Origin: Vulcanimicrobiota bacterium
GTDB taxonomy: Bacteria; Vulcanimicrobiota; Vulcanimicrobiia; Eremiobacterales; Eremiobacteraceae
Direction of reading: 5' to 3'
Length of the DNA stretch: 64,000 nucleotides
Assembly: GCA_963805945.1 (NCBI GenBank)
Contig: CAWDVP010000001.1
Span: 352,001 to 416,000, forward strand
The notes below the pieces were generated by a model. It saw nothing but the letters and a program-made list of their open reading frames with translations, made no database searches and was not told the origin of the DNA. Position numbers and translations under genes: made by a program. Of the stretch, positions 1 through 64,000 are shown one piece after another (positions within the stretch are counted from its first letter, which is position 1; every line of letters begins with the position of its first letter).

Positions 1-93
1 CCACACCGCGAGCTTCGCGATCACGAGCACGGCGTTGGTGAGGAGCGGCAGACGCAGCGCGCGCAGGCGCACGTCGCCTGCCGCTGCGATCAC
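1..93 (-). CDS. Probable cation diffusion facilitator transporter, 5' end (runs off the window)
   Basis: GTG at 93, just after the secF stop; reads VIAAAGDVRLRALRLPLLTNAVLVIAKLAVW, matching the CDF first helix pattern N-x2-L-x3-K. Confidence 0.5.
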   Translation of the reverse strand, partial: MIAAAGDVRLRALRLPLLTNAVLVIAKLAVW

Positions 94-94
94 C

Positions 95-1333
95 TCAGCT
101 CTTGTCGTCGATGCTCGGGTCGGCGGGGGCGTCGCCTGCGGCGACTCCATCCTCTGTCTCCGTCAACACGCTGCCGGCGGCGGCCGGCTCAAAGGTGTCC
201 GTCGAGAGCCGTTTGCGGCGGTAGTGCGGCGGCGGCGGCGCAGGGCGTTTCTGTTTCGGCGCGATCCGTCGTGCCGCAGCGTTCTGAGCTGAGCCGTCGC
301 CTGAGGCCACCGCGGCTTCGGTCGCGACCGCGGCGGCGTGCGCTGAGGCGCGTTTGCGGATGTCGTAGTTCTTCCAGATGACGAGCAGCGGGCTCGCGAT
401 GAAGATCGACGAATACGCGCCGCTGATCACGCCGACGAGCAGGGCGAACGCGAAATTCTTGAGCGTGTCGCCGCCGAACAGCAGCAGCGCGACGAGCACG
501 ATGACCACGGTGACAAGCGTGTTGACCGAACGCGTCATCGTCTGCAGCAGCGACGTGTTCACCATCTTGTCGTACGGCACGTCGGGCATGAGCCGCGTGT
601 TCTCGCGGATCCGGTCGAAGATGACGATCGAGTCCATGACCGAGTAGCCGATGACCGTCAACAGCGCCGCAAGGAATGCGTCGTCCGCCTTTCGGTTCGC
701 GATGGCATAGATGCCGACCATGACGAGCACGTCGTGGATGAGCGCGATGTCGGCCACGATGCCGTAACGCAGCTGGTTGCCGAAGCGGAACGCGATGTAG
801 AGCAGCTGCAGCAACAGCGCGATGACGAGCGCGGCGAGCGAGCGGTTGAGGTACTCCTTGCTCAGCGACGGCCCGACCGAGGTTATCGCGCTCTGTCCGC
901 GATCGACCTTCAAGCCGGCGCGATCGAGCGCGTCGAACACGGGGCCAGGATCGCTGATCGACGACTGCGACGCGATGATCGCCCGTTCGTTCGGCGATTT
1001 ATCCTCAGGCTTGCTGGCGAGCTGGATGTTGGCCTCGCCGCGACGCAGCGGCTCGATCGCCGCGCGCAGCTCGGCGTTGCTCGCCTGCTGCTGCGCGGTG
1101 ATGCCCGGTTTGTCGGGAACCTCCACGTTACGCAGTGCGGCCTGGATCTGCGTCTCGCTCACCGATTGCGAGAACTTCACGTCGATGGCCGTGCCGCCGG
1201 TGAAAGACAGCCCGAGCGGCAGACCGTGGTGGATGAAGAGCGCGACGATGCCGGCGAGGATGACCGCGAGCGACAGCCCGAACCAGATGCGGCGCTGGCC
1301 GATGATGTCCCAGTTGAGATTGCGGAAGAACAT
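95..1333 (-). CDS. secF: Protein translocase subunit SecF
   Basis: GLSFTGGT, ALIHDV, GYSVMDSIVIFDRIREN and QTMTRSVNT motifs; follows secD. Confidence 0.97.
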   Translation of the reverse strand: MFFRNLNWDIIGQRRIWFGLSLAVILAGIVALFIHHGLPLGLSFTGGTAIDVKFSQSVSETQIQAALRNVEVPDKPGITAQQQASNAELRAAIEPLRRGEANIQLASKPEDKSPNERAIIASQSSISDPGPVFDALDRAGLKVDRGQSAITSVGPSLSKEYLNRSLAALVIALLLQLLYIAFRFGNQLRYGIVADIALIHDVLVMVGIYAIANRKADDAFLAALLTVIGYSVMDSIVIFDRIRENTRLMPDVPYDKMVNTSLLQTMTRSVNTLVTVVIVLVALLLFGGDTLKNFAFALLVGVISGAYSSIFIASPLLVIWKNYDIRKRASAHAAAVATEAAVASGDGSAQNAAARRIAPKQKRPAPPPPHYRRKRLSTDTFEPAAAGSVLTETEDGVAAGDAPADPSIDDKS

Positions 1334-1341
1334 CTCTCGCC

Positions 1342-2637
1342 CTATGCCCCGTACGCCGCAGGCGCGGTGGCGACGTCGTTATCCACAACCACGTCGACGA
1401 AGGCGCGCGTTATGTACACGGCGGTGAACAGCGAGAAGATGGTGCCCCACAGCAGCGTGAAGGCGAAGCCCTTCACGGTGCCGGTGCCTAGCCAGTACAA
1501 TACGAGCGCGCCGACGATGGTGGTCACGTGGGAGTCGAACACCGTCCAGAACGCGCGCTTGAAGCCGACGCTCACCGCGGCGCGCGTCGTGCGGCCGGCC
1601 CACAGCTCTTCTTTTATGCGTTCGAAGATGAGCACGTTGGCGTCGACGGCCATACCGATAGAGAGCACGAAGCCTGCGATACCCGGCAGCGTCAGCACGA
1701 CGCCGAACGCAGCGATGTAGGCGAGCATCATGAAGCAGTACACGACGAGCGCGATGTCCGCGAGGAAGCCGGGCAGCCGGTAGACGGCGAGCATGAACAG
1801 CAACACGATGCCGAGGCCGACGAGCCCGGCGACGAGCGATTTCTCGAGGTCGATCTGCCCGAGGGTCGGTCCCACGTTCTCAGTCTCGATGATCTTCGTC
1901 GGCACTTTGAGCGCGCCGGCGCTGAGCTCGTTGGCAAGCGTGACGGCTTCTTGCTCAGTGAAGTTGCCGGTGATCTGGCCGTTTGCGCTGATTGCGGACT
2001 GGATGGTCGGACCGGAGACGAAATGCTTGTCGAGGAAGATCGGCAGCGGCTTGCCGACGTTCTTGCTGGTCCAGTCGTAGAACTTCTTGGCGCCGGCCGA
2101 GTTCAAGGTGAAGTCGACGACGTGTCCGCCGACCTGGCCTGCGCCAGCGGTAGCGCTCGACATATCCGCGCCGGTGATGATCGGCAGTTTCGAATCCTTG
2201 TATGCGCCGCTCTCCGCGTATGCCTTGTCGGTGGTGCTCGTCAGCGAGGCGTAGGCGCGCGCGTTCTGCTCGGGGGTGAGCGGGCGCATCTCGAGCACCG
2301 CCGCCTGGCGGATGAGCGTGATCGCCTGCTCCGGATCTCTCAGGCCGGGCATCTCGATATTGATGCGGTTGCTGCCGACCTTCTCGAAGGTGAGTTCGCT
2401 GACGCCGAGACCGCCGAGCCGCGTCTGCAAGACGAGCAGTTCTTGGTTGACGATGTCCGGCGTGATCTTCGGCACGGTATCGGTGGGCTCGAGCTCGACG
2501 AGCGCGCGCAGACCGCCCTGCAGGTCGAGGCCGAGCTTGATCTTCTGCTGCACCGGCGTGAACGCGAAATAGCAGCCCACGCACACGAGCAGGATAATGG
2601 CAAGCTTGATCGGGTTCTTCCAGCGAAACCAGAGCAT
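1342..2637 (-). CDS. secD: Protein translocase subunit SecD
   Basis: KLGLDLQGG, LTLPGIAG, GMAVDANVLIFERIKEE and VKGFA motifs. Confidence 0.97.
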   Translation of the reverse strand: MLWFRWKNPIKLAIILLVCVGCYFAFTPVQQKIKLGLDLQGGLRALVELEPTDTVPKITPDIVNQELLVLQTRLGGLGVSELTFEKVGSNRINIEMPGLRDPEQAITLIRQAAVLEMRPLTPEQNARAYASLTSTTDKAYAESGAYKDSKLPIITGADMSSATAGAGQVGGHVVDFTLNSAGAKKFYDWTSKNVGKPLPIFLDKHFVSGPTIQSAISANGQITGNFTEQEAVTLANELSAGALKVPTKIIETENVGPTLGQIDLEKSLVAGLVGLGIVLLFMLAVYRLPGFLADIALVVYCFMMLAYIAAFGVVLTLPGIAGFVLSIGMAVDANVLIFERIKEELWAGRTTRAAVSVGFKRAFWTVFDSHVTTIVGALVLYWLGTGTVKGFAFTLLWGTIFSLFTAVYITRAFVDVVVDNDVATAPAAYGA

Positions 2638-2712
2638 TAAAAGAGGGGAGACCTTTCAACGGCAGATCGCGGCCTGAGACGGTTCGCCAGACGCCCACTC
2701 AACCCTGGCGAA

Positions 2713-4785
2713 CTACGGCGATGAGATTGTGGACCGCACCTCGACCGCGAACCCGGGCGCGATCTCGGCGAGACTGAGCACCGTCGCTCGCACCCCGCAC
2801 AGTTCGACAAATCTCGCAAGCGGGAGACGCAGGCTCGGCGCACATATGATGACCGCGCCAGGCACATCGCGCGTCGTCTCCGCGAGGCGCCCCGCGAATG
2901 CTCGCGCAACGTCGGGCTCGAGCGCGAGCGCGACACCCCGTTCGCTGATGGCGAGCGCTGAGGCGAGGCGTTCTTCCGTTTCCGTCGATAGCGCAGCGGC
3001 CACGATCACCCCGGACGGTGATGCCAGCCCGGCGCAGATCGCAGGCGCCAGCCGCCGGCGTGCCGCTTCGCCGATGGCTGCGGCATCCTTTGTATGCTCG
3101 GCTTCGTCTGCGATCGTCTCCAACACCGCGACGAGATCCCGGATCGAGACCCGTTCTCGCACCAAATGCTGCAGCACGCGTTGGATGAGGCCGAGTCCCA
3201 CGAGTTCAGGCACGACGCCTTTGATCACCGCTGGATTGGTGCGGCGTACGTGGTCGAGCAGCCATTGCACCTCCTGCCGACCGAGCAACGCCGCGGCGTG
3301 CTCGCGCGCGACGACGCCGAGCATGCTGGTGAGCACGGCGATAGGGTCGACCACGATGGCCGAATCATCGGGCCGAGTCGAAGTTCTGTCTGCCACACCT
3401 CGTCCGTCCGCTGAACCGCTGTCGGCGAGCCATTTCGCCGACAGACCGGTGACCGGGTCTGACGTCGCGTCGCCACGCAGGCGCGATAACGCCGCGGGCG
3501 CGCCGATCGCGAGCGCTCGGTCCGGGTGGAGGTGGTCGCGCGCGACAACACGATCGCGGACCCGGATCGCAAAGGCTCTGCTGGGAAGACGGAGGTCATC
3601 GCGGATGTGGACGCCCGGCAACACGACGCCTAACTCGAGCGCGAGCGCTTGACGAAGCGCCCCTATGCGCTGCAGCAACACGCTTCCAGCGGGCTCGTCG
3701 AGCAGCGGCAGCAGCGCCTCCCCGACGTCGATGCCGAGCTGCTCGACGCCGAGGAGCGCAACAGCGCCTTCGGGTTTGGCGGAGTCGGCACGTTTGCGCT
3801 GCCGTTCGCGAGCGTCCGCGGCATCTCGCCGTTGGGCATTCGTTCGCTCTGCAGCACCACTCCCCACAAGCCCGAGCACTCCCAGCACCCCGAATGCCAC
3901 GTGCGGCAGCCCGGGCACGAGCGCGAGTGCGACCATCGCCGCACCGACGGTGCGCAGCGCAGCCGGGTGCGCGATGATCTGCTTGGTGAGGTCCGCTCCG
4001 AAACTCTCACCTGAGGAGGAGCGCGTGACCATGACACCCATCGCCGTCGACAGCATGAACGCGGGCATAGTGGTCGCCAGCGCATTGCCGATCGACAGCA
4101 CGGTGAAGGTCTGCGCGGCTCCAGCTGCATCCATATGGCGCGCGACCACACCGATGCCGATGCCGGCGACGATATTGATGGCGACGATGATGAGCGCTGC
4201 GATAGCGTCACCGCGGACGAACTTCCCCGCGCCGTCCATGGCGCCATAGAAATCGGCGTGTCCTTGGACTGCGGCGCGTTTCGCTTTCGCCTCCGCGGCA
4301 TCGATCATCCCCGCGTGCAGGTCGGCGTCGATCGCCATTTGTTTGCCAGGCATCGCGTCCAAAGTGAAGCGTGCTGCTACTTCAGCCACACGCTGTGCCC
4401 CGTTGGTGACGACGACCAGCTGCACGACGATGAGGATGACGAACATGAGCAGCCCGACGACGACGTTGCCGCGAGTGACGAAGTCGCCGAACGCCGGGAT
4501 GACCGCGCCCACGCCGCCCGCCTCCCCGCCCTGCGTCAGGATGAGGCGCGTCGCCGAGACGTCGAGCGCAAGGCGGAACAGCGTGGCGACCAACAGCAGC
4601 GCCGGGAATGCGCCGAAGTCCAGCGGTTCGGCGACCGAAAGCGCGACCACAAGGACGGCCGCCGCACCCATGATGTCAAGCGCGAGGAGTATGTCGAGCA
4701 GCCATGGGGGCAGCGGTACGACTAACATCGCGACGATCGCGAGCACTGCGGTGGCAAGAGCGGCGCCACTCGTCGGTCGCGGCAC
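2713..4785 (-). CDS. flhA: Flagellar export gate protein FlhA
   Basis: FHIPEP motif RVAEVAARFTLDAMPGKQMAIDADL and FYGAMDGAGKFVRGDA; likely GTG start at 4785. The longer tracked ORF includes part of frameshifted flhB. Confidence 0.93.
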   Translation of the reverse strand: MPRPTSGAALATAVLAIVAMLVVPLPPWLLDILLALDIMGAAAVLVVALSVAEPLDFGAFPALLLVATLFRLALDVSATRLILTQGGEAGGVGAVIPAFGDFVTRGNVVVGLLMFVILIVVQLVVVTNGAQRVAEVAARFTLDAMPGKQMAIDADLHAGMIDAAEAKAKRAAVQGHADFYGAMDGAGKFVRGDAIAALIIVAINIVAGIGIGVVARHMDAAGAAQTFTVLSIGNALATTMPAFMLSTAMGVMVTRSSSGESFGADLTKQIIAHPAALRTVGAAMVALALVPGLPHVAFGVLGVLGLVGSGAAERTNAQRRDAADARERQRKRADSAKPEGAVALLGVEQLGIDVGEALLPLLDEPAGSVLLQRIGALRQALALELGVVLPGVHIRDDLRLPSRAFAIRVRDRVVARDHLHPDRALAIGAPAALSRLRGDATSDPVTGLSAKWLADSGSADGRGVADRTSTRPDDSAIVVDPIAVLTSMLGVVAREHAAALLGRQEVQWLLDHVRRTNPAVIKGVVPELVGLGLIQRVLQHLVRERVSIRDLVAVLETIADEAEHTKDAAAIGEAARRRLAPAICAGLASPSGVIVAAALSTETEERLASALAISERGVALALEPDVARAFAGRLAETTRDVPGAVIICAPSLRLPLARFVELCGVRATVLSLAEIAPGFAVEVRSTISSP

Positions 4786-4790
4786 GGCCC

Positions 4791-5855
4791 CTAATCCGAT
4801 CCGCGCAGCATGCCGCGCGTTTGCAGCAGGAAGGCGAATATCGCCGCGACCGCGGCATAACAGTCCTCTGGAATAGGCTCGCCGAGCGCCGAACGCGCAT
4901 ACAGCGTGCGCGCGAGGTCCGGCGACTCGACGATCGGCACGTCGTGCGCTGCCGCGATCGCGCGTACGAGCCCGGCGGTAAGATCCGCACCGCGCGAGAC
5001 GACCGTCGGTACATCGATGTCCGGCGGCGCATAGCGCAGCGCGATCGCCACGTGTGTCGGATTGACCACCACCGCCGTCGCGTTGGCGATCGCCGAAAAC
5101 TTGGACGTTGCGCACTCTTTGCGCGCCCTGGCGCCGCCGGTGCGCCTTTATTTCTGGGCGACCCTCAGCCTCGGTGCGCTCTTCGCGCACCTCGCGTGGC
5201 GTCATTCGCGAAGCGAACATCCCACGCCGGCGAACGCGCAATGCGTCGCAAGCGGCGAGCACGGCAAGCGCAAGCGCGATGCGCCACCAGAAGCCGTGCA
5301 TCGCGTCGCCGATTGCCGCCGCTTCGATGGCGGAGCCGGACCGGCCACCGCTAGCACGATGATCGCTTGTGCCGCGGGCAGTGCGCACGAAAGCACCATG
5401 ATGACGGCGAGAAGCGCCATCGCCGCGTGTGCCGCGCCGTCGACGCTCGCGAGCTGACGCGCGCCCGCTGTCCACGAAAGGCGATCAAAACGCGGTCGCA
5501 GCGCCATCGCTGCGAAGCCGAGCGCTCCTCCGGCGGCGGATGCCCCGAGCGCGGCGATGCATGCCACCAGGGCAGCGCTCCCGACGATCCACCAGCCGTT
5601 CGCCCATTCGAGCCAACGCATGGTCACAGCTCCGATCGTGATGCCATGTGGGTCGCGGGCCGCCCAGGTGGCGGCAGCGCGCCACATCGCGATCCAACTC
5701 GGGGCCGAGGCGCGCGCGACAGTGGCGGGTACGACGGCGAGACCAAGCGCGAGCCAGCTTGCGAAGGTAGCGCTCTGGGGCCAGCGCCCTTCGGCCTTGA
5801 CGCGGTCGAGGCGGCGTGGGGTCGGTTGCTCGGTGCGCTCCTGCGCGCCGCTCAC
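4791..5855 (-). CDS. flhB: Flagellar export protein FlhB (two compensating frameshifts, near 5337 and 5097)
   Basis: N-terminal ERTEQPTPRRL, middle MTPREVREERTEAEGRPEIK and C-terminal VVNPTHVAIALRY (NPTH autocleavage motif) lie in different frames. Confidence 0.88.
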
Positions 5856-6568
5856 GCAGCGTGCGCGGCTCGAGCGGCGGCTGCCGCGATACGGACCAAC
5901 GCGACGAGCGTGGCAGGAATGCCTACGACAACCGCGATCAGGCCGAGCACCGAGCCGAGCGGCTGCGCGAGCAGCATGCCATTGATCCGCGGCGCCATGC
6001 GTGCGACGACGCCCGCGATGAGCACGGCAAGCATCTGTGCTGCGAGCAGCGGGAGTGACAGTCCCAGTGCGCAGGCGAAGAGCGTTCCTCCAAGATGCGT
6101 GACGCCGGCGCTTGCGACATGAACGGACGCTGCGCTGAGCGCGGCCAGGAATCCAGCGACCGCAAACGTCATCGCACCGGTGCCGGAGAAGACGAGCGCG
6201 AACGCCAGCGGCAGCAGGGTTGCGAATGGCCCCGCGCTGCGACCGAAAACCCGATCGAATCCGGCGGGCGGAGCCGCAAGAGCACCATCGATCAGCGCAC
6301 CTGCGGACGATACGCTGCCGGCGACGATTGAAGCGCTCAGTCCCGCGCTCGCACCGAAGGCCGCCGCGACCACGACCTGCCATATCGCTTCAAGAGGCGA
6401 CGCAATCACCGTGACGTGAGCCGCCGCGAGCGGCGTGACCGAAAGCGCGAGCCCGGCGCGGACGAAGGACGGCACCGCTCTCGAGCCCGCGAGCGGCACG
6501 GTCGCGGCGAGCGCCGCGGAACCTGCAAGCGCCACCGCATAGGGCGCACCGGTGAAAGCGTCTACCAT
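5852..6568 (-). CDS. fliR: Flagellar export protein FliR (divergent)
   Basis: Hydrophobic, 238 aa, GVVARMAPRIN (cf. G-L-x-R-x-x-P-Q-x-N); lies between fliQ and flhB. Confidence 0.8.
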   Translation of the reverse strand: MVDAFTGAPYAVALAGSAALAATVPLAGSRAVPSFVRAGLALSVTPLAAAHVTVIASPLEAIWQVVVAAAFGASAGLSASIVAGSVSSAGALIDGALAAPPAGFDRVFGRSAGPFATLLPLAFALVFSGTGAMTFAVAGFLAALSAASVHVASAGVTHLGGTLFACALGLSLPLLAAQMLAVLIAGVVARMAPRINGMLLAQPLGSVLGLIAVVVGIPATLVALVRIAAAAARAAHAA

Positions 6569-6596
6569 TTGGTGAAACCCGAGCGGCGCTCGGGCA

Positions 6597-6875
6597 CTAC
6601 AGAACGCCCCGACCGAGCAGATGTAGCGATTCCTTGGCTGCGGTGGCGAAGAGCGCTTCGAGCAGTGCGAGTGCCGGAACGCCCGCGATGGCGACCAATG
6701 CCGCGACGACGACCAGTTTTGGAAGAAATGAAACGTTCTGATCCTGCACCTGGAAGATCGTCTGGATCACGCCGACGACGATCCCGGTCACCGCGACGGC
6801 CGCGACGATTGGCAGCGCGAGCAGCAGCGCGACATGCATGGCACCGGCCATGAGATGTGTCGCTGCGTGCAACAT
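6597..6875 (-). CDS. fliQ: Flagellar export protein FliQ
   Basis: GVIQTIFQVQDQNVSFLPKL matches the FliQ consensus Q-x-x-x-Q-x-Q-E/D-x-x-x-S-F-x-P-K. Confidence 0.92.
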   Translation of the reverse strand: MLHAATHLMAGAMHVALLLALPIVAAVAVTGIVVGVIQTIFQVQDQNVSFLPKLVVVAALVAIAGVPALALLEALFATAAKESLHLLGRGVL

Positions 6876-6881
6876 CTCAGG

Positions 6882-7536
6882 CTACCGGAACGACGACACC
6901 AGCGCCTGGCACACGGTCGTCCAGCCGTCGGCCGCGACGAAGACCAGGAGTTTGCAGGGCAGCGAGATCGATGCGGGCGAGACCATGAACATCCCGAGCG
7001 ACATCATCACCGTCGCCACGACGATATCGATCACAGCGAACGGCAGCATGAGCGCGAAGCCCATCGCAAATGCCGCCCGCAGTTCGCCGACCATGAATGC
7101 GGGGGCCACGACCGCCAGTGGTGGGTCACTTGTGCCCGGTCGTTCTGCTCAAGCGAGCGAATGCGGCGACATCCGACGCGCGCGTTTGACGCAGCATGAA
7201 GTGCCTGAGGGCTTCGGAACCGCGGTCGAATGCCTGACCTTCGGAGATCCGGTGTGCAAGATACGGTGCGACCGCCTCAGCCCGCACATGCGCGAGCGTC
7301 GGAGCCATCACGATCCCGCTCAGCAGGATCGCGAGCGCGATCAGCACCGCGTTCGGCGGGAGCGACTGCGCGCCGAGCGCTGCGCGCAGCAGACCGAGCA
7401 CGACGACGATGCGCGTGAACGACGTCGCGGACACTGCCAACAACGGGATGAGGCTCAGGCCGAAGAGCACCACGAGCAGGTCAAGCGGCGATCCGCCTCG
7501 CGCCGATCCGTGCAACACATGCGATAGCTCACTCAC
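6882..7536 (-). CDS. fliP: Flagellar export protein FliP (one frameshift near 7130)
   Basis: TSFTRIVVVLGLLRAALG..PPN in the 5' frame; PAF..ELRAAF..LPFAVIDIVVATVMMSLGM..SLPCKLLVFVAADGW in the 3' frame. Confidence 0.9.
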
Positions 7537-7808
7537 TGCCGTCCTCCGATGCCGACACGCGCGCCCTTATCTGGTTGATCTCCACGGCCAAGGTTCCGTC
7601 GTCGAGTTCGACGATGTCGCCGGTGGCGACCGCGACGCCGTTGACGAGGAGGTCCACCGGCGAGTCGGCGCGGACGTCGAGCGGCACGATGGTCCCTTCC
7701 GCGAAGGCGAGCACGTCACCGACCCGGCAGCGCGCGGCGCCTCAGCGCGACTGAGACCGACACCTCGACATCGCCGAGGGCGGCGAGCGTGAGTATCCCG
7801 CCGCTCAT
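7529..7808 (-). CDS. fliN: Flagellar C-ring protein FliN (SpoA domain; frameshift near 7744)
   Basis: ATG at 7808 gives MSGILTLAALGDVEVSVSVAL; removing one base joins it to GAARCRVGDVLAFAEGTIVPLD..PVDLLVNGVAVATGDIVEL. Confidence 0.8.
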
Positions 7809-8578
7809 CGCGAGCGTAGCATCGCGCTGCCAGTGAGGCGGATGGCGCGCGATCCGTTCGCACTACCGACGACGCCGTACATGACTGGCCCTCGCTCCAT
7901 CACGAGTTCTGCAGCGAGCTCGCCGGCGGGCAGTGCGAGCGCGGTTCCGATCGACCAAGCCGACAGCGCTGTCAGCGAGCTGCGCACCGCGAAAAGGCGC
8001 GCCGAGAGCAGCAGGGGTACATCGTCGAGCGGTGGCTGGCCGCTCGGCACTCTTGGGATGATCGCTGCGGCGCGGGTGAACAGTTGCAATAACGCCACTC
8101 CTCGCCCCCCGGCGGTGAGGTCGATGTTGCATCGCCACATCCCGGCCGGCGGCGCCTCTAAGGAAGCATCGACCCAGCGGTTCACGGGCGATGAGGAGAG
8201 CAATCGGTCGATGCACTCGGCCACGATGGTGCGCTCCATGGCGGTCGGTGTCGCCGCTCCCGGCCCTGCCAAAACGAACTCAAGCAATCCGCGTTGCGCG
8301 TCAGCGGAAAGCGCACACCAGAACGACCGGTTGCCGGACTCGCTGTGCCAGACGCGATTCGAGGGAACTGCCGAGTAATCGCCGCGAGCCGGCGGGCCGT
8401 ATGCCGATTGCGCGCCTCCACGGAACACGCTTTCTGCGCGAATGCCGATACCTCGCGCGATTTCTTCCAGAAAGTGCGGCCCGTCATCGTCAGGCTCGGG
8501 CGCGAGCTCGCGCGGCCCTCGCCACGTTGCCCTGCGCAAACGACGTGTGGCCCGCTGCTGCGACCAAGCCGCATTCAT
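7805..8578 (-). CDS. Highly divergent FliM-like protein
   Basis: Directly upstream of fliN; PTAMERTIV (cf. FliM T-x-x-E) and a SpoA-like C-terminus LDDVPLLLSARL..GVVGSANGSRAIRL. Confidence 0.55.
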   Translation of the reverse strand: MNAAWSQQRATRRLRRATWRGPRELAPEPDDDGPHFLEEIARGIGIRAESVFRGGAQSAYGPPARGDYSAVPSNRVWHSESGNRSFWCALSADAQRGLLEFVLAGPGAATPTAMERTIVAECIDRLLSSSPVNRWVDASLEAPPAGMWRCNIDLTAGGRGVALLQLFTRAAAIIPRVPSGQPPLDDVPLLLSARLFAVRSSLTALSAWSIGTALALPAGELAAELVMERGPVMYGVVGSANGSRAIRLTGSAMLRSR

Positions 8579-9324
8579 CGCACGAGGCCGAGCGCGGTAC
8601 GAGTGCATGCGTCCGATGCGCCTGCCAGCGCCGTCGCGAGCTCGCCCTTGCGGCGCAGCACCCATAGGGTGTTGAGGTCCGCTTGGATGTCAACCGCGCC
8701 TGCGGCGAGGGAGTGCGCGCGCAACAGCCCCGTCCCCTTTTCGCCCGGTCGCATCAGCAATGGAATGCCGGCCGCTCGCGTTGCCACGAGGCTCGTCTCG
8801 TCGACGCGGGCAAGCCGCTCAGGCACCGGAAATACGGCGAGGGCGAGTCGCGCAAGCGGCACCGCTTCCTCGCGTCGGCGTTTGCTTCTCCCATCGACGC
8901 GGTGGATCACGCCGCTCAACACTCCGTTCTCGTCGAATCGATACGAATCGAAGCGATGCGCCGCGATGTCCGCCGCATCCACGGCGATCGGCGCAGCGGC
9001 CTGGGCGTCGCCGCTTCTGGTGGGGCGGAAACCGACCGCCTGTCGCCCAGCTCCATCGAGAAGTCGGCCTTGATCGTCGATGCGGAAATCGCCGAGCCTG
9101 CTGAACAGACGATGACCGTGGTCCTCGAACACGAAGAGCCCAGGTCCGTCCACTGCGACCGAGAGGGGCCCCGCGCTCGGCACGAAGCGACTTGCCCCGG
9201 TCCGCGAGCCTGCGTCGACGAGGGTATTTGCCGATCTTTCCGCTGCGTCGCCGGTCGCGCCCGTGACCATGGCCCGACGAAGGTCTTCGATCGTCGCGGT
9301 CACTTGCGAACTGATGTCTATCAT
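8575..9324 (-). CDS. Divergent flagellar hook/basal-body rod family protein (FlgE/F/G-like)
   Basis: GPLSVAVDGPGLF..FSRLGDFRIDDQGRLLDGAG matches the FlgE/F/G core; the C-terminal LExSNV motif is degenerate (LAAGAVD). Confidence 0.7.
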   Translation of the reverse strand: MIDISSQVTATIEDLRRAMVTGATGDAAERSANTLVDAGSRTGASRFVPSAGPLSVAVDGPGLFVFEDHGHRLFSRLGDFRIDDQGRLLDGAGRQAVGFRPTRSGDAQAAAPIAVDAADIAAHRFDSYRFDENGVLSGVIHRVDGRSKRRREEAVPLARLALAVFPVPERLARVDETSLVATRAAGIPLLMRPGEKGTGLLRAHSLAAGAVDIQADLNTLWVLRRKGELATALAGASDACTRTALGLVR

Positions 9325-9797
9325 TCTGGGACGCCGCGCGGTCGAAGCGCTACCGTTGTCTTGCCTAGCCAGATCACTCCACAGAGGATGGTATCGCCTG
9401 ACCTCGCCTCGAAACGAAGCGGTGGCGTCCGATTGCTCGCAGCGCGTACGGCTGCTGCCCGGCTATGGCTCTCCTTGGCGAATCGCGTATCTAATCGGGC
9501 GAGCGCCTCGCTTGAGCCGATGTGTCGATTGCCCGATCGCTTGCGCGCGGCTTGGACCTGCACGGCGGTCGGTTGTGGAAGTCGTGGCCAAGAATCGGCG
9601 GGCGACGACGCATGGTACGTGTCCCTTGCCGCCGACGTGCGTTTCTCCAGACTGCTTCTAAATGAAGCACCACGATCGGAAATCCCAAGAGCAGAGCGCT
9701 CGCCGAGGCTCAGCGATTCAGCGAGACGATAGCCGCTTTCTGAGAGGAACCGCCGTTCGCCCTCACCGGGCGTTGCGACGCTTGTGCGTGGCACCAT
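9321..9797 (-). CDS. Hypothetical protein at the head of the flagellar cluster
   Basis: ORF overlaps the next start by 4 bp; no recognisable motif. Confidence 0.3.
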   Translation of the reverse strand: MVPRTSVATPGEGERRFLSESGYRLAESLSLGERSALGISDRGASFRSSLEKRTSAARDTYHASSPADSWPRLPQPTAVQVQAARKRSGNRHIGSSEALARLDTRFAKESHSRAAAVRAASNRTPPLRFEARSGDTILCGVIWLGKTTVALRPRGVPE

Positions 9798-9846
9798 AGG
9801 TGCGCCATGGTAGCCGTCGCCGGTTGCCGGTTTGTGAACACGAGAT

Positions 9847-10905
9847 TTAGAAGATGCGTGCTTCGACCGCCTTGAACGAGGCGTGGAGCTGTGCGCCCGG
9901 TTGTATCCCCAGCGCCGCCAACGAATGCGCGGTCACGCGCGCGCTGATCGGCGGACGCGATGCGAGGGAGACGCGGAACGCGCCTCGATCCGGCGCGATG
10001 CTCTCGACGACCCCGCTGAAGTGGTTGCGCGCGGACGTCACCGCGGCTGTCGTGGAAAGCGTAACCGCGTCTGGGTCCACCACGACGTCCACCGGCCCGC
10101 GGTAGTCGCCTTGCACCATCAGCTCGACGCCATGCGTGAGCACGGCGCTCGAGCCGTCGCCGAGCAGACGTGCTTCGCCGCGATAGAGGTTCGTGCCGGA
10201 GAACGACGCGACGTACGGGCTCGCGGGTCGGTCGCGCAAGGCTTGCAGATCGCCGGCCTGCACTACGCGCCCTTGCTCGAGCACGACGAAACGCTTCGCG
10301 AAGAGCATCGCCTCCGCCGGCTCGTGGGTCACGAGCACGGTCGCCGCGCCGATCGCCTCGATCGCACGGCGCAGCGCTTCGCGCACTTGAGGACGCAGGC
10401 GCATGTCGAGCGCGCTCAGCGGTTCGTCGAGCAGCAGTATGGGTGGTCGCAGCGCGATGGCGCGCGCGATGGCGACGCGCTGCGTCTCGCCGCCCGAGAG
10501 CGATAATGCTCGCTGGTCCCTGAGATGCGCGGCTTCGACCAGCGCGAGCGCGAAGAGCGCACGCTCCCTCGCTTCTCCTGTGTTCGCGCCCGCTGCGCGC
10601 AGACCGAACGCGACGTTTTCAAGCGCGCTCATGTGGCCGAAGAGCGCGCCGCGTGCGAAGACATAGCCGAGTTCGCGCCGATGCGGCGGCACGTCGATGC
10701 GGCGCGCGCTGTCGTACCACGGCGTGTCGCTTGCCGCGATGCGCCCGGTGAGCGGACGCATCAGCCCGGCGATACAGCGCAGCGCAGTCGTCTTGCCGGC
10801 CCCGCTCTCGCCGACGACCGCGATGGTCTCACCCGGCGCGGCATCGAGGCGGCACTGCAGCGCGAAACCCTTGGTCGCCGCTGCGAATTCTGCGTTGAGG
10901 CTCAT
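9847..10905 (-). CDS. modC: Molybdate ABC transporter ATP-binding protein
   Basis: Walker A GESGAGKT, LSGGETQRVA, LLLDEP, C-terminal TOBE-like region; ATG at 10905. Confidence 0.9.
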   Translation of the reverse strand: MSLNAEFAAATKGFALQCRLDAAPGETIAVVGESGAGKTTALRCIAGLMRPLTGRIAASDTPWYDSARRIDVPPHRRELGYVFARGALFGHMSALENVAFGLRAAGANTGEARERALFALALVEAAHLRDQRALSLSGGETQRVAIARAIALRPPILLLDEPLSALDMRLRPQVREALRRAIEAIGAATVLVTHEPAEAMLFAKRFVVLEQGRVVQAGDLQALRDRPASPYVASFSGTNLYRGEARLLGDGSSAVLTHGVELMVQGDYRGPVDVVVDPDAVTLSTTAAVTSARNHFSGVVESIAPDRGAFRVSLASRPPISARVTAHSLAALGIQPGAQLHASFKAVEARIF

Positions 10906-11726
10906 CGCGAGGAGATCCGTGCTTGCAGGTAACGCGATGCGGCGAGCACCCCGAACGACACCGCGAGCAGGATGAGCGAGATGGCGATGGCGGCATCGAG
11001 GTCGGACTGGCCCTCTATGTACACCGCGATCGGCATCGTCTGCGTCACGCCGGGCAGATTCCCGGCGAAGGTGATCGTCGCGCCGAACTCGCCGAGCGCG
11101 CGCGCCCAGGCAAGCGCGAGCGCCGCGCCGAGCGCCGGCAGGACGGGCGGGATGACGACGCGCAGCGCGGTGTAGCTCCACGACGAGCGCAGCGTCGCGG
11201 CGGCGTCGAGCATCTCCGGATCGGTCTGCTCGAACGCGCCTTTGGCGGCGATGATGTAGAGCGGCGCGGCGACCAGCGTCTGCGCCATGACGACCGCGGC
11301 GAGCGTGAACGGCAGCTCGATGCCGAACGCGCGCAGCGCGTGCCCGAGCAAGCCCATGCGCCCGAACGCGAGCAATAGCGCGAGCCCCGCCACGACAGGC
11401 GGCAGCACCACAGGCAGGCTCACGAACGCCTCGAGCAGCGTACGGCCGCGGAAATCCCGCGCGAGCAGCAGCGCCACCGGCGTGCCGGTGACGACGATGA
11501 TGAGCGCGCTCAGTGCGGTCGTCTCGAGCGATACGAGCAGCGCCTGACGCACGACCTCGCGGTTGAGCGCGGCGAGGATGCCGGCAGCCGGCGCGTGGAC
11601 GACCAGCGCCACCAAGGCGACGGCTACCAATCCTAGGAAGAGCGCCGCAAGCACCGCGGCGCTGATCGATAGCGTCGCGTCGCGCAGCTGCGCCGACGAG
11701 CGGTTAGGGACGGCCGCGGAAGCCAC
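10902..11726 (-). CDS. modB: Molybdate ABC transporter permease
   Basis: LPVVLPPVVAG and WARALGEFGATITFAGNLPGVTQTMP; exact start uncertain. Confidence 0.93.
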   Translation of the reverse strand: MASAAVPNRSSAQLRDATLSISAAVLAALFLGLVAVALVALVVHAPAAGILAALNREVVRQALLVSLETTALSALIIVVTGTPVALLLARDFRGRTLLEAFVSLPVVLPPVVAGLALLLAFGRMGLLGHALRAFGIELPFTLAAVVMAQTLVAAPLYIIAAKGAFEQTDPEMLDAAATLRSSWSYTALRVVIPPVLPALGAALALAWARALGEFGATITFAGNLPGVTQTMPIAVYIEGQSDLDAAIAISLILLAVSFGVLAASRYLQARISSR

Positions 11727-12489
11727 GGGCGGTGAGCGACGCCTGTCCGTCGCTTGAGAGCACGTAGTCCACGAACGCCTGCGCGAGCGCGGCGTTGCCG
11801 CTTCTCTTCACGACGGCGATCGGATAGGCGGCCACCTCTTGGTCCTCGTCGGGGATCGGGAAGCTGCGCATGCGGATGCCGCTCGCTTGCACGACGTCGG
11901 AGGCGTACGCGAAGCCCGCGTCGGCTTCGCCCAGCAGCACCTTTTGGACGACGCCCTCGACGTTCTGCTCCAGGGTGACGACGTTGCGCTGCACCTGCTT
12001 GCCGTAGTCGGGCCAGAAGTGCGGGTCGGCGCTCATCTTCTGCAAGGCGACGCGTGTGTAGCGCCCACATGGCACTTCTTCGGCGCAGATCGCGAGCTTG
12101 AGGTTGTCGTGCGTGAGATCGCGCAGCGAGCGGATTTCGAGGTCGAACTGCAGGATCGCGACGAGGCTGTTGCGCGCGAAGGCGACCGGCGCGTTGACGA
12201 GTCCCGCATCCGTGGCCTTGCTCATGGAACGCTGGTCGGCGCTCGCGAAGACGTCGGCTGGCGCGCCGTTGGCGATCTGCGTCTCGAGGATCTGGCTGCC
12301 GTCGAAGTTGAGCCGCACGCTGACGCCGGGATGCGCCGCCTCGAACTTGGCGGCGATGTCGGTGAAGGCGTTGTGCAGCGAGGCTGCGGCGAACACGGTG
12401 AGCGTCTGCGACGCGGCCGCAGACGGCTGCCCGGTGCAGAGCGAGAGCGCTGCCGCACAGAGCAGCGCACGCGAAACAGGCACTCTCAT
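11704..12489 (-). CDS. modA: Molybdate ABC transporter substrate-binding protein
   Basis: Signal peptide, LTVFAAASL, GAPADVFASA, VPCGRY, GEADAGFAYASD. Confidence 0.93.
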   Translation of the reverse strand: MRVPVSRALLCAAALSLCTGQPSAAASQTLTVFAAASLHNAFTDIAAKFEAAHPGVSVRLNFDGSQILETQIANGAPADVFASADQRSMSKATDAGLVNAPVAFARNSLVAILQFDLEIRSLRDLTHDNLKLAICAEEVPCGRYTRVALQKMSADPHFWPDYGKQVQRNVVTLEQNVEGVVQKVLLGEADAGFAYASDVVQASGIRMRSFPIPDEDQEVAAYPIAVVKRSGNAALAQAFVDYVLSSDGQASLTARGFRGRP

Positions 12490-12552
12490 AAGGAAGGCTT
12501 CCGCGGCTTTGCGCGCGGCGCCGTTGTGCGTGGTGCACAAAGCGGGGCGAGC

Positions 12553-12579
12553 CGGTCGAATAAATTCGACCGCTCCATC
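12553..12579 (-). repeat. REP-like palindrome, family A, intergenic copy
   Basis: GATGGAG-CGGTCGAAT-TT-ATTCGACCG between the PPIase gene and modA. Confidence 0.85.
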
Positions 12580-12591
12580 GAGGTTCGTGGT

Positions 12592-14130
12592 CTAGCGGGG
12601 GTTGTAGCCGATTTCGACGGTGCGCAGCTTCTGCTCGACGTCGGCGGTCTGCGGGGTGACGGGCTCGCAGCGGTACATCTTGCTCACGACGTCGGCTGGC
12701 GTCTTGTGGTCTGACGGATCGTGCTTGGCCATGTTGTATGCCACGGCAAGCCCCTTGACGATCCGCCCGAAGGTGCTGAAGTTCTCGTCGAGGTGCAGCT
12801 GCGGGGACTCCGTCATGTAGTACTGGCTGCCGGCGGAGTCGTAGATCGGCCGGTTGGTCGTGTCGCTGTAGTCGAGCCCGAACGCGATCACGCCCGTGAG
12901 CTGCTCGATCGGGTTCACCTCATCGGGCACGTTGAAGCCCGGGCCGCCGTTGCCGTTGGGCTTGTCCGCATCCGGGTCGCCGCCTTGGAGGACGAAGTCG
13001 AGGATGACGCGGTTGAACGTGGTGTTGTTGTAGAAACCGGTGTCGACCATGTGCACGAACGCGTCGACGGTGTACGGCGCGGCATCCGGGAACAGCTCGA
13101 CCACGATGACGCCCTTGTTCGTGACGATCGCCACCTGCGGATGGTCCCCGGACGGTGCAGACGTCGGCAGCGCCTTCGGCTCGACGCGGTCTTCCGCTGG
13201 CACCGCCGGCGGGCGCAGGTCGACGATGGTGCCGGTGTCCTTCAAGATGTCGAGCGTGTTGCGCACTTCGACGCGCACGCGCCACGAGGGGTCGCCCACC
13301 AAGAGCCGGACGGGGATGACGAACGTCTTGTCCTTGAGCCTGCCGACGGCTTTGACCGCGTACAGACGGACCAGCTCTTCTTGATCGGTGAGCATGGTGC
13401 GCAGCAGCCCAGGATTGGTGTCGTAATACGCGCGATAGATGGCCCACGCCATTCGCCAGCGCGTCTCTTGGTCGCGTTCGGTGACGAACGCGCTGTCGAG
13501 CGTCTTGCCCGCCTGGTCCTTGAGCGGCTGCGTGAGCGCCGGCTTGCTGGCGAACGTCGACTCGCCCAATCCGATGGCGGCCTTGCCGCGCACGAATGCG
13601 TTCGGACTGTTGAGCAGATCGATGAGCGTGCCCACCGCTTCGGCGCCACCGATGCGGCCGAGCGAATCTGCCGCAGTGCCGGCGACGAGCGGCGAGCCGT
13701 GCATCGCGGCCATGCGTAGCGTGGGCACTCCCTCCGCCGACGCGATCACGCCGAGGCCGAATGCCGCCGCAGCTTTGACGTTCTCGGGCTGCGTGCCCGA
13801 CGTGAGCAGCGGCGTCAGCAACGCGACGCCTTGCGTCTTGCGCAGCCGCCCGATGGCGATCGCCGCGCGCGCGACCACGGCCGGATCGCTCGACGCCAGA
13901 AACGGTTCGAAGGCGGTCGGTGCCGTTGCACGATTGCGTTCGAGCTTGCCGATCTGGCCGAACGGCGATGTATCGGGCAGGCTCGGCGTCGGCGGCCCGA
14001 TCCCTTTGGTGGCGATCGGCTGCGGTGATCCTGTGCCGGTCGGCGATGGTGCAGGCGTGGGAGTGGCGGCGGTCAGAGCGAGCAGCACGAGCGCGGCGGC
14101 GCCGACCGCGAGGGAGCGTTCAAATCTCAT
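12592..14130 (-). CDS. Exported HEAT-repeat protein with a C-terminal cyclophilin-type PPIase domain
   Basis: Signal peptide, repeated V-x-x-x-A-A-x-x-L-G HEAT units, then [39 protein letters not shown]. Confidence 0.85.
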
Positions 14131-15404
14131 TCGTTATGCCAATAGTCTTTGAGCGCTTTGCCGCGGCTCGGGTGGCGCAGCTTGCGCAGCGCCTTCGCCT
14201 CGATCTGGCGGATGCGCTCGCGGGTGACGCCGAACTCCTGGCCCACTTCTTCGAGCGTGCGCTGGTGGCCGTCTTCGAGCCCGAAGCGCAGCACGAGCAC
14301 CTTGCGTTCGCGCTCGGTGAGGTTCTGCAGCACGTCGCCCATCTTCTCTTTGAGCATCGTCACCGATGCCGCTTCCGCCGGCGCCACCGCGTCGGGATCC
14401 TCGATGAAGTCGGAGAGATGGCTGTCCTCTTCTTCGCCGATCGGCGTCTCGAGCGAGATCGGCTCTTGCGCGATCTTCATGACCTCGCGCACCTTGTCGG
14501 GCGTGAGGCCCATCTCTTCGGCGATCTCTTCCACCGAAGGATCGCGGCCGAGCTCTTGCAGCAACTGGCGGGAGATCTTGACGAGACGGTTGATGGTCTC
14601 GACCATGTGCACCGGGATGCGGATGGTGCGTGCCTGGTCGGCGAGCGCGCGCGTGATGGCCTGGCGGATCCACCACGTCGCATAGGTGGAGAACTTGTAG
14701 CCCTTCTTGTAGTCGAACTTCTCGACCGCGCGGATCAGGCCGAGATTGCCTTCCTGGATGAGGTCGAGGAAGAGCATGCCGCGGCCGACGTACTTCTTCG
14801 CGATGCTCACCACGAGCCGCAGGTTGGCCTCGGTGAGGTCGCGTTTGGCGCCGTCGCCGATGTCGAGGATCTCTTGATCGCCGGGCGCGCCGTTGAGCCG
14901 CGCGCGCTCGCGCTCCTCTTCGGCGTGTTCGATCTTCTTGGCGAGGTCTTGCTCTTGCGCCATCCCAAGCAGCGGCACGCGGCCGATCTCCTTGAGATAC
15001 ATCCGTACGGGATCGTCGAGCGCGATGCCGGGCGGCACCGGGATCTCGACGGGCTCGGGCTCGACGACGACCTTCTTGACGACGGCGGCTTCGCTCTGCT
15101 CGTCGTCATCGTCGTCGTCGTCGGCCACGGTGAGATCGGGCATCTCGGTGATCTCGATGCTCTGGCCCATGATCTCTTCGACGAGCTCGTTGCCCTTCTC
15201 CGGATCGTCCTCGTCGTAGGCGGCGGAGATCGCCGCGATCTCGTCATAGGTGAGGAAGCCCTGCTTCTTGCCCTTTTCGATGAGCGTCTTCACCGCCGCT
15301 TCGCGCGGCACGAGCACGCCGGCGGGCTGGCCGTTGGCGGATGCTTCGGCGTTCGCGGGTGGTGATGCGACGGTTTTCGTCTTCGGCTTCTTGCCGGGGC
15401 TCAC
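14127..15404 (-). CDS. rpoD: RNA polymerase primary sigma factor
   Basis: [52 protein letters not shown]. Confidence 0.98.
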
Positions 15405-15411
15405 GGTGGGG

Positions 15412-17190
15412 TCACTCCTCTGTTCTGTGATGATCGTCGACGCTGCCAGACAGCGAAACGCGCAGCGCGTTGTACTCCTCGCGCAGCGGAGCCGGGACTT
15501 CCTGGCCTGATGAGAAGAGCACTTTCAATTCTTCGTCGAGCGACGAAAGCCTCCGCTCGAGACGCTTGCGCGCGAAGCGTTCGGCGATGCGCGTGAGGCG
15601 GTGCTCCTCGTCTTCCGACGTGAGCGGCGGCGAGGCCAGCGACAGCCGCGTCAGCTCGACCACCGACGGGTCGTCGGCGAAAAGCGTGAGCGGGTTCACT
15701 CCTTGCGCCAGGTCGTCGACGTGCGCGGCGAGCCGTTCGTAGACGCCGCGCTCCACCGGCTCTTCGAAGTCCTCAGGCGCCACGTGCTCGAGCGCGACGG
15801 CCAGCAGCTCCGGTCGCGACAGCACGAGCTGCAGCAGTTCGCGCTCGACGTTCATCGGCGCCGACGCGGTCGGCGGCGCGCGGCGGATCGCTGCTCCATC
15901 GGCGGCGGGACGCTGCGTTTGCGCGTGCGGCGGCCCGATGCGCGCCTGGCGCAGCGCGGCTTCGCTCACGTCGAGCCGGCGCGCCATCGCCTTGATGTAT
16001 TGATCGCGCTCGATGGGATCGCGCACCTGCGCGATGACGCCCATCGCCTCGCGCGCGACGTCGCTCTTGCTCGCGAAGTTCGACGCGATGCGCTTGCAGG
16101 CTTGGTCGATCTTGAAATCCACCCAGCGCGCGCCCTCGACCAGCAGCGAGGCGAACGCCGCCGGACCGCCCTCGAGCACGATCTCGTCGGGATCCTTGCC
16201 CGCCGGCAGCACGACGATGTTCACCGCCAAGCCTTCTTCGACGAGCATGTCGATGCTGCGCGCGGTCGCCGCTTGGCCGGCCGCATCGCCGTCGAAACAC
16301 AAATACAGCCGGCTGGCGACTCGGCGCAGCTCGCGCGCCTGCTCAGGGGTGAACGCGGTGCCGAGACTCGCGACGGCGTTCTTGAAGCCCGCCTGATGCA
16401 GCGCGATCGCGTCGAGGTAGCCCTCGACGACGATGAGCGTGTCGTCGGCGGCGGCGGCGCGGCGTGCGAGATGCAGTCCGTACACGTGCTGGCGCTTCTC
16501 GTACACCGACGTGCTCGGCGTGTTGAGATACTTCGGCGTCTCGTCGCCGAGCGCGCGGCCGCCGAAGGCCATCACCTCGCCGGTGAGGTTGTAGATAGGC
16601 AGCATGAGCCGATTGCGAAAGAAATCGTAATAGCCGGTCTTGTGGCTGATCAGCCCGGCGCGCTCCGCAAGCTGCATGTCGACGCCGGCGCGTTCGAGCG
16701 CCTTGCTCAGACCCTCCCAGCCATCGGGCGCGTAGCCGAGGCCGAAAGCGGCGGCGGTCTCGTCGGTGATGCCGCGCTTGTGCAGGTACTCGAGCGCGCG
16801 CTTGTCGCGGCGCAGCGCGTCGGCGAAGAAGCGTTGGGCGACCGCGTTGGCCTCGTAGATCGCCTCGCGCTCGCTGCGCCGGCGCTGCGCGCCGGGCGAT
16901 TCGGCCAGCGTGACGCCCGCGCGCGCGGCGAGCATGCGCAGCGCGGTCGGGAAATCGACGTTCTCGTATTTCTCGACGAATTTGATGAGATCGCCACCGG
17001 CGGCACAGCCATGGCAGTGCCAGACCTGCTTGTCCGCGTTGAGGTAGAACGAGGGTGTCTTCTCCGAGTGGAAGGGGCAGAGCCCGCGGTACTCGCGGCC
17101 TTGCTTCTTGAGGGTGACGTACTGGCTGACGTAGGCGAGCAAGTCCACTTTTGCTTGGACTTCCGCGACCGCGCCGGAATCGAAAGGCAT
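15412..17190 (-). CDS. dnaG: DNA primase
   Basis: [11 protein letters not shown] zinc finger, PKYLNTP, TOPRIM VVEGYLD and [11 protein letters not shown] at 17190. Confidence 0.97.
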
Positions 17191-17224
17191 GTCCGCTAGT
17201 TTGGCGCGCCCGAAGGGCGGGCCT

Positions 17225-18305
17225 TTACAGGTCCCATTCCCTTGGCGCAAGGCTCTCCGAGCCCGGGAACAGCGCCACGAACTGCTTGATCGCGAAGCGG
17301 TCGGTGAAGCCCGCGACGTAGTCGCACACGCGGCGCCCCGGCGTGTCCGCAGCGAGCGGTTCCTGGCCGAACATCTCCGGCAGCTCGTCCAGATGCTCCA
17401 TGTAATGACGGAAGAGGCGCTTCACGATGTTCTGCGCCTTCGGCTCTTCGCGTTTCGCCGCCTCGTTGAAGTAGACACGGGCGAACATGAACTCCTTGAT
17501 CGCCTCGACGGCCTCGAGCACCGGTTCCGAGAGCTTGATCTCCGCCGTGCCGCGGCATTGGTACACCATGTCCTGCACGACGGTCTCGATGCGGATCGGG
17601 CCGCGCGCCCCGAGCACCGAGATCGCCTTGGCCGGCAGCTCGCGCTCGCTGATGATGCCCGCGCGGATGGCGTCGTCGATGTCGTGGTTGATGTACGCAA
17701 GGCGATCCGCGTAGCGCACGATCTGGCCTTCGAGCGTGGACGGGATGTCCGCGTAGCCGGCGAGCGCGCCCTTGTTCTTGCTGTGCTTGGCGATGCCGTC
17801 GAGCACCTCATAGGTGAGGTTCAAGCCCACCTTATCGCCGCGCCGTTCGAGCAGTTCCACGACGCGCAGGCTCTGCTGCGAGTGCACGAACTGCGCGCCC
17901 TCGCTCGAATTCCGACCAGACTTCCGTGAGCGCCGACTCGCCGGCGTGGCCGAACGGCGAGTGGCCGAGGTCGTGGCCGAGCGCGATCGCCTCGGCGAGG
18001 TCCTCGTTGAGGCTGAGGCCGCGGGCGATCGTGCGCGAGATCTGCAGACCTCGAGCGTGTGCGTCATGCGCGTGCGGTAGTGGTCGCCGAGCGGCGAGAG
18101 GAACACCTGCGTCTTGTGCATGAGCCGCCGGAACGCTTTGGAGTGGATGATGCGGTCGCGGTCGCGCTGGAAACAGGTGCGCAGCGCGTCCTCGGGCTCC
18201 GAGCACGCGCCGGCCGCGCGAATTGCGCGCCAGCATGGCGTGCGGCGAGAGCATCGAGGCCTCGCGCGCCTCGAGCTCTTCACGGATCGACTGGGTTGTG
18301 CTCAT
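17225..18305 (-). CDS. dgt: Deoxyguanosinetriphosphate triphosphohydrolase (about three frameshifts)
   Basis: [50 protein letters not shown] and HDIDDA split across frames; upstream of dnaG. Confidence 0.9.
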
Positions 18306-18346
18306 GCGTTCTCAATCACGCCGACGGGGCGCGGCGACGAGGTGTG

Positions 18347-18371
18347 CGGTCGAATAAATTCGACCGCTCCA

Positions 18372-18373
<2 letters not shown>
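18347..18373 (-). repeat. REP-like palindrome, family A, abutting the ppdK stop codon
   Basis: Identical to the 12553 copy; its GA overlaps the ppdK TGA. Confidence 0.85.
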
Positions 18374-21302
<2,929 letters not shown>

Positions 21303-21396
21303 AGTGGCGCTGCTCCCTGCTAACGTCTATAGAAGGCAAAAATAAGGCCTATTGGCTGTTCTTTGACGCGGGACATAAGAAGTCCCGCCGAGGAAC

Positions 21397-22711
21397 TCAG
21401 CGCAAGCGGTCTGCGAAGTAGGCGGCGAGCTGATCGATCGCCACGCGCACCTGCTCTTTGGTGTCGCGGTCGCGCACCGTGACGTCGTGCTTCTCGAGGC
21501 TGTCGTAATCCACCGTGACACAGTACGGCGTGCCGATCTCGTCCTGGCGGTAGTAGCGCTTGCCGACGTTGCCGGAGTCGTCGAACGTGGTGCGCAGTTG
21601 CGGCCGCAGCTCGCGTTCGATGCGCGTCGCCAGCTCGACGATGTCGGGCTTGTTGCGCACCAGCGGGAAGACGGCGACCTTGTACGGCGCGAGCCGCGGA
21701 TGCAGATGCAGCACGGTGCGATCGTCTTCGCGCTCGTAGGCGTCGATGAGGAAGACGAGCATCGCGCGATCGACGCCCAGGGCGGGCTCGATCACCGACG
21801 GCAGGTACTTCGCTTTGGACTCTTCGTCGAAGAACGACAGGTCTTTACCGCTCGCGTTCACATGCTGCGTGAGGTCGAAGCAGCCGCGGTGGGCGATGCC
21901 CTCGAGCTCGCCCCAGCCGAACGGGTAGTCGTACTCGAGATCGGTGGTCGCCTTGCTGTAGTGCGCCAGGTCCGCGCCTGCGTATTCGTGTTTGCGCAGG
22001 CGTTCGGCTTGCACGCCGAACGACAGCCACCACGCGTGGCGCTGCTCCACCCAGTAGTGGTACCAGCGCATGCTCTCCTCGTCGTCGTCGCCGGGGATGA
22101 AATACTCCAGCTCCATGAGCTCGAACTCGCGCGAGCGGAAGATGAAGTTGCCGGGCGTGATCTCGTTGCGGAACGCCTTGCCGATCTGCGCGATGCCGAA
22201 GGGCGGCTTCTTACGCGCGGCCTGATACACCAGTTTGAAGTCGACGAACATGCCTTGCGCGGTCTCCGGGCGCAGGTACGCCTCCGACGAGTCCTCTTCC
22301 ATCGCGCCGACGTAGGTCTTGAACATGAGATTGAACGCGCGCGGTTCGGTGAGCGTCTTGTTGCCGCAGGACGGGACACTGATCGCCCTTGAGATGGTCC
22401 GCGCGAAAGCGCTTCTTGCACGTCTTGCAGTCGACCATCATGTCGGTGAAGTTGTCGACGTGGCCCGACGCGCGCCAGACATCCGGGTGCATGATGATCG
22501 ACGACTCGATGCCGACGACGTCGTCGCGCAGCGCGACCATCTCGCGCCACCAGGCCTCGCGCACGTTGCGTTTCAGCTCGACGCCGGCGGGACCGTAGTC
22601 CCATACGCCGTTGAGCCCGCCGTAGATCTCGCTCGACTGGAAGATAAAACCGCGGCGCTTGCAGAGCGCCGTGATGTCTTCCATAGTCGGCTTCGGCCGC
22701 GAGGGACTCAT
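21397..22711 (-). CDS. glyQS: Glycine--tRNA ligase, alpha2 type (frameshift near 22374)
   Basis: [52 protein letters not shown]; removing one C from TGTCCC restores CPSCG. Confidence 0.95.
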
Positions 22712-22730
22712 CGTCGGCTGGTTCGCACGC

Positions 22731-23300
22731 TCACGCGTGATTTCCGCTCGTCGCGGTCGGCGAAGGCGACGCGGCCGGGGCCGCGTGCCGCGCGCTGATC
22801 AGCTCTTGCGCGTACGGCTCGACGAGCGCGTGTCGATTGAGGAACAGGTCCGGCGCGCCGCTCGGCAGCGCTTCGTCCTCGCCCGCGGCGATCTCGTACG
22901 CCTTCTGGAATTTCGGTCCGGCTTCGCCGGTCTCCATGACGCCCATGATGTACGCGCGGATCAGCGCGTGCTCGTAGCCCTTGGCCTTCTGGTCGGCGAT
23001 CGTCCACACGACCGGCCGGAAGGGCTGGCGACGGTCGACGCCCCTGCCCGCGTAGTAGACGAGCGGGTCGTACGGCGGCATCATCTGCGGCGTCTTGACC
23101 TGGAGGACGATCGAGCCCTGATACTGTTTGAGCTCTTCGATGACCGCGGCCATGAGCGAGATGACCTCGACGCGATCGAACCCGCCCGGGCTCGGCGACG
23201 GCGAGGCGCTGTCGGCGCGTGCGCCGGCGGCGAACGCGGCGATCAACGCCGCTGCGCCGAGCGCCGCGACGACGACGGCGAAGCGCGAGCCGGAAGCGCG
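22731..23300 (-). CDS. Hypothetical exported protein (start uncertain)
   Basis: Hydrophobic leader ending ARA/DS, SPSPSP linker, coding-like codon use. Confidence 0.55.
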
Positions 23301-23302
23301 GA

Positions 23303-24627
23303 TTACGATGGTGCTCGCAGCGCCTGCAGGATGTCGCTCGGCTTCGGCGGTTTGCCGTACATGAGCACGCCGACGCGATACAGCTTCCCGGCCATGAGCG
23401 TGAGCGCCCAGATGGCGACGAGCGACAGCGCGATCGCGAGACCGATCTGCCACGCTGGGACGTTCGACGTCGCGACCCTCGTGAACATCACCATCGGGCT
23501 GAGCAGCGGGATCATCGACGCCGCCACGACGATCGGCTTGTCGGGATCGTTGAGCGCGAAGATCGCGGCGAAATAGGAGATGATGACGGGGACCGTGCCG
23601 ACGGTGCTGACCTGCTGCACGTCTTCCGACCTGCTGCACATGGCGCCGATGCCGGCGAACAGCGCCGCATACGAGAAGAATCCCACATGAAGAATACCAG
23701 CAGATATGCGAACGTCGAAAGCGGGATGGCGCTCGTCATCGCCGCCTGGATGCCGGCCGCCGGAACGGCGGATCCTCCGGGCATGCTGGACTGCGCTGCC
23801 GCCGCTTGCTTCGCCAAGATTGACCGCGTCTGCGTGCGACAGCGTGCTTGCGATGACGAGGACGAGGACGATCGCCGCGCCCGCCGCGGCAAGCGCGAAG
23901 ATGACCATCTGCGTGAGCGCGAGCGCGCCGATACCGAAGATCTTGCCCGCCAGCAGTTGGGCCGGCCGCACGGCGCCGATCATCACTTCCATCACGCGAT
24001 TGGACTTCTCTTCGACGACGCCCTGAGCGACCTGGATGCCATACATGAGCGTGGCGACGTAGAGCAACACGATGAGCACGAGCACGAGCACGCCCGCGAG
24101 CGTCTCCTCGCCTTCGGTCTTATACCGCTCGTTGAGCGCCACGGTCGAGAACTTGAAGTCGATCGCGCGCTTGGCTGACGCGGCCGCATCGCCGGAAAGA
24201 TCCGCGTTGACCACGACGGGGATCAGCCGCGAGCGCAGCGCGCCGGTCTTCTCGAGCAGGTTCGCCTGGCGCGGATAGAACGTGAACGCGAGACCGTCGT
24301 GCGTGCGGTACGCGACGAGCGCGCCATCATACTTCTTCGCCTTGACCTGATCCGCGATGTTCGTCAGGGAGCGCTGCGCCGTTGGACGGCGTCTTGGAGA
24401 TCGTCACGTCATACGACGTGCCGATGGCGCCGCTGATCGCGCGCGCCACCATCTTGATCCGGCGCGAGGACGATGATCCTCGAGGCGCCGCCAAGACATT
24501 GGCGAGCAGCGGCATGAACGCGAGCACGAACATGCCGGCGACCACCAATAGCGTGCCGATGAGGAAGCTGCGGCTCTTGATGCGCTCGACGTACTCGCGC
24601 TTGATGATGATGCCGGTCGATGCTCAC
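23303..24627 (-). CDS. ABC-2 type exporter permease (NatB/YhaP-like; several frameshifts)
   Basis: REYVERIKSRSF at the N-terminus, GVVEEKSNRVMEV, LLAGKIFG, KLYRVGVLMYG. Confidence 0.85.
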
Positions 24628-25526
24628 GCCGCGCTCTCCTCGGCCTGGACGTAATGCAGGTAGATGTCGTTGAGGCTCGGCTCGACGATCTCGAAATGAT
24701 CAACCGGGCCGGCGGCGATGGCGGCCCGCAGCAGCTCGGCGGGCGCGACCTCGGGCGGCGCCTTGATGTTGACGAAGCCCTCGTCCGACGGCCGCACGCT
24801 CGTGTTGGGAAAGCGGCTCACAAACCCGAGGTCTGCGATCGCGCTCATGCGGATGAAGCGATCCGGCCACTGCGCTTTTATCTGCGCGAGGTTGCCGCTC
24901 ACCACCGCGTGCGCCCGATCGATGATGCAGATGTCGCGGGTGAGCTCCTCCACCTGCTCCATGCGATGGCTGGACAGCACCACCGCCGTACCGCTGCGCT
25001 CCAGATCGCGGATGGCGCCCTTGAGGATCTCGACGTTGATCGGGTCGAAGCCCGAGAACGGCTCGTCGAGCACGAGCACCGGCGGGCGGTGGACGACCGC
25101 GGCGATGAACTGCACCTTTTGCTGATTGCCCTTCGAGAGCTCGGCCGGCTTCTTGCCGAGGTTGTCGCTGAGCTTGAACGATTCGGCCAGCTCGGCGATG
25201 CGCGCTTTGGCATCCGCCTGGGGCATCCCGTGCAGCTGCGCGAAATACAGGAGTTGATCGGCGATCTTCATCTGCGGATACAGGCCGCGCTCTTCCGGGA
25301 GATAGCCGAACGTGTGGCGGATGTCCGCGTTGACGACCGTGCCGCGCCAGCGCACCTGCCCGCTGTCCGGCTGCAGGATGTCGAGCGCCATGCGGATGGT
25401 CGTCGTCTTGCCGGCGCCGTTGGGGCCGAGCAATCCGAACACCGCGCCGGGCTGTGCGGTGAACGAGAGGTCATCGACCGCTTTCAAAGTGCCGAACGAT
25501 TTCGAGACGTGTTGGACCTCGAGCAA
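24624..25526 (-). CDS. ABC transporter ATP-binding protein
   Basis: GPNGAGKTT, GYLPEERGLY, LSKGNQQK, LDEPFSG. Confidence 0.95.
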   Translation of the reverse strand: MLEVQHVSKSFGTLKAVDDLSFTAQPGAVFGLLGPNGAGKTTTIRMALDILQPDSGQVRWRGTVVNADIRHTFGYLPEERGLYPQMKIADQLLYFAQLHGMPQADAKARIAELAESFKLSDNLGKKPAELSKGNQQKVQFIAAVVHRPPVLVLDEPFSGFDPINVEILKGAIRDLERSGTAVVLSSHRMEQVEELTRDICIIDRAHAVVSGNLAQIKAQWPDRFIRMSAIADLGFVSRFPNTSVRPSDEGFVNIKAPPEVAPAELLRAAIAAGPVDHFEIVEPSLNDIYLHYVQAEESAA

Positions 25527-25543
25527 ACGCTTAGACCTCCGAA

Positions 25544-25568
25544 GGCCGATCTAAAGATCGGCCCTTAC
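25544..25568 (-). repeat. REP-like palindrome, family B
   Basis: GTAAG-GGCCGATCT-TT-AGATCGGCC, perfect 9-bp stem, between rlmN and the ABC ATPase gene. Confidence 0.65.
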
Positions 25569-25573
25569 ATGCG

Positions 25574-26677
25574 CTATGATGCGCGGGCTTTGTCGACCCG
25601 CAGTTGGCCGCAGGCCGCCGCGATATCGGCGCCCATCGTGTGACGGATCGTGCTCGGCACGCCCCGCTCGCGCAGGATCGTCTGGAAGCGGCGCATCGCC
25701 GCGACCGGCGAACTGCCGTACGGCGCGTCCGTCGCGTTGTACGGGATCAGGTTGACGTGGTGCAGCGGACCACCGAGCAGATCGGCGAGCTGGCGCGCGT
25801 CGTCCGGCGAGTCGTTGATGCCGTTGAGCATGATGTATTCATAGAACACCTTGCGATGCGTCTTCGCGACGTACTCGTTGGTGGCATGCATGAGCGTCTC
25901 GATCGGCCACTTCTTGTTGATGGGCATGAGCTTAGTGCGCAGCACGTCGTCGGCCGCGTGCAGCGAGATCGCCAGGTTCACCTGGATGCCCTGGCCGGTG
26001 AAACGCTCGATGCCCGGCACGACGCCGGCGGTGGAGATGGTCATGTGGCGCGCGCCGAGGTTGAAGCCCGCGGCGTCGTTGAGCAGCGTCACCGCGTCCA
26101 TCACCTGATCGTAGTTGAGGAACGGCTCGCCCATGCCCATGAACACGATGTTCGTGAGGTCACGCCCTTCGGCGCGCGCCCTTCGGGCGACGTCGACCGC
26201 CTGGTCGAAGATCTCGAGCGCCCGCAGGTTGCGAAAGAAACCGCCCTGACCGGTGGCGCAGAAGTCGCACTTGAGCGCACAGCCGGCTTGCGATGAGATG
26301 CAGGCGGTCGTGCGTCCGCCGCGGTGGCGCATGAGGACCGCTTCGACCTCTTTGCCGTCGGCGAGAGCGAAGAGCAGTTTGGTCGTCTGACCATCGCCTG
26401 ATGTCGCCTCGTGGACGAGCGAAAGCGTGGAGAGCTTGACGGTTTCCGCCAGCCGGCCGCGCAACGCAGCCGGCAGCACGCTCATCGCCTCGAACGACGG
26501 CGCGAGCTCTTTGGTCGCGGCGCGATAGATCTGCGCCAGCCGGTAGCGCTGCAGCTCGTAGGCGGTCGCAAGCGCCTCGGCGCTGTCGATGCCGGCAGCC
26601 TTCGCGCGACCCTCCCACCACAGCTCCTGCGGTGTTGGAGCGGTCGAATTCATTCGACCGTTTGCGTCTTTCATCAC
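25574..26677 (-). CDS. rlmN: 23S rRNA (A2503) methyltransferase, radical SAM
   Basis: CISSQAGCALKCDFCATG, MGMGEP, LAISLHA, GADIAAACGQL. Confidence 0.95.
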   Translation of the reverse strand: MMKDANGRMNSTAPTPQELWWEGRAKAAGIDSAEALATAYELQRYRLAQIYRAATKELAPSFEAMSVLPAALRGRLAETVKLSTLSLVHEATSGDGQTTKLLFALADGKEVEAVLMRHRGGRTTACISSQAGCALKCDFCATGQGGFFRNLRALEIFDQAVDVARRARAEGRDLTNIVFMGMGEPFLNYDQVMDAVTLLNDAAGFNLGARHMTISTAGVVPGIERFTGQGIQVNLAISLHAADDVLRTKLMPINKKWPIETLMHATNEYVAKTHRKVFYEYIMLNGINDSPDDARQLADLLGGPLHHVNLIPYNATDAPYGSSPVAAMRRFQTILRERGVPSTIRHTMGADIAAACGQLRVDKARAS

Positions 26678-26748
26678 TCTTCTATTCCGCCGAACAGCGT
26701 TGGCGGTTCTGGATCTTCACGGCGGTCGAATGAATTCGACCGCTCCAT
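26636..26748. repeat. Inverted doublet of family A palindromes, both inside coding sequence
   Basis: 26636-26660 on + and 26723-26748 on -, 62 bp apart, bracketing the udg stop and rlmN start. Confidence 0.85.
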
Positions 26749-27375
26749 CTCCTGTGGGGGCGGCGGCGAGGCGAGCTCGTCGAGCTTGCGCCGCACCGCC
26801 TGGAGGTCGGCCCACACCAGCTTCTTCACCGCCGTCATGTTGCCGCCGGTCTGCCGCAAGATGTACGCAGGATGGAAGGTCACGGTGAGGTCGGCGCCAT
26901 TGGGGCCACGATGCCACATCCCCCGCTGGCGCGTGATCGAGAAGGCAGGCCCGAGGAACGATTTGGCGGCCGGCGCGCCGAGCGCGAGGATGATCGCGGG
27001 CCGCACGATCTCGAGCTCACGGTCGAGATACTCCCGGCAGTTCGCCATCTCTTCCTGCATCGGCGCGCGGTTCGCGATGCGGCCGCCGAGCTCCACGCTC
27101 GCGCGGCATTTGATGGTGTTGGTGATGAAGACGTCCTCGCGCCGCAAATCGATCGCCGCGAGCATCTTGGTGAGCAGTTCGCCGGCTCGTCCGACGAACG
27201 GCTCGCCGCGCGCGTCTTCGCTCTCGCCCGGGCCTTCGCCGACGATCACCAGTCGCGCGTGCGGGTCGCCGACACCGCACACCACCTTGGTCCGCGTCGA
27301 GCCGATCGCGCAGCGCCGGCACGCGTCGACCGTCGCGTGCAGCGCATCGAGCGCGATGCGACGATCCGAATCCAT
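26674..27375 (-). CDS. udg: Uracil-DNA glycosylase, family 4 (Fe-S)
   Basis: CRRC, VGEGPG..ED..GEPFVGRAG, TNTIKCR, TFHPAY; ATG at 27375. Confidence 0.92.
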   Translation of the reverse strand: MDSDRRIALDALHATVDACRRCAIGSTRTKVVCGVGDPHARLVIVGEGPGESEDARGEPFVGRAGELLTKMLAAIDLRREDVFITNTIKCRASVELGGRIANRAPMQEEMANCREYLDRELEIVRPAIILALGAPAAKSFLGPAFSITRQRGMWHRGPNGADLTVTFHPAYILRQTGGNMTAVKKLVWADLQAVRRKLDELASPPPPQEMERSNSFDRREDPEPPTLFGGIEE

Positions 27376-28288
27376 CAGCCCCGCGCCACCCAGCTGAGAA
27401 ACGCCGCCCGCAGCGCGACGACGACGCCCGCGAGCAGCGCGGCGTAGACGACATAGCGCCCGACGAGCGCGGCCGACAGCGTATAGTGCCATAGACGTCC
27501 GTGATGTTTGATCCAGTAGAGCCGCCGGCTGCGCTGCCGCCAGTTCAGCACGCCGAGCTTGCCCCAGCGCTTCTGGCTGCCGCCTTGCTCCGACTTGTGC
27601 ATCGCGACGCACTGCGGCAAGAAGACGACGCGCGCGCCGCGCTCGTCGGAGCCGGTGCGCGAAGTCGATCTCCTCGTGATACAGGAAGAAACGCTCGTCG
27701 AAGCCGCCGAGCTCCGCGAAGACGCCTGCGCGGATGAACATCGCCGCGCCGACCACGAGGTCGACGTCGCGCTCGCTCGCGTAGTCGAAATCGCGCAGCG
27801 CGTAGCCGTTCGACTGCGCGCGGAACATCGGCCATTCGCCCCAGGCGGAGCTGCGCAAGAACGCCTGCCACCAGGTGTCGAACTCGCCGCACGACGGCGT
27901 CAGCTTGCCTTCTTCATCGAGCAGTTTGACGCCGGCCATGGCGACGTCGGGATGCGCGGCGAAGTAGTCCACCGCATTGCGGAGCAGGCCCGGCATGGCG
28001 CGCGCATCGGGGTTGAAGAAGAATAGCAGCGGCGCATGGGCCGCGCGCGCGCCGATGTTGCAGGCCTTGGCGAAGCCGTAGTTCTCGCCGTTCTCGAGGA
28101 TCGTCGCCGCGGGGAACACCGCGCGGGCGCGCGCGACGCTGTCGTCGGCCGAGCCGTTGTCCGAGACGACGATCTGCGCGAACTGGGGATCGCCCGCGAT
28201 CTCGGGCAGCGCCGCGAGCGAGCGCAAACAGCCTTCCAGCTCGTCGGCCGCGTTGTAGCTCACGATGATGACGCACACTTCTGGGCAT
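27375..28288 (-). CDS. Glycosyltransferase family 2 (WbbL-like; frameshifted)
   Basis: IIVSYN, DNGSAD, NYGFAKACN, FFNPD, GGFDERFFLYHEEID. Confidence 0.88.
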
Positions 28289-28356
28289 TCAGGCGTTGTT
28301 CTGCAAAAAAAACGAGCGTCTTGCAGACGCTCGTCGGAATGGTCCCGTTTCTTTAG

Positions 28357-28608
28357 CTACGGCGCCGCCGGAACCGCCTCCGGCTCCATGGCTGGAAGCG
28401 CGTTGAGCGCATCCAGGATCATGGCTAGCGGGATGCCGTAGCCTTCGCTCACCTGCTCGATGGTCTCGAACTCCGAGATCGCGCAGTGGGCGCATCCGCC
28501 GAGGTGAAAATTGGCGAACACCGCTCTCGCACCAGGGTGGAGAGCGAATGCTTCGCCGACGGTCAGGTCTTGGTTGAATCTAGGACTGTCTGTACTGACG
28601 GCGACCAC
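28357..28608 (-). CDS. Small CxxC protein (DUF1858 / hybrid-cluster-associated redox disulfide-like)
   Basis: TVGEAFALHP..FHLGGCAHCAISEFETIEQVSEGYGIP..LDALN. Confidence 0.7.
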   Translation of the reverse strand: MVAVSTDSPRFNQDLTVGEAFALHPGARAVFANFHLGGCAHCAISEFETIEQVSEGYGIPLAMILDALNALPAMEPEAVPAAP

Positions 28609-28709
28609 CCCCTTCTCCCGTCGTGTGCCGCGTATCGTCTCTGTGTGCGGCATCCGCGGGTTGATACAAAAGCAGTATTCGGGGCGCCTTTTGCGCGAAC
28701 CTCTCGCGC

Positions 28710-29817
28710 ATGGCGACGACACCGGACGACCAGCGCGCCCACGGCGGTCTGGGCTTCGACTGGATCATGACCGTCTTGAGCGGCTTCATGGTCGGCGGGC
28801 TCTACATCGACGGCTGGGCGCACAACCACCTGCCCGACTATCGAGACCTTCTTCACGCCCTGGCACGCGATCTTCTGCACCAGTTTCGCGCTGCTGGCGT
28901 TCATCTTCGCGTGGTATGTCGTCGCCGGGCTTCGCGCCGCGCCCGGAGCGGTCGAATCTATTCGACCGTTGGTCGCCGCGATCCCGCAGGGCTACGAATG
29001 GTCGGCGATCGGCGTCGCGCTCTTCGCGCTCGCAGGCGTCGGCGACATGCTCTGGCATATACGCTTCGGCATCGAGCACGACACCGAGGCGCTGCTCAGC
29101 CCCACCCATCTCGGCCTTGCCACCGGCATGGCGCTCATCATGCTCGGGCCGTTTCGCGCGGCCGTCGCGCGCGGCGCGAACGCCGCGGGCGCCGCGCTGT
29201 GGCCCGCGGTGCTCTCGCTCACCTTGCTCTACTCGGGTCTGACCTTCATCACGCAGTTCGCGCCCGCGATGGCCACCTGGGGCGTGGGGCCGATGCCGCA
29301 CGGCGACCTGGCGGAGCTTCGGCTCGACCGCTCGGTGACGGCGCAATTGCTCGATGCGGCGCTGCTGTCCGGCGTCGTCGTGCTGCTGGTGCGCCAATGG
29401 GGCGCGCGTTTGCCGTTCGGCGCGATCACCGCGTTGCTGCTCGGCAATTCGCTGCTCATGGAGACGCAGCAGGGCGGCTCGGAGCAGCTGCTCGGCATCG
29501 CGTTCGCCGGTCTGCTGAGCGATGCGCTCATCTGGTGGCTGCGGCCGTCGGCGCAGCGCATCGCGCAGTTCCGCTGGGTGGCGTTCGCCGTGCCGTGCCT
29601 CTACTTCGCGGCCCACTACGTCACGTACGCGATGCGCGGATACCCGGTCTACTATAAGATACACATCTGGGCGGGCCTGCCGGTCATCGCGGGTCTGGTC
29701 GGGCTCTTGCGAGCTTTCTCGCCGTTACGGGCCCGCGTTCTTCGCCGTCCGCCGCGCCTGCAGATACGCCAGCATGAACTGGTCGAGGTCGCCATCGAGC
29801 ACGCGCTGCGAGTCTGA
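28710..29817 (+). CDS. Polytopic membrane protein with two D-x3-H...P-x-H motifs (frameshift near 28836; 3' end uncertain)
   Basis: YIDGWAHNH..ETFFTPWH and GDMLWHIRFGIEHDTEALLSPTH, multiple transmembrane helices. Confidence 0.75.
28945..28968 (+). repeat. REP-like palindrome, family A, in frame in the membrane protein gene
   Basis: GGAG-CGGTCGAAT-CT-ATTCGACCG, translated as GAVESIRP. Confidence 0.8.
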
Positions 29818-30838
29818 GATCTTCACCTCGGTGCGGTGATCGTTCACCATCGTGTACGGCTGCAGCGTGTACGATCTGATCTGAGAGCCCCATTCGATCG
29901 CGCTCTTGAACCCGGTGAGCTGGGCGAGCTTCGCCGCTTGCTCCTCACGTCTCCGCTGCGCGAGCTTCGCCACCAGCATCTTCATCGCGCGATTGCGGTT
30001 GGCGAGCTGCGAGCGTTCGTTCTGCACCGCGACGATGATGCCCGACTGCTTGTGGGTGATACGGATGGCGCTTTCGGTCTTGTTCACGTACTGGCCGCCC
30101 GCGCCGCCGCTCTTGTACGTCTCGATGACGATCTCGTCGGGCTTGATCTCGACCGCCTCGTCGCCTTCTTCGATGTCCGGCGTCACGTCGACCGAGGCGA
30201 AGGACGTATGGCGGCGTTTGGCGGCGTCGTACGGTGAGATGCGCACGAGCCGGTGCACGCCGCGCTCGCTCTCGAGATAGCCATAGGCGTCGCGCCCCTC
30301 GACGACGATGGTCGCGCTCTTGATGCCCGCCTCCTCGCCTTCGAGGCTGTCGACGATCTCCGCGCGATAGCCGCGCCGCTCCGCCCAGCGCAGGTACATG
30401 CGCAGCAGCATCTCAGCCCAATCGCAGGCCTCGGTGCCTCCGGCGCCTGCATGGATCGTGAGGATCGCGCTGTGATGGTCGAATTCGCCGTCGAGGATCG
30501 CGGTGGTCTCTGCCGCGTCGAGATCGGCGCGCAGCTTGTCGAGCGCGCCGGCGATCTCCGCTTCGAGACCCGGATCCTCGTCGTCGAGCGCTGCGTATTC
30601 TTGCAACTCGTGCGCTGCGCTCTCAAGCCGATGCAGCGGCTCGATCTCGCCCTTGAGATCGGAGAGCTGCTTCATGTGTTTTTGCGCCGCCTGCGCATCG
30701 CTCCAGAACTCGCCGGCGTGCGATTGGGTCTCGAGCTCGGCTACCTGGGCCTGCTTGCGGGCATAGTCAAAGCCGCACCTGGAGGGTCTTCAGGCGGTCA
30801 GTGATGCGTTCGAGGTCGATGCGCAATTGATCGTTCAC
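29725..30838 (-). CDS. prfB: Peptide chain release factor 2 with programmed +1 frameshift
   Basis: GGQ motif (SGGAGGQYVN), GVHRLVRISPY; GTG at 30838, then CAGGTG CGG CTT TGA C with CTT as codon 23. Confidence 0.97.
30766..30781 (-). promoter_or_regulatory. RF2 autoregulatory frameshift site
   Basis: Internal SD-like AGGTG followed by CTT-TGA-C. Confidence 0.93.
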
Positions 30839-30936
30839 GTAGCGATATTTCCACATCGCGGCCTTGGAACCATACGTCCTGAGGGCCTTTGGCCTTGCGC
30901 TGGCCGTTTGGATGACTTATCATCATATGGCCGGAG

Positions 30937-31884
30937 GTGAGCTCGGTGAGACGGATTTCGACATTTTTCGCTATTATCGCGTTGGCGGTGCTGCCGCTGA
31001 CCCTCATGGGCGCGGCCACGTCGCCCCAAATACAGGTGCCCAAGGGCGCCGCCATCATCTATAACCCCGGAAACGGCGATTACACCGGTTTTCTCATCCT
31101 GGTGGACCACAACGGTCGGGCCTGGGCAGCGGACGGCGCTGGCCGGGGCTTTGGTCAATTGCAGCCGGCGCTCACGCAAATGCTGTTCACCGATCTCGCC
31201 GCGGCGGGACCCGCCCGGCTCCCGGTCCGCGTCTGCGCATCGACGCAGCCCGACCTCGCGGGCACCTCGATCTGGGTCAATGCGCCGAACGCCGCCAGTG
31301 CGGGTCGCGCACCGAGCCTTGAATGCGGATCCGATGCGCACAGCGAGAAGGTCGTCGCAGATACGTCGCTCATCCAGCATGCGCTCTACGTGCACGCGTA
31401 TCGCATCCGCAGGGCCCCAGAGCTGTATGCCGGGACCGCGAGCAGTTACGCCGGGAACGGCAGCGGCGGCAGCTACGCGCGTCAAGGCTCGTCTGCTGCG
31501 CCGACTTTCGGCTACGGCTTCTACGGCGACTCAGGCCTTGCGGGGGGGTTCAACGGCGGCGGTTACGGCAGTTTCAACAACACCAGCTTCGGCAATGGCC
31601 TCAACGCCAGCGGCAATTTCAACAGCACCAGCTTCGGTAGCGGCCTCAACGCCAGCGGCAATTTCAACAGCACCAGCTTCGGTAGCGGCCTCAACGCCAG
31701 CGGCAATTTCAACAACACCAGCTTCGGCAGCGGCCTCAACGCCAGCGGCAATTTCAACAGCACCAGCTTCGGTAGCGGCCTCAACGCCAGCGGCAATTTC
31801 AACAGCACCAGCTTCGGTAACGGCCTCAATAACGCCAGCAGCGGTCTTAGCATCGGCAGCGGTCTTAGCGGCCGCGCCCAATAG
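30937..31884 (+). CDS. Secreted protein with C-terminal Gly/Ser/Asn/Phe tandem repeats
   Basis: GGAG before the GTG start, signal peptide, 15-aa repeat FNSTSFGSGLNASGN. Confidence 0.8.
   Translation: MSSVRRISTFFAIIALAVLPLTLMGAATSPQIQVPKGAAIIYNPGNGDYTGFLILVDHNGRAWAADGAGRGFGQLQPALTQMLFTDLAAAGPARLPVRVCASTQPDLAGTSIWVNAPNAASAGRAPSLECGSDAHSEKVVADTSLIQHALYVHAYRIRRAPELYAGTASSYAGNGSGGSYARQGSSAAPTFGYGFYGDSGLAGGFNGGGYGSFNNTSFGNGLNASGNFNSTSFGSGLNASGNFNSTSFGSGLNASGNFNNTSFGSGLNASGNFNSTSFGSGLNASGNFNSTSFGNGLNNASSGLSIGSGLSGRAQ
31573..31830 (+). repeat. 45-bp coding tandem repeat, 5 full units and 1 partial
   Basis: Units start at 31573, 31618, 31663, 31708, 31753 and 31798. Confidence 0.95.
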
Positions 31885-32090
31885 GCGGGAGCTTCTTAGA
31901 CTTCTACTTTGTCGATTTCGGCGAAGAACGTTTTGCGCTCGGCAACTGACGCCACATCCCGCCAGATGTCGCGTGATCTTTCATAAGCCACTTATTCCGC
32001 CGAAGCAACACACCCGTCGTTTCTCAGATGCGAGCATGTCGCAGAATCGTCGACTTGGTTTCCCGCTCCCTAGCCAGTCTCACAGCTCGG

Positions 32091-33485
32091 CTATTTCTTG
32101 ACGCAGCTTCCTTTGTTGGCATTCCACGTGTCTTTTGGTCCACATGTTGTCTGAGCCCATTTGACAGCCCCGGTTGGCAGGGTGATGCGGAGATGCCGGT
32201 TACTGTGATTGTTGTCGGTCAATAGCTTGATCTTCGGGTCGCTAAGACTCCCGTAGTTCATACTCACGAATCTGCCGGTTCCCTTGGTACCGTCGCCCAC
32301 GATCACGTCGGCCGACCCATGCATCGTCACCGGCGAGAAAATGGGCCACTCGCCTGCATGCTTGGAGTCATCTTCGATGATGAATTCCGTCTGCCAGCCG
32401 AGCTTGCCGTTGCCCAGGTCCCCGGCATTGAGCTTATAGGATGGGCAGTCTGAGCTTCCGGCCTTGTCGCATTCCCATTGTGCGTGTTGGGTGATGTCCA
32501 CCATGTTCGTGCACTCGTAGCCGCCGTTCAGATCCAAGCCTCCCTTGGCGTTGCAATACCACTCCTCCATGGAGATGTGGTCGCCGGTCTGCGGAGTGAA
32601 TCGTGTTCCAGCGGTGTCGGTGTGCCCGCTGTGCTTGTCGAAAGTTTGGTGGTGAATCCCAAAGTAGCCGATTGTCGCTGTCGTATTGACATCGACGATG
32701 GCTTGGAAAACATTGTCGAGCCCGTTCCATATCGTCGCCGTGGCAATAGGCCCAGGCGTCAACTTCGGGATGACGAGGGTTGCCGAACTCGACCCGTAAC
32801 TGATCGTCTCAGCGGACGTCGCCTTCTTTTGGAAGGAACCGTAAAGGATGGCCCCAGTCCATCCAACCGACGGGGTCTTTGTGACGCTCTCGGGGGGATC
32901 CACGGGTTGGGTGAGGTAACGCTGGCGCGAAATCGGGAACCACACCAAAGTTTGGTCGCTATGGAGCTTGTACACCGGCACGCTCGCCGCGGCCAGCCAC
33001 TGTTGGTACGCGTCCGGATCCTTTGACGGATCGGGGCGTAGGCCGTAGCCTGCGCTTACCAGTTCTTCCTGCGTGAAACGACGCGGATCGCCGGCAAGAG
33101 CGGGCCGAACCGCCAGAGTCGTGCGCGATGGGTCAAACGGGCGCGGTTCGAAAGTCAGCTCCGAGCGAAGATCGACGGAATAGGTCTTGGCCTGTTGACT
33201 GGCATCGGTGCAATCGAGCGTCAGCCGCTCGACGCTGTTCAGCAGCGTCGGACGCACCGCGAGGAAGCGGATCACGCCATCCTCATCCGCATAGACGTGG
33301 ATAGACTGGTTCGGGTCCTGGTTCCCTTCGGGGTGAAGCATGCAGTTGCTATCTGCGGGGGCGTCGACCGACGCCTGCTCAAATTGAGCATCACCGGCAG
33401 GCTCTGCGGCGGCGGAAAACAGCAGACCCAAGATCATTATTGCGCACACTGTGCCGTAACGGCGGGAGGAAATATAGCCTTCCAT
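32091..33485 (-). CDS. Secreted G1-family glutamic peptidase (eqolisin-like)
   Basis: RBS GAGGAGG, signal peptide, propeptide-like ELxxxGYGLRPD..W, then GWTGA, IWNGLD, VFQA, TGDHI and TEFIIED (cf. scytalidoglutamic peptidase AEFIIED). Confidence 0.7.
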   Translation of the reverse strand: MEGYISSRRYGTVCAIMILGLLFSAAAEPAGDAQFEQASVDAPADSNCMLHPEGNQDPNQSIHVYADEDGVIRFLAVRPTLLNSVERLTLDCTDASQQAKTYSVDLRSELTFEPRPFDPSRTTLAVRPALAGDPRRFTQEELVSAGYGLRPDPSKDPDAYQQWLAAASVPVYKLHSDQTLVWFPISRQRYLTQPVDPPESVTKTPSVGWTGAILYGSFQKKATSAETISYGSSSATLVIPKLTPGPIATATIWNGLDNVFQAIVDVNTTATIGYFGIHHQTFDKHSGHTDTAGTRFTPQTGDHISMEEWYCNAKGGLDLNGGYECTNMVDITQHAQWECDKAGSSDCPSYKLNAGDLGNGKLGWQTEFIIEDDSKHAGEWPIFSPVTMHGSADVIVGDGTKGTGRFVSMNYGSLSDPKIKLLTDNNHSNRHLRITLPTGAVKWAQTTCGPKDTWNANKGSCVKK

Positions 33486-33561
33486 AGCACGCCTCCTCTG
33501 ATTCAGAAGTTCCTCGGTGGACCGGGTTCTTTCATTGCCGCCGGAGGCCCCTTCGGCCCCG

Positions 33562-34227
33562 TCAGGACTTGCCTTTCGGCTTGTAATCCGCGCCGAGATA
33601 CCGCAGGAACGCCCGAACGAGCTCCTCGACCAATTCATCATCGGTCTTGGGCAAGCGCGGATCAGGCGTGCCGGGCAGCGCATCGAACACGATGATCTCT
33701 TGCAGCGCGAATCCCACGAGCATGAGGGCGAACGGCGCCGCTTTGCGGAGATCCGGGTGGCTCATCTCATCACGCTTCAACAAGAGGAAGTCTGCAACGC
33801 GTTGGACCGAGCGAGCGTTGAGCTCGGCGGCCTTTTTCTTGAACGCGGCACTGGGATGCGACAAGATGAACTGATGCATCGCGCGCAGCATTTTGGCGTT
33901 CCGCCGTTGCGCGGCCAGGCTCTGCCGGACCAAAGTCTCGGCGAATGCCTGAAGCGACAGACGCTCGGCCAGGTCCGATGTCAGCACCGACGCCGTCGAC
34001 GCGTCGAGCGACTCGAGGGTCTGCAGGACGACCGCGCGCATGAGGGCGTCCTTGTCCGGGAAACGGCGATACACCGAACCAGGCGATAGGCCGGCACGGG
34101 CTGCGACTTTGGGGACGGTCGCCGCGTCCAGGCCTTTCTCGTTGAGGATCTCCCGCGCGGCTTTCATCAGCCGCTCGAGGGACTCGCGGCTTCGCGCTTG
34201 CTGGGGCGCCAGGGGTTTTTTGGCCAT
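33562..34227 (-). CDS. TetR/AcrR family regulator
   Basis: PQQARSRES..ATVPKVAARAGLSPGSVYRRFPDKDAL helix-turn-helix. Confidence 0.92.
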   Translation of the reverse strand: MAKKPLAPQQARSRESLERLMKAAREILNEKGLDAATVPKVAARAGLSPGSVYRRFPDKDALMRAVVLQTLESLDASTASVLTSDLAERLSLQAFAETLVRQSLAAQRRNAKMLRAMHQFILSHPSAAFKKKAAELNARSVQRVADFLLLKRDEMSHPDLRKAAPFALMLVGFALQEIIVFDALPGTPDPRLPKTDDELVEELVRAFLRYLGADYKPKGKS

Positions 34228-34267
34228 GCTCCGTTCTCGCGTCCGCCCCGTCTATCGAAACGGGGTC

Positions 34268-34302
34268 TTGACACAATGTGAATGTGGGTTTACATTTACA
34301 TT
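34268..34302 (+). promoter_or_regulatory. Sigma70 promoter of the MFS gene with an overlapping TetR operator
   Basis: TTGACA (34268)-17 bp-TACATT (34291); inverted repeat AATGTGAATGT-N6-ACATTTACATT at 34275-34302. Confidence 0.8.
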
Positions 34303-34307
34303 TGCCT

Positions 34308-35534
34308 ATGACACCAGCAGTTCCTTCCGCCCCGCCCGGAGCGGGTTCCCCACTGCGCAACCGTTATTTCCGCCTGTTGTGGGCAGGCCGGGCGATTTCC
34401 GCCCTCGGGGACCAATGCTACCTGGTGGCGCTGCCATGGCTCATCCTGCAGTTGACGAACTCGGGCGTCGCGCTCGGTACCATTATGATGACCGGCGCGA
34501 TCCCGATGGTCGTGCTCATGCTCGTGGGCGGTGTGCTCAGCGATCGCTTCTCCGCGCGACGAATCCTCATCGCGACGACCTCAGTCCGCGCCATATGCGT
34601 CGCGGCGATAGGCGCGCTCGTCGCCCTTCACGCGGTGGCGCTCTGGCAGATCTACCTCCTCGCGCTCGCCTTCGGCAGTGCGGACGCTTTTGCTGCGCCC
34701 GCCTCTCAGACGCTCGTGCCCTCCATCGTCGACGCGCAGCAGCTGCCGGCTGCCAACTCCATCACCCAGAGCACGCAGCAACTGACGACGATCGTCGGGC
34801 CGGCGCCGGCCGGGCTGATCGTCAAGCTGTGGGGAATCCCGCAAGCGTTCTTCATCGACGCGTTCAGTTTTCTCTTCGTCATCGCCGCGCTGTGGCGGCT
34901 CCCGGATCCGCCGGCAGCGCCCACGGCCAAGACGCGCGCCGGCATCCTGGAAGCGATCGTGGAGGGATTACGCTACATCAACGACGATGTCGCCATGCGC
35001 TCGCTGCTGTTCGTCGCTGCGGCGCTGAACTTCTGCGTCTCCGGTCCGGTGTCGATCGGATTGGCATGGATCGCCAAGCAGCATTTCGGCTCACCGATCG
35101 CGTTCAGCATCTTCGTCGCCTCGGTCGCTGCCGGCGGTCTTGTCGGTGCCGCCGTAGCGGGGATCTACAAGCCGCGCAAACGCGGCCTGCTGATGCTGAC
35201 GATCAGCGTCTCGATAGCGCTCGGCATGGCGCTGCTCGGCGTCGTGACGCAAGCGTGGACGCTGAGCATGGTGCTGTTCGTCATGGGTGCGGCGTCCGGA
35301 TTTCTCAACGTGCATATCGTGGCCTGGTTCCAGCAGCGCGTCGACCGCACCATGCTGGGTCGGACCATGAGCGTCATCATGCTCGCGGCGGTGGGTCTGC
35401 AGCCCATCTCGCTGGCGATCGCCGGCGTCGCCGTCGCATGGAGCGTCGAAGGCATGTTCGCCGGCGCCGCCGCGCTGATGCTGCTGGTCACCACGCTAGC
35501 GGCGCTTCATGCACCGGTGCGAGAAATTCAGTGA
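34308..35534 (+). CDS. MFS efflux transporter (DHA3-like)
   Basis: LRNRYFRLLW..ISALGD, GGVLSDRFSARR, about 12 transmembrane helices. Confidence 0.92.
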   Translation: MTPAVPSAPPGAGSPLRNRYFRLLWAGRAISALGDQCYLVALPWLILQLTNSGVALGTIMMTGAIPMVVLMLVGGVLSDRFSARRILIATTSVRAICVAAIGALVALHAVALWQIYLLALAFGSADAFAAPASQTLVPSIVDAQQLPAANSITQSTQQLTTIVGPAPAGLIVKLWGIPQAFFIDAFSFLFVIAALWRLPDPPAAPTAKTRAGILEAIVEGLRYINDDVAMRSLLFVAAALNFCVSGPVSIGLAWIAKQHFGSPIAFSIFVASVAAGGLVGAAVAGIYKPRKRGLLMLTISVSIALGMALLGVVTQAWTLSMVLFVMGAASGFLNVHIVAWFQQRVDRTMLGRTMSVIMLAAVGLQPISLAIAGVAVAWSVEGMFAGAAALMLLVTTLAALHAPVREIQ

Positions 35535-35929
35535 CTGCTCATCGGCGCCCCAAGTATGTCCTTGGGCGCTGCTGTTCTCAACGTTGGGCATTCGAACACG
35601 CGCTCGTGCAGGGATGACGGAGGATGTGCAAACCACATGGACCCAACGCCTTGACCTGATAGCGCTCCATGACGATGGACCCGGTCAGCGTGGCACAAAG
35701 TGAACAGGGTTCTGCTCATCAAGCGCGCTGGGGTCGGCTATAAGCAGGCGGAAGACAACTGGTACCATATCGTGTATCCGCCGATCGAGCACTCCGGCTG
35801 GATCTGCTGCTGCGCGGATTAGCGTACCCAGTTCTTCGGCTTCGACCACGTCGACACGCGCGTGCGTTCGCTCGCCGTGGTCGAGCCGTTCTTTTATAGC
35901 ACTGCGGACCGCACGTTGCCAATTTCCTT

Positions 35930-36040
35930 ACCGGACGTTTCGGCTCGCCACCCATCAATTGCATAGTTGGCGCCCGCGCGTTCCAAGATAGCCTTGCACC
36001 TGCGTCCTTGCAAATACGAACGTCCGGTCACCGATTCAAA
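35930..36040. repeat. CGTC-tagged repeat pair, family C
   Basis: ACCGGACGTTTCG at 35930 and CGAACGTCCGGTCACCGATTCAAA at 36017-36040. Confidence 0.7.
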
Positions 36041-36065
36041 GCGCTCTCCGGCGGAGAAAAAATCC

Positions 36066-36533
36066 TCAGTGCCCTGACCGCGACCCTTCGCCGAAGTGGT
36101 CGATGACAAAGCAAGGGCCATCTGGACCTTCGCCCCCGTTGTGGACCGTGAAGTTCATAAGCTTGGTCGGTCCGGATACTGCTGCTGCAAGAAGCACGCT
36201 TCCGGGGCCGCCGAAGACGCTTGGGACCCTATTTGCGGCCGTGAAGTGGAAACCCATTTGGAGAATTGTGGCTGAAAAAGGGCAGAACTGGTTCGGCTCG
36301 GACGTCTTGACCGCACGATTTGAATAGGCGCACTCGCCGGGCTGCAGACCTGACGAAGCAGGTCCCTTGCTCCTCGAGAAAGTGACCGTAGCCGAGTTTG
36401 GCGCGGTCCACATCGCGGCATTCATTGCGCCGATCTTGCAGGTAAACGGGAAGCTTGCTGCACCGGCCGGCGCAAGGGTCGAAAGCGGCAACCCCAACGC
36501 GAGGGCAAGGATGAGCGCAAGTCGCTTTAACAC
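36066..36533 (-). CDS. Hypothetical secreted Cys-containing protein
   Basis: RBS GAGGAGG and GTG at 36533, signal peptide ending AGA/AS, four Cys. Confidence 0.75.
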   Translation of the reverse strand: MLKRLALILALALGLPLSTLAPAGAASFPFTCKIGAMNAAMWTAPNSATVTFSRSKGPASSGLQPGECAYSNRAVKTSEPNQFCPFSATILQMGFHFTAANRVPSVFGGPGSVLLAAAVSGPTKLMNFTVHNGGEGPDGPCFVIDHFGEGSRSGH

Positions 36534-36651
36534 TTGAACCTCCTCGGGGCTCGCCAACGTAAGCACGTAGCCTATAATGCCCCGGATGGTCGAACCTTTT
36601 CGACGCCATTGTCGTTATCGGCCTGGCTGAGCGAAGTGGCCTATGCGAAGT

Positions 36652-37638
36652 CTATCCTTGACCAGGCAGGAACCTTGCGTGAACGAGTGTCTGAAAGCTC
36701 GTTAGGAACCAGATCGTTCCGTCTCTAGCAAAAAGAATCGTTCCGCTGTGACGGGTTCCCAGCTGGACCGGCGCGCACGAGACCCGTTCGCTCGGATCGA
36801 CTCGGCAGAGGCCCCGAGCCCAGACCCATGCGCTGTGGTCGGGTCCCACCGTGAACAGCAAGTCGAGTGGCATGTGTGCGCCCCACGAACTGAAGTCGAT
36901 CAATTGCAAGCGCTTGCTCGTGCCATCGACCTGAATGTGAATAATACCGAAAGAATCACCTTCCCAGTCACACGCTGGCCTCGAAAGCTTTGCTAGCTCG
37001 AACGTCGTTGGGTCGATCCGATAAGACGCGTGCGCCGTATGTGCGACCGCAACCCCGCAATCGACGCTGGGGTACGCCGACTCCGGTAACCTTACGGGCA
37101 CAAATTGCTGGTCGGTGCTGCGAAGCGCAAATAGGGATGTGGGAACGCCACGTGACTGACGTCGGAGCCAGAGTGTTCCCTGAGAGTCGACGCTAAGTCC
37201 ATCAAAGTTATCCAGAGTACCCCTGCTGTCATGTGACGGGACGTTATATGTATAGAGGTCGTAGTTCACTCTCTTCCAAACCGTGACTGTGTTGTAGCGC
37301 GGTAGCGCAGCGGCAAAGCTATCCGCAGAAATGATGTTACCGCTTACGTCGACGTCGCGTTCAACAAAGACCAGTTTGAGGTTTCTGCCGATCTGCATGA
37401 CGTTGCCCCGACCATCTTGTGGGTCTGATGCAAGCCAAACAGTCGTTCCATCGTGAACGTCCATAGCAAAACTCGGACCATGCATGTCGTCGTCGGATAG
37501 GTTGAAGGTATTCAGAATCTGAAGGTGCGCCGGCGCTCGAGGAACACACCTCGGGCACTCTTGGGCGTTCGCGCGAAGACTGCTCGTGAAAAACAGAGCG
37601 CACATAACCCAGAAGAGCCGCGAAAGTCCGACCTTCAT
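36652..37638 (-). CDS. Hypothetical secreted protein, probable beta-propeller
   Basis: Signal peptide; recurring D-G-T-x-W blade motifs (HDGTTVW, SQGTLW, PDHSAW, RDGTIW); visibly lower GC. Confidence 0.65.
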   Translation of the reverse strand: MKVGLSRLFWVMCALFFTSSLRANAQECPRCVPRAPAHLQILNTFNLSDDDMHGPSFAMDVHDGTTVWLASDPQDGRGNVMQIGRNLKLVFVERDVDVSGNIISADSFAAALPRYNTVTVWKRVNYDLYTYNVPSHDSRGTLDNFDGLSVDSQGTLWLRRQSRGVPTSLFALRSTDQQFVPVRLPESAYPSVDCGVAVAHTAHASYRIDPTTFELAKLSRPACDWEGDSFGIIHIQVDGTSKRLQLIDFSSWGAHMPLDLLFTVGPDHSAWVWARGLCRVDPSERVSCAPVQLGTRHSGTILFARDGTIWFLTSFQTLVHARFLPGQG

Positions 37639-37701
37639 CTCTCTGGCAGCATCATAGCCGATATCCCCCAGATGGTCGCTCCAGATCGGCAAGAAACCGA
37701 T

Positions 37702-37775
37702 CGCGTGTCCCTTGCACAACTCTTTTTAGGCCGCGTCAGCGCAAAAAAGAGTTATGTCCGGCTGTTTTGGGGTAC
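37702..37775. repeat. Rearranged copy of the secA 3' end and its downstream family D motif
   Basis: 37714-37742 matches 42896-42925 except for one T; 37743-37771 is a near reverse complement of 42882-42910. Confidence 0.85.
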
Positions 37776-37872
37776 CGGCGCGGTGCCCACGGTCCGATAC
37801 GGCAAGACACTGTGATTTACCATGGTGTTATGGTGACCTGCAACCGAATCGCTACAATACGGTAGAGAACCG

Positions 37873-37995
37873 GTGGAAACGTCCGGTTCCGCCGGTCGCA
37901 ACCATAAGGCTCCACAGTGCGGTTATGCGGGTCAGCGGCTGCCGGCGCTGCAACAGCTCACACTTCAAACCATCGTCGGTAACCGGACGTTCCAC
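37873..37995. repeat. CGTC-tagged inverted repeat pair, family C
   Basis: GTGGAAACGTCCGGTTCCG ... TCGGTAACCGGACGTTCCAC. Confidence 0.75.
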
Positions 37996-38005
37996 GTTAG
38001 TTAGA

Positions 38006-39013
38006 TCATCGCAAGGTCACAGGTGCAACTGGGACGCTTTCGGACACCGCGCTCAAGGGTGCAGGGTAAGAAAAGTCGACGCCGGAGACCTTGACGACGG
38101 CCTGCCACGCGGCTTCCTGGTTGGCGCGATCGTGAAAGTGCGGGTGGCGCATCGCCTCAATTGGGCCGGTGAGCTTCTTCGGCGCCGAGGCGAAGAATTG
38201 CCCTGAGACGTCGGTTCCGAACTCCGATGCCTGGAGGTAGCGACGGGCTGCGGTCTCCGGAGTATGAGACATGCCGGGGATAAGCTTCATTAACGGAATC
38301 ATCAGCCACTTCAAGGCCGGGCCAGCGTTTCGCGTCGCCTTGGTGTCGGGCGCGCTGCCGGGCGAGACGGCGTACACGGCCATGCCTGAGGGTAGCCGGC
38401 GTGCCAGTGCAGCGGCCCACCAAGCGACGACGAGCTTCGCGTCGGCATACGCCCGGTTGGGCTCGTACTTCACGTTCGGCCCGCTGCGCACCAGGGCTTC
38501 TACCGCGGCGCTTCGGTCACCCTGGTGATGCGTGGCCGCGAAGGCTGCCACGTCGGTGTAGCTGAACATTGGTACGTCCCCTCGGGCAGCTTCCGAGCTG
38601 GTGATAACAATCCGCGCGTTGGGGCTCAGCAGGTTGGCGCGGAGCAAGCCGACAGTCAGTTGATGATGGCCGATCAGCGGGGCCTGAGCCGCCTCGACGC
38701 CCGCCTCAGTGAGCACGCGCTTCTTACCTCCGACCATCCCTGCATTGAGCAGCAGGAAATCGACCGGCCGACCTCGCTTGACGAGTTCGGCGAGCGCGGA
38801 CTGAACGCTGGACGGCGAGTCCAGATCCAGCTCTAGCGGCGTAAAGACCTGCGTCTTGGTCTCAGCTGCGAGCTCAGCTGACGTTTCCTGTACCCGGGCC
38901 CAGCTGCGCCCGGTGACGATGACCTCGCGGTAGCCCTCTGCGGCAAGCATGCGGGCTGCCGCATGACCAAGCCCCGAGGTAGTGCCGGTGACGAGAGCGA
39001 TCGAATGTTCCAT
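38006..39013 (-). CDS. Short-chain dehydrogenase/reductase
   Basis: ALVTGTTSGLG, LLLNAG, YADAK (YxxxK). Confidence 0.92.
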   Translation of the reverse strand: MEHSIALVTGTTSGLGHAAARMLAAEGYREVIVTGRSWARVQETSAELAAETKTQVFTPLELDLDSPSSVQSALAELVKRGRPVDFLLLNAGMVGGKKRVLTEAGVEAAQAPLIGHHQLTVGLLRANLLSPNARIVITSSEAARGDVPMFSYTDVAAFAATHHQGDRSAAVEALVRSGPNVKYEPNRAYADAKLVVAWWAAALARRLPSGMAVYAVSPGSAPDTKATRNAGPALKWLMIPLMKLIPGMSHTPETAARRYLQASEFGTDVSGQFFASAPKKLTGPIEAMRHPHFHDRANQEAAWQAVVKVSGVDFSYPAPLSAVSESVPVAPVTLR

Positions 39014-39075
39014 GGGCGCGCCTCCGTAGTGAAGGGGGAAGGTCGAGTCGTGAGGCCCCGCGAGGCCAGGTCGAC

Positions 39076-39127
39076 TTGCCAATTTCGAACCTTTCAGTAT
39101 AATAATGGATTAGATGGTCAAGGTCAA
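39076..39127. promoter_or_regulatory. Overlapping divergent sigma70-like promoters (SDR and TetR)
   Basis: + strand TTGCCA-16-TATAAT; - strand TTGACC-17-TATTAT. Confidence 0.55.
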
Positions 39128-39142
39128 GGAGTTTCGAACTAA

Positions 39143-39748
39143 ATGATTCAAAATGCCGCCAGGCCGCGTGGACGACCGCGTAGCTTCAACGAGAGCGCCG
39201 CGCTGGAAAAAGCGATCCAAGTGTTCTGGTTGAAAGGCTACGACGGAGTGACCATCGACGATCTCGTCGCAGGGATGGGAGTCGGGCGACCGAGCCTGTA
39301 TTCAGTTTTTGGGTCCAAGCGAAGGATATTCTTGCGTGTCCTCCACGCGTACGCCGAGAGGAAGGGCGCTCTCGCCGCGAAGGCACTTCTCTCGCCGCAG
39401 GCTCTGCGCGACTCGGTCGCAAGCTTTCTGAGGTACGCCGTCGCGAGCGCGACCGAGAAAGGAAGCGCCTCGGGGTGTCTTCTCATGTGCGTCGCGCCGC
39501 TTGTGAACGACGTTGAGGTGCGGCAGTTCCTACGGAACAATGCCGCTGCCGCCGTGGACCTAGTAGAACGTCGTTTCCAATCCGGGATCAGCGCGGGCGA
39601 AATCCCATCCGACTTTCCGGTCGCCGCACGCGCGAACCAGGTCCTCGACCTTGCCCGCGGTCTGACGATGCGTGCACAGATTGGCATGTCGCGTAAGACG
39701 CTACTCAATGACGCCGAGGAAGCGGCCGACTTGGTGCTCCTACCATAG
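39143..39748 (+). CDS. TetR family regulator (ComR/NemR-like)
   Basis: RGRPRSF..FWLKGYDGVTIDDL..GVGRPSLYSVFGSK, GCLL. Confidence 0.92.
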   Translation: MIQNAARPRGRPRSFNESAALEKAIQVFWLKGYDGVTIDDLVAGMGVGRPSLYSVFGSKRRIFLRVLHAYAERKGALAAKALLSPQALRDSVASFLRYAVASATEKGSASGCLLMCVAPLVNDVEVRQFLRNNAAAAVDLVERRFQSGISAGEIPSDFPVAARANQVLDLARGLTMRAQIGMSRKTLLNDAEEAADLVLLP

Positions 39749-39809
39749 CGTCGAAATGCGGCGGTTGTGATCTCCGGCTAGCCTAGCCGCGGTCTCACTG
39801 AAACAGAGC

Positions 39810-39907
39810 ACCGGACGTTTGAGTCGGTGACCGGACGTTTCATTGATCGCGCAAATTGCAAGTAGCTTCACGCGTGTCCCATAACAGCCGGGGCCTTGTG
39901 GGACACG
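39810..39907. repeat. Tandem family C repeats followed by a family D hairpin
   Basis: ACCGGACGTTT-GAGTCGGTG-ACCGGACGTTT, then CGTGTCCCATAA-CAGCCGGGGCC-TTGTGGGACACG. Confidence 0.75.
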
Positions 39908-39926
39908 GCAAGATCCGGCGCGCCGG

Positions 39927-42688
39927 TCAGATCCGAAGCGCTTCTTCGACCGCCACGTCTTCGTTCATCCGGGCGCCGACCGCTCGAAGCCGTGCGAATT
40001 CGTCGTCGCCGATCGCGGACCGGATCGCCTTTTCGAGCGCGTCGAGCGACACTTGTTCCGTGCTCTCGATACTGAAGTTGTTGCGCCCGAACGTCTCCTC
40101 GGTGTAGCCAAGCAGGCGCGCGGCGAGCTGAGGGTCGCCTTGCTCCGCTCCGACGCGGGCGAGATTCATGATGCTTATCGCGACGTGCGAAGGGGCCTGC
40201 GCGTCACGCGCAATCCTCAACCCCTCCCTTGCACGGCGTCGGCCCTCCTCGAAGCGACCGAGCGCGAGGAGGTACGCGGCGAGGTTGTTGTAGCTGATAT
40301 ATGAGCGCGCCGTGGTGATTTCGAGATTCTCAAGCGCGAGCTCGACCGCCCGTGCTGCGTCGCCCATCGAGAACTCGATCTCCGCAAGGTTGCCTACGAC
40401 TGTCGAACGTACGCGATCGTTGCCTACGGCGCGCGCGATGGCGAGCGCTTCCGCATAGAGGCTGCGCGCATCCGCGACCCTGCCCCCGAAATGCAGATTC
40501 CGCGCCATCGCCGATTTGACGCCGGCGATCCGGTTCTGGTAGCCCATCTTTTCCGCGAGCACGAGCGCCTCGTCCAAGTACCGCTGCGCCTCTTCGTGTC
40601 GGAACTGACGCAAGCACGCCTCACCTATTTGGACAAGAGAGCTTTGAATGCCCGCGATATCATCAAGCTCTCGGTAGAGCAGCAACGCGCGTTCCGCGTA
40701 TTCTCGCGCTTTCGGCCACGACACCACGGCGAGGCTTTGGACCCTGTAGAGCCCCGTCCAAAGCCGTGCGATCGTCTGCTTCGAGGAGATCTCGCCCCCG
40801 AGCGCCAGCGCGGCATCGACGCGTGCCCGCCCTTCCGCGTCATACCCCTCCCACGACCAGTAGTCGTACATGTTCGAGGTGAGCGCCGCGCCGAGCTCGA
40901 CATCGTGCTTCTCGGCCAGCGCCCAGTCGAGCGCGGCGCGGATGTTGTCGAGCTCCGGGTCGATGAGCGCGAGGTATGCCCTCGTCGGCACTGTCTCTCG
41001 GAACGTTGCGGCGCGTTTTGCGAAGTCGAGGAACTATTTCGCATGCCGGATCTGCATCGGCTCGAGCTCGCCGCTCTTCTCGAGCAGCTCGTGCGCGTAC
41101 TGACGCGTCGATTCGAGCAGGCGGTAGCGCTGTTCCGAGCCGGAGAGCTCCGCGACGACCATCGACTTGTCGACGAGCGACTGGAGGAGGTCCAAGACCG
41201 CCCATTCCTCGATCGTCTCATCCGAGCAGACCGCCGATGCGGCGTCGAGCGTCCAGCCGCCGGCGAAGACCGCGACGCGGCGGAAGAGCGTCTTCTCGTC
41301 GTCGGTCAGCAGGTCGTAGCTCCAGTCGACGAGCGCGCGCATCGTCTGCTGCCGCGGCAGCGCCGTCCGGCTGCCGCCGGTGAGGATGCGGAAGCGCTCG
41401 TCGAGCGCGACTCGAGCTGCTCGAGGCTCAGCGCCTTGAGACGCGGCGCGGCGAGCTCGATCGCGAGCGCGATGCCGTCGAGCCGGTTGCACAGGCGCGC
41501 GACGATCGGCGCGTTCTCGTCGGTGAGGCGGAACGACTCGGTCGCCGCGATCGCCCGTTCGACGAAGAGCGCGACGGCGCCGTGCCGCATCGCCTCCTCG
41601 GCACTCACGTCGGCCGGTTGTTTCGGGCACCGCGAGCGAGGGGACCCGGTGGACGGACTCCCCATCGATGCCGAGGCCCTGGCGCGTCGTCGCGATGATG
41701 CGGACGTTCGGGCAGTTGCGCAAGGATCGCGTCGATGAGCCTGGCGGCCGGCTCGACGACGTGCTCGCAGTTGTCGAAGATGATGAGCGCGCGCCGCGAC
41801 TTGAGGGCGTGGACGATCGCCTCGGTCATCGTCCTGTTCGCCCCCTCGCTGATGTGGAAGATCGACGCGATCGCGTTCGGGATGAGATCGTCGTCGGACA
41901 GCGGCGCGAGCTCGACGAGCCAGACGCCGTCCGCGTAGCGGTCGAGCAGATCGGCGCCCACCTGCAGCGCGAGGCGCGTCTTGCCGACGCCGCCCGCACC
42001 GACGAGCGTGACGAGCCGGTGCTTGGCGAGCAGTCTCCGAGCACGGTGAGGATTTCGACGTCGCGGCCGACGAAGCTCGTGATCTGAAGCGGCAAGTTGT
42101 TCGGCAGCGCTTCGAGCGAGCGCAGCGGCGGGAAATCCGACGCGAGTCCGGGCGCTACGAGCTGGTAGACCTGCTCGGGATGCGTCAGATCTTTGAGACG
42201 GTGCTCGCCGAGATCGCGCAGCGCGGCCTGCGGCGGCAGCTCGCCTTGCGAAGATCCGCGCTCGCGCCCGAAACGAGCACCTGGCCGCCGTGGCCGATCG
42301 CGAGCAGCCGCGCGACGCGATTGACCGCCGGTCCGAAATAGTCGCCGTCGCGCTCGTCAGTATGCCCGGTGTGGATCGCCATCCGCACCTTGAGGTCGTC
42401 GACGCCCGACCAATCCTCGGCGGCGAGCCGTTTCTGTGCGTCGAGCGACGCGGCGATCGCGTCAGCGACATTGTGAAACGCCGCGCAAAACGCGTCGCCG
42501 ATCGTCTTGAAGACGTGTCCGTCGTGGGCTTCGATCGCCGCCTGAAGGATCTCATCGTTGCGGCGAACGGCGGATTTCATCTGCTCGCGATGGCGCTCCC
42601 ATCGTTGCGTCGAGCCTTCGATGTCGGTGAACAGGAACGTGACGGTGCCGGTCGGGAGCTGCTTGCGGGCTGCTATCGTCTCAGACAC
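39927..42688 (-). CDS. Class III nucleotide cyclase - STAND NTPase - TPR protein (several frameshifts)
   Basis: TFLFTDIEGST, KTIGDAFCAAF, DYFGPAVNRVARL; Walker A GAGGVGKT, FDNCEH, LDGIALAIELAA; TPR-like C-terminus. Confidence 0.88.
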
Positions 42689-42861
42689 GGTGACCTTTCG
42701 GAGCAGGCGCCAATTTCATGCGACGACGGTGACGGGCTGATACTCCAGCCCAGCCTGATGCGAGCTATACTTCGCCCAGACATCGCGGCTTCCTAGGATA
42801 TGGGAAGCGCGAGGCGCTTGAACGCGATGAAGTGACGGCGCGCCATTGCACTTCTTTTTTT

Positions 42862-42908
42862 CGCTGACGCGGCCTAAGTGTCCCAAGACAGCCGGGCACA
42901 ACTCTTTT

Positions 42909-42924
<16 letters not shown>
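42862..42924. repeat. 16-bp perfect inverted repeat overlapping the secA stop, enclosing a family D motif
   Basis: CGCTGACGCGGCCTAA (42862-42877) and TTAGGCCGCGTCAGCG (42909-42924). Confidence 0.85.
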
Positions 42925-45608
<2,684 letters not shown>

Positions 45609-45622
45609 TGAAGTCGTACGTC

Positions 45623-45961
45623 CTATGCTATGGGTTCGGCAGGCCCGCGGTCTTCGTTCGAGCCGAGCTTGTGGCGCTTGTCGAGCAGGCGCGTCTTCAG
45701 TTTCTCTATCTGGTGCTCGAGCCGATCGCGCACGAGGTCGACGGCCTCATCGACGCTCCTGGAGCGCTCTTCCGCCTTGAGCACGTGCTGCGGCAGGTTC
45801 ATGACGACGTCCACGATGCGCAGCTCGCGTTCCGCGCGCAAGGTCACGTGCGCGTCGATGATACGCGCGTTGTGGCGCTCGAGCCGCTCGAGCTGCTCCT
45901 CGACGTGGCGGCGCAGCGCGTCCGTCACCTCGAGGTTCCGGCCCTTTATATATATCTTCAT
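45623..45961 (-). CDS. hpf: Ribosome hibernation promoting factor (short form)
   Basis: [21 protein letters not shown]-like C-terminal helix; upstream of secA. Confidence 0.88.
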
Positions 45962-46008
45962 GTGGATGACGCTTTGAGATAGAGATGCGGGAGTTCTGCC
46001 GATTCCAT

Positions 46009-46146
46009 CTAGTGAAAATGAAGTCCTGCCCGCAGCGCGATTTCATAGGCGGCGAAAGCCACCACCGCGATGCCGACGATGACGAGCACGACCCGGGTGA
46101 TGATGTACGGGCGCTGCGAGCGGGTCTTGATGATCTGGCGTTTCAT
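46009..46146 (-). CDS. Small single-pass membrane protein
   Basis: ATG overlaps the previous stop; one transmembrane helix; 45 aa. Confidence 0.5.
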   Translation of the reverse strand: MKRQIIKTRSQRPYIITRVVLVIVGIAVVAFAAYEIALRAGLHFH

Positions 46147-47006
46147 GATCGACCCGAGCTTCGCTCGGGCACTACCGGAGCGACGACGTCGACCGGAATC
46201 GGGTCGTTGATCTCGTCCAAGGTCAGCCGCTGCTGCAGTTGTGAGAGCGTCACGAACTCGAAGCCGGCGCGGCGGTAGGCGTCGACGATCGACGGCAGCG
46301 CGGCGACGGTGGCGTCGGAGCCGTTGTGCAATAGGATCACCGCGGGCGACTTGGCGGTCTTCGTCACATTGGCGATGATGAAATCGGGCGACAGGCGCTT
46401 CCAATCTCCCGGATCGACATCCCACAGCGCCATCGTCTGGCGGTTCGATCGCACGGCGTCAAGCGTGGCGCCGTCGAAGTTGCCGTGCGGCGGGCGGAAA
46501 TACGCCGGCACCTGGCCCGTGCGGCGCTTGATGGCGGTCGCGCCGTCCGCGATCTCCGCGAGCTGCGCCGGGAAGAGCAGCGTCTTCATCTGCGGATGGC
46601 TCAGCGTGTGATCGCCGATCTCGTTGCCGCCGGCCGCCATGCGCGCGGCGATCGCAGGCTGTTCGGTGGCATCGCGGCCGATCAGGAAGAAGTCGGCGGG
46701 CACACCCAGGCGTTGCAGCGCCGCGAGCAGCGCCGGTGTCGCCACCGGGTACGGGCCGTCATCGAAGGTCAGGACGGCATAGCGCGGGTGCCGGGGCGGC
46801 GCGAAGGCGTCGCGCACGTCGAGCGCCATGCGCTGCACGAGCGCGCGCGGCGAGGGATGGAAGATATCGTCACTGGTCGCGGCCTGGGGCACGATCACCG
46901 GCACGAGTTCCGCGCGTGCGTGGCCGACCCAGCGGCGCAGGCCGAGGCTCGCCGCGAGCACGAGAAAGACGATGACGGCGAAGATCGCGACGCGGCGGGC
47001 TGACAC
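46143..47006 (-). CDS. Polysaccharide deacetylase (NodB/CE4)
   Basis: LTFDDGP, GDHTLSH, FRPPHG, WDVDPGDW, ILLH. Confidence 0.92.
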   Translation of the reverse strand: MSARRVAIFAVIVFLVLAASLGLRRWVGHARAELVPVIVPQAATSDDIFHPSPRALVQRMALDVRDAFAPPRHPRYAVLTFDDGPYPVATPALLAALQRLGVPADFFLIGRDATEQPAIAARMAAGGNEIGDHTLSHPQMKTLLFPAQLAEIADGATAIKRRTGQVPAYFRPPHGNFDGATLDAVRSNRQTMALWDVDPGDWKRLSPDFIIANVTKTAKSPAVILLHNGSDATVAALPSIVDAYRRAGFEFVTLSQLQQRLTLDEINDPIPVDVVAPVVPERSSGRS

Positions 47007-47007
47007 G

Positions 47008-48324
47008 CTACTGCGCGCGGTAATCCCGACCGATGACGATGTCGATGTCGCCGCCGACGACATCGCCGGTCGTGACCTCCGGGTCCTTTATGGGCAGGCG
47101 CTTGGCGACCTCACCGACGATAGTCTTATCAGAGCCGGTGACGGTGGTCTTCGGGTTGTTGAAGGTCGCCGCGTTGCCCGTCGAGACGACGTCAAAACCT
47201 TTTTGGCGCAGGTAATCCGCCAGCGCCGAGGCGGCGCCGGGTTGGCCCGAGCCGTTGTGCACGACGACGTGCACGGTCGAGGGGTCGAATTCGCCGCCGA
47301 AACCGGCGACGAGGTACTTCTGCACGATCGGCTTGCCCGCCGCGGCGTCGTAGTAGAGCACGGACTCGCCGTTGGTGAACCCCTCGAGCACCGGCAGGCC
47401 CACGGTGTGCACCATCGCCGGCGTCTCGCCGCGCAGCGCGAGCGCGAGGTAGAACAGCTTGTCGTAGGAGAGGTCGGTGCGGACGTTGTCCTGCACCAAG
47501 CCGATGAGCGACGGTAGTTTCCCGAAGATCGCTGGATCTTTCATGCGTTTCACCAGATCGCCGATCACCTGGCGCTGGCGCCGCATCCGGCCGAAATCGC
47601 CTTCGGGGTCGTGGCGGAAGCGGATGTAGCCGACCGCCTGCTCGCCGTTGAGATGCTGCGGGCCTTTCTTAAGATGGATGTGCAGATGTCCCCAGCTGTC
47701 GTCGTAGTCCATGTCCTTCTCGACGTTCGTGTTGACGCCGCCGATCGCGTCGACGAGATTCTTCGTGGCGTCGATCCTAAGAACGATATAGTTGTCGAAT
47801 GGCGGAAAGTTGAGGTTATCGACGAGCGTCTTGGCGGAGCGCAATGGGCCGCCGTCGGCGACCGCCTCGTTGACCTTGCCGTAGCCGCTCTTGGGGATGT
47901 GCACCCACAGATCGCGCGGCACGGAGACGATGCTCACGTCGTGCGACGCCAAGTCGATGTTCACCGCCAGCATGGTGTCCGAACGGCTGGTCGAGGTGTA
48001 CGCCTCGTCTTTCTCGGTCCAGTTCTCATCCAGACCCAAGACCAGCACGCGCAGTTTCTGTTTGCCGAAGATCTCGGTGAGATCCGGCGACGCGAGATCG
48101 AACGGCGCGAGCGCGTTCATGAGGCCGTGCTTGTGATGGATGTAGACGCCGAGCGATACGCCCGCGACGATGACCAGCGCGAGCAACGCGGTGAGCAGGA
48201 AGACCCTGCGCGGCCGTGGGGGCGCGACGGGCACATCCGTGTTCGGGATCGGCGGCGGAGTCTCGAGTTGGTCGGGCAACGTGCCTCCGGTCTTGGCGGG
48301 CGGCGGCAGCGCCGTCCTGGACAA
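47008..48324 (-). CDS. LCP family protein with a LytR C-terminal domain
   Basis: RSDTML, SVPRD, RFRHD..GDFGRMRRQ; VVHNGSGQPGAA. Confidence 0.92.
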   Translation of the reverse strand: MSRTALPPPAKTGGTLPDQLETPPPIPNTDVPVAPPRPRRVFLLTALLALVIVAGVSLGVYIHHKHGLMNALAPFDLASPDLTEIFGKQKLRVLVLGLDENWTEKDEAYTSTSRSDTMLAVNIDLASHDVSIVSVPRDLWVHIPKSGYGKVNEAVADGGPLRSAKTLVDNLNFPPFDNYIVLRIDATKNLVDAIGGVNTNVEKDMDYDDSWGHLHIHLKKGPQHLNGEQAVGYIRFRHDPEGDFGRMRRQRQVIGDLVKRMKDPAIFGKLPSLIGLVQDNVRTDLSYDKLFYLALALRGETPAMVHTVGLPVLEGFTNGESVLYYDAAAGKPIVQKYLVAGFGGEFDPSTVHVVVHNGSGQPGAASALADYLRQKGFDVVSTGNAATFNNPKTTVTGSDKTIVGEVAKRLPIKDPEVTTGDVVGGDIDIVIGRDYRAQ

Positions 48325-48385
48325 CTCTTCTATTGTAGGTGCAGCCGGGGTGCCGGCATAGGGCGTGCGCGCTGCGCCGGGCGAC

Positions 48386-49771
48386 TTAGGTCGCGGCGAC
48401 GGCGACGAGCAGTGGTCGAGCGGCGCGATCGAAATCCGTGTGGCCGACCATCTGTGCGCTCACGAACTCTCCGACCGGATGCTCTCCGCTGACGAAGACC
48501 GAGCCATCGACCCCCGGCGCTTCGCGCGCGGACCGTCCCACCGAGACGAGCCGTTCGCCGAGGAGCGTGCGGAGCGGCGATGCGGGCGTCAACAACCTCT
48601 TGCCCTCGATGAGGACCTCCAAACGTTCCCCGACGCGCTGCGAGTCGACGTCGAGCGAGATGCGCCGTTGCGCGTCGCGAGCCTGTGCGAGGCGGCGGCG
48701 CTTGACGCTTTCGGCCACCTGCGCCGGCGCGTCGTATGCAGGCGTTCCCTCTTCGCGCGAGTAGGCGAAAAACCCGACTCGATCGAGGCGTGCGCGCTCG
48801 AGAAATGTGAGGAGATAGTGAAAATGTTCATCCGTTTCACCGGGAAAACCCAGGATGAAGGTGCTGCGGATGGTCGCATCCGGCAAGGCCGCGCGCAGGC
48901 CGGCGAACAGCTCGAGGTAGCGTTCGGGCGCCGGCGGACGGTGCATCGCCTTGAGGATGTCCGGATGCGCGTGCTGCAGCGGCATGTCGACGTACGGGAT
49001 CACGGTGCGCGACGCTCGGATCGCCGCGACGATCTCCGGCGTGACCGACGTCGGATAGAGGTACAAGATGCGCACCCACTCGATGCCGTGCACCGCGTCG
49101 AGCGCTTCGATCAGCCGCGCGAGGCCGTGGCGCAGCCCGATGTCGCGCCCGTAATCCGATGAATCCTGCGCCACGAGGATGAGCTCTTTGACGCCGCCGG
49201 CCGCCAGCGCGCGCGCCTCTTCGACGAGCGACGGGATCGTGCGGCTCTTGCCGAGGCCGCGCAGCGTCGGGATGATGCAGAAGGCGCAGGTGTGGTTGCA
49301 GCCCTCGGAGATCTTGAGATAGGCGGTGGCGCGCGGCGTCGTGACCACCCGGGGCAGAAAACCGAGCCGCTCCACGTACTCGTCGCGGTCCTCGAGATGC
49401 AAGGGGCGCATGCCGGCGTCCACTTCACGCATGATCTCTGGGATCTTAGGGAACGCGCCGGTGCCCACCACCGCGTCGATCTCGGGGATCAGCTCGCGCA
49501 GCTCCGCGCCGTAGCGCTGCGCCAGACAGCCGGCGACGATGAGACGCTGTCCGGGCCGTTTGGCCGCGGCGTACTCGAGGATCGCGTCGGTAGATTCAGC
49601 TTTGGCGGGGTTGATGAACGCACATGTGTTGACGATGACCGCATCCGCGTCGCCGGCCTCGCCGGTGATCTCCCAGCCCTCGCCCGCGAAACGGCCGAGC
49701 ATCACCTCGCCGTCGATGAGGTTCTTGGCGCAGCCCAGGCTCGCGAGGAACGCGCGGCGCGCGCGCGTCAA
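48386..49771 (-). CDS. rimO: Ribosomal protein S12 methylthiotransferase
   Basis: SLGCAKNLID, NTCAFI, KISEGCNHTCAFCIIP, APGVDG. Confidence 0.93.
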   Translation of the reverse strand: MTRARRAFLASLGCAKNLIDGEVMLGRFAGEGWEITGEAGDADAVIVNTCAFINPAKAESTDAILEYAAAKRPGQRLIVAGCLAQRYGAELRELIPEIDAVVGTGAFPKIPEIMREVDAGMRPLHLEDRDEYVERLGFLPRVVTTPRATAYLKISEGCNHTCAFCIIPTLRGLGKSRTIPSLVEEARALAAGGVKELILVAQDSSDYGRDIGLRHGLARLIEALDAVHGIEWVRILYLYPTSVTPEIVAAIRASRTVIPYVDMPLQHAHPDILKAMHRPPAPERYLELFAGLRAALPDATIRSTFILGFPGETDEHFHYLLTFLERARLDRVGFFAYSREEGTPAYDAPAQVAESVKRRRLAQARDAQRRISLDVDSQRVGERLEVLIEGKRLLTPASPLRTLLGERLVSVGRSAREAPGVDGSVFVSGEHPVGEFVSAQMVGHTDFDRAARPLLVAVAAT

Positions 49772-50259
49772 CGGTAGTTCACGAATTGGACGGCGAAATC
49801 GAGCGGCAGCCCTTTGATGAGGTCGATCACCTTCTGCAGGTCGTCTTTTGACTTGCTCGTCACGCGCAGCTGCTCGTCTTGGATCCTCGTCGTGACCTTC
49901 AGCTTCGAGTCTTTGATCGCCTCAGTGAGCTGCTTGGCGCGCTCCTTGGCGATGCCTTGCTCGCACGTGACGACTTGGCGCAGCGTGCCTTGGGATGCCG
50001 CCTCGGGCGTGCCGAACTTGAGCGCCTTGAGCGAGACGCCGCGTTTCACGAACTTGCCCTGGAGTATGTCCACGATGTTCTTGCGCTTGAGCTCGTCGTC
50101 GGCGATGATCGTGATCTGCATGTCGCCGAGGTCGATGCTCGACTTGGAATTACGGAAATCGAAACGCGTGGCGATCTCGCGCTGCGCTTGATCCACGGCG
50201 TCGGCGAAGTTCTGTTTGTCGACTCGAGAGACGACGTCGAATGAGAACTCGCTACTCAC
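49768..50259 (-). CDS. yajQ: YajQ family nucleotide-binding protein
   Basis: SFDVVS, RFDF, KDDLQ, QFVNYR. Confidence 0.95.
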   Translation of the reverse strand: MSSEFSFDVVSRVDKQNFADAVDQAQREIATRFDFRNSKSSIDLGDMQITIIADDELKRKNIVDILQGKFVKRGVSLKALKFGTPEAASQGTLRQVVTCEQGIAKERAKQLTEAIKDSKLKVTTRIQDEQLRVTSKSKDDLQKVIDLIKGLPLDFAVQFVNYR

Positions 50260-51118
50260 GCGGCCCGGTCGTCAGCTGCGACGAGGTCTTGGCGGCGAAG
50301 ACGCGCTCTTCGACTTGGCCGTGCTGGCCGAGCGTGCCGAGCGACCGGCCGTCGATGGTCGCGTTCACCCCGCCTGCATTGCCGGCGCGCAGCGAGATCT
50401 CGCGCACGCCGTGGAACGCCCGCACCGTGCCCGCGGGCAAGGTCTCGTACACCACGCGCTTGCCATCCACCGTCACGGAGAGCCAGCTGTCCTGCGTCAG
50501 CTGCAGCTGCAGGTTGACGCCGGGGCGCGCGCCCGCGTCGGTCGCGCCGGCGCTGGCGGCGTTGAACACCGCCGCATCTTGCGGCGCGGGCGACGCGATG
50601 CTCGTATCGGGCTGGGTGACGGCCGGCGCTGCCTGCGACTGCTGTCGCGGCGCCGGTCCGAACGTGTAGTAGAGCACCGCGATGACGAGCGCGGCGGCAA
50701 GCGTGCTCATGAGCCCGAGCAGCCACGGATACCACGCCCGCGTGGTCGCAGCGGTCGAGTTCACTCGACCGACGTGACCGCTGCGGTCGAATGAATTCGT
50801 ATCTGGCGTAGATGGAGCGGTCGAATTCATTCGACCGTCGTCTACGACGGTTTGCGTCTCGATCGTGTCCGTCGCCGGCGGCTGCATCGGCACCGCGGCG
50901 TTGAGCTGCTCCGCGACGACGTGCTGATCGATCCCCAGCATGCGCGCGTAGTTGCGCACGAAGCCACGCGCGTACGCCGGCGCGCCGAGCTTCGCCCAGT
51001 CCTCCGCCTCGATCGCGGCGATGTACTGTGAACGGATATGCAGTCGCTCGGCCGCTTCTTGGGCCGTGATGCCGCGCTTCTCGCGCGCGGCGGCGATCTG
51101 CTCACCAAGACCGGTCAT
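50252..51118 (-). CDS. rodZ: RodZ-like protein (HTH, transmembrane helix, DUF4115)
   Basis: GEQIAAARE..YARGFVRNYA; transmembrane helix; SWLSVTVDG..GNAGGV. Confidence 0.85.
   Translation of the reverse strand: MTGLGEQIAAAREKRGITAQEAAERLHIRSQYIAAIEAEDWAKLGAPAYARGFVRNYARMLGIDQHVVAEQLNAAVPMQPPATDTIETQTVVDDGRMNSTAPSTPDTNSFDRSGHVGRVNSTAATTRAWYPWLLGLMSTLAAALVIAVLYYTFGPAPRQQSQAAPAVTQPDTSIASPAPQDAAVFNAASAGATDAGARPGVNLQLQLTQDSWLSVTVDGKRVVYETLPAGTVRAFHGVREISLRAGNAGGVNATIDGRSLGTLGQHGQVEERVFAAKTSSQLTTGPRE
50752..50837. repeat. Cluster of three family A palindromes, in frame in the rodZ linker
   Basis: 50752-50771 (covariant CGGTCGAGT-TC-ACTCGACCG), 50784-50799 (partial, opposite orientation), 50812-50837 (full). 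Confidence 0.85.
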
Positions 51119-51339
51119 GTCACCCTTACGACCGCGCCGAACATTTTTGGAGAGAGAGATGCAGACGCCGCGCGCCGCGCGGCGAACGGTTTCTGGCCTC
51201 TTCAAATGGATGGGGACGGTGCTGCTCTAGAGAATTGGTGAGGGTCGAGGGCACTCCCTCTGTGACGCAGATGACGAAAACCCTGATAACGCACAATGAT
51301 CCCTTAACCTCCGCCAGGGTGCCGGCACACGGCTCCCCT

Positions 51340-52479
51340 ATGCTCGAGCGCGCCCTGCCGCCGCTGCACGACGGGCTGGCGCTGGCCGCCATGAGCGGCG
51401 GGGTGGACAGCGCGGTCGCGACCGCCCTCGCCGTGGCGGCCGGCCGGAAAGCGGTCGGCGTCACAATGCGGCTATGGAGCCCGGGTCAGGGAGAACTCTC
51501 CGAAAAGGTCCGGCAGTGCTGCGGCCCGACCGCCTACGAGGACGCGCGCCGCGCCGCCGGCTTGGCCGGGATCGCGCACTACGTGGTCAATTTCGAGGCG
51601 GCCTTCGAGCGCGCCGTGGTCGATTATTTCTGCGGCGAATATCTCGCTGGACGCACGCCAAATCCGTGCGTCGCTTGCAACAACCTGGTGAAGTTCGGCG
51701 CGCTGCTCGACTTCTCGCGCGCGCTCGGCGCGCGCACGATGATCACCGGCCACTACGTGCGCATCCGCCACGACGCCGACGGACCGCGGCTGCTGCGCGC
51801 CGTCGATCGGGGCAAGGATCAGTCGTACATGTTGGCGGGTCTCGCGCCCGAGCAGCTCGACGCGATCGTCGCCCCGCTCGGCGATCATACGAAGGAGCAG
51901 ACACGCGCGCTCGCGCGCGAGCTGGGTCTCGGCGTCGCCGACAAGCCGGACTCGATGGATCTCTGCTTCGTCGACGGCGACTACCGCGGCTTCATCCTCG
52001 CGCGCTTCCCGGATGCGGCGCGAGCCGGACCGATCGTGACGTCGGACGGCGTCGAAGTGGGCCGACATGACGGCTTGCTCGGCTACACCGTGGGTCAGCG
52101 CAAAGGCATCAGCAATGCAGCGCTCGGCGACGGCCCCTGGTATGTGGTGCGCACCGAGCGGCGTTCGAACGCGGTCGTGATCGGCAGACGCGAGGCGCTT
52201 GCGCGGCACGTCATCACCTGCAGCGCGCCGAACGTGATCCGCCCGCGCGCGTTCGCCGGCGGCCGCGCCGCGGGTCTCGCGGTGTGCCGCTATCGCAGCG
52301 CGCCGATCGCCGCGACCGCGCAGCTCGAGGGCGACCGCATGACGATCCGCCTCGCCGCGCCGGCGAGCGTCGTCTCGCCCGGCCAGCTGCTCGTGCTGTA
52401 CGATGAAAGCGATGCCGAGGTGCTCGCGTCAGGCATCATCGAGCCGGCCGAAGCAACCGAAGCGTTCGCCGCCTCGTAG
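51340..52479 (+). CDS. mnmA: tRNA 2-thiouridylase
   Basis: MSGGVDS, TPNPCVACN, TGHY, KDQSY, TVGQRKG, PGQ. Confidence 0.96.
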   Translation: MLERALPPLHDGLALAAMSGGVDSAVATALAVAAGRKAVGVTMRLWSPGQGELSEKVRQCCGPTAYEDARRAAGLAGIAHYVVNFEAAFERAVVDYFCGEYLAGRTPNPCVACNNLVKFGALLDFSRALGARTMITGHYVRIRHDADGPRLLRAVDRGKDQSYMLAGLAPEQLDAIVAPLGDHTKEQTRALARELGLGVADKPDSMDLCFVDGDYRGFILARFPDAARAGPIVTSDGVEVGRHDGLLGYTVGQRKGISNAALGDGPWYVVRTERRSNAVVIGRREALARHVITCSAPNVIRPRAFAGGRAAGLAVCRYRSAPIAATAQLEGDRMTIRLAAPASVVSPGQLLVLYDESDAEVLASGIIEPAEATEAFAAS

Positions 52480-52489
52480 TAACCAGCGT

Positions 52490-53536
52490 ATGGATATCCG
52501 CATCATCGCCGTGGCGCTCGCCGCGCCCGTCCTGTCGCAGCTCGCGTCGTTCGACGGCGGTCAAGGCTGGATCAATTCGAAGCCGCTCTCGCCTGCCGGG
52601 CTCGCCGGCAAAGTCGTGCTCGTCGACTTTTGGGAGTACACCTGCGTCAACTGCCTGGCGACGCTGCCGTATCAGAAAGTCTGGTTCGATCGCTACGCCA
52701 CGCACGGTTTCACGATCGTCGGCGTGCACACGCCGGATTTCTCCTTTTCGGCCGAGCCGCGCAACGTCGAGGCGGCGGTGCGGCGACTCGGCATCGAGTG
52801 GCCGGTGGTGATCGACGACGAGCGCGCGATATGGGACCGCTACGGCAATGAGGTGTGGCCGCGCCAGATGCTCTTCGACGCCCGCGGGCGGCTCGTCGCC
52901 GACCACGTGGGCGAGGGCGATTATCCCGAGATGGAGGGGCATATCCAAGACGCGCTGCACCAGATCGATCCAGCGGCGCGATTCCCCGCGGTGATGGGAT
53001 ATCTGCCGCGCGACAGCTATGCCAAACCCGGCGCGGTGTGCTATCGCCACACGCCGGAGATGTACGTCGGACCGGGCCACGGCGCCGGCACGCTCGGGAA
53101 TCCGCAGGGCTACGGCCGCAGCGGGCAGATCGTCGCCTACGTCGACACGCAGCCGCACAGCGACGGCCGCGCATATCTGCGAGGGACATGGTCCACCGAC
53201 GGGCAGGCGCTGGTGAGCGCGGCAGGCACGCCGAACCCGCGCCTCGCCGTGCATTACCAGGCGATCCAGGCGGTGGCCGTGCTCGCGACCGCAGGCGCGC
53301 GGCTGCGGGTTCTCGTGTACCAGGACGGCGCGCCGCTGCCCGCGCGGGATGCCGGTAGTGACGTCCGCTACGATACGGCCGGGCGCTCGTACCTCGAGGT
53401 GGACGCACCGAGGGAATATGAGGTCGTCATGAACAAACATTTCGGTCAGCATGAGCTGGAACTGCTTCCTCAAGCCGCCGGGCTCGACGTCTATGCGTTC
53501 GATTTCGAGGCCTGTGAGGTGGGTGCGGACCGCTAG
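52490..53536 (+). CDS. DipZ-like exported thioredoxin protein
   Basis: LVDFWEYTCVNC, GVHTPDF, GEGDY, TPEMY, DipZ-like C-terminal domain. Confidence 0.85.
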   Translation: MDIRIIAVALAAPVLSQLASFDGGQGWINSKPLSPAGLAGKVVLVDFWEYTCVNCLATLPYQKVWFDRYATHGFTIVGVHTPDFSFSAEPRNVEAAVRRLGIEWPVVIDDERAIWDRYGNEVWPRQMLFDARGRLVADHVGEGDYPEMEGHIQDALHQIDPAARFPAVMGYLPRDSYAKPGAVCYRHTPEMYVGPGHGAGTLGNPQGYGRSGQIVAYVDTQPHSDGRAYLRGTWSTDGQALVSAAGTPNPRLAVHYQAIQAVAVLATAGARLRVLVYQDGAPLPARDAGSDVRYDTAGRSYLEVDAPREYEVVMNKHFGQHELELLPQAAGLDVYAFDFEACEVGADR

Positions 53537-54125
53537 CATAGCGCTCGTGCTCGTGCTCGCCTGCGCCGCATGCAGCGCGAAGGCGCCGCCCTCGACCTAT
53601 AGGCCGGCGGTCGTCCCCGGCATCGATCAGCGCCAGCTCGAAGCCGCCGTCGGCAAACCATCGAGCACCCTGCCGTTCGCCCTGCCCGGTATGGCCGCGC
53701 AGATACTCTCCTACCCGTTCGGCCAAGTCGCGACGCGCAACGGCACCGTCATCACCGTCACCATCGCCGGCGATCCAAGCTTCGTCGGTCCGTACGGCTC
53801 GCACATCGGCATGGCGGAGGACCAGCTGACGAGCGCGCTCAAGGCGAGCGGTAAGCATATCAAGGGTCATCACGATTCGTACGACGTGATCGCCGGCGAC
53901 ACGGTCACACGGACGAAGGACGCGTACGACGACACCGACCATGTGATGTTCGAACTCGCCGCCGCCAATGCCAATGACCCGGAGGCGCCGTACAGCATCG
54001 TGAGCATCAATCTCGCCGACGCGACCGGCTTCTCGTTTCTCCAAGCCCTCACCCAAGCGAAGGAGTCAGGCGTGTATCCCGGTCAGCGCATCGACAATTT
54101 CACCTCGGAGCCGTGGTCGCTATGA
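53514..54125 (+). CDS. Hypothetical lipoprotein
   Basis: Hydrophobic leader with a lipobox-like LACAAC; start uncertain. Confidence 0.65.
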   Translation: MRWVRTASIALVLVLACAACSAKAPPSTYRPAVVPGIDQRQLEAAVGKPSSTLPFALPGMAAQILSYPFGQVATRNGTVITVTIAGDPSFVGPYGSHIGMAEDQLTSALKASGKHIKGHHDSYDVIAGDTVTRTKDAYDDTDHVMFELAAANANDPEAPYSIVSINLADATGFSFLQALTQAKESGVYPGQRIDNFTSEPWSL

Positions 54126-54688
54126 GCGATGAGACGAACGTCCCCGAGACCGAAGAGTTCGCCGTCGTCCTGCCGCCCAATGCGCGGCTGTCCGGCCTGC
54201 GCTTCGATGACAACGCGCACAGCGTGCGGGTCTCGTTCTCCGATGGCGGCGCCGATCGCGATGTGCCCGCGGAGCAGATCATCACCCTGCACGGCGCGCG
54301 CATCCGCCACGAGAAGATCATCCGGACGCCCAAGAAGGTCCGCGGCGCCATTCCGCCGGCGCCCGGCGCGAGCGGCACCACCACCGCGGTCGGCGACGAG
54401 CGCGTCTCCACCAGTGAAGAGTTCCACTTCGTGCTGGCGCTGCGCGCCACAGGCGTCGGCGAGGTCTGGTATCTCGCCGCCGATTCGTTCAACTTCCGTC
54501 ACGCGCTCGGCGAAGAAGCGGGCTATTCGACCGAGATCAACTTCCGCGCGTTCGTGCGGCGCCTCGGCCGCTTCGCGCCGCGCGCCACGCAGGACGCGTT
54601 CTTCGCAGCCATCCTCGGCGGACTGCCGCTGCCGCCGCCGCTCGGTTCGCTCATCGAGTTCTTGCGGGTCGCCGCGGTCGGGCTCTAA
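54122..54688 (+). CDS. Hypothetical protein
   Basis: ATG overlaps the previous stop; coding-like codon use. Confidence 0.7.
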   Translation: MSDETNVPETEEFAVVLPPNARLSGLRFDDNAHSVRVSFSDGGADRDVPAEQIITLHGARIRHEKIIRTPKKVRGAIPPAPGASGTTTAVGDERVSTSEEFHFVLALRATGVGEVWYLAADSFNFRHALGEEAGYSTEINFRAFVRRLGRFAPRATQDAFFAAILGGLPLPPPLGSLIEFLRVAAVGL

Positions 54689-54706
54689 GCTCTCGCTCGG
54701 GTCTTT

Positions 54707-55798
54707 TCAGGCGCTCGCCAGCGCGTAATCGCGCTTGCGGAAATACGTATCGCGCACGACGGGCACGTAGCCGGCTTGGCGGATCGCGCGCTCGAGGTCG
54801 GCGCGATTGGCGCTGTTGGTGCTGCCGGCGAGCGTCACCACCTTCTCCTCGAGGATCGTGCCGCCCATGTCGTCGCAGCCGAACATCAGGCCGAGCTGCC
54901 CAAGCTTGAGGCCCGGCGTCAGCCATGACGACTGGAGATGCGGCACGTTGTCGAGGTAGAGCCGGCTGATCGCCAGCACGCGCAGATACTCGAGGCCGGT
55001 GGCCTCTTTGCCCTTGAGCGGTGTCTTGAACGGCACGTAATACCACGGGATGAAGGCGCTGAAGCCGTGCGTCTCGTCTTGGAGACGCCGGATGACGTCG
55101 AGGTGGACGATGCGCTCCTCGTCGGTCTCCACCGAGCCGAACATCATCGTCGCGGTCGTCGGCATGCCGAGCCGCTGCGCGACGCGCATGACCTCGATCC
55201 AACGGTCGTCGTCGATCTTGCGCGCCGAGATGCGCTTGCGCACGCGGTCCACGAGGATTTCTGCGCCGGCGCCGGGCAGCGACTTCAGACCCGCTGCGCG
55301 CAGCGTCGTGAGCACGTCTTCGATCGACATCTGCTCCTGTTTGGCGATGCCGCAGATCTCGCTCGTCGAGAGCGAGTGGATGTCGGCTTCGGGGAAGCGC
55401 CGGGAGATCTCGCGGAAGAGGTCCACGTAATAGGCGATGGGGAGATCGGGATTGACGCCGCCCTGCACCATGATCTGCGTCGCGCCTTGCTCGACCGCCC
55501 AGCGCACGCGCTCGAGCACCTGCTCGTGCGACATGGTGTAGCCCTCGGCGTGCCCCTCGGGCCGGAAGAACGCGCAGAAGGTGCAGTGGACGTTGCAGAT
55601 GTTGGTGTAGTTGATCGTCGTGTCGATGACGTATGAGACTTCGTTCCCCGGATAGAGCGCGGTGCGGCGCGCATGCGCGGCCGCGCCGAGGTCGTGAAGC
55701 GACGCGTCGCGATAGAGCGCGACGCCTTCGTCGAGCGACAGCCGGCCGCCGCCTGCGGCATGCTCGAGGAGCTCTTGGATCGGCGCCACTTGGCTCAT
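54707..55798 (-). CDS. mqnC: Dehypoxanthine futalosine cyclase
   Basis: INYTNICNVHCTFCAF, SLPGAGAEIL, TTATMMFG, GCDDMGGT; mqn cluster context. Confidence 0.9.
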   Translation of the reverse strand: MSQVAPIQELLEHAAGGGRLSLDEGVALYRDASLHDLGAAAHARRTALYPGNEVSYVIDTTINYTNICNVHCTFCAFFRPEGHAEGYTMSHEQVLERVRWAVEQGATQIMVQGGVNPDLPIAYYVDLFREISRRFPEADIHSLSTSEICGIAKQEQMSIEDVLTTLRAAGLKSLPGAGAEILVDRVRKRISARKIDDDRWIEVMRVAQRLGMPTTATMMFGSVETDEERIVHLDVIRRLQDETHGFSAFIPWYYVPFKTPLKGKEATGLEYLRVLAISRLYLDNVPHLQSSWLTPGLKLGQLGLMFGCDDMGGTILEEKVVTLAGSTNSANRADLERAIRQAGYVPVVRDTYFRKRDYALASA

Positions 55799-56634
55799 TG
55801 CGTAAACGTCACCAGGCCGAGCTGGATATCCGGCACGAGCTGGTGCCGGCCGGCGTACTCGAGGAATTTGTTGAACCCCTTCCAGAGGTCGATGTCGACA
55901 TGGAAGCTCAGCGACTTGTAGTAGTATTCGTAGAAGCCGACCGGGCGCGGATGCTGCTGCTGGGCGAGCTCGATGACGCGCTCGATATGGCTCTCCCCGT
56001 ATTGCAGCGCGGAGCCCAGCGCTGAGCGCACCGCATGGATGGCAGTGCTCCCGCCTTCTGCGTGGCCGAAATCCTTGCGCGCCGCCCACAGCGCGTAGAT
56101 CATGCCCAAACCTGTGAACTCGTGCCAGAGAAGGCCGACGTCGTGCACGTGCGCCGGCGGGGCCTCGAAGGATGCGTCGAGCGCCGCGTCGCCGATGAGC
56201 AGGCATGCCCCGCCGTCACGATACCCATCCATCGGCCGATCTGATTCATGGAACTGCGGCGCGAAGCCGTACTTCTCACGGCATATCACGTCGAAGAGCG
56301 CGCGCCCGGTCGCCGACTCCTTCGTCACCGCGATCTTGTCTTTTTCCAACCCGCGCGGGGTGACCGCCGAGACGCAGACGATGCTGTGCACCTCTTGCCG
56401 CGAAGCGATGCACAGGTCCGGCAGGTGGATGAGCTCCTTGCCATGTCGCGCGAAGACGAGAGACGATATCGGACTGATATCGAGTCCGCCGTCGAGCAGC
56501 GCGCGGTTGAGGTCGGTGGGTACGCCCGGATGCAACTCCCCCGGAAACGGCATGACCCCCAGATCGAATGCCGCATAGACCGGCAGGTCGTTGGTGTAGC
56601 TGATGCGCCCGCAGCGCGTCACCCGCTCGTCCAT
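55795..56634 (-). CDS. mqnA: Chorismate dehydratase
   Basis: GRISYTNDLP, ESATG, LLIGDAAL, DVGLLWHEFTGL..YALW. Confidence 0.9.
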   Translation of the reverse strand: MDERVTRCGRISYTNDLPVYAAFDLGVMPFPGELHPGVPTDLNRALLDGGLDISPISSLVFARHGKELIHLPDLCIASRQEVHSIVCVSAVTPRGLEKDKIAVTKESATGRALFDVICREKYGFAPQFHESDRPMDGYRDGGACLLIGDAALDASFEAPPAHVHDVGLLWHEFTGLGMIYALWAARKDFGHAEGGSTAIHAVRSALGSALQYGESHIERVIELAQQQHPRPVGFYEYYYKSLSFHVDIDLWKGFNKFLEYAGRHQLVPDIQLGLVTFTQ

Positions 56635-56635
56635 G

Positions 56636-57724
56636 TCAGACGGCCTCGAGGACGTCGTAGACGAGGTTGCGGCGCGTCGGCACGAAGCCGGCCTCTTCGA
56701 TCGCGCGCTTGAGATCGGAGAGCCCCGTGTTCTGGTCCGTCGTGCTGCCCGCGTCGCGATAGATGCGCTGCTCGTTGTTGACCGGACCGTCGATGTCATC
56801 GGCGCCGAAGTTCAACCCGAGTTGGGCCATCTTGATGCCGTATGAGATCCAATACGCCTTGATGTGGTCGATGTTGTCGAGCATGAGCCGCGACACGGCG
56901 ATGGTCCGCAGATCGTCGATGCTGCCGGTCCAGCCGTACTCGGAGAGCTCGTTCTCCTCAGGATGGAACGCGAGCGGCACGAAGCACTTGAAGCCGCCGG
57001 TCTCCGCCTGCAGCTCGCGCAGCAGCGCGAGGTGCTCCACGCGCTCGGCGACGGTCTCGACGTGGCCGTAGAGCATGGTGCAATTGGTCTTCATGCCGAT
57101 GCGGTGCGCGACACGGTGCACCTCGAGCCATTCCTCGGCGGTCGCTTTGCGCGGACAGACGAGGTCGCGCACGCGCTTGACCAGGATCTCCGCGCCGCCG
57201 CCGTTGAGCGAGGTGACGCCCGCGTCGCGCAGGCGCGTGAGGCCTTCTTCGTACGAACAGCGAGCGCGCTTGCACATGTAGTCGATCTCGGCTGCGGTGA
57301 AGAGCGCGAGCTGCACGTGCGGGATCCGCAGGTGCATCTGCTCGATGACGGGCAGCCAGAACTCCAGGCTGGTCTGTTTGGGATCATGACCGCCGACGAT
57401 ATGCAGTTCGTCGTATTCCACCGGCTCGGCGCACGCCTTGTCGAGGATCTGCTCGGCGGTCCAGCGATACGAACGCGGGTCTTTCTCCCACGCGGCGAAC
57501 GAGCAGAACTTGCAGTCCGCGTAGCAGACGTTGGTGGTGTTCAGATAGCGCTTGAAGACGTAGTAGGCGCGGTCGCCGTTCTTGCGGGTGCGCACCTCGT
57601 GCGCCAGCTTGCCCAACGCGTGGAACGGCGCTCCGCCGTAGAGGTACACGCCGTCGGCGCGGTCCAGCGGTTCACCGGCGCGCACTTTTTCCGCGATCGA
57701 TTCGAATTGGAAGCGGCTGGCCAT
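56636..57724 (-). CDS. mqnE: Aminodeoxyfutalosine synthase
   Basis: TNVCYADCKFCSF, ELHIVGG, TMLYGH, HIKAYW, FGADDIDG. Confidence 0.9.
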   Translation of the reverse strand: MASRFQFESIAEKVRAGEPLDRADGVYLYGGAPFHALGKLAHEVRTRKNGDRAYYVFKRYLNTTNVCYADCKFCSFAAWEKDPRSYRWTAEQILDKACAEPVEYDELHIVGGHDPKQTSLEFWLPVIEQMHLRIPHVQLALFTAAEIDYMCKRARCSYEEGLTRLRDAGVTSLNGGGAEILVKRVRDLVCPRKATAEEWLEVHRVAHRIGMKTNCTMLYGHVETVAERVEHLALLRELQAETGGFKCFVPLAFHPEENELSEYGWTGSIDDLRTIAVSRLMLDNIDHIKAYWISYGIKMAQLGLNFGADDIDGPVNNEQRIYRDAGSTTDQNTGLSDLKRAIEEAGFVPTRRNLVYDVLEAV

Positions 57725-57802
57725 CGAGCCGCCGTTTTCGGCGGGGTGCGAGCGGCGGCCTGTTGTCGTCGCGCGCCGCTCCGCGCGCTATCAGACGCGC
57801 GG

Positions 57803-60067
57803 CTACAGGAGCGTCTGCGTGCCGCGCCGCGGTGCGAGTATAGTCGCAACATGCTCCATGTCGGCATCGCCGACGAGGATCTTGCGCGGCTTCGTGCCTT
57901 CGGCGGGTCCGACGACGCGGAACTGCTCGAGTATCTTCATGAGCCGCACCGCGCGGGGATGGCCGATCTTCAACTCGGCCTGGAGCAGCGCGACAGACGC
58001 CATCTGCCGTTCGACGATGATCTGCGCCGCATCGTACGCGAGTTCGTCGGACGGTCCGTCGCTGTCGTCTTCCATCTCGGACGGGTCGATGGCGAGGCGG
58101 TTCTCCGGGTCGCTCTGCTCGCGCCAGAACTCGCACAAACGCTCGATCTCGTCGCCGGTCACGAGCGCGCCCTGCACGCGCATCGGTTTCGGCGCGTCGA
58201 TGGGCAGGAAGAGCATGTCGCCTCTGCCGAGCAGCCGCTCCGCGCCGGCCATGTCGAGGATGGTGCGCGAATCGACCTGCGACGACACCGCGAAGGCGAT
58301 CCGCGACGGGATGTTCGCCTTGATGAGCCCGGTGATGACGTCGACCGAAGGCCGCTGGGTGGCGATGACGAGATGGATGCCCGTGGCGCGGGCCAGCTGC
58401 GCGATGCGGCAGATGCTCGTCTCGACGCGCGTCGGCGCGACGAGCATGAGGTCTGCCAGCTCGTCGATCGCGACGACGATGTACGGTAGCCGCTCGTCGG
58501 GATGCTGCTGGTTGTACTCTTCGATCTTGCGCACGCCCGCGCGCGCGAAACGCTCGTAGCGGGAATCCATCTCTTTGGTGAGCTCGTAGAGCGCGCCGGC
58601 CGCGATCTTCGGGTCGGTGATGCAGTCGCTGATGAGGTGCGGGATGCCGTTATACGCCGCCAGCTCGACCCGCTTGGGATCGACGAGCAGCATCTGCACC
58701 TGGTCGGGCGTGCAGGTGGCGAGGAGCGAGGCGAGGATGACGTTGAGACAGACGCTCTTGCCCGCTCCGGTCGCGCCGGCGACGAGCAGATGCGGCATGC
58801 GCGTGAGGTCGGCGACGATAGGCCGTCCCGTGATGTCCTTGCCCAGGCCGAACGAGAGCGTGCCCTCGATCTTCGGCACATAGTCGAGGATCTCGCGGAT
58901 CGCGACCAGCGAGACGTTGCTGTTGGGCACTTCGATGCCGACGGCGGCCTTGCCCGGGATCGGCGCTTCGATGCGCACGCTCTGCGCGGCGAGCGCGAGC
59001 TGGATGTTGTCGGATAGCGTCTTGATCGCGCTCACCTTGACGCCTCTGCCCGGCGTGATCTCGTAGCGCGTGACGCTGGGTCCGCGTTCGATGTGCGTCA
59101 CCTTGCCCGCCACGCCGAACGACGCGAGCGTCTCCTCGAGCAGCGCTGCGGCGCTCGCCTCGTTTATGACGCGCTTCTCCGCCGGATTAAATAGCGCGAA
59201 GTCCGGCAGGCGATAGCCTGTGCTTGAATCGCGCACTTTTGGCTTCGGGGCGCGGGGGCGCGCGTTGCCCTCGTCTCCGCTGTAGTGTCCGAGCGCAGTT
59301 CGGGGCTCGTCGGGCTGAACCGGTTGCGGTTCGATGACGACGAGCGACTCTGACGCGACGACCGGTTCTGCGACCACGACCTCGGCGACGACCGGCTCCG
59401 CTATCGGCTCCGCCACGACTGCCTCTGCCATGACCGGCTCCGCGGCGACAGCCTGGGGCGGCAGTCGCACCGGACGGGCCTGATCTTCTTCTTCGTGCGC
59501 GTGCGAGCGGCGCCACGCTTCGCTCGCGGTGGACGTGAGGCTCGTCGCGGCGCCGGCGAGCTTCACGCTTGCGGCGCCGAACATGCGCTTGAGCGAGATG
59601 CCGGTGGGCGTCACCACGAATGCGACGACTGCGAAGACGAGCACGACGTTAGCGCCGGCGGTGCCGAAGAGCGCGCTGAAGCCATGTGCGATGCCGTTGC
59701 CCGCCGCGCCACCCGCGCCTGCCATCCCGAAGAGGCCCGCGAGCGCGAGGAATGCGCCGAGCGCGCAACCCGCGAACGCGGCCATGGTCGAGGGGACGTG
59801 CAGTTCGAGGAAGATGATCGCGGCGATCGCGATCAAGGCGACGACTGCCAGCCATGCCGCCGCGCCGAACCAGGCGCGCAGCGTCGCGTTGGCGGCGATG
59901 CCGAAGAAGCCGGCGTCGTGGGCGGCGATGAGCGAGATCGCCAGAAGCGCCGCGATCACGAAGAGCGCGACGCCAAGGATCTCGAAATTGAGGGTCAGGC
60001 CCGGGAGCGGGTCCACCCGGCGCGAACGCGCCGCTTTCGTGCGCTTCATAACGGTGGTCTTAGCCAC
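57803..60067 (-). CDS. ftsK: DNA translocase FtsK/SpoIIIE
   Basis: N-terminal transmembrane helices, PHLLVAGATGAGKS, IDELADLM, ATQRPSVDV, gamma domain. Confidence 0.96.
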   Translation of the reverse strand: MAKTTVMKRTKAARSRRVDPLPGLTLNFEILGVALFVIAALLAISLIAAHDAGFFGIAANATLRAWFGAAAWLAVVALIAIAAIIFLELHVPSTMAAFAGCALGAFLALAGLFGMAGAGGAAGNGIAHGFSALFGTAGANVVLVFAVVAFVVTPTGISLKRMFGAASVKLAGAATSLTSTASEAWRRSHAHEEEDQARPVRLPPQAVAAEPVMAEAVVAEPIAEPVVAEVVVAEPVVASESLVVIEPQPVQPDEPRTALGHYSGDEGNARPRAPKPKVRDSSTGYRLPDFALFNPAEKRVINEASAAALLEETLASFGVAGKVTHIERGPSVTRYEITPGRGVKVSAIKTLSDNIQLALAAQSVRIEAPIPGKAAVGIEVPNSNVSLVAIREILDYVPKIEGTLSFGLGKDITGRPIVADLTRMPHLLVAGATGAGKSVCLNVILASLLATCTPDQVQMLLVDPKRVELAAYNGIPHLISDCITDPKIAAGALYELTKEMDSRYERFARAGVRKIEEYNQQHPDERLPYIVVAIDELADLMLVAPTRVETSICRIAQLARATGIHLVIATQRPSVDVITGLIKANIPSRIAFAVSSQVDSRTILDMAGAERLLGRGDMLFLPIDAPKPMRVQGALVTGDEIERLCEFWREQSDPENRLAIDPSEMEDDSDGPSDELAYDAAQIIVERQMASVALLQAELKIGHPRAVRLMKILEQFRVVGPAEGTKPRKILVGDADMEHVATILAPRRGTQTLL

Positions 60068-60105
60068 CGTACGTGCGTTCGATGGCGCGCGCGGGCGTTC
60101 CCCCG

Positions 60106-61017
60106 CTACCGGGACCTCGGGTCGAGCGCGTCGCGCAGTCCGTCACCCATGAGATTGAATCCGAGCACCGTGAGCGAGATCGCCAGTCCGGGGAAGAGCA
60201 GCGCCCATGGCGCGCTCAGCCAATAATCGCGCGCGTCGTTGAGCATCGAGCCCCACTCCGCCGTCGGCGGTTGGATGCCCAGACCGAGGTAGGACAGGCC
60301 GGCCGAGTCGAGTTCCGCGGTGCCGACGCCGAGCGTCGCCTGCACCACGAGCGGCGCCAAGATGTTGGGCAGCACGTAGCGCAGCAGCAGCATCGGCGTG
60401 CTGTTGCCCACCGCGCGCCCCGCCTCCACGTATTCCATCTCCTTGACCGAGAGCACCGACGAGCGCGCGATGCGCGCGTACACCGGAATGCCGACGATGC
60501 CGACCGCCAGGAAGATCTTGACGACGTCGCTGACGCGCTGGTCGAGCACCGCTGAGATCGCGATGGCGAGCAGGATGCTCGGGAAGGCGAGCATGACGTC
60601 CATCGCGCCCATGAGCACCGAGTCCACCTGCTTGCCGAAGTAGCCGGCGGCCAGACCGATGGCGGCGCCGATGGCCAGGCCGATGCCGACGCTGATGAAG
60701 CCGATCTCGACCGACAGCCGTGAGCCGTAGAGGAGCCGGGTGAAGATGTCGCGCCCGAGCTTGTCGGTGCCGGCGAGATGCGCGAGCGACGGCGGCAGCG
60801 TGGTGGCCGCGAGGTTCTGCGCGAGCGGATCGCGATGCCCCGACAGCCACGGCGCGAAGATCGCGCACAGCGCGAGCGCGATGATGAGGGTGAGGCCGAT
60901 GAGCGCGGACGGACTCTTGCGGAACGTGCGCCACGCATCGGCGGCCACGGTGGTGTGCGGAGCTTCGAGCGACGCGTCCAGCAGCGTTTCGTCGGCCGTC
61001 AGCACCGCCTCTTGCAA
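60106..61017 (-). CDS. Peptide/nickel ABC transporter permease (DppC-like)
   Basis: GTDKLGRD, EYVEAGRAVG, LSYLGLGIQPPTAEWG, GDGLRDALDP. Confidence 0.93.
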   Translation of the reverse strand: MQEAVLTADETLLDASLEAPHTTVAADAWRTFRKSPSALIGLTLIIALALCAIFAPWLSGHRDPLAQNLAATTLPPSLAHLAGTDKLGRDIFTRLLYGSRLSVEIGFISVGIGLAIGAAIGLAAGYFGKQVDSVLMGAMDVMLAFPSILLAIAISAVLDQRVSDVVKIFLAVGIVGIPVYARIARSSVLSVKEMEYVEAGRAVGNSTPMLLLRYVLPNILAPLVVQATLGVGTAELDSAGLSYLGLGIQPPTAEWGSMLNDARDYWLSAPWALLFPGLAISLTVLGFNLMGDGLRDALDPRSR

Positions 61018-61024
61018 GGAGAGC

Positions 61025-62752
61025 TTACACTTCCATGACGACCGGCACGATCATCGGCCTGCGCTTCGTGCGATCGTAGACGAACTTCTGCAGCCCCTTG
61101 TGCACATGCTCGCGGATGGCCGTCCACTCCGTGATGCCCTGCTTGGCGCCGCTTTCCATGATGTCGGCCGCGGCATGGCGCACGTCTTCGATGACGCCGT
61201 CGCCCTCGCCGCTCGAGCCGAAGGTGAAGCCGCGCGTCGTGATGTCGGGACCGGCGAGCACTTTGCCGTCGGAGCTGTCCACCGTCACCGTCACGACGAG
61301 CATGCCGTCGGCCGAGAGATGCTTGCGATCGCGCAGCACCACTTCGCCGACGTCGCCCACGCCGAGTCCGTCCACGTACACCGGACCGCCGTTGGTCCGC
61401 CCGACCTTCTCCGCGCCTTTGGACGTGAGCTGCAGCGCATCGCCGTTCTCGAGCACGAAGATGTGCGAGCCGTCGATGCCGGTCTGCTGCGCCAGATGCG
61501 CGTGCTGCACGAGCATGCGATACTCGCCGTGCACCGGCATGAAGTACTTCGGCTTGGTGAGATTGAGCATCATGAGCAGCTCTTCTTGGCAGCCGTGGCC
61601 GGAGACGTGCGCCATGCGCTGGCGGCCGTAGATGACGTCGACGCCGAGCTTGTAGAGGTTGTTGATGGTCCGGCCGATGCTGCGCTCGTTGCCCGGGATC
61701 GGCGTCGCCGACAAGATCACGGTGTCGCCGGAGACGAGCTTCACGCGGCGGTGGTCGCGCGACGCCATGCGCACGAGCGCGGAGGTCGGCTCGCCCTGGC
61801 TGCCGGTGGTGCAGATGACCAGCTTGTGCGGCGGATAGTCGTCGATCTCGTGCTCGCGGATCTGTTGGCCCGGCGCGAGCGTCAGGTAGCCATGCTCGAT
61901 CGCGATGCCCGACACGTTGAGCATGCTGCGGCCGACGAAGCAGATCTTACGGTCGTACTTCGCCGCGGCGTCCACCGTCTGCTGGAGGCGCGGCACGTTC
62001 GACGCGAACATGGTCACGATGATGCGGCCGTCGCAATGCGCGAAGATGTCCTTGAACGTCTCGCCGACGACCCGCTCGGACGGCGTGTGCCCGGGGATCT
62101 CGGCGTTGGTCGAATCGGAGCACAGCAGCAGCACGCCCTCTTCGCCGTAGCGCGCGAGCGTCGCGATGTCGGACGGGCGGCCGTCGATGGGCGTCTGGTC
62201 GAACTTGAAGTCGCCCGTGTGGACGACGACGCCCTGCGGCGTGGTGAGCGCGATCGAGCACGAGCCCGCGACGCTGTGGGTGATCGAGATGAAGTCGGCG
62301 CTGAACGAGCCGAGGTGGATCTCCTCGCCTGGTTCGATCACGTGCAGATCCGCGCGATCGAGCAGCTTGTGCTCCTTGAGCTTGCCGCGCAGCAATGCGA
62401 GGGTGACGTCGGTGCCGTACACTGGCACGTTGAGCTGGGCGAGGAAGTAGGCGACGCCGCCGATGTGGTCCTCGTGGGCGTGGGTGAGCAGCAGTCCGCG
62501 CACTTTCTTCGCGCGCTCACGGAGGTACGAGATGTCGTTGATGACGAGATCGACGCCGAGCATCTCCTCTTCGGGGAACTGCACTCCGGCGTCGATGACG
62601 ACGATGTCGTCATTGGTCTCATAGACGGTCATATTGCGGCCGATCTCGCCGCAGCCGCCGAGCGGTATGACGCGCAGATAGGGGGCGCGCGGCGCTTCGG
62701 CGAGGCCCTCATCGCCTGTGCGAGGGGCTACCGGAAAAAATTCGTGTTGCAT
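61025..62752 (-). CDS. rnj: Ribonuclease J
   Basis: PLGGCGEIGRNM, THAHEDHIG, TGSQGEP, HVSGHG, PVHGE. Confidence 0.97.
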   Translation of the reverse strand: MQHEFFPVAPRTGDEGLAEAPRAPYLRVIPLGGCGEIGRNMTVYETNDDIVVIDAGVQFPEEEMLGVDLVINDISYLRERAKKVRGLLLTHAHEDHIGGVAYFLAQLNVPVYGTDVTLALLRGKLKEHKLLDRADLHVIEPGEEIHLGSFSADFISITHSVAGSCSIALTTPQGVVVHTGDFKFDQTPIDGRPSDIATLARYGEEGVLLLCSDSTNAEIPGHTPSERVVGETFKDIFAHCDGRIIVTMFASNVPRLQQTVDAAAKYDRKICFVGRSMLNVSGIAIEHGYLTLAPGQQIREHEIDDYPPHKLVICTTGSQGEPTSALVRMASRDHRRVKLVSGDTVILSATPIPGNERSIGRTINNLYKLGVDVIYGRQRMAHVSGHGCQEELLMMLNLTKPKYFMPVHGEYRMLVQHAHLAQQTGIDGSHIFVLENGDALQLTSKGAEKVGRTNGGPVYVDGLGVGDVGEVVLRDRKHLSADGMLVVTVTVDSSDGKVLAGPDITTRGFTFGSSGEGDGVIEDVRHAAADIMESGAKQGITEWTAIREHVHKGLQKFVYDRTKRRPMIVPVVMEV

Positions 62753-62838
62753 GCCTTGATACGATTAAGGCGCGCGACGCCGTAGGCCTGCCGGGGCTAC
62801 GACATATGGCGGTCCCGCTGCGGCGCCCGAAGGCAGAC

Positions 62839-63351
62839 CTACGGGAAAAGTGACCAGCGCAATGCCACGGGTCGGATCGCGCCGGCCACGGCGAGCTCGA
62901 TGTGCCGCGACGCCCCCGGCGCAAGATCGAGCGCGATGCTCGCAGACGTTTCACTGCCGTCCGCGCCATGCAGACGCACGGTCACCAACGGCGCGGCCGG
63001 GACGGCGGCGGTGTTGCGGATGGTCGCGCGCACGACCGCACCGCCAAACGAGTCTCGCAGCACGATGGTGGGACCGATCTCGATACCGCCTGGCAGCGCA
63101 AGCACCTTCGCATCTTCCAGCAGCGGGTCGAGCGTGTGCGCGCGAGCGAGGAATTCCGAGAGCATCGCCTGCCTGCGCTCGTACATCGCGATCCGCGCGA
63201 GACGGATGACGCGGCGGCGCAAAAGGCGTTCTTGTGCCGTCGACATGCCGACAGGCACGCGGATCGCGGCCGCATGCGCGTGCCGTTTCGCATGCGCGGG
63301 CAGCGGCCAAGCGGCGAGCGCGATGAGCAGCAGGGCGTACAGCAACCGCAT
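62839..63351 (-). CDS. Hypothetical secreted protein
   Basis: Signal peptide MRLLYALLLIALAAWPLPAHA; beta-rich C-terminus. Confidence 0.6.
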   Translation of the reverse strand: MRLLYALLLIALAAWPLPAHAKRHAHAAAIRVPVGMSTAQERLLRRRVIRLARIAMYERRQAMLSEFLARAHTLDPLLEDAKVLALPGGIEIGPTIVLRDSFGGAVVRATIRNTAAVPAAPLVTVRLHGADGSETSASIALDLAPGASRHIELAVAGAIRPVALRWSLFP

Positions 63352-63468
63352 GCTCCCTTCATCCCCCATGCGCGGCGGGTCGTCAAGGCGATTTTTCGGC
63401 GACCTCCATGGCGGACACCAACCCGTCCGTGGTGAACCTTAACGCCCAATGGAGGATCGCACTATATA

Positions 63469-64000
63469 ATGAAGATCTTCAGCGCATCTGCCTGGGCATT
63501 CGCCGTCCTGTTGGCGGCGGCTTCGATGGCATCTCCGGCTCGTGCCGCGAGTACCCCGCTCGCTCCGGACGGCACGTACAATTACGACGTCAAAGAGGGC
63601 GACGTCTCGATCGGCGGCAGCGTCGTCACGATCAAACGGACCGGCAACGTCGTCAGCCTCCACGAAGCACAGACCCTCACCAAGACGCAGTACGGAGTCA
63701 TCCAGTCGACCGCCGATCTCGCGCTCATCGCGGAGAGTCTCGAACCATTATCCTACAGCGGATCGTACCTCGCGTCCGGCAAGATCACCGAGGTCAGGTT
63801 CGTCATGCAGAACGGCATGGGCGCGTTCTCCGCTAACGGCCAGCGCCTCATCGTGCCTGTGCGCGTGCTCCCCGGCACGCAAGGCATGGCCGTGCAGGAG
63901 CAATTATTCGCCCTGAGCTTCATCCCCATACCGCCGCTCGTGCAGATCGCGAGAGCGACCTCGCTGACGGTCGCCGACCCGACCCAAGCCCTGACCCACG
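63469..64000 (+). CDS. Hypothetical secreted protein (runs off the window)
   Basis: GGAGG upstream; ATG at 63469 gives MKIFSASAWAFAVLLAAASMASPARA/ASTP; frame stays open to the window end. Confidence 0.7.
   Translation, partial: MKIFSASAWAFAVLLAAASMASPARAASTPLAPDGTYNYDVKEGDVSIGGSVVTIKRTGNVVSLHEAQTLTKTQYGVIQSTADLALIAESLEPLSYSGSYLASGKITEVRFVMQNGMGAFSANGQRLIVPVRVLPGTQGMAVQEQLFALSFIPIPPLVQIARATSLTVADPTQALTH

Follow-up and report, generated by a model that had tools for sequence, protein, structure and literature searches.

REP1, the name given here to a repeat made up of a GGAG or GTAG tag and a hairpin with an 8-bp stem, lies both between and inside the genes of a soil bacterium of the Vulcanimicrobiota (G000). 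The reading that best accounts for it (probability about 0.8) is that REP1 is a GTAG-type REP spread by a RAYT (TnpA-REP) HUH enzyme early in the genus, that the RAYT it belonged to later disappeared or came to use a different REP, and that its coding copies are mostly tolerated passengers.

In the window, the 64-kb stretch of DNA analyzed here, the motif CGGTCGAAT-NN-ATTCGACCG has seven matches with two or fewer mismatches, six of them exact (12553, 18347, 26641, 26723, 28949, and 50818) and one, at 50752, with two mismatches. The expectation from the shuffled window is 0.01 matches, and none of 100 shuffles reached seven, so the motif picked out in an earlier note on this DNA is real and far above chance. 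That note counted eight copies; the eighth, at 50784, is a decayed copy with four mismatches and a damaged tag end. It also began the unit at GATGGAG, but the conserved unit is the 24-nt (AT)GGAG/GTAG tag plus palindrome, beyond which the flanks are variable. With its 8-bp stem, 4-nt loop (z of -4 to -5), and adjoining tag, REP1 has the anatomy of a GTAG-type REP, defined by a stem of 7 to 20 bp, a loop of 2 to 5 nt, and a tetranucleotide 0 to 2 nt 5' of the foot (PMC6006769). Tags of that REP type read GTAG or GTGG. In G000 the tag is GGAG in 125 of the 162 copies and GTAG in 21; it is mostly GTAG in G002, and GGAG is also carried by sister REPs that flank the RAYTs of relatives, although it is not among the GTAG-REP tag variants in the text of PMC3733652. 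An Rfam search of the window returned no matches. An operator bound by a transcription factor (the Gram-positive SOS box, for example) is rejected on the one-sided tag and on insertion relative to orthologues; the spacing of that box also differs from that of REP1. Uptake-sequence and HIP1-type motifs, another known class of short repeats considered for REP1, are rejected since the copies sit at indels and where sequence was replaced. The repeats and host genes of the window are as follows.

6578..6600, minus strand: REP3 copy; its GTAG tag supplies a stop codon
12553..12576, minus strand: REP1 copy, GGAG tag plus 20-nt palindrome; intergenic, 3' of the stop of a HEAT/cyclophilin gene
18347..18370, minus strand: REP1 copy; intergenic, immediately 3' of the ppdK stop
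25543..25568, minus strand: REP2 copy; intergenic, after rlmN; its family borders the only RAYT of the genome
25574..26677, minus strand: rlmN; start codon and udg stop overlap, likewise in orthologues
26637..26660, plus strand: REP1 in rlmN, antisense to the gene; predicted GRMNSTAP at the N-terminus (predicted junction peptide MNSTAPTPQELWWEGR)
26674..27375, minus strand: udg, family-4 uracil-DNA glycosylase
26723..26746, minus strand: REP1 in udg, within the variable C-terminal tail; predicted (M)ERSNSFDR
28710..29750 (end approximate), plus strand: gene for a membrane protein outside any Pfam family, with frameshifts in the present assembly
28945..28968, plus strand: REP1 in a membrane-protein loop; the assembly gives GAVESIRP, close relatives give ERSNLFDRW
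46153..46175, minus strand: REP3 copy; lengthens the C-terminus of a polysaccharide deacetylase, reading VVPERSSGRS and then stop
50252..51115, minus strand: rodZ
50748..50837: three REP1 copies in the cytoplasmic linker of RodZ (50748-50771, plus strand; 50784-50803, decayed; 50814-50837, plus strand)
59282..59304, plus strand: REP3 copy; in-frame RTALGHY within the linker of FtsK; absent from the earlier note

Both copies called intergenic by the note, at 12553 and 18347, indeed lie just after the stops of their neighboring genes, and the first is missing at the same site in two relatives, G005 and G006. Across the genome, REP1 is a high-copy, dispersed, lineage-specific family with 162 copies over 8 contigs and none in a reversed control, bearing out the proposed genome-wide enrichment. 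Under a codon model, these divide into 83 intergenic, 45 coding, 26 possibly N-terminal, and 8 with an internal stop. The family is depleted within genes relative to the 79% coding share of the genome, yet far less so than REP2: copies lying fully in reading frames number 45 of 162 for REP1, 20 of 69 for REP3, and 2 of 154 for REP2 (Fisher p 1e-12). Five of the six REP1 frames are stop-free, as the note stated, and the mean number of open frames is 4.9 for REP1, 5.1 for REP3, and 3.3 for REP2; this gap of roughly 1.5-fold is by itself too small to account for coding shares that differ 20-fold. The coding copies use all five open frames (20, 10, 8, 4, and 2 copies; p 1.7e-4) and not just the three seen in the window.

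The orthologue alignments confirmed the in-gene repeats of RlmN, Udg, and RodZ, and the three gene identities hold (TIGR00048 and TIGR00758, both over cut-off, and HTH_25 plus RodZ_C). In rlmN, every in-frame start ahead of the conserved WW is upstream of or within the repeat, with no usable start 3' of it, and a contig of a relative covers the repeat region without a gap. The RodZ linker, with the predicted reading GRMNSTAP...NSFDR...GRVNSTAA, is 74 aa long, against 60 to 62 aa in five congeners without the three copies. More generally, REP1 lies in frame in conserved genes and is missing from their orthologues (RodZ, ValS, CarB, and others), and its coding sites are linkers, loops, and tails where orthologues vary in length, in line with the tolerant termini and linkers envisaged by the note. 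The idea that the element adds peptides fared less well. Relative to REP-less orthologues, RlmN has a net change of roughly -4 aa and ValS one of +3, while RodZ with its three copies is at +12 to +14, so the repeat mostly substitutes for variable linker.

The membrane-protein gene is a special case. Set against the contigs from runs X1 and X2, which belong to two close relatives and are not reads of this strain, the assembly shows -1 at 28839, +2 at 28937, and -1 at 28988. Correcting these indels puts the repeat in the ERSNLFDRW frame, matching G006, so the GAVESIRP peptide reported earlier is probably an assembly artefact. The loop is 39 to 42 aa long in all seven genus members against 32 to 33 aa in genera g2 and g3, and it retains a D/E-R-S-N..R-W peptide where the palindrome has been lost; this one loop may keep a fossil REP peptide.

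As the note observed, the window holds no RAYT; the genome has one elsewhere. This only RAYT (G000:C3:119.65-120.1 kb), which scores over the NF047646 cut-off and has HUH and Y--NP motifs, is flanked by REP2 and not by REP1, and REP2 was found in only 1 of 32 family genomes. In G009, G018, and G024 the RAYTs are bordered by GGAG-CGGTCGAGATTYATCTCGACCG, a hairpin that extends REP1 by one base in each arm; such near-identical hairpins tie REP1 to a RAYT family. Because the local RAYT carries REP2 while those of relatives carry near-identical hairpins, REP1 looks orphaned. The note had proposed a search for a TnpA-REP gene flanked by the motif; none was found with exact REP1, and hence no cognate RAYT of the REPtron kind. 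Exact REP1 stood beside none of the 160 RAYT loci listed (80 genome and 80 metagenome), four of which had near variants; a PF01797 search of this genome (82% complete) and 40 relatives found no REP1-flanked RAYT; a 12-sequence profile found a RAYT in only one of seven genus genomes; and an NF047646 search of five genomes found none in G002, G005, or G006, which are 97 to 98% complete and rich in REP1. The exact REP1 core occurs in 7 of 61 genomes and is abundant in four. REP1-type copies number 120 to 149 in G002, G005, and G006 and 1 to 6 in G001, G003, and G004, a nested clade in the FastTree tree. Tag-plus-hairpin anatomy, 162 dispersed copies, and the RAYT-family tie together support the mobile, REP-type hairpin that the note had suggested.

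These data suggest how the distribution may have arisen. Cut-and-join by a RAYT on single-stranded DNA would have set copies in and between genes, often with loss of adjoining bases. Many coding insertions would have remained in frame because five of the six frames are open, and selection would have retained copies at permissive sites, favoring the small, polar GRxNSTAP reading. REP1 and REP3 would be old, stop-poor families in which coding copies built up to about 28%, and REP2 a young, stop-richer family, with its RAYT present, at about 1%. The REP1 peptides are most likely tolerated passengers, and their recurrence at the same loops could reflect the small number of tolerant sites together with later replacement at existing copies. 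Several observations tell against this explanation: exact REP1 was found beside none of the RAYTs, the GGAG tag is unlisted, open frames do not by themselves explain the coding shares, and the assembly contains indels. In addition, the species differ by about 20 to 25% in DNA, yet REP1 copies are nearly perfect, a poor fit with long decay.

Some loops carry REP1 in different frames or orientations. The CarB loop copy is antisense in G000 and reads ERSNSFDR in G002 and WSGRIxST in G005 and G006; the ValS loop copy is antisense in G000 and G002 and sense in G005 (outgroup G011 and G012; motif-based loop extraction was unsuccessful in 17 of 24 genomes). The ValS and CarB sites lie at gaps in alignments with 1gax and 1bxr. 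Of the REP1 copies listed, 66 of 71 on G002:C1 share a strand across 1.3 Mb (p 1e-14), as do 57 of 58 on G005 C3 plus C4 (p 4e-16); the position of dnaA did not match the polarity switch in G002. Copies tagged on both sides also occur. From these observations it could be proposed that the hairpin rewrites the same loops in place, switching orientation and frame (CarB, ValS, and the membrane protein), that it does so in lineages where a RAYT is not detectable and strand polarity extends over the chromosome, and that at least one insert was domesticated after hairpin decay, a proposal that we regard as doubtful. A literature search that covered few subscription journals found no published account of same-loop REP recurrence in different frames.

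The broader alternative is that no RAYT is needed: replication template switching at the hairpin, gene conversion, or a protein of the host that binds DNA would maintain and rewrite REP1 where it lies. It draws on the differences in loop orientation and frame between sister species, the three nearly complete REP1-rich genomes without a RAYT, the strand polarity, and the double-tagged copies. Yet REPs commonly outlive a lost RAYT (PMC3686654), TnpA-REP itself recombines at existing REPs (PMC3333891), and HUH transposases are biased toward the lagging strand (PMC6006769), so that a recently lost RAYT explains both loop rewriting and polarity. G000, moreover, has no strand bias and only one exact double-tagged copy, and we consider rewriting without a RAYT quite unlikely. 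The possibility that copies within genes persist because the hairpin or peptide has a function (mRNA structure, translational pausing, a nucleoid-protein or gyrase site, or a useful linker) would fit the stems of the coding copies, 34 of 45 perfect and 11 with one break, the 5 of 17 checked internal sites that also hold a REP in some relative, and the membrane loop, longer genus-wide and keeping its peptide after loss of the palindrome. This explanation seems very unlikely, since conservation is no higher among coding than among intergenic copies (no significant difference in decay; Mann-Whitney p 0.18), most sites are lineage specific and lie in segments that vary freely among REP-less orthologues, and G001, G003, and G004 manage without the family.

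That the coding positions are artefacts of annotation or assembly (wrong starts or frameshifted tails), with REP1 an ordinary extragenic REP, is extremely improbable. There are indels in the assembly, the checked calls include 1 of 17 internal ones that looks spurious and 2 of 7 C-terminal ones apparently derived from frameshifts, and PMC3733652 cautions about frequent misannotation of N-terminal cases. But 16 of the 17 internal sites, including those in valS, carB, rodZ, and ftsK, are bracketed by conserved orthologous protein, no usable start follows the repeat in RlmN, and the G002, G005, and G006 assemblies also hold in-frame REP1, in 17 of 62 copies in stretches chosen around G000 coding sites. 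On these grounds the artefact explanation is already largely refuted.

Compared with known systems, REP1 under the preferred reading, a RAYT-spread REP now without its enzyme, stands close to the GTAG-family REPs that include intragenic copies, such as GTAG-17/18/19 of Opitutus terrae (Di Nocera, De Gregorio, and Rocco 2013, PMC3733652). That work already reports intragenic GTAG REPs in free-living bacteria, with 70 rows for O. terrae, so in-frame palindromes are not essentially a Rickettsia trait. The mobile REP and tolerant sites of the earlier interpretation thus stand, but its view of in-frame palindromes as a Rickettsia feature, added peptides, and three frames are not supported. Over 50% of the insertions in PMC3733652 are dimers or groups, whereas REP1 is mostly single and mostly GGAG tagged, and here orthologues reveal linker replacement and same-loop recurrence in different frames. 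As in REP-RAYT systems and REPtrons (Ton-Hoang 2012, PMC3333891; Bertels and Rainey 2011, PMC3116915; Quentin 2018, PMC6006769), class-2 TnpA-Y1 genes (HUH, Y--NP) with inverted REPs on their flanks occur here and across the family; REP1 is instead absent from the local RAYT flanks. Orphan REP classes without a cognate RAYT and REP "orthoswitches" are known (Nunvar 2013, PMC3686654). REPINs, with the inverted doublet as main unit, have been reported as almost wholly extragenic, whereas REP1 is mostly singlet (115 lone clusters against 9 inverted pairs in G000) and at least 28% coding. Rickettsia palindromic elements resemble REP1 as in-frame palindromes in functional genes (Ogata 2000/2002, via PMC3733652 and PMC3184786) but are about 105 to 146 nt long (PMC3184786) or CGTC tagged; REP1, a 24-nt, GGAG/GTAG-tagged unit linked to a RAYT family, is not one of them. 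A literature search, with few subscription journals covered, found no papers on Eremiobacterota REPs.

Because the basic phenomenon was already published, the gain is comparative, not categorical. In-gene REPs now extend to a little-studied soil phylum, and a single genome allows two families to be compared, one apparently old and orphaned with 28% of its copies coding, the other apparently young and linked to a RAYT with 1%. The series of orthologues point out loops of ValS, CarB, RodZ, Udg, and FtsK that accept predicted foreign peptides, and one loop can take insertions in several frames. On the sequence comparisons made here, the less ordinary points are the frame and orientation changes in CarB and ValS, the possible fossil peptide, and the strand polarity in two relatives; in-place rewriting of loops, if true, would suggest RAYT-independent, replication-linked REP turnover that repeatedly edits proteins. 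The persistence of REPs after RAYT loss, and a possible origin of lasting protein sequence from mobile hairpins, become testable.

Within the window (positions 352001-416000 of contig C1 of genome G000, an assembly of 2.3 Mb in 8 contigs, 82% complete and 66% GC), seven matches to CGGTCGAAT-NN-ATTCGACCG were found at no more than 2 mismatches, against a chance expectation of 0.01, and a decayed eighth copy lies at 50784. These copies bear out the palindromic repeat described in an earlier note, and profile and domain matches agree with its gene names rlmN, udg and rodZ; the remaining host, a membrane protein, matched no Pfam family. The observation is confirmed, with one reading frame in need of correction. 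Genome-wide, the motif is enriched (162 copies versus 0 in a reversed control), and this family, REP1, is one of three in G000 that combine a tag with a hairpin, each with 0 matches in the reversed control. Copies were placed with a self-trained codon model, repeats masked, which errs in both directions and missed the copy in the frameshifted membrane gene, as follows:

REP1, GGAG/GTAG-CGGTCGAATTYATTCGACCG: 162 copies; 18 internal, 27 wholly in C-terminal tails, 8 with a stop, 26 possibly N-terminal, 83 intergenic
REP2, GTAG-GGGCCGATCTTTAGATCGGCCC: 154 copies; 1 internal, 1 in a C-terminal tail, 27 with a stop, 8 possibly N-terminal, 117 intergenic
REP3, GTAG-TGCCCGAGCGAAGCTCGGG: 69 copies; 14 internal, 6 in C-terminal tails, 6 with a stop, 16 possibly N-terminal, 27 intergenic

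The REP1 hairpin has a stem of 8 bp and a loop of 4 nt, the tag staying unpaired, and most copies stand alone (115 lone clusters versus 9 inverted pairs). Its 45 coding copies are spread over 39 ORFs and, rather than the three reading frames noted earlier, occupy every one of the five open frames, though at uneven frequency (GRxNSTAP 20, GAVEFIRP 10, ERSNxFDR 8, RSNKFDRS 4, WSGRIYST 2; p 1.7e-4); the remaining copy of the 45 lies in the frame that is normally closed. Among entries checked against orthologues, which came from seven genome blocks only and were compared with the congeners G001, G002, G003, G005, and G006 (in the window also with the relatives G007, G009, and G011), 16 of 17 internal ones have orthologous protein flanks on both sides, and of eight C-terminal ones five fit, two look frameshift-derived, and one is without an orthologue. 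A prepilin-type G-MTLIELL motif at G000:C6:295752 is immediately preceded by a leader, MERSNLFDRG, that comes from REP1; with this motif, the leader would lie in the part that is cleaved off. In G005 and G006 (loci L160 and L162), a gene within the ribosomal-protein cluster, probably uL4, also holds an in-frame copy. Of the 154 REP2 copies, 27 include the stop of the gene upstream, often as the TAG of the GTAG tag, and the supply of a stop codon by a REP tag is described in PMC3733652.

Rather than adding short peptides, as first proposed, the element mostly replaces variable linker. The RodZ linker is 74 aa in G000 versus 60 to 62 in five repeat-free congeners, the net gain from three copies being only 12 to 14 aa, and the RlmN N terminus is ~4 aa shorter than in congeners; the rlmN start and the udg stop overlap, an arrangement shared with orthologues, and all in-frame starts before the conserved WW lie upstream of or inside the repeat. 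The Udg repeat falls within a tail of 30 to 50 aa that is variable across the family, and the tails of G009 and G024 carry REPs of their own in the opposite orientation. Udg tails across the family (loci L026-L055; window 26674-26760) end in words like QLTFGDL, ELKLF, or ELKLDL (PTLF in G000), and the REPs precede this word, in the linker. The terminal words resemble the sliding-clamp motif QL[SD]LF (PMC6006769).

The membrane-protein copy does lie in a loop, but its reading as GAVESIRP is probably an assembly error, since indels at 28839, 28937, and 28988 in relatives' contigs (two runs from different studies, at ~90 to 93% identity, not reads of this strain) restore the frame ERSNLFDRW, as in G006 (ERSSLLDR). 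Apparent frameshifts occur at 17225-18305 (a dGTPase-like gene), 26674-28278 (a glycosyltransferase fused to udg), and 28710-29750 (the membrane gene); since relatives' contigs do not have the additional bases seen at 27646, 27868, and 28839, these frameshifts are probably assembly errors. Consecutive ORFs at 39927-42688 with Guanylate-cyclase, NB-ARC/AAA, and TPR domains are probably one frameshifted STAND-type gene, and match a stretch of G005 at 93% identity against a background of 72 to 84%. A tandem 45-nt repeat at 31521-31874, encoding a G/N/S-rich 15-aa unit (NFNSTSFGSGLNASG), forms the end of a protein without a Pfam family, within a stretch (30.8-42.8 kb) that is not collinear with relatives.

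At 5 of the 17 internal G000 sites checked, a REP is also present in G002, G005, or G006. The CarB loop reads RSAEVDRS (antisense) in G000, ERSNSFDR in G002, and WSGRIxST in G005 and G006, and the ValS loop carries an antisense REP in G000 and G002, a sense one in G005, and none in G001, G003, or the sister genus (G011); both sites are gaps in alignments to solved structures. Such differences in frame are incompatible with simple inheritance, so that copies must have been independently inserted or replaced. Peptides containing SKDPLLQ extend the CarB loop in another genus (G007 and G030) and may derive from a different REP family. The membrane loop is 39 to 42 aa in all seven genus members (32 to 33 in genera g2 and g3, 46 in g4), and hairpin-free loops read DRSNPIVRW, EKSNLITRW, DRSNPLARW, EHSNVFARW, or DRSDILKRW at the repeat position; a fair, unproven reading of these sequences is that the loop may keep an old REP peptide after hairpin decay, a "fossil."

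The exact REP1 core occurs in 7 of 61 genomes searched and is abundant in G000, G002, G005, and G006; a looser pattern gave 219 to 450 copies in g4, 52 in G030, and 1 to 6 in G001, G003, and G004. In a midpoint-rooted FastTree phylogeny of five concatenated proteins from 27 genomes, G001, G003, and G004 group together as a nested clade, with G000 as the first branch of the genus; REP1 was therefore probably present in the ancestor of the genus and lost from the nested clade. An intergenic copy near the membrane gene (window ~28300-28350, approximately) occupies an orthologous site in G002, G005, and G006, which makes some copies older than their split. REP2 is present in only 1 of 32 family genomes (the unpublished G010, G013, and G016 count only in denominators of family tallies) and is therefore young.

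Among the copies listed, REP1 is polarized in G002:C1 beyond 0.99 Mb (66 of 71 on one strand; 100 of 120 copies listed) and in G005 C3 and C4 (57 of 58; 100 of 142), with unclear polarity elsewhere (20 of 29 and 24 of 42, respectively). The G002 stretch spans ~1.3 Mb, and its strand switch lies near 0.98 Mb, away from dnaA (0.31 Mb). Genome-wide, G000 copies show no polarity.

The single RAYT (TnpA-REP transposase) gene of G000, at C3:119.65-120.1 kb, is flanked by inverted copies of REP2, not of REP1. The hairpin flanking the RAYTs of G009, G018, and G024 is REP1 plus one base per arm, linking REP1 to this enzyme family. Among the 160 RAYT loci listed, none has exact REP1 beside it (near variants at 4), and profile searches found no RAYT gene in the six other genus genomes, three of them retested; within what was searched, REP1 is therefore an orphan. 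Orphan REPs are common after RAYT loss or REP switch (PMC3686654).

A RAYT probably placed the REP1 copies by single-strand cleavage and joining, by likeness to E. coli TnpA-REP, which in vitro cleaves and joins single strands, depends on the tag, and can recombine at REPs already in place (PMC3333891). Open frames would allow coding hits to survive, selection would retain those at tolerant sites, and the age of the family would have given them time to build up. Counting against this account, near-perfect copies persist in RAYT-less genomes ~20 to 25% apart in DNA, and the gap between REP1 and REP2 in coding copies exceeds the open-frame prediction. The REP1 peptides are probably neutral, and linkers and loops have been proposed to make intragenic GTAG REPs neutral (PMC3733652).

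Intragenic GTAG REPs of free-living bacteria are already catalogued in the same source, where at least 70 rows concern Opitutus terrae; the framing of REP1 as exceptional and Rickettsia-like was thus overstated. Repeat-ORF fusions are reviewed in PMC3184786, and related work includes PMC3116915, PMC6006769, and bioRxiv 10.1101/2021.07.10.451892; a literature search combining Eremiobacterota and REP found no paper. REP1 is genuine, a REP family that is new but belongs to a known kind, and a high share of its copies is in frame; intragenic REPs as such are already known.
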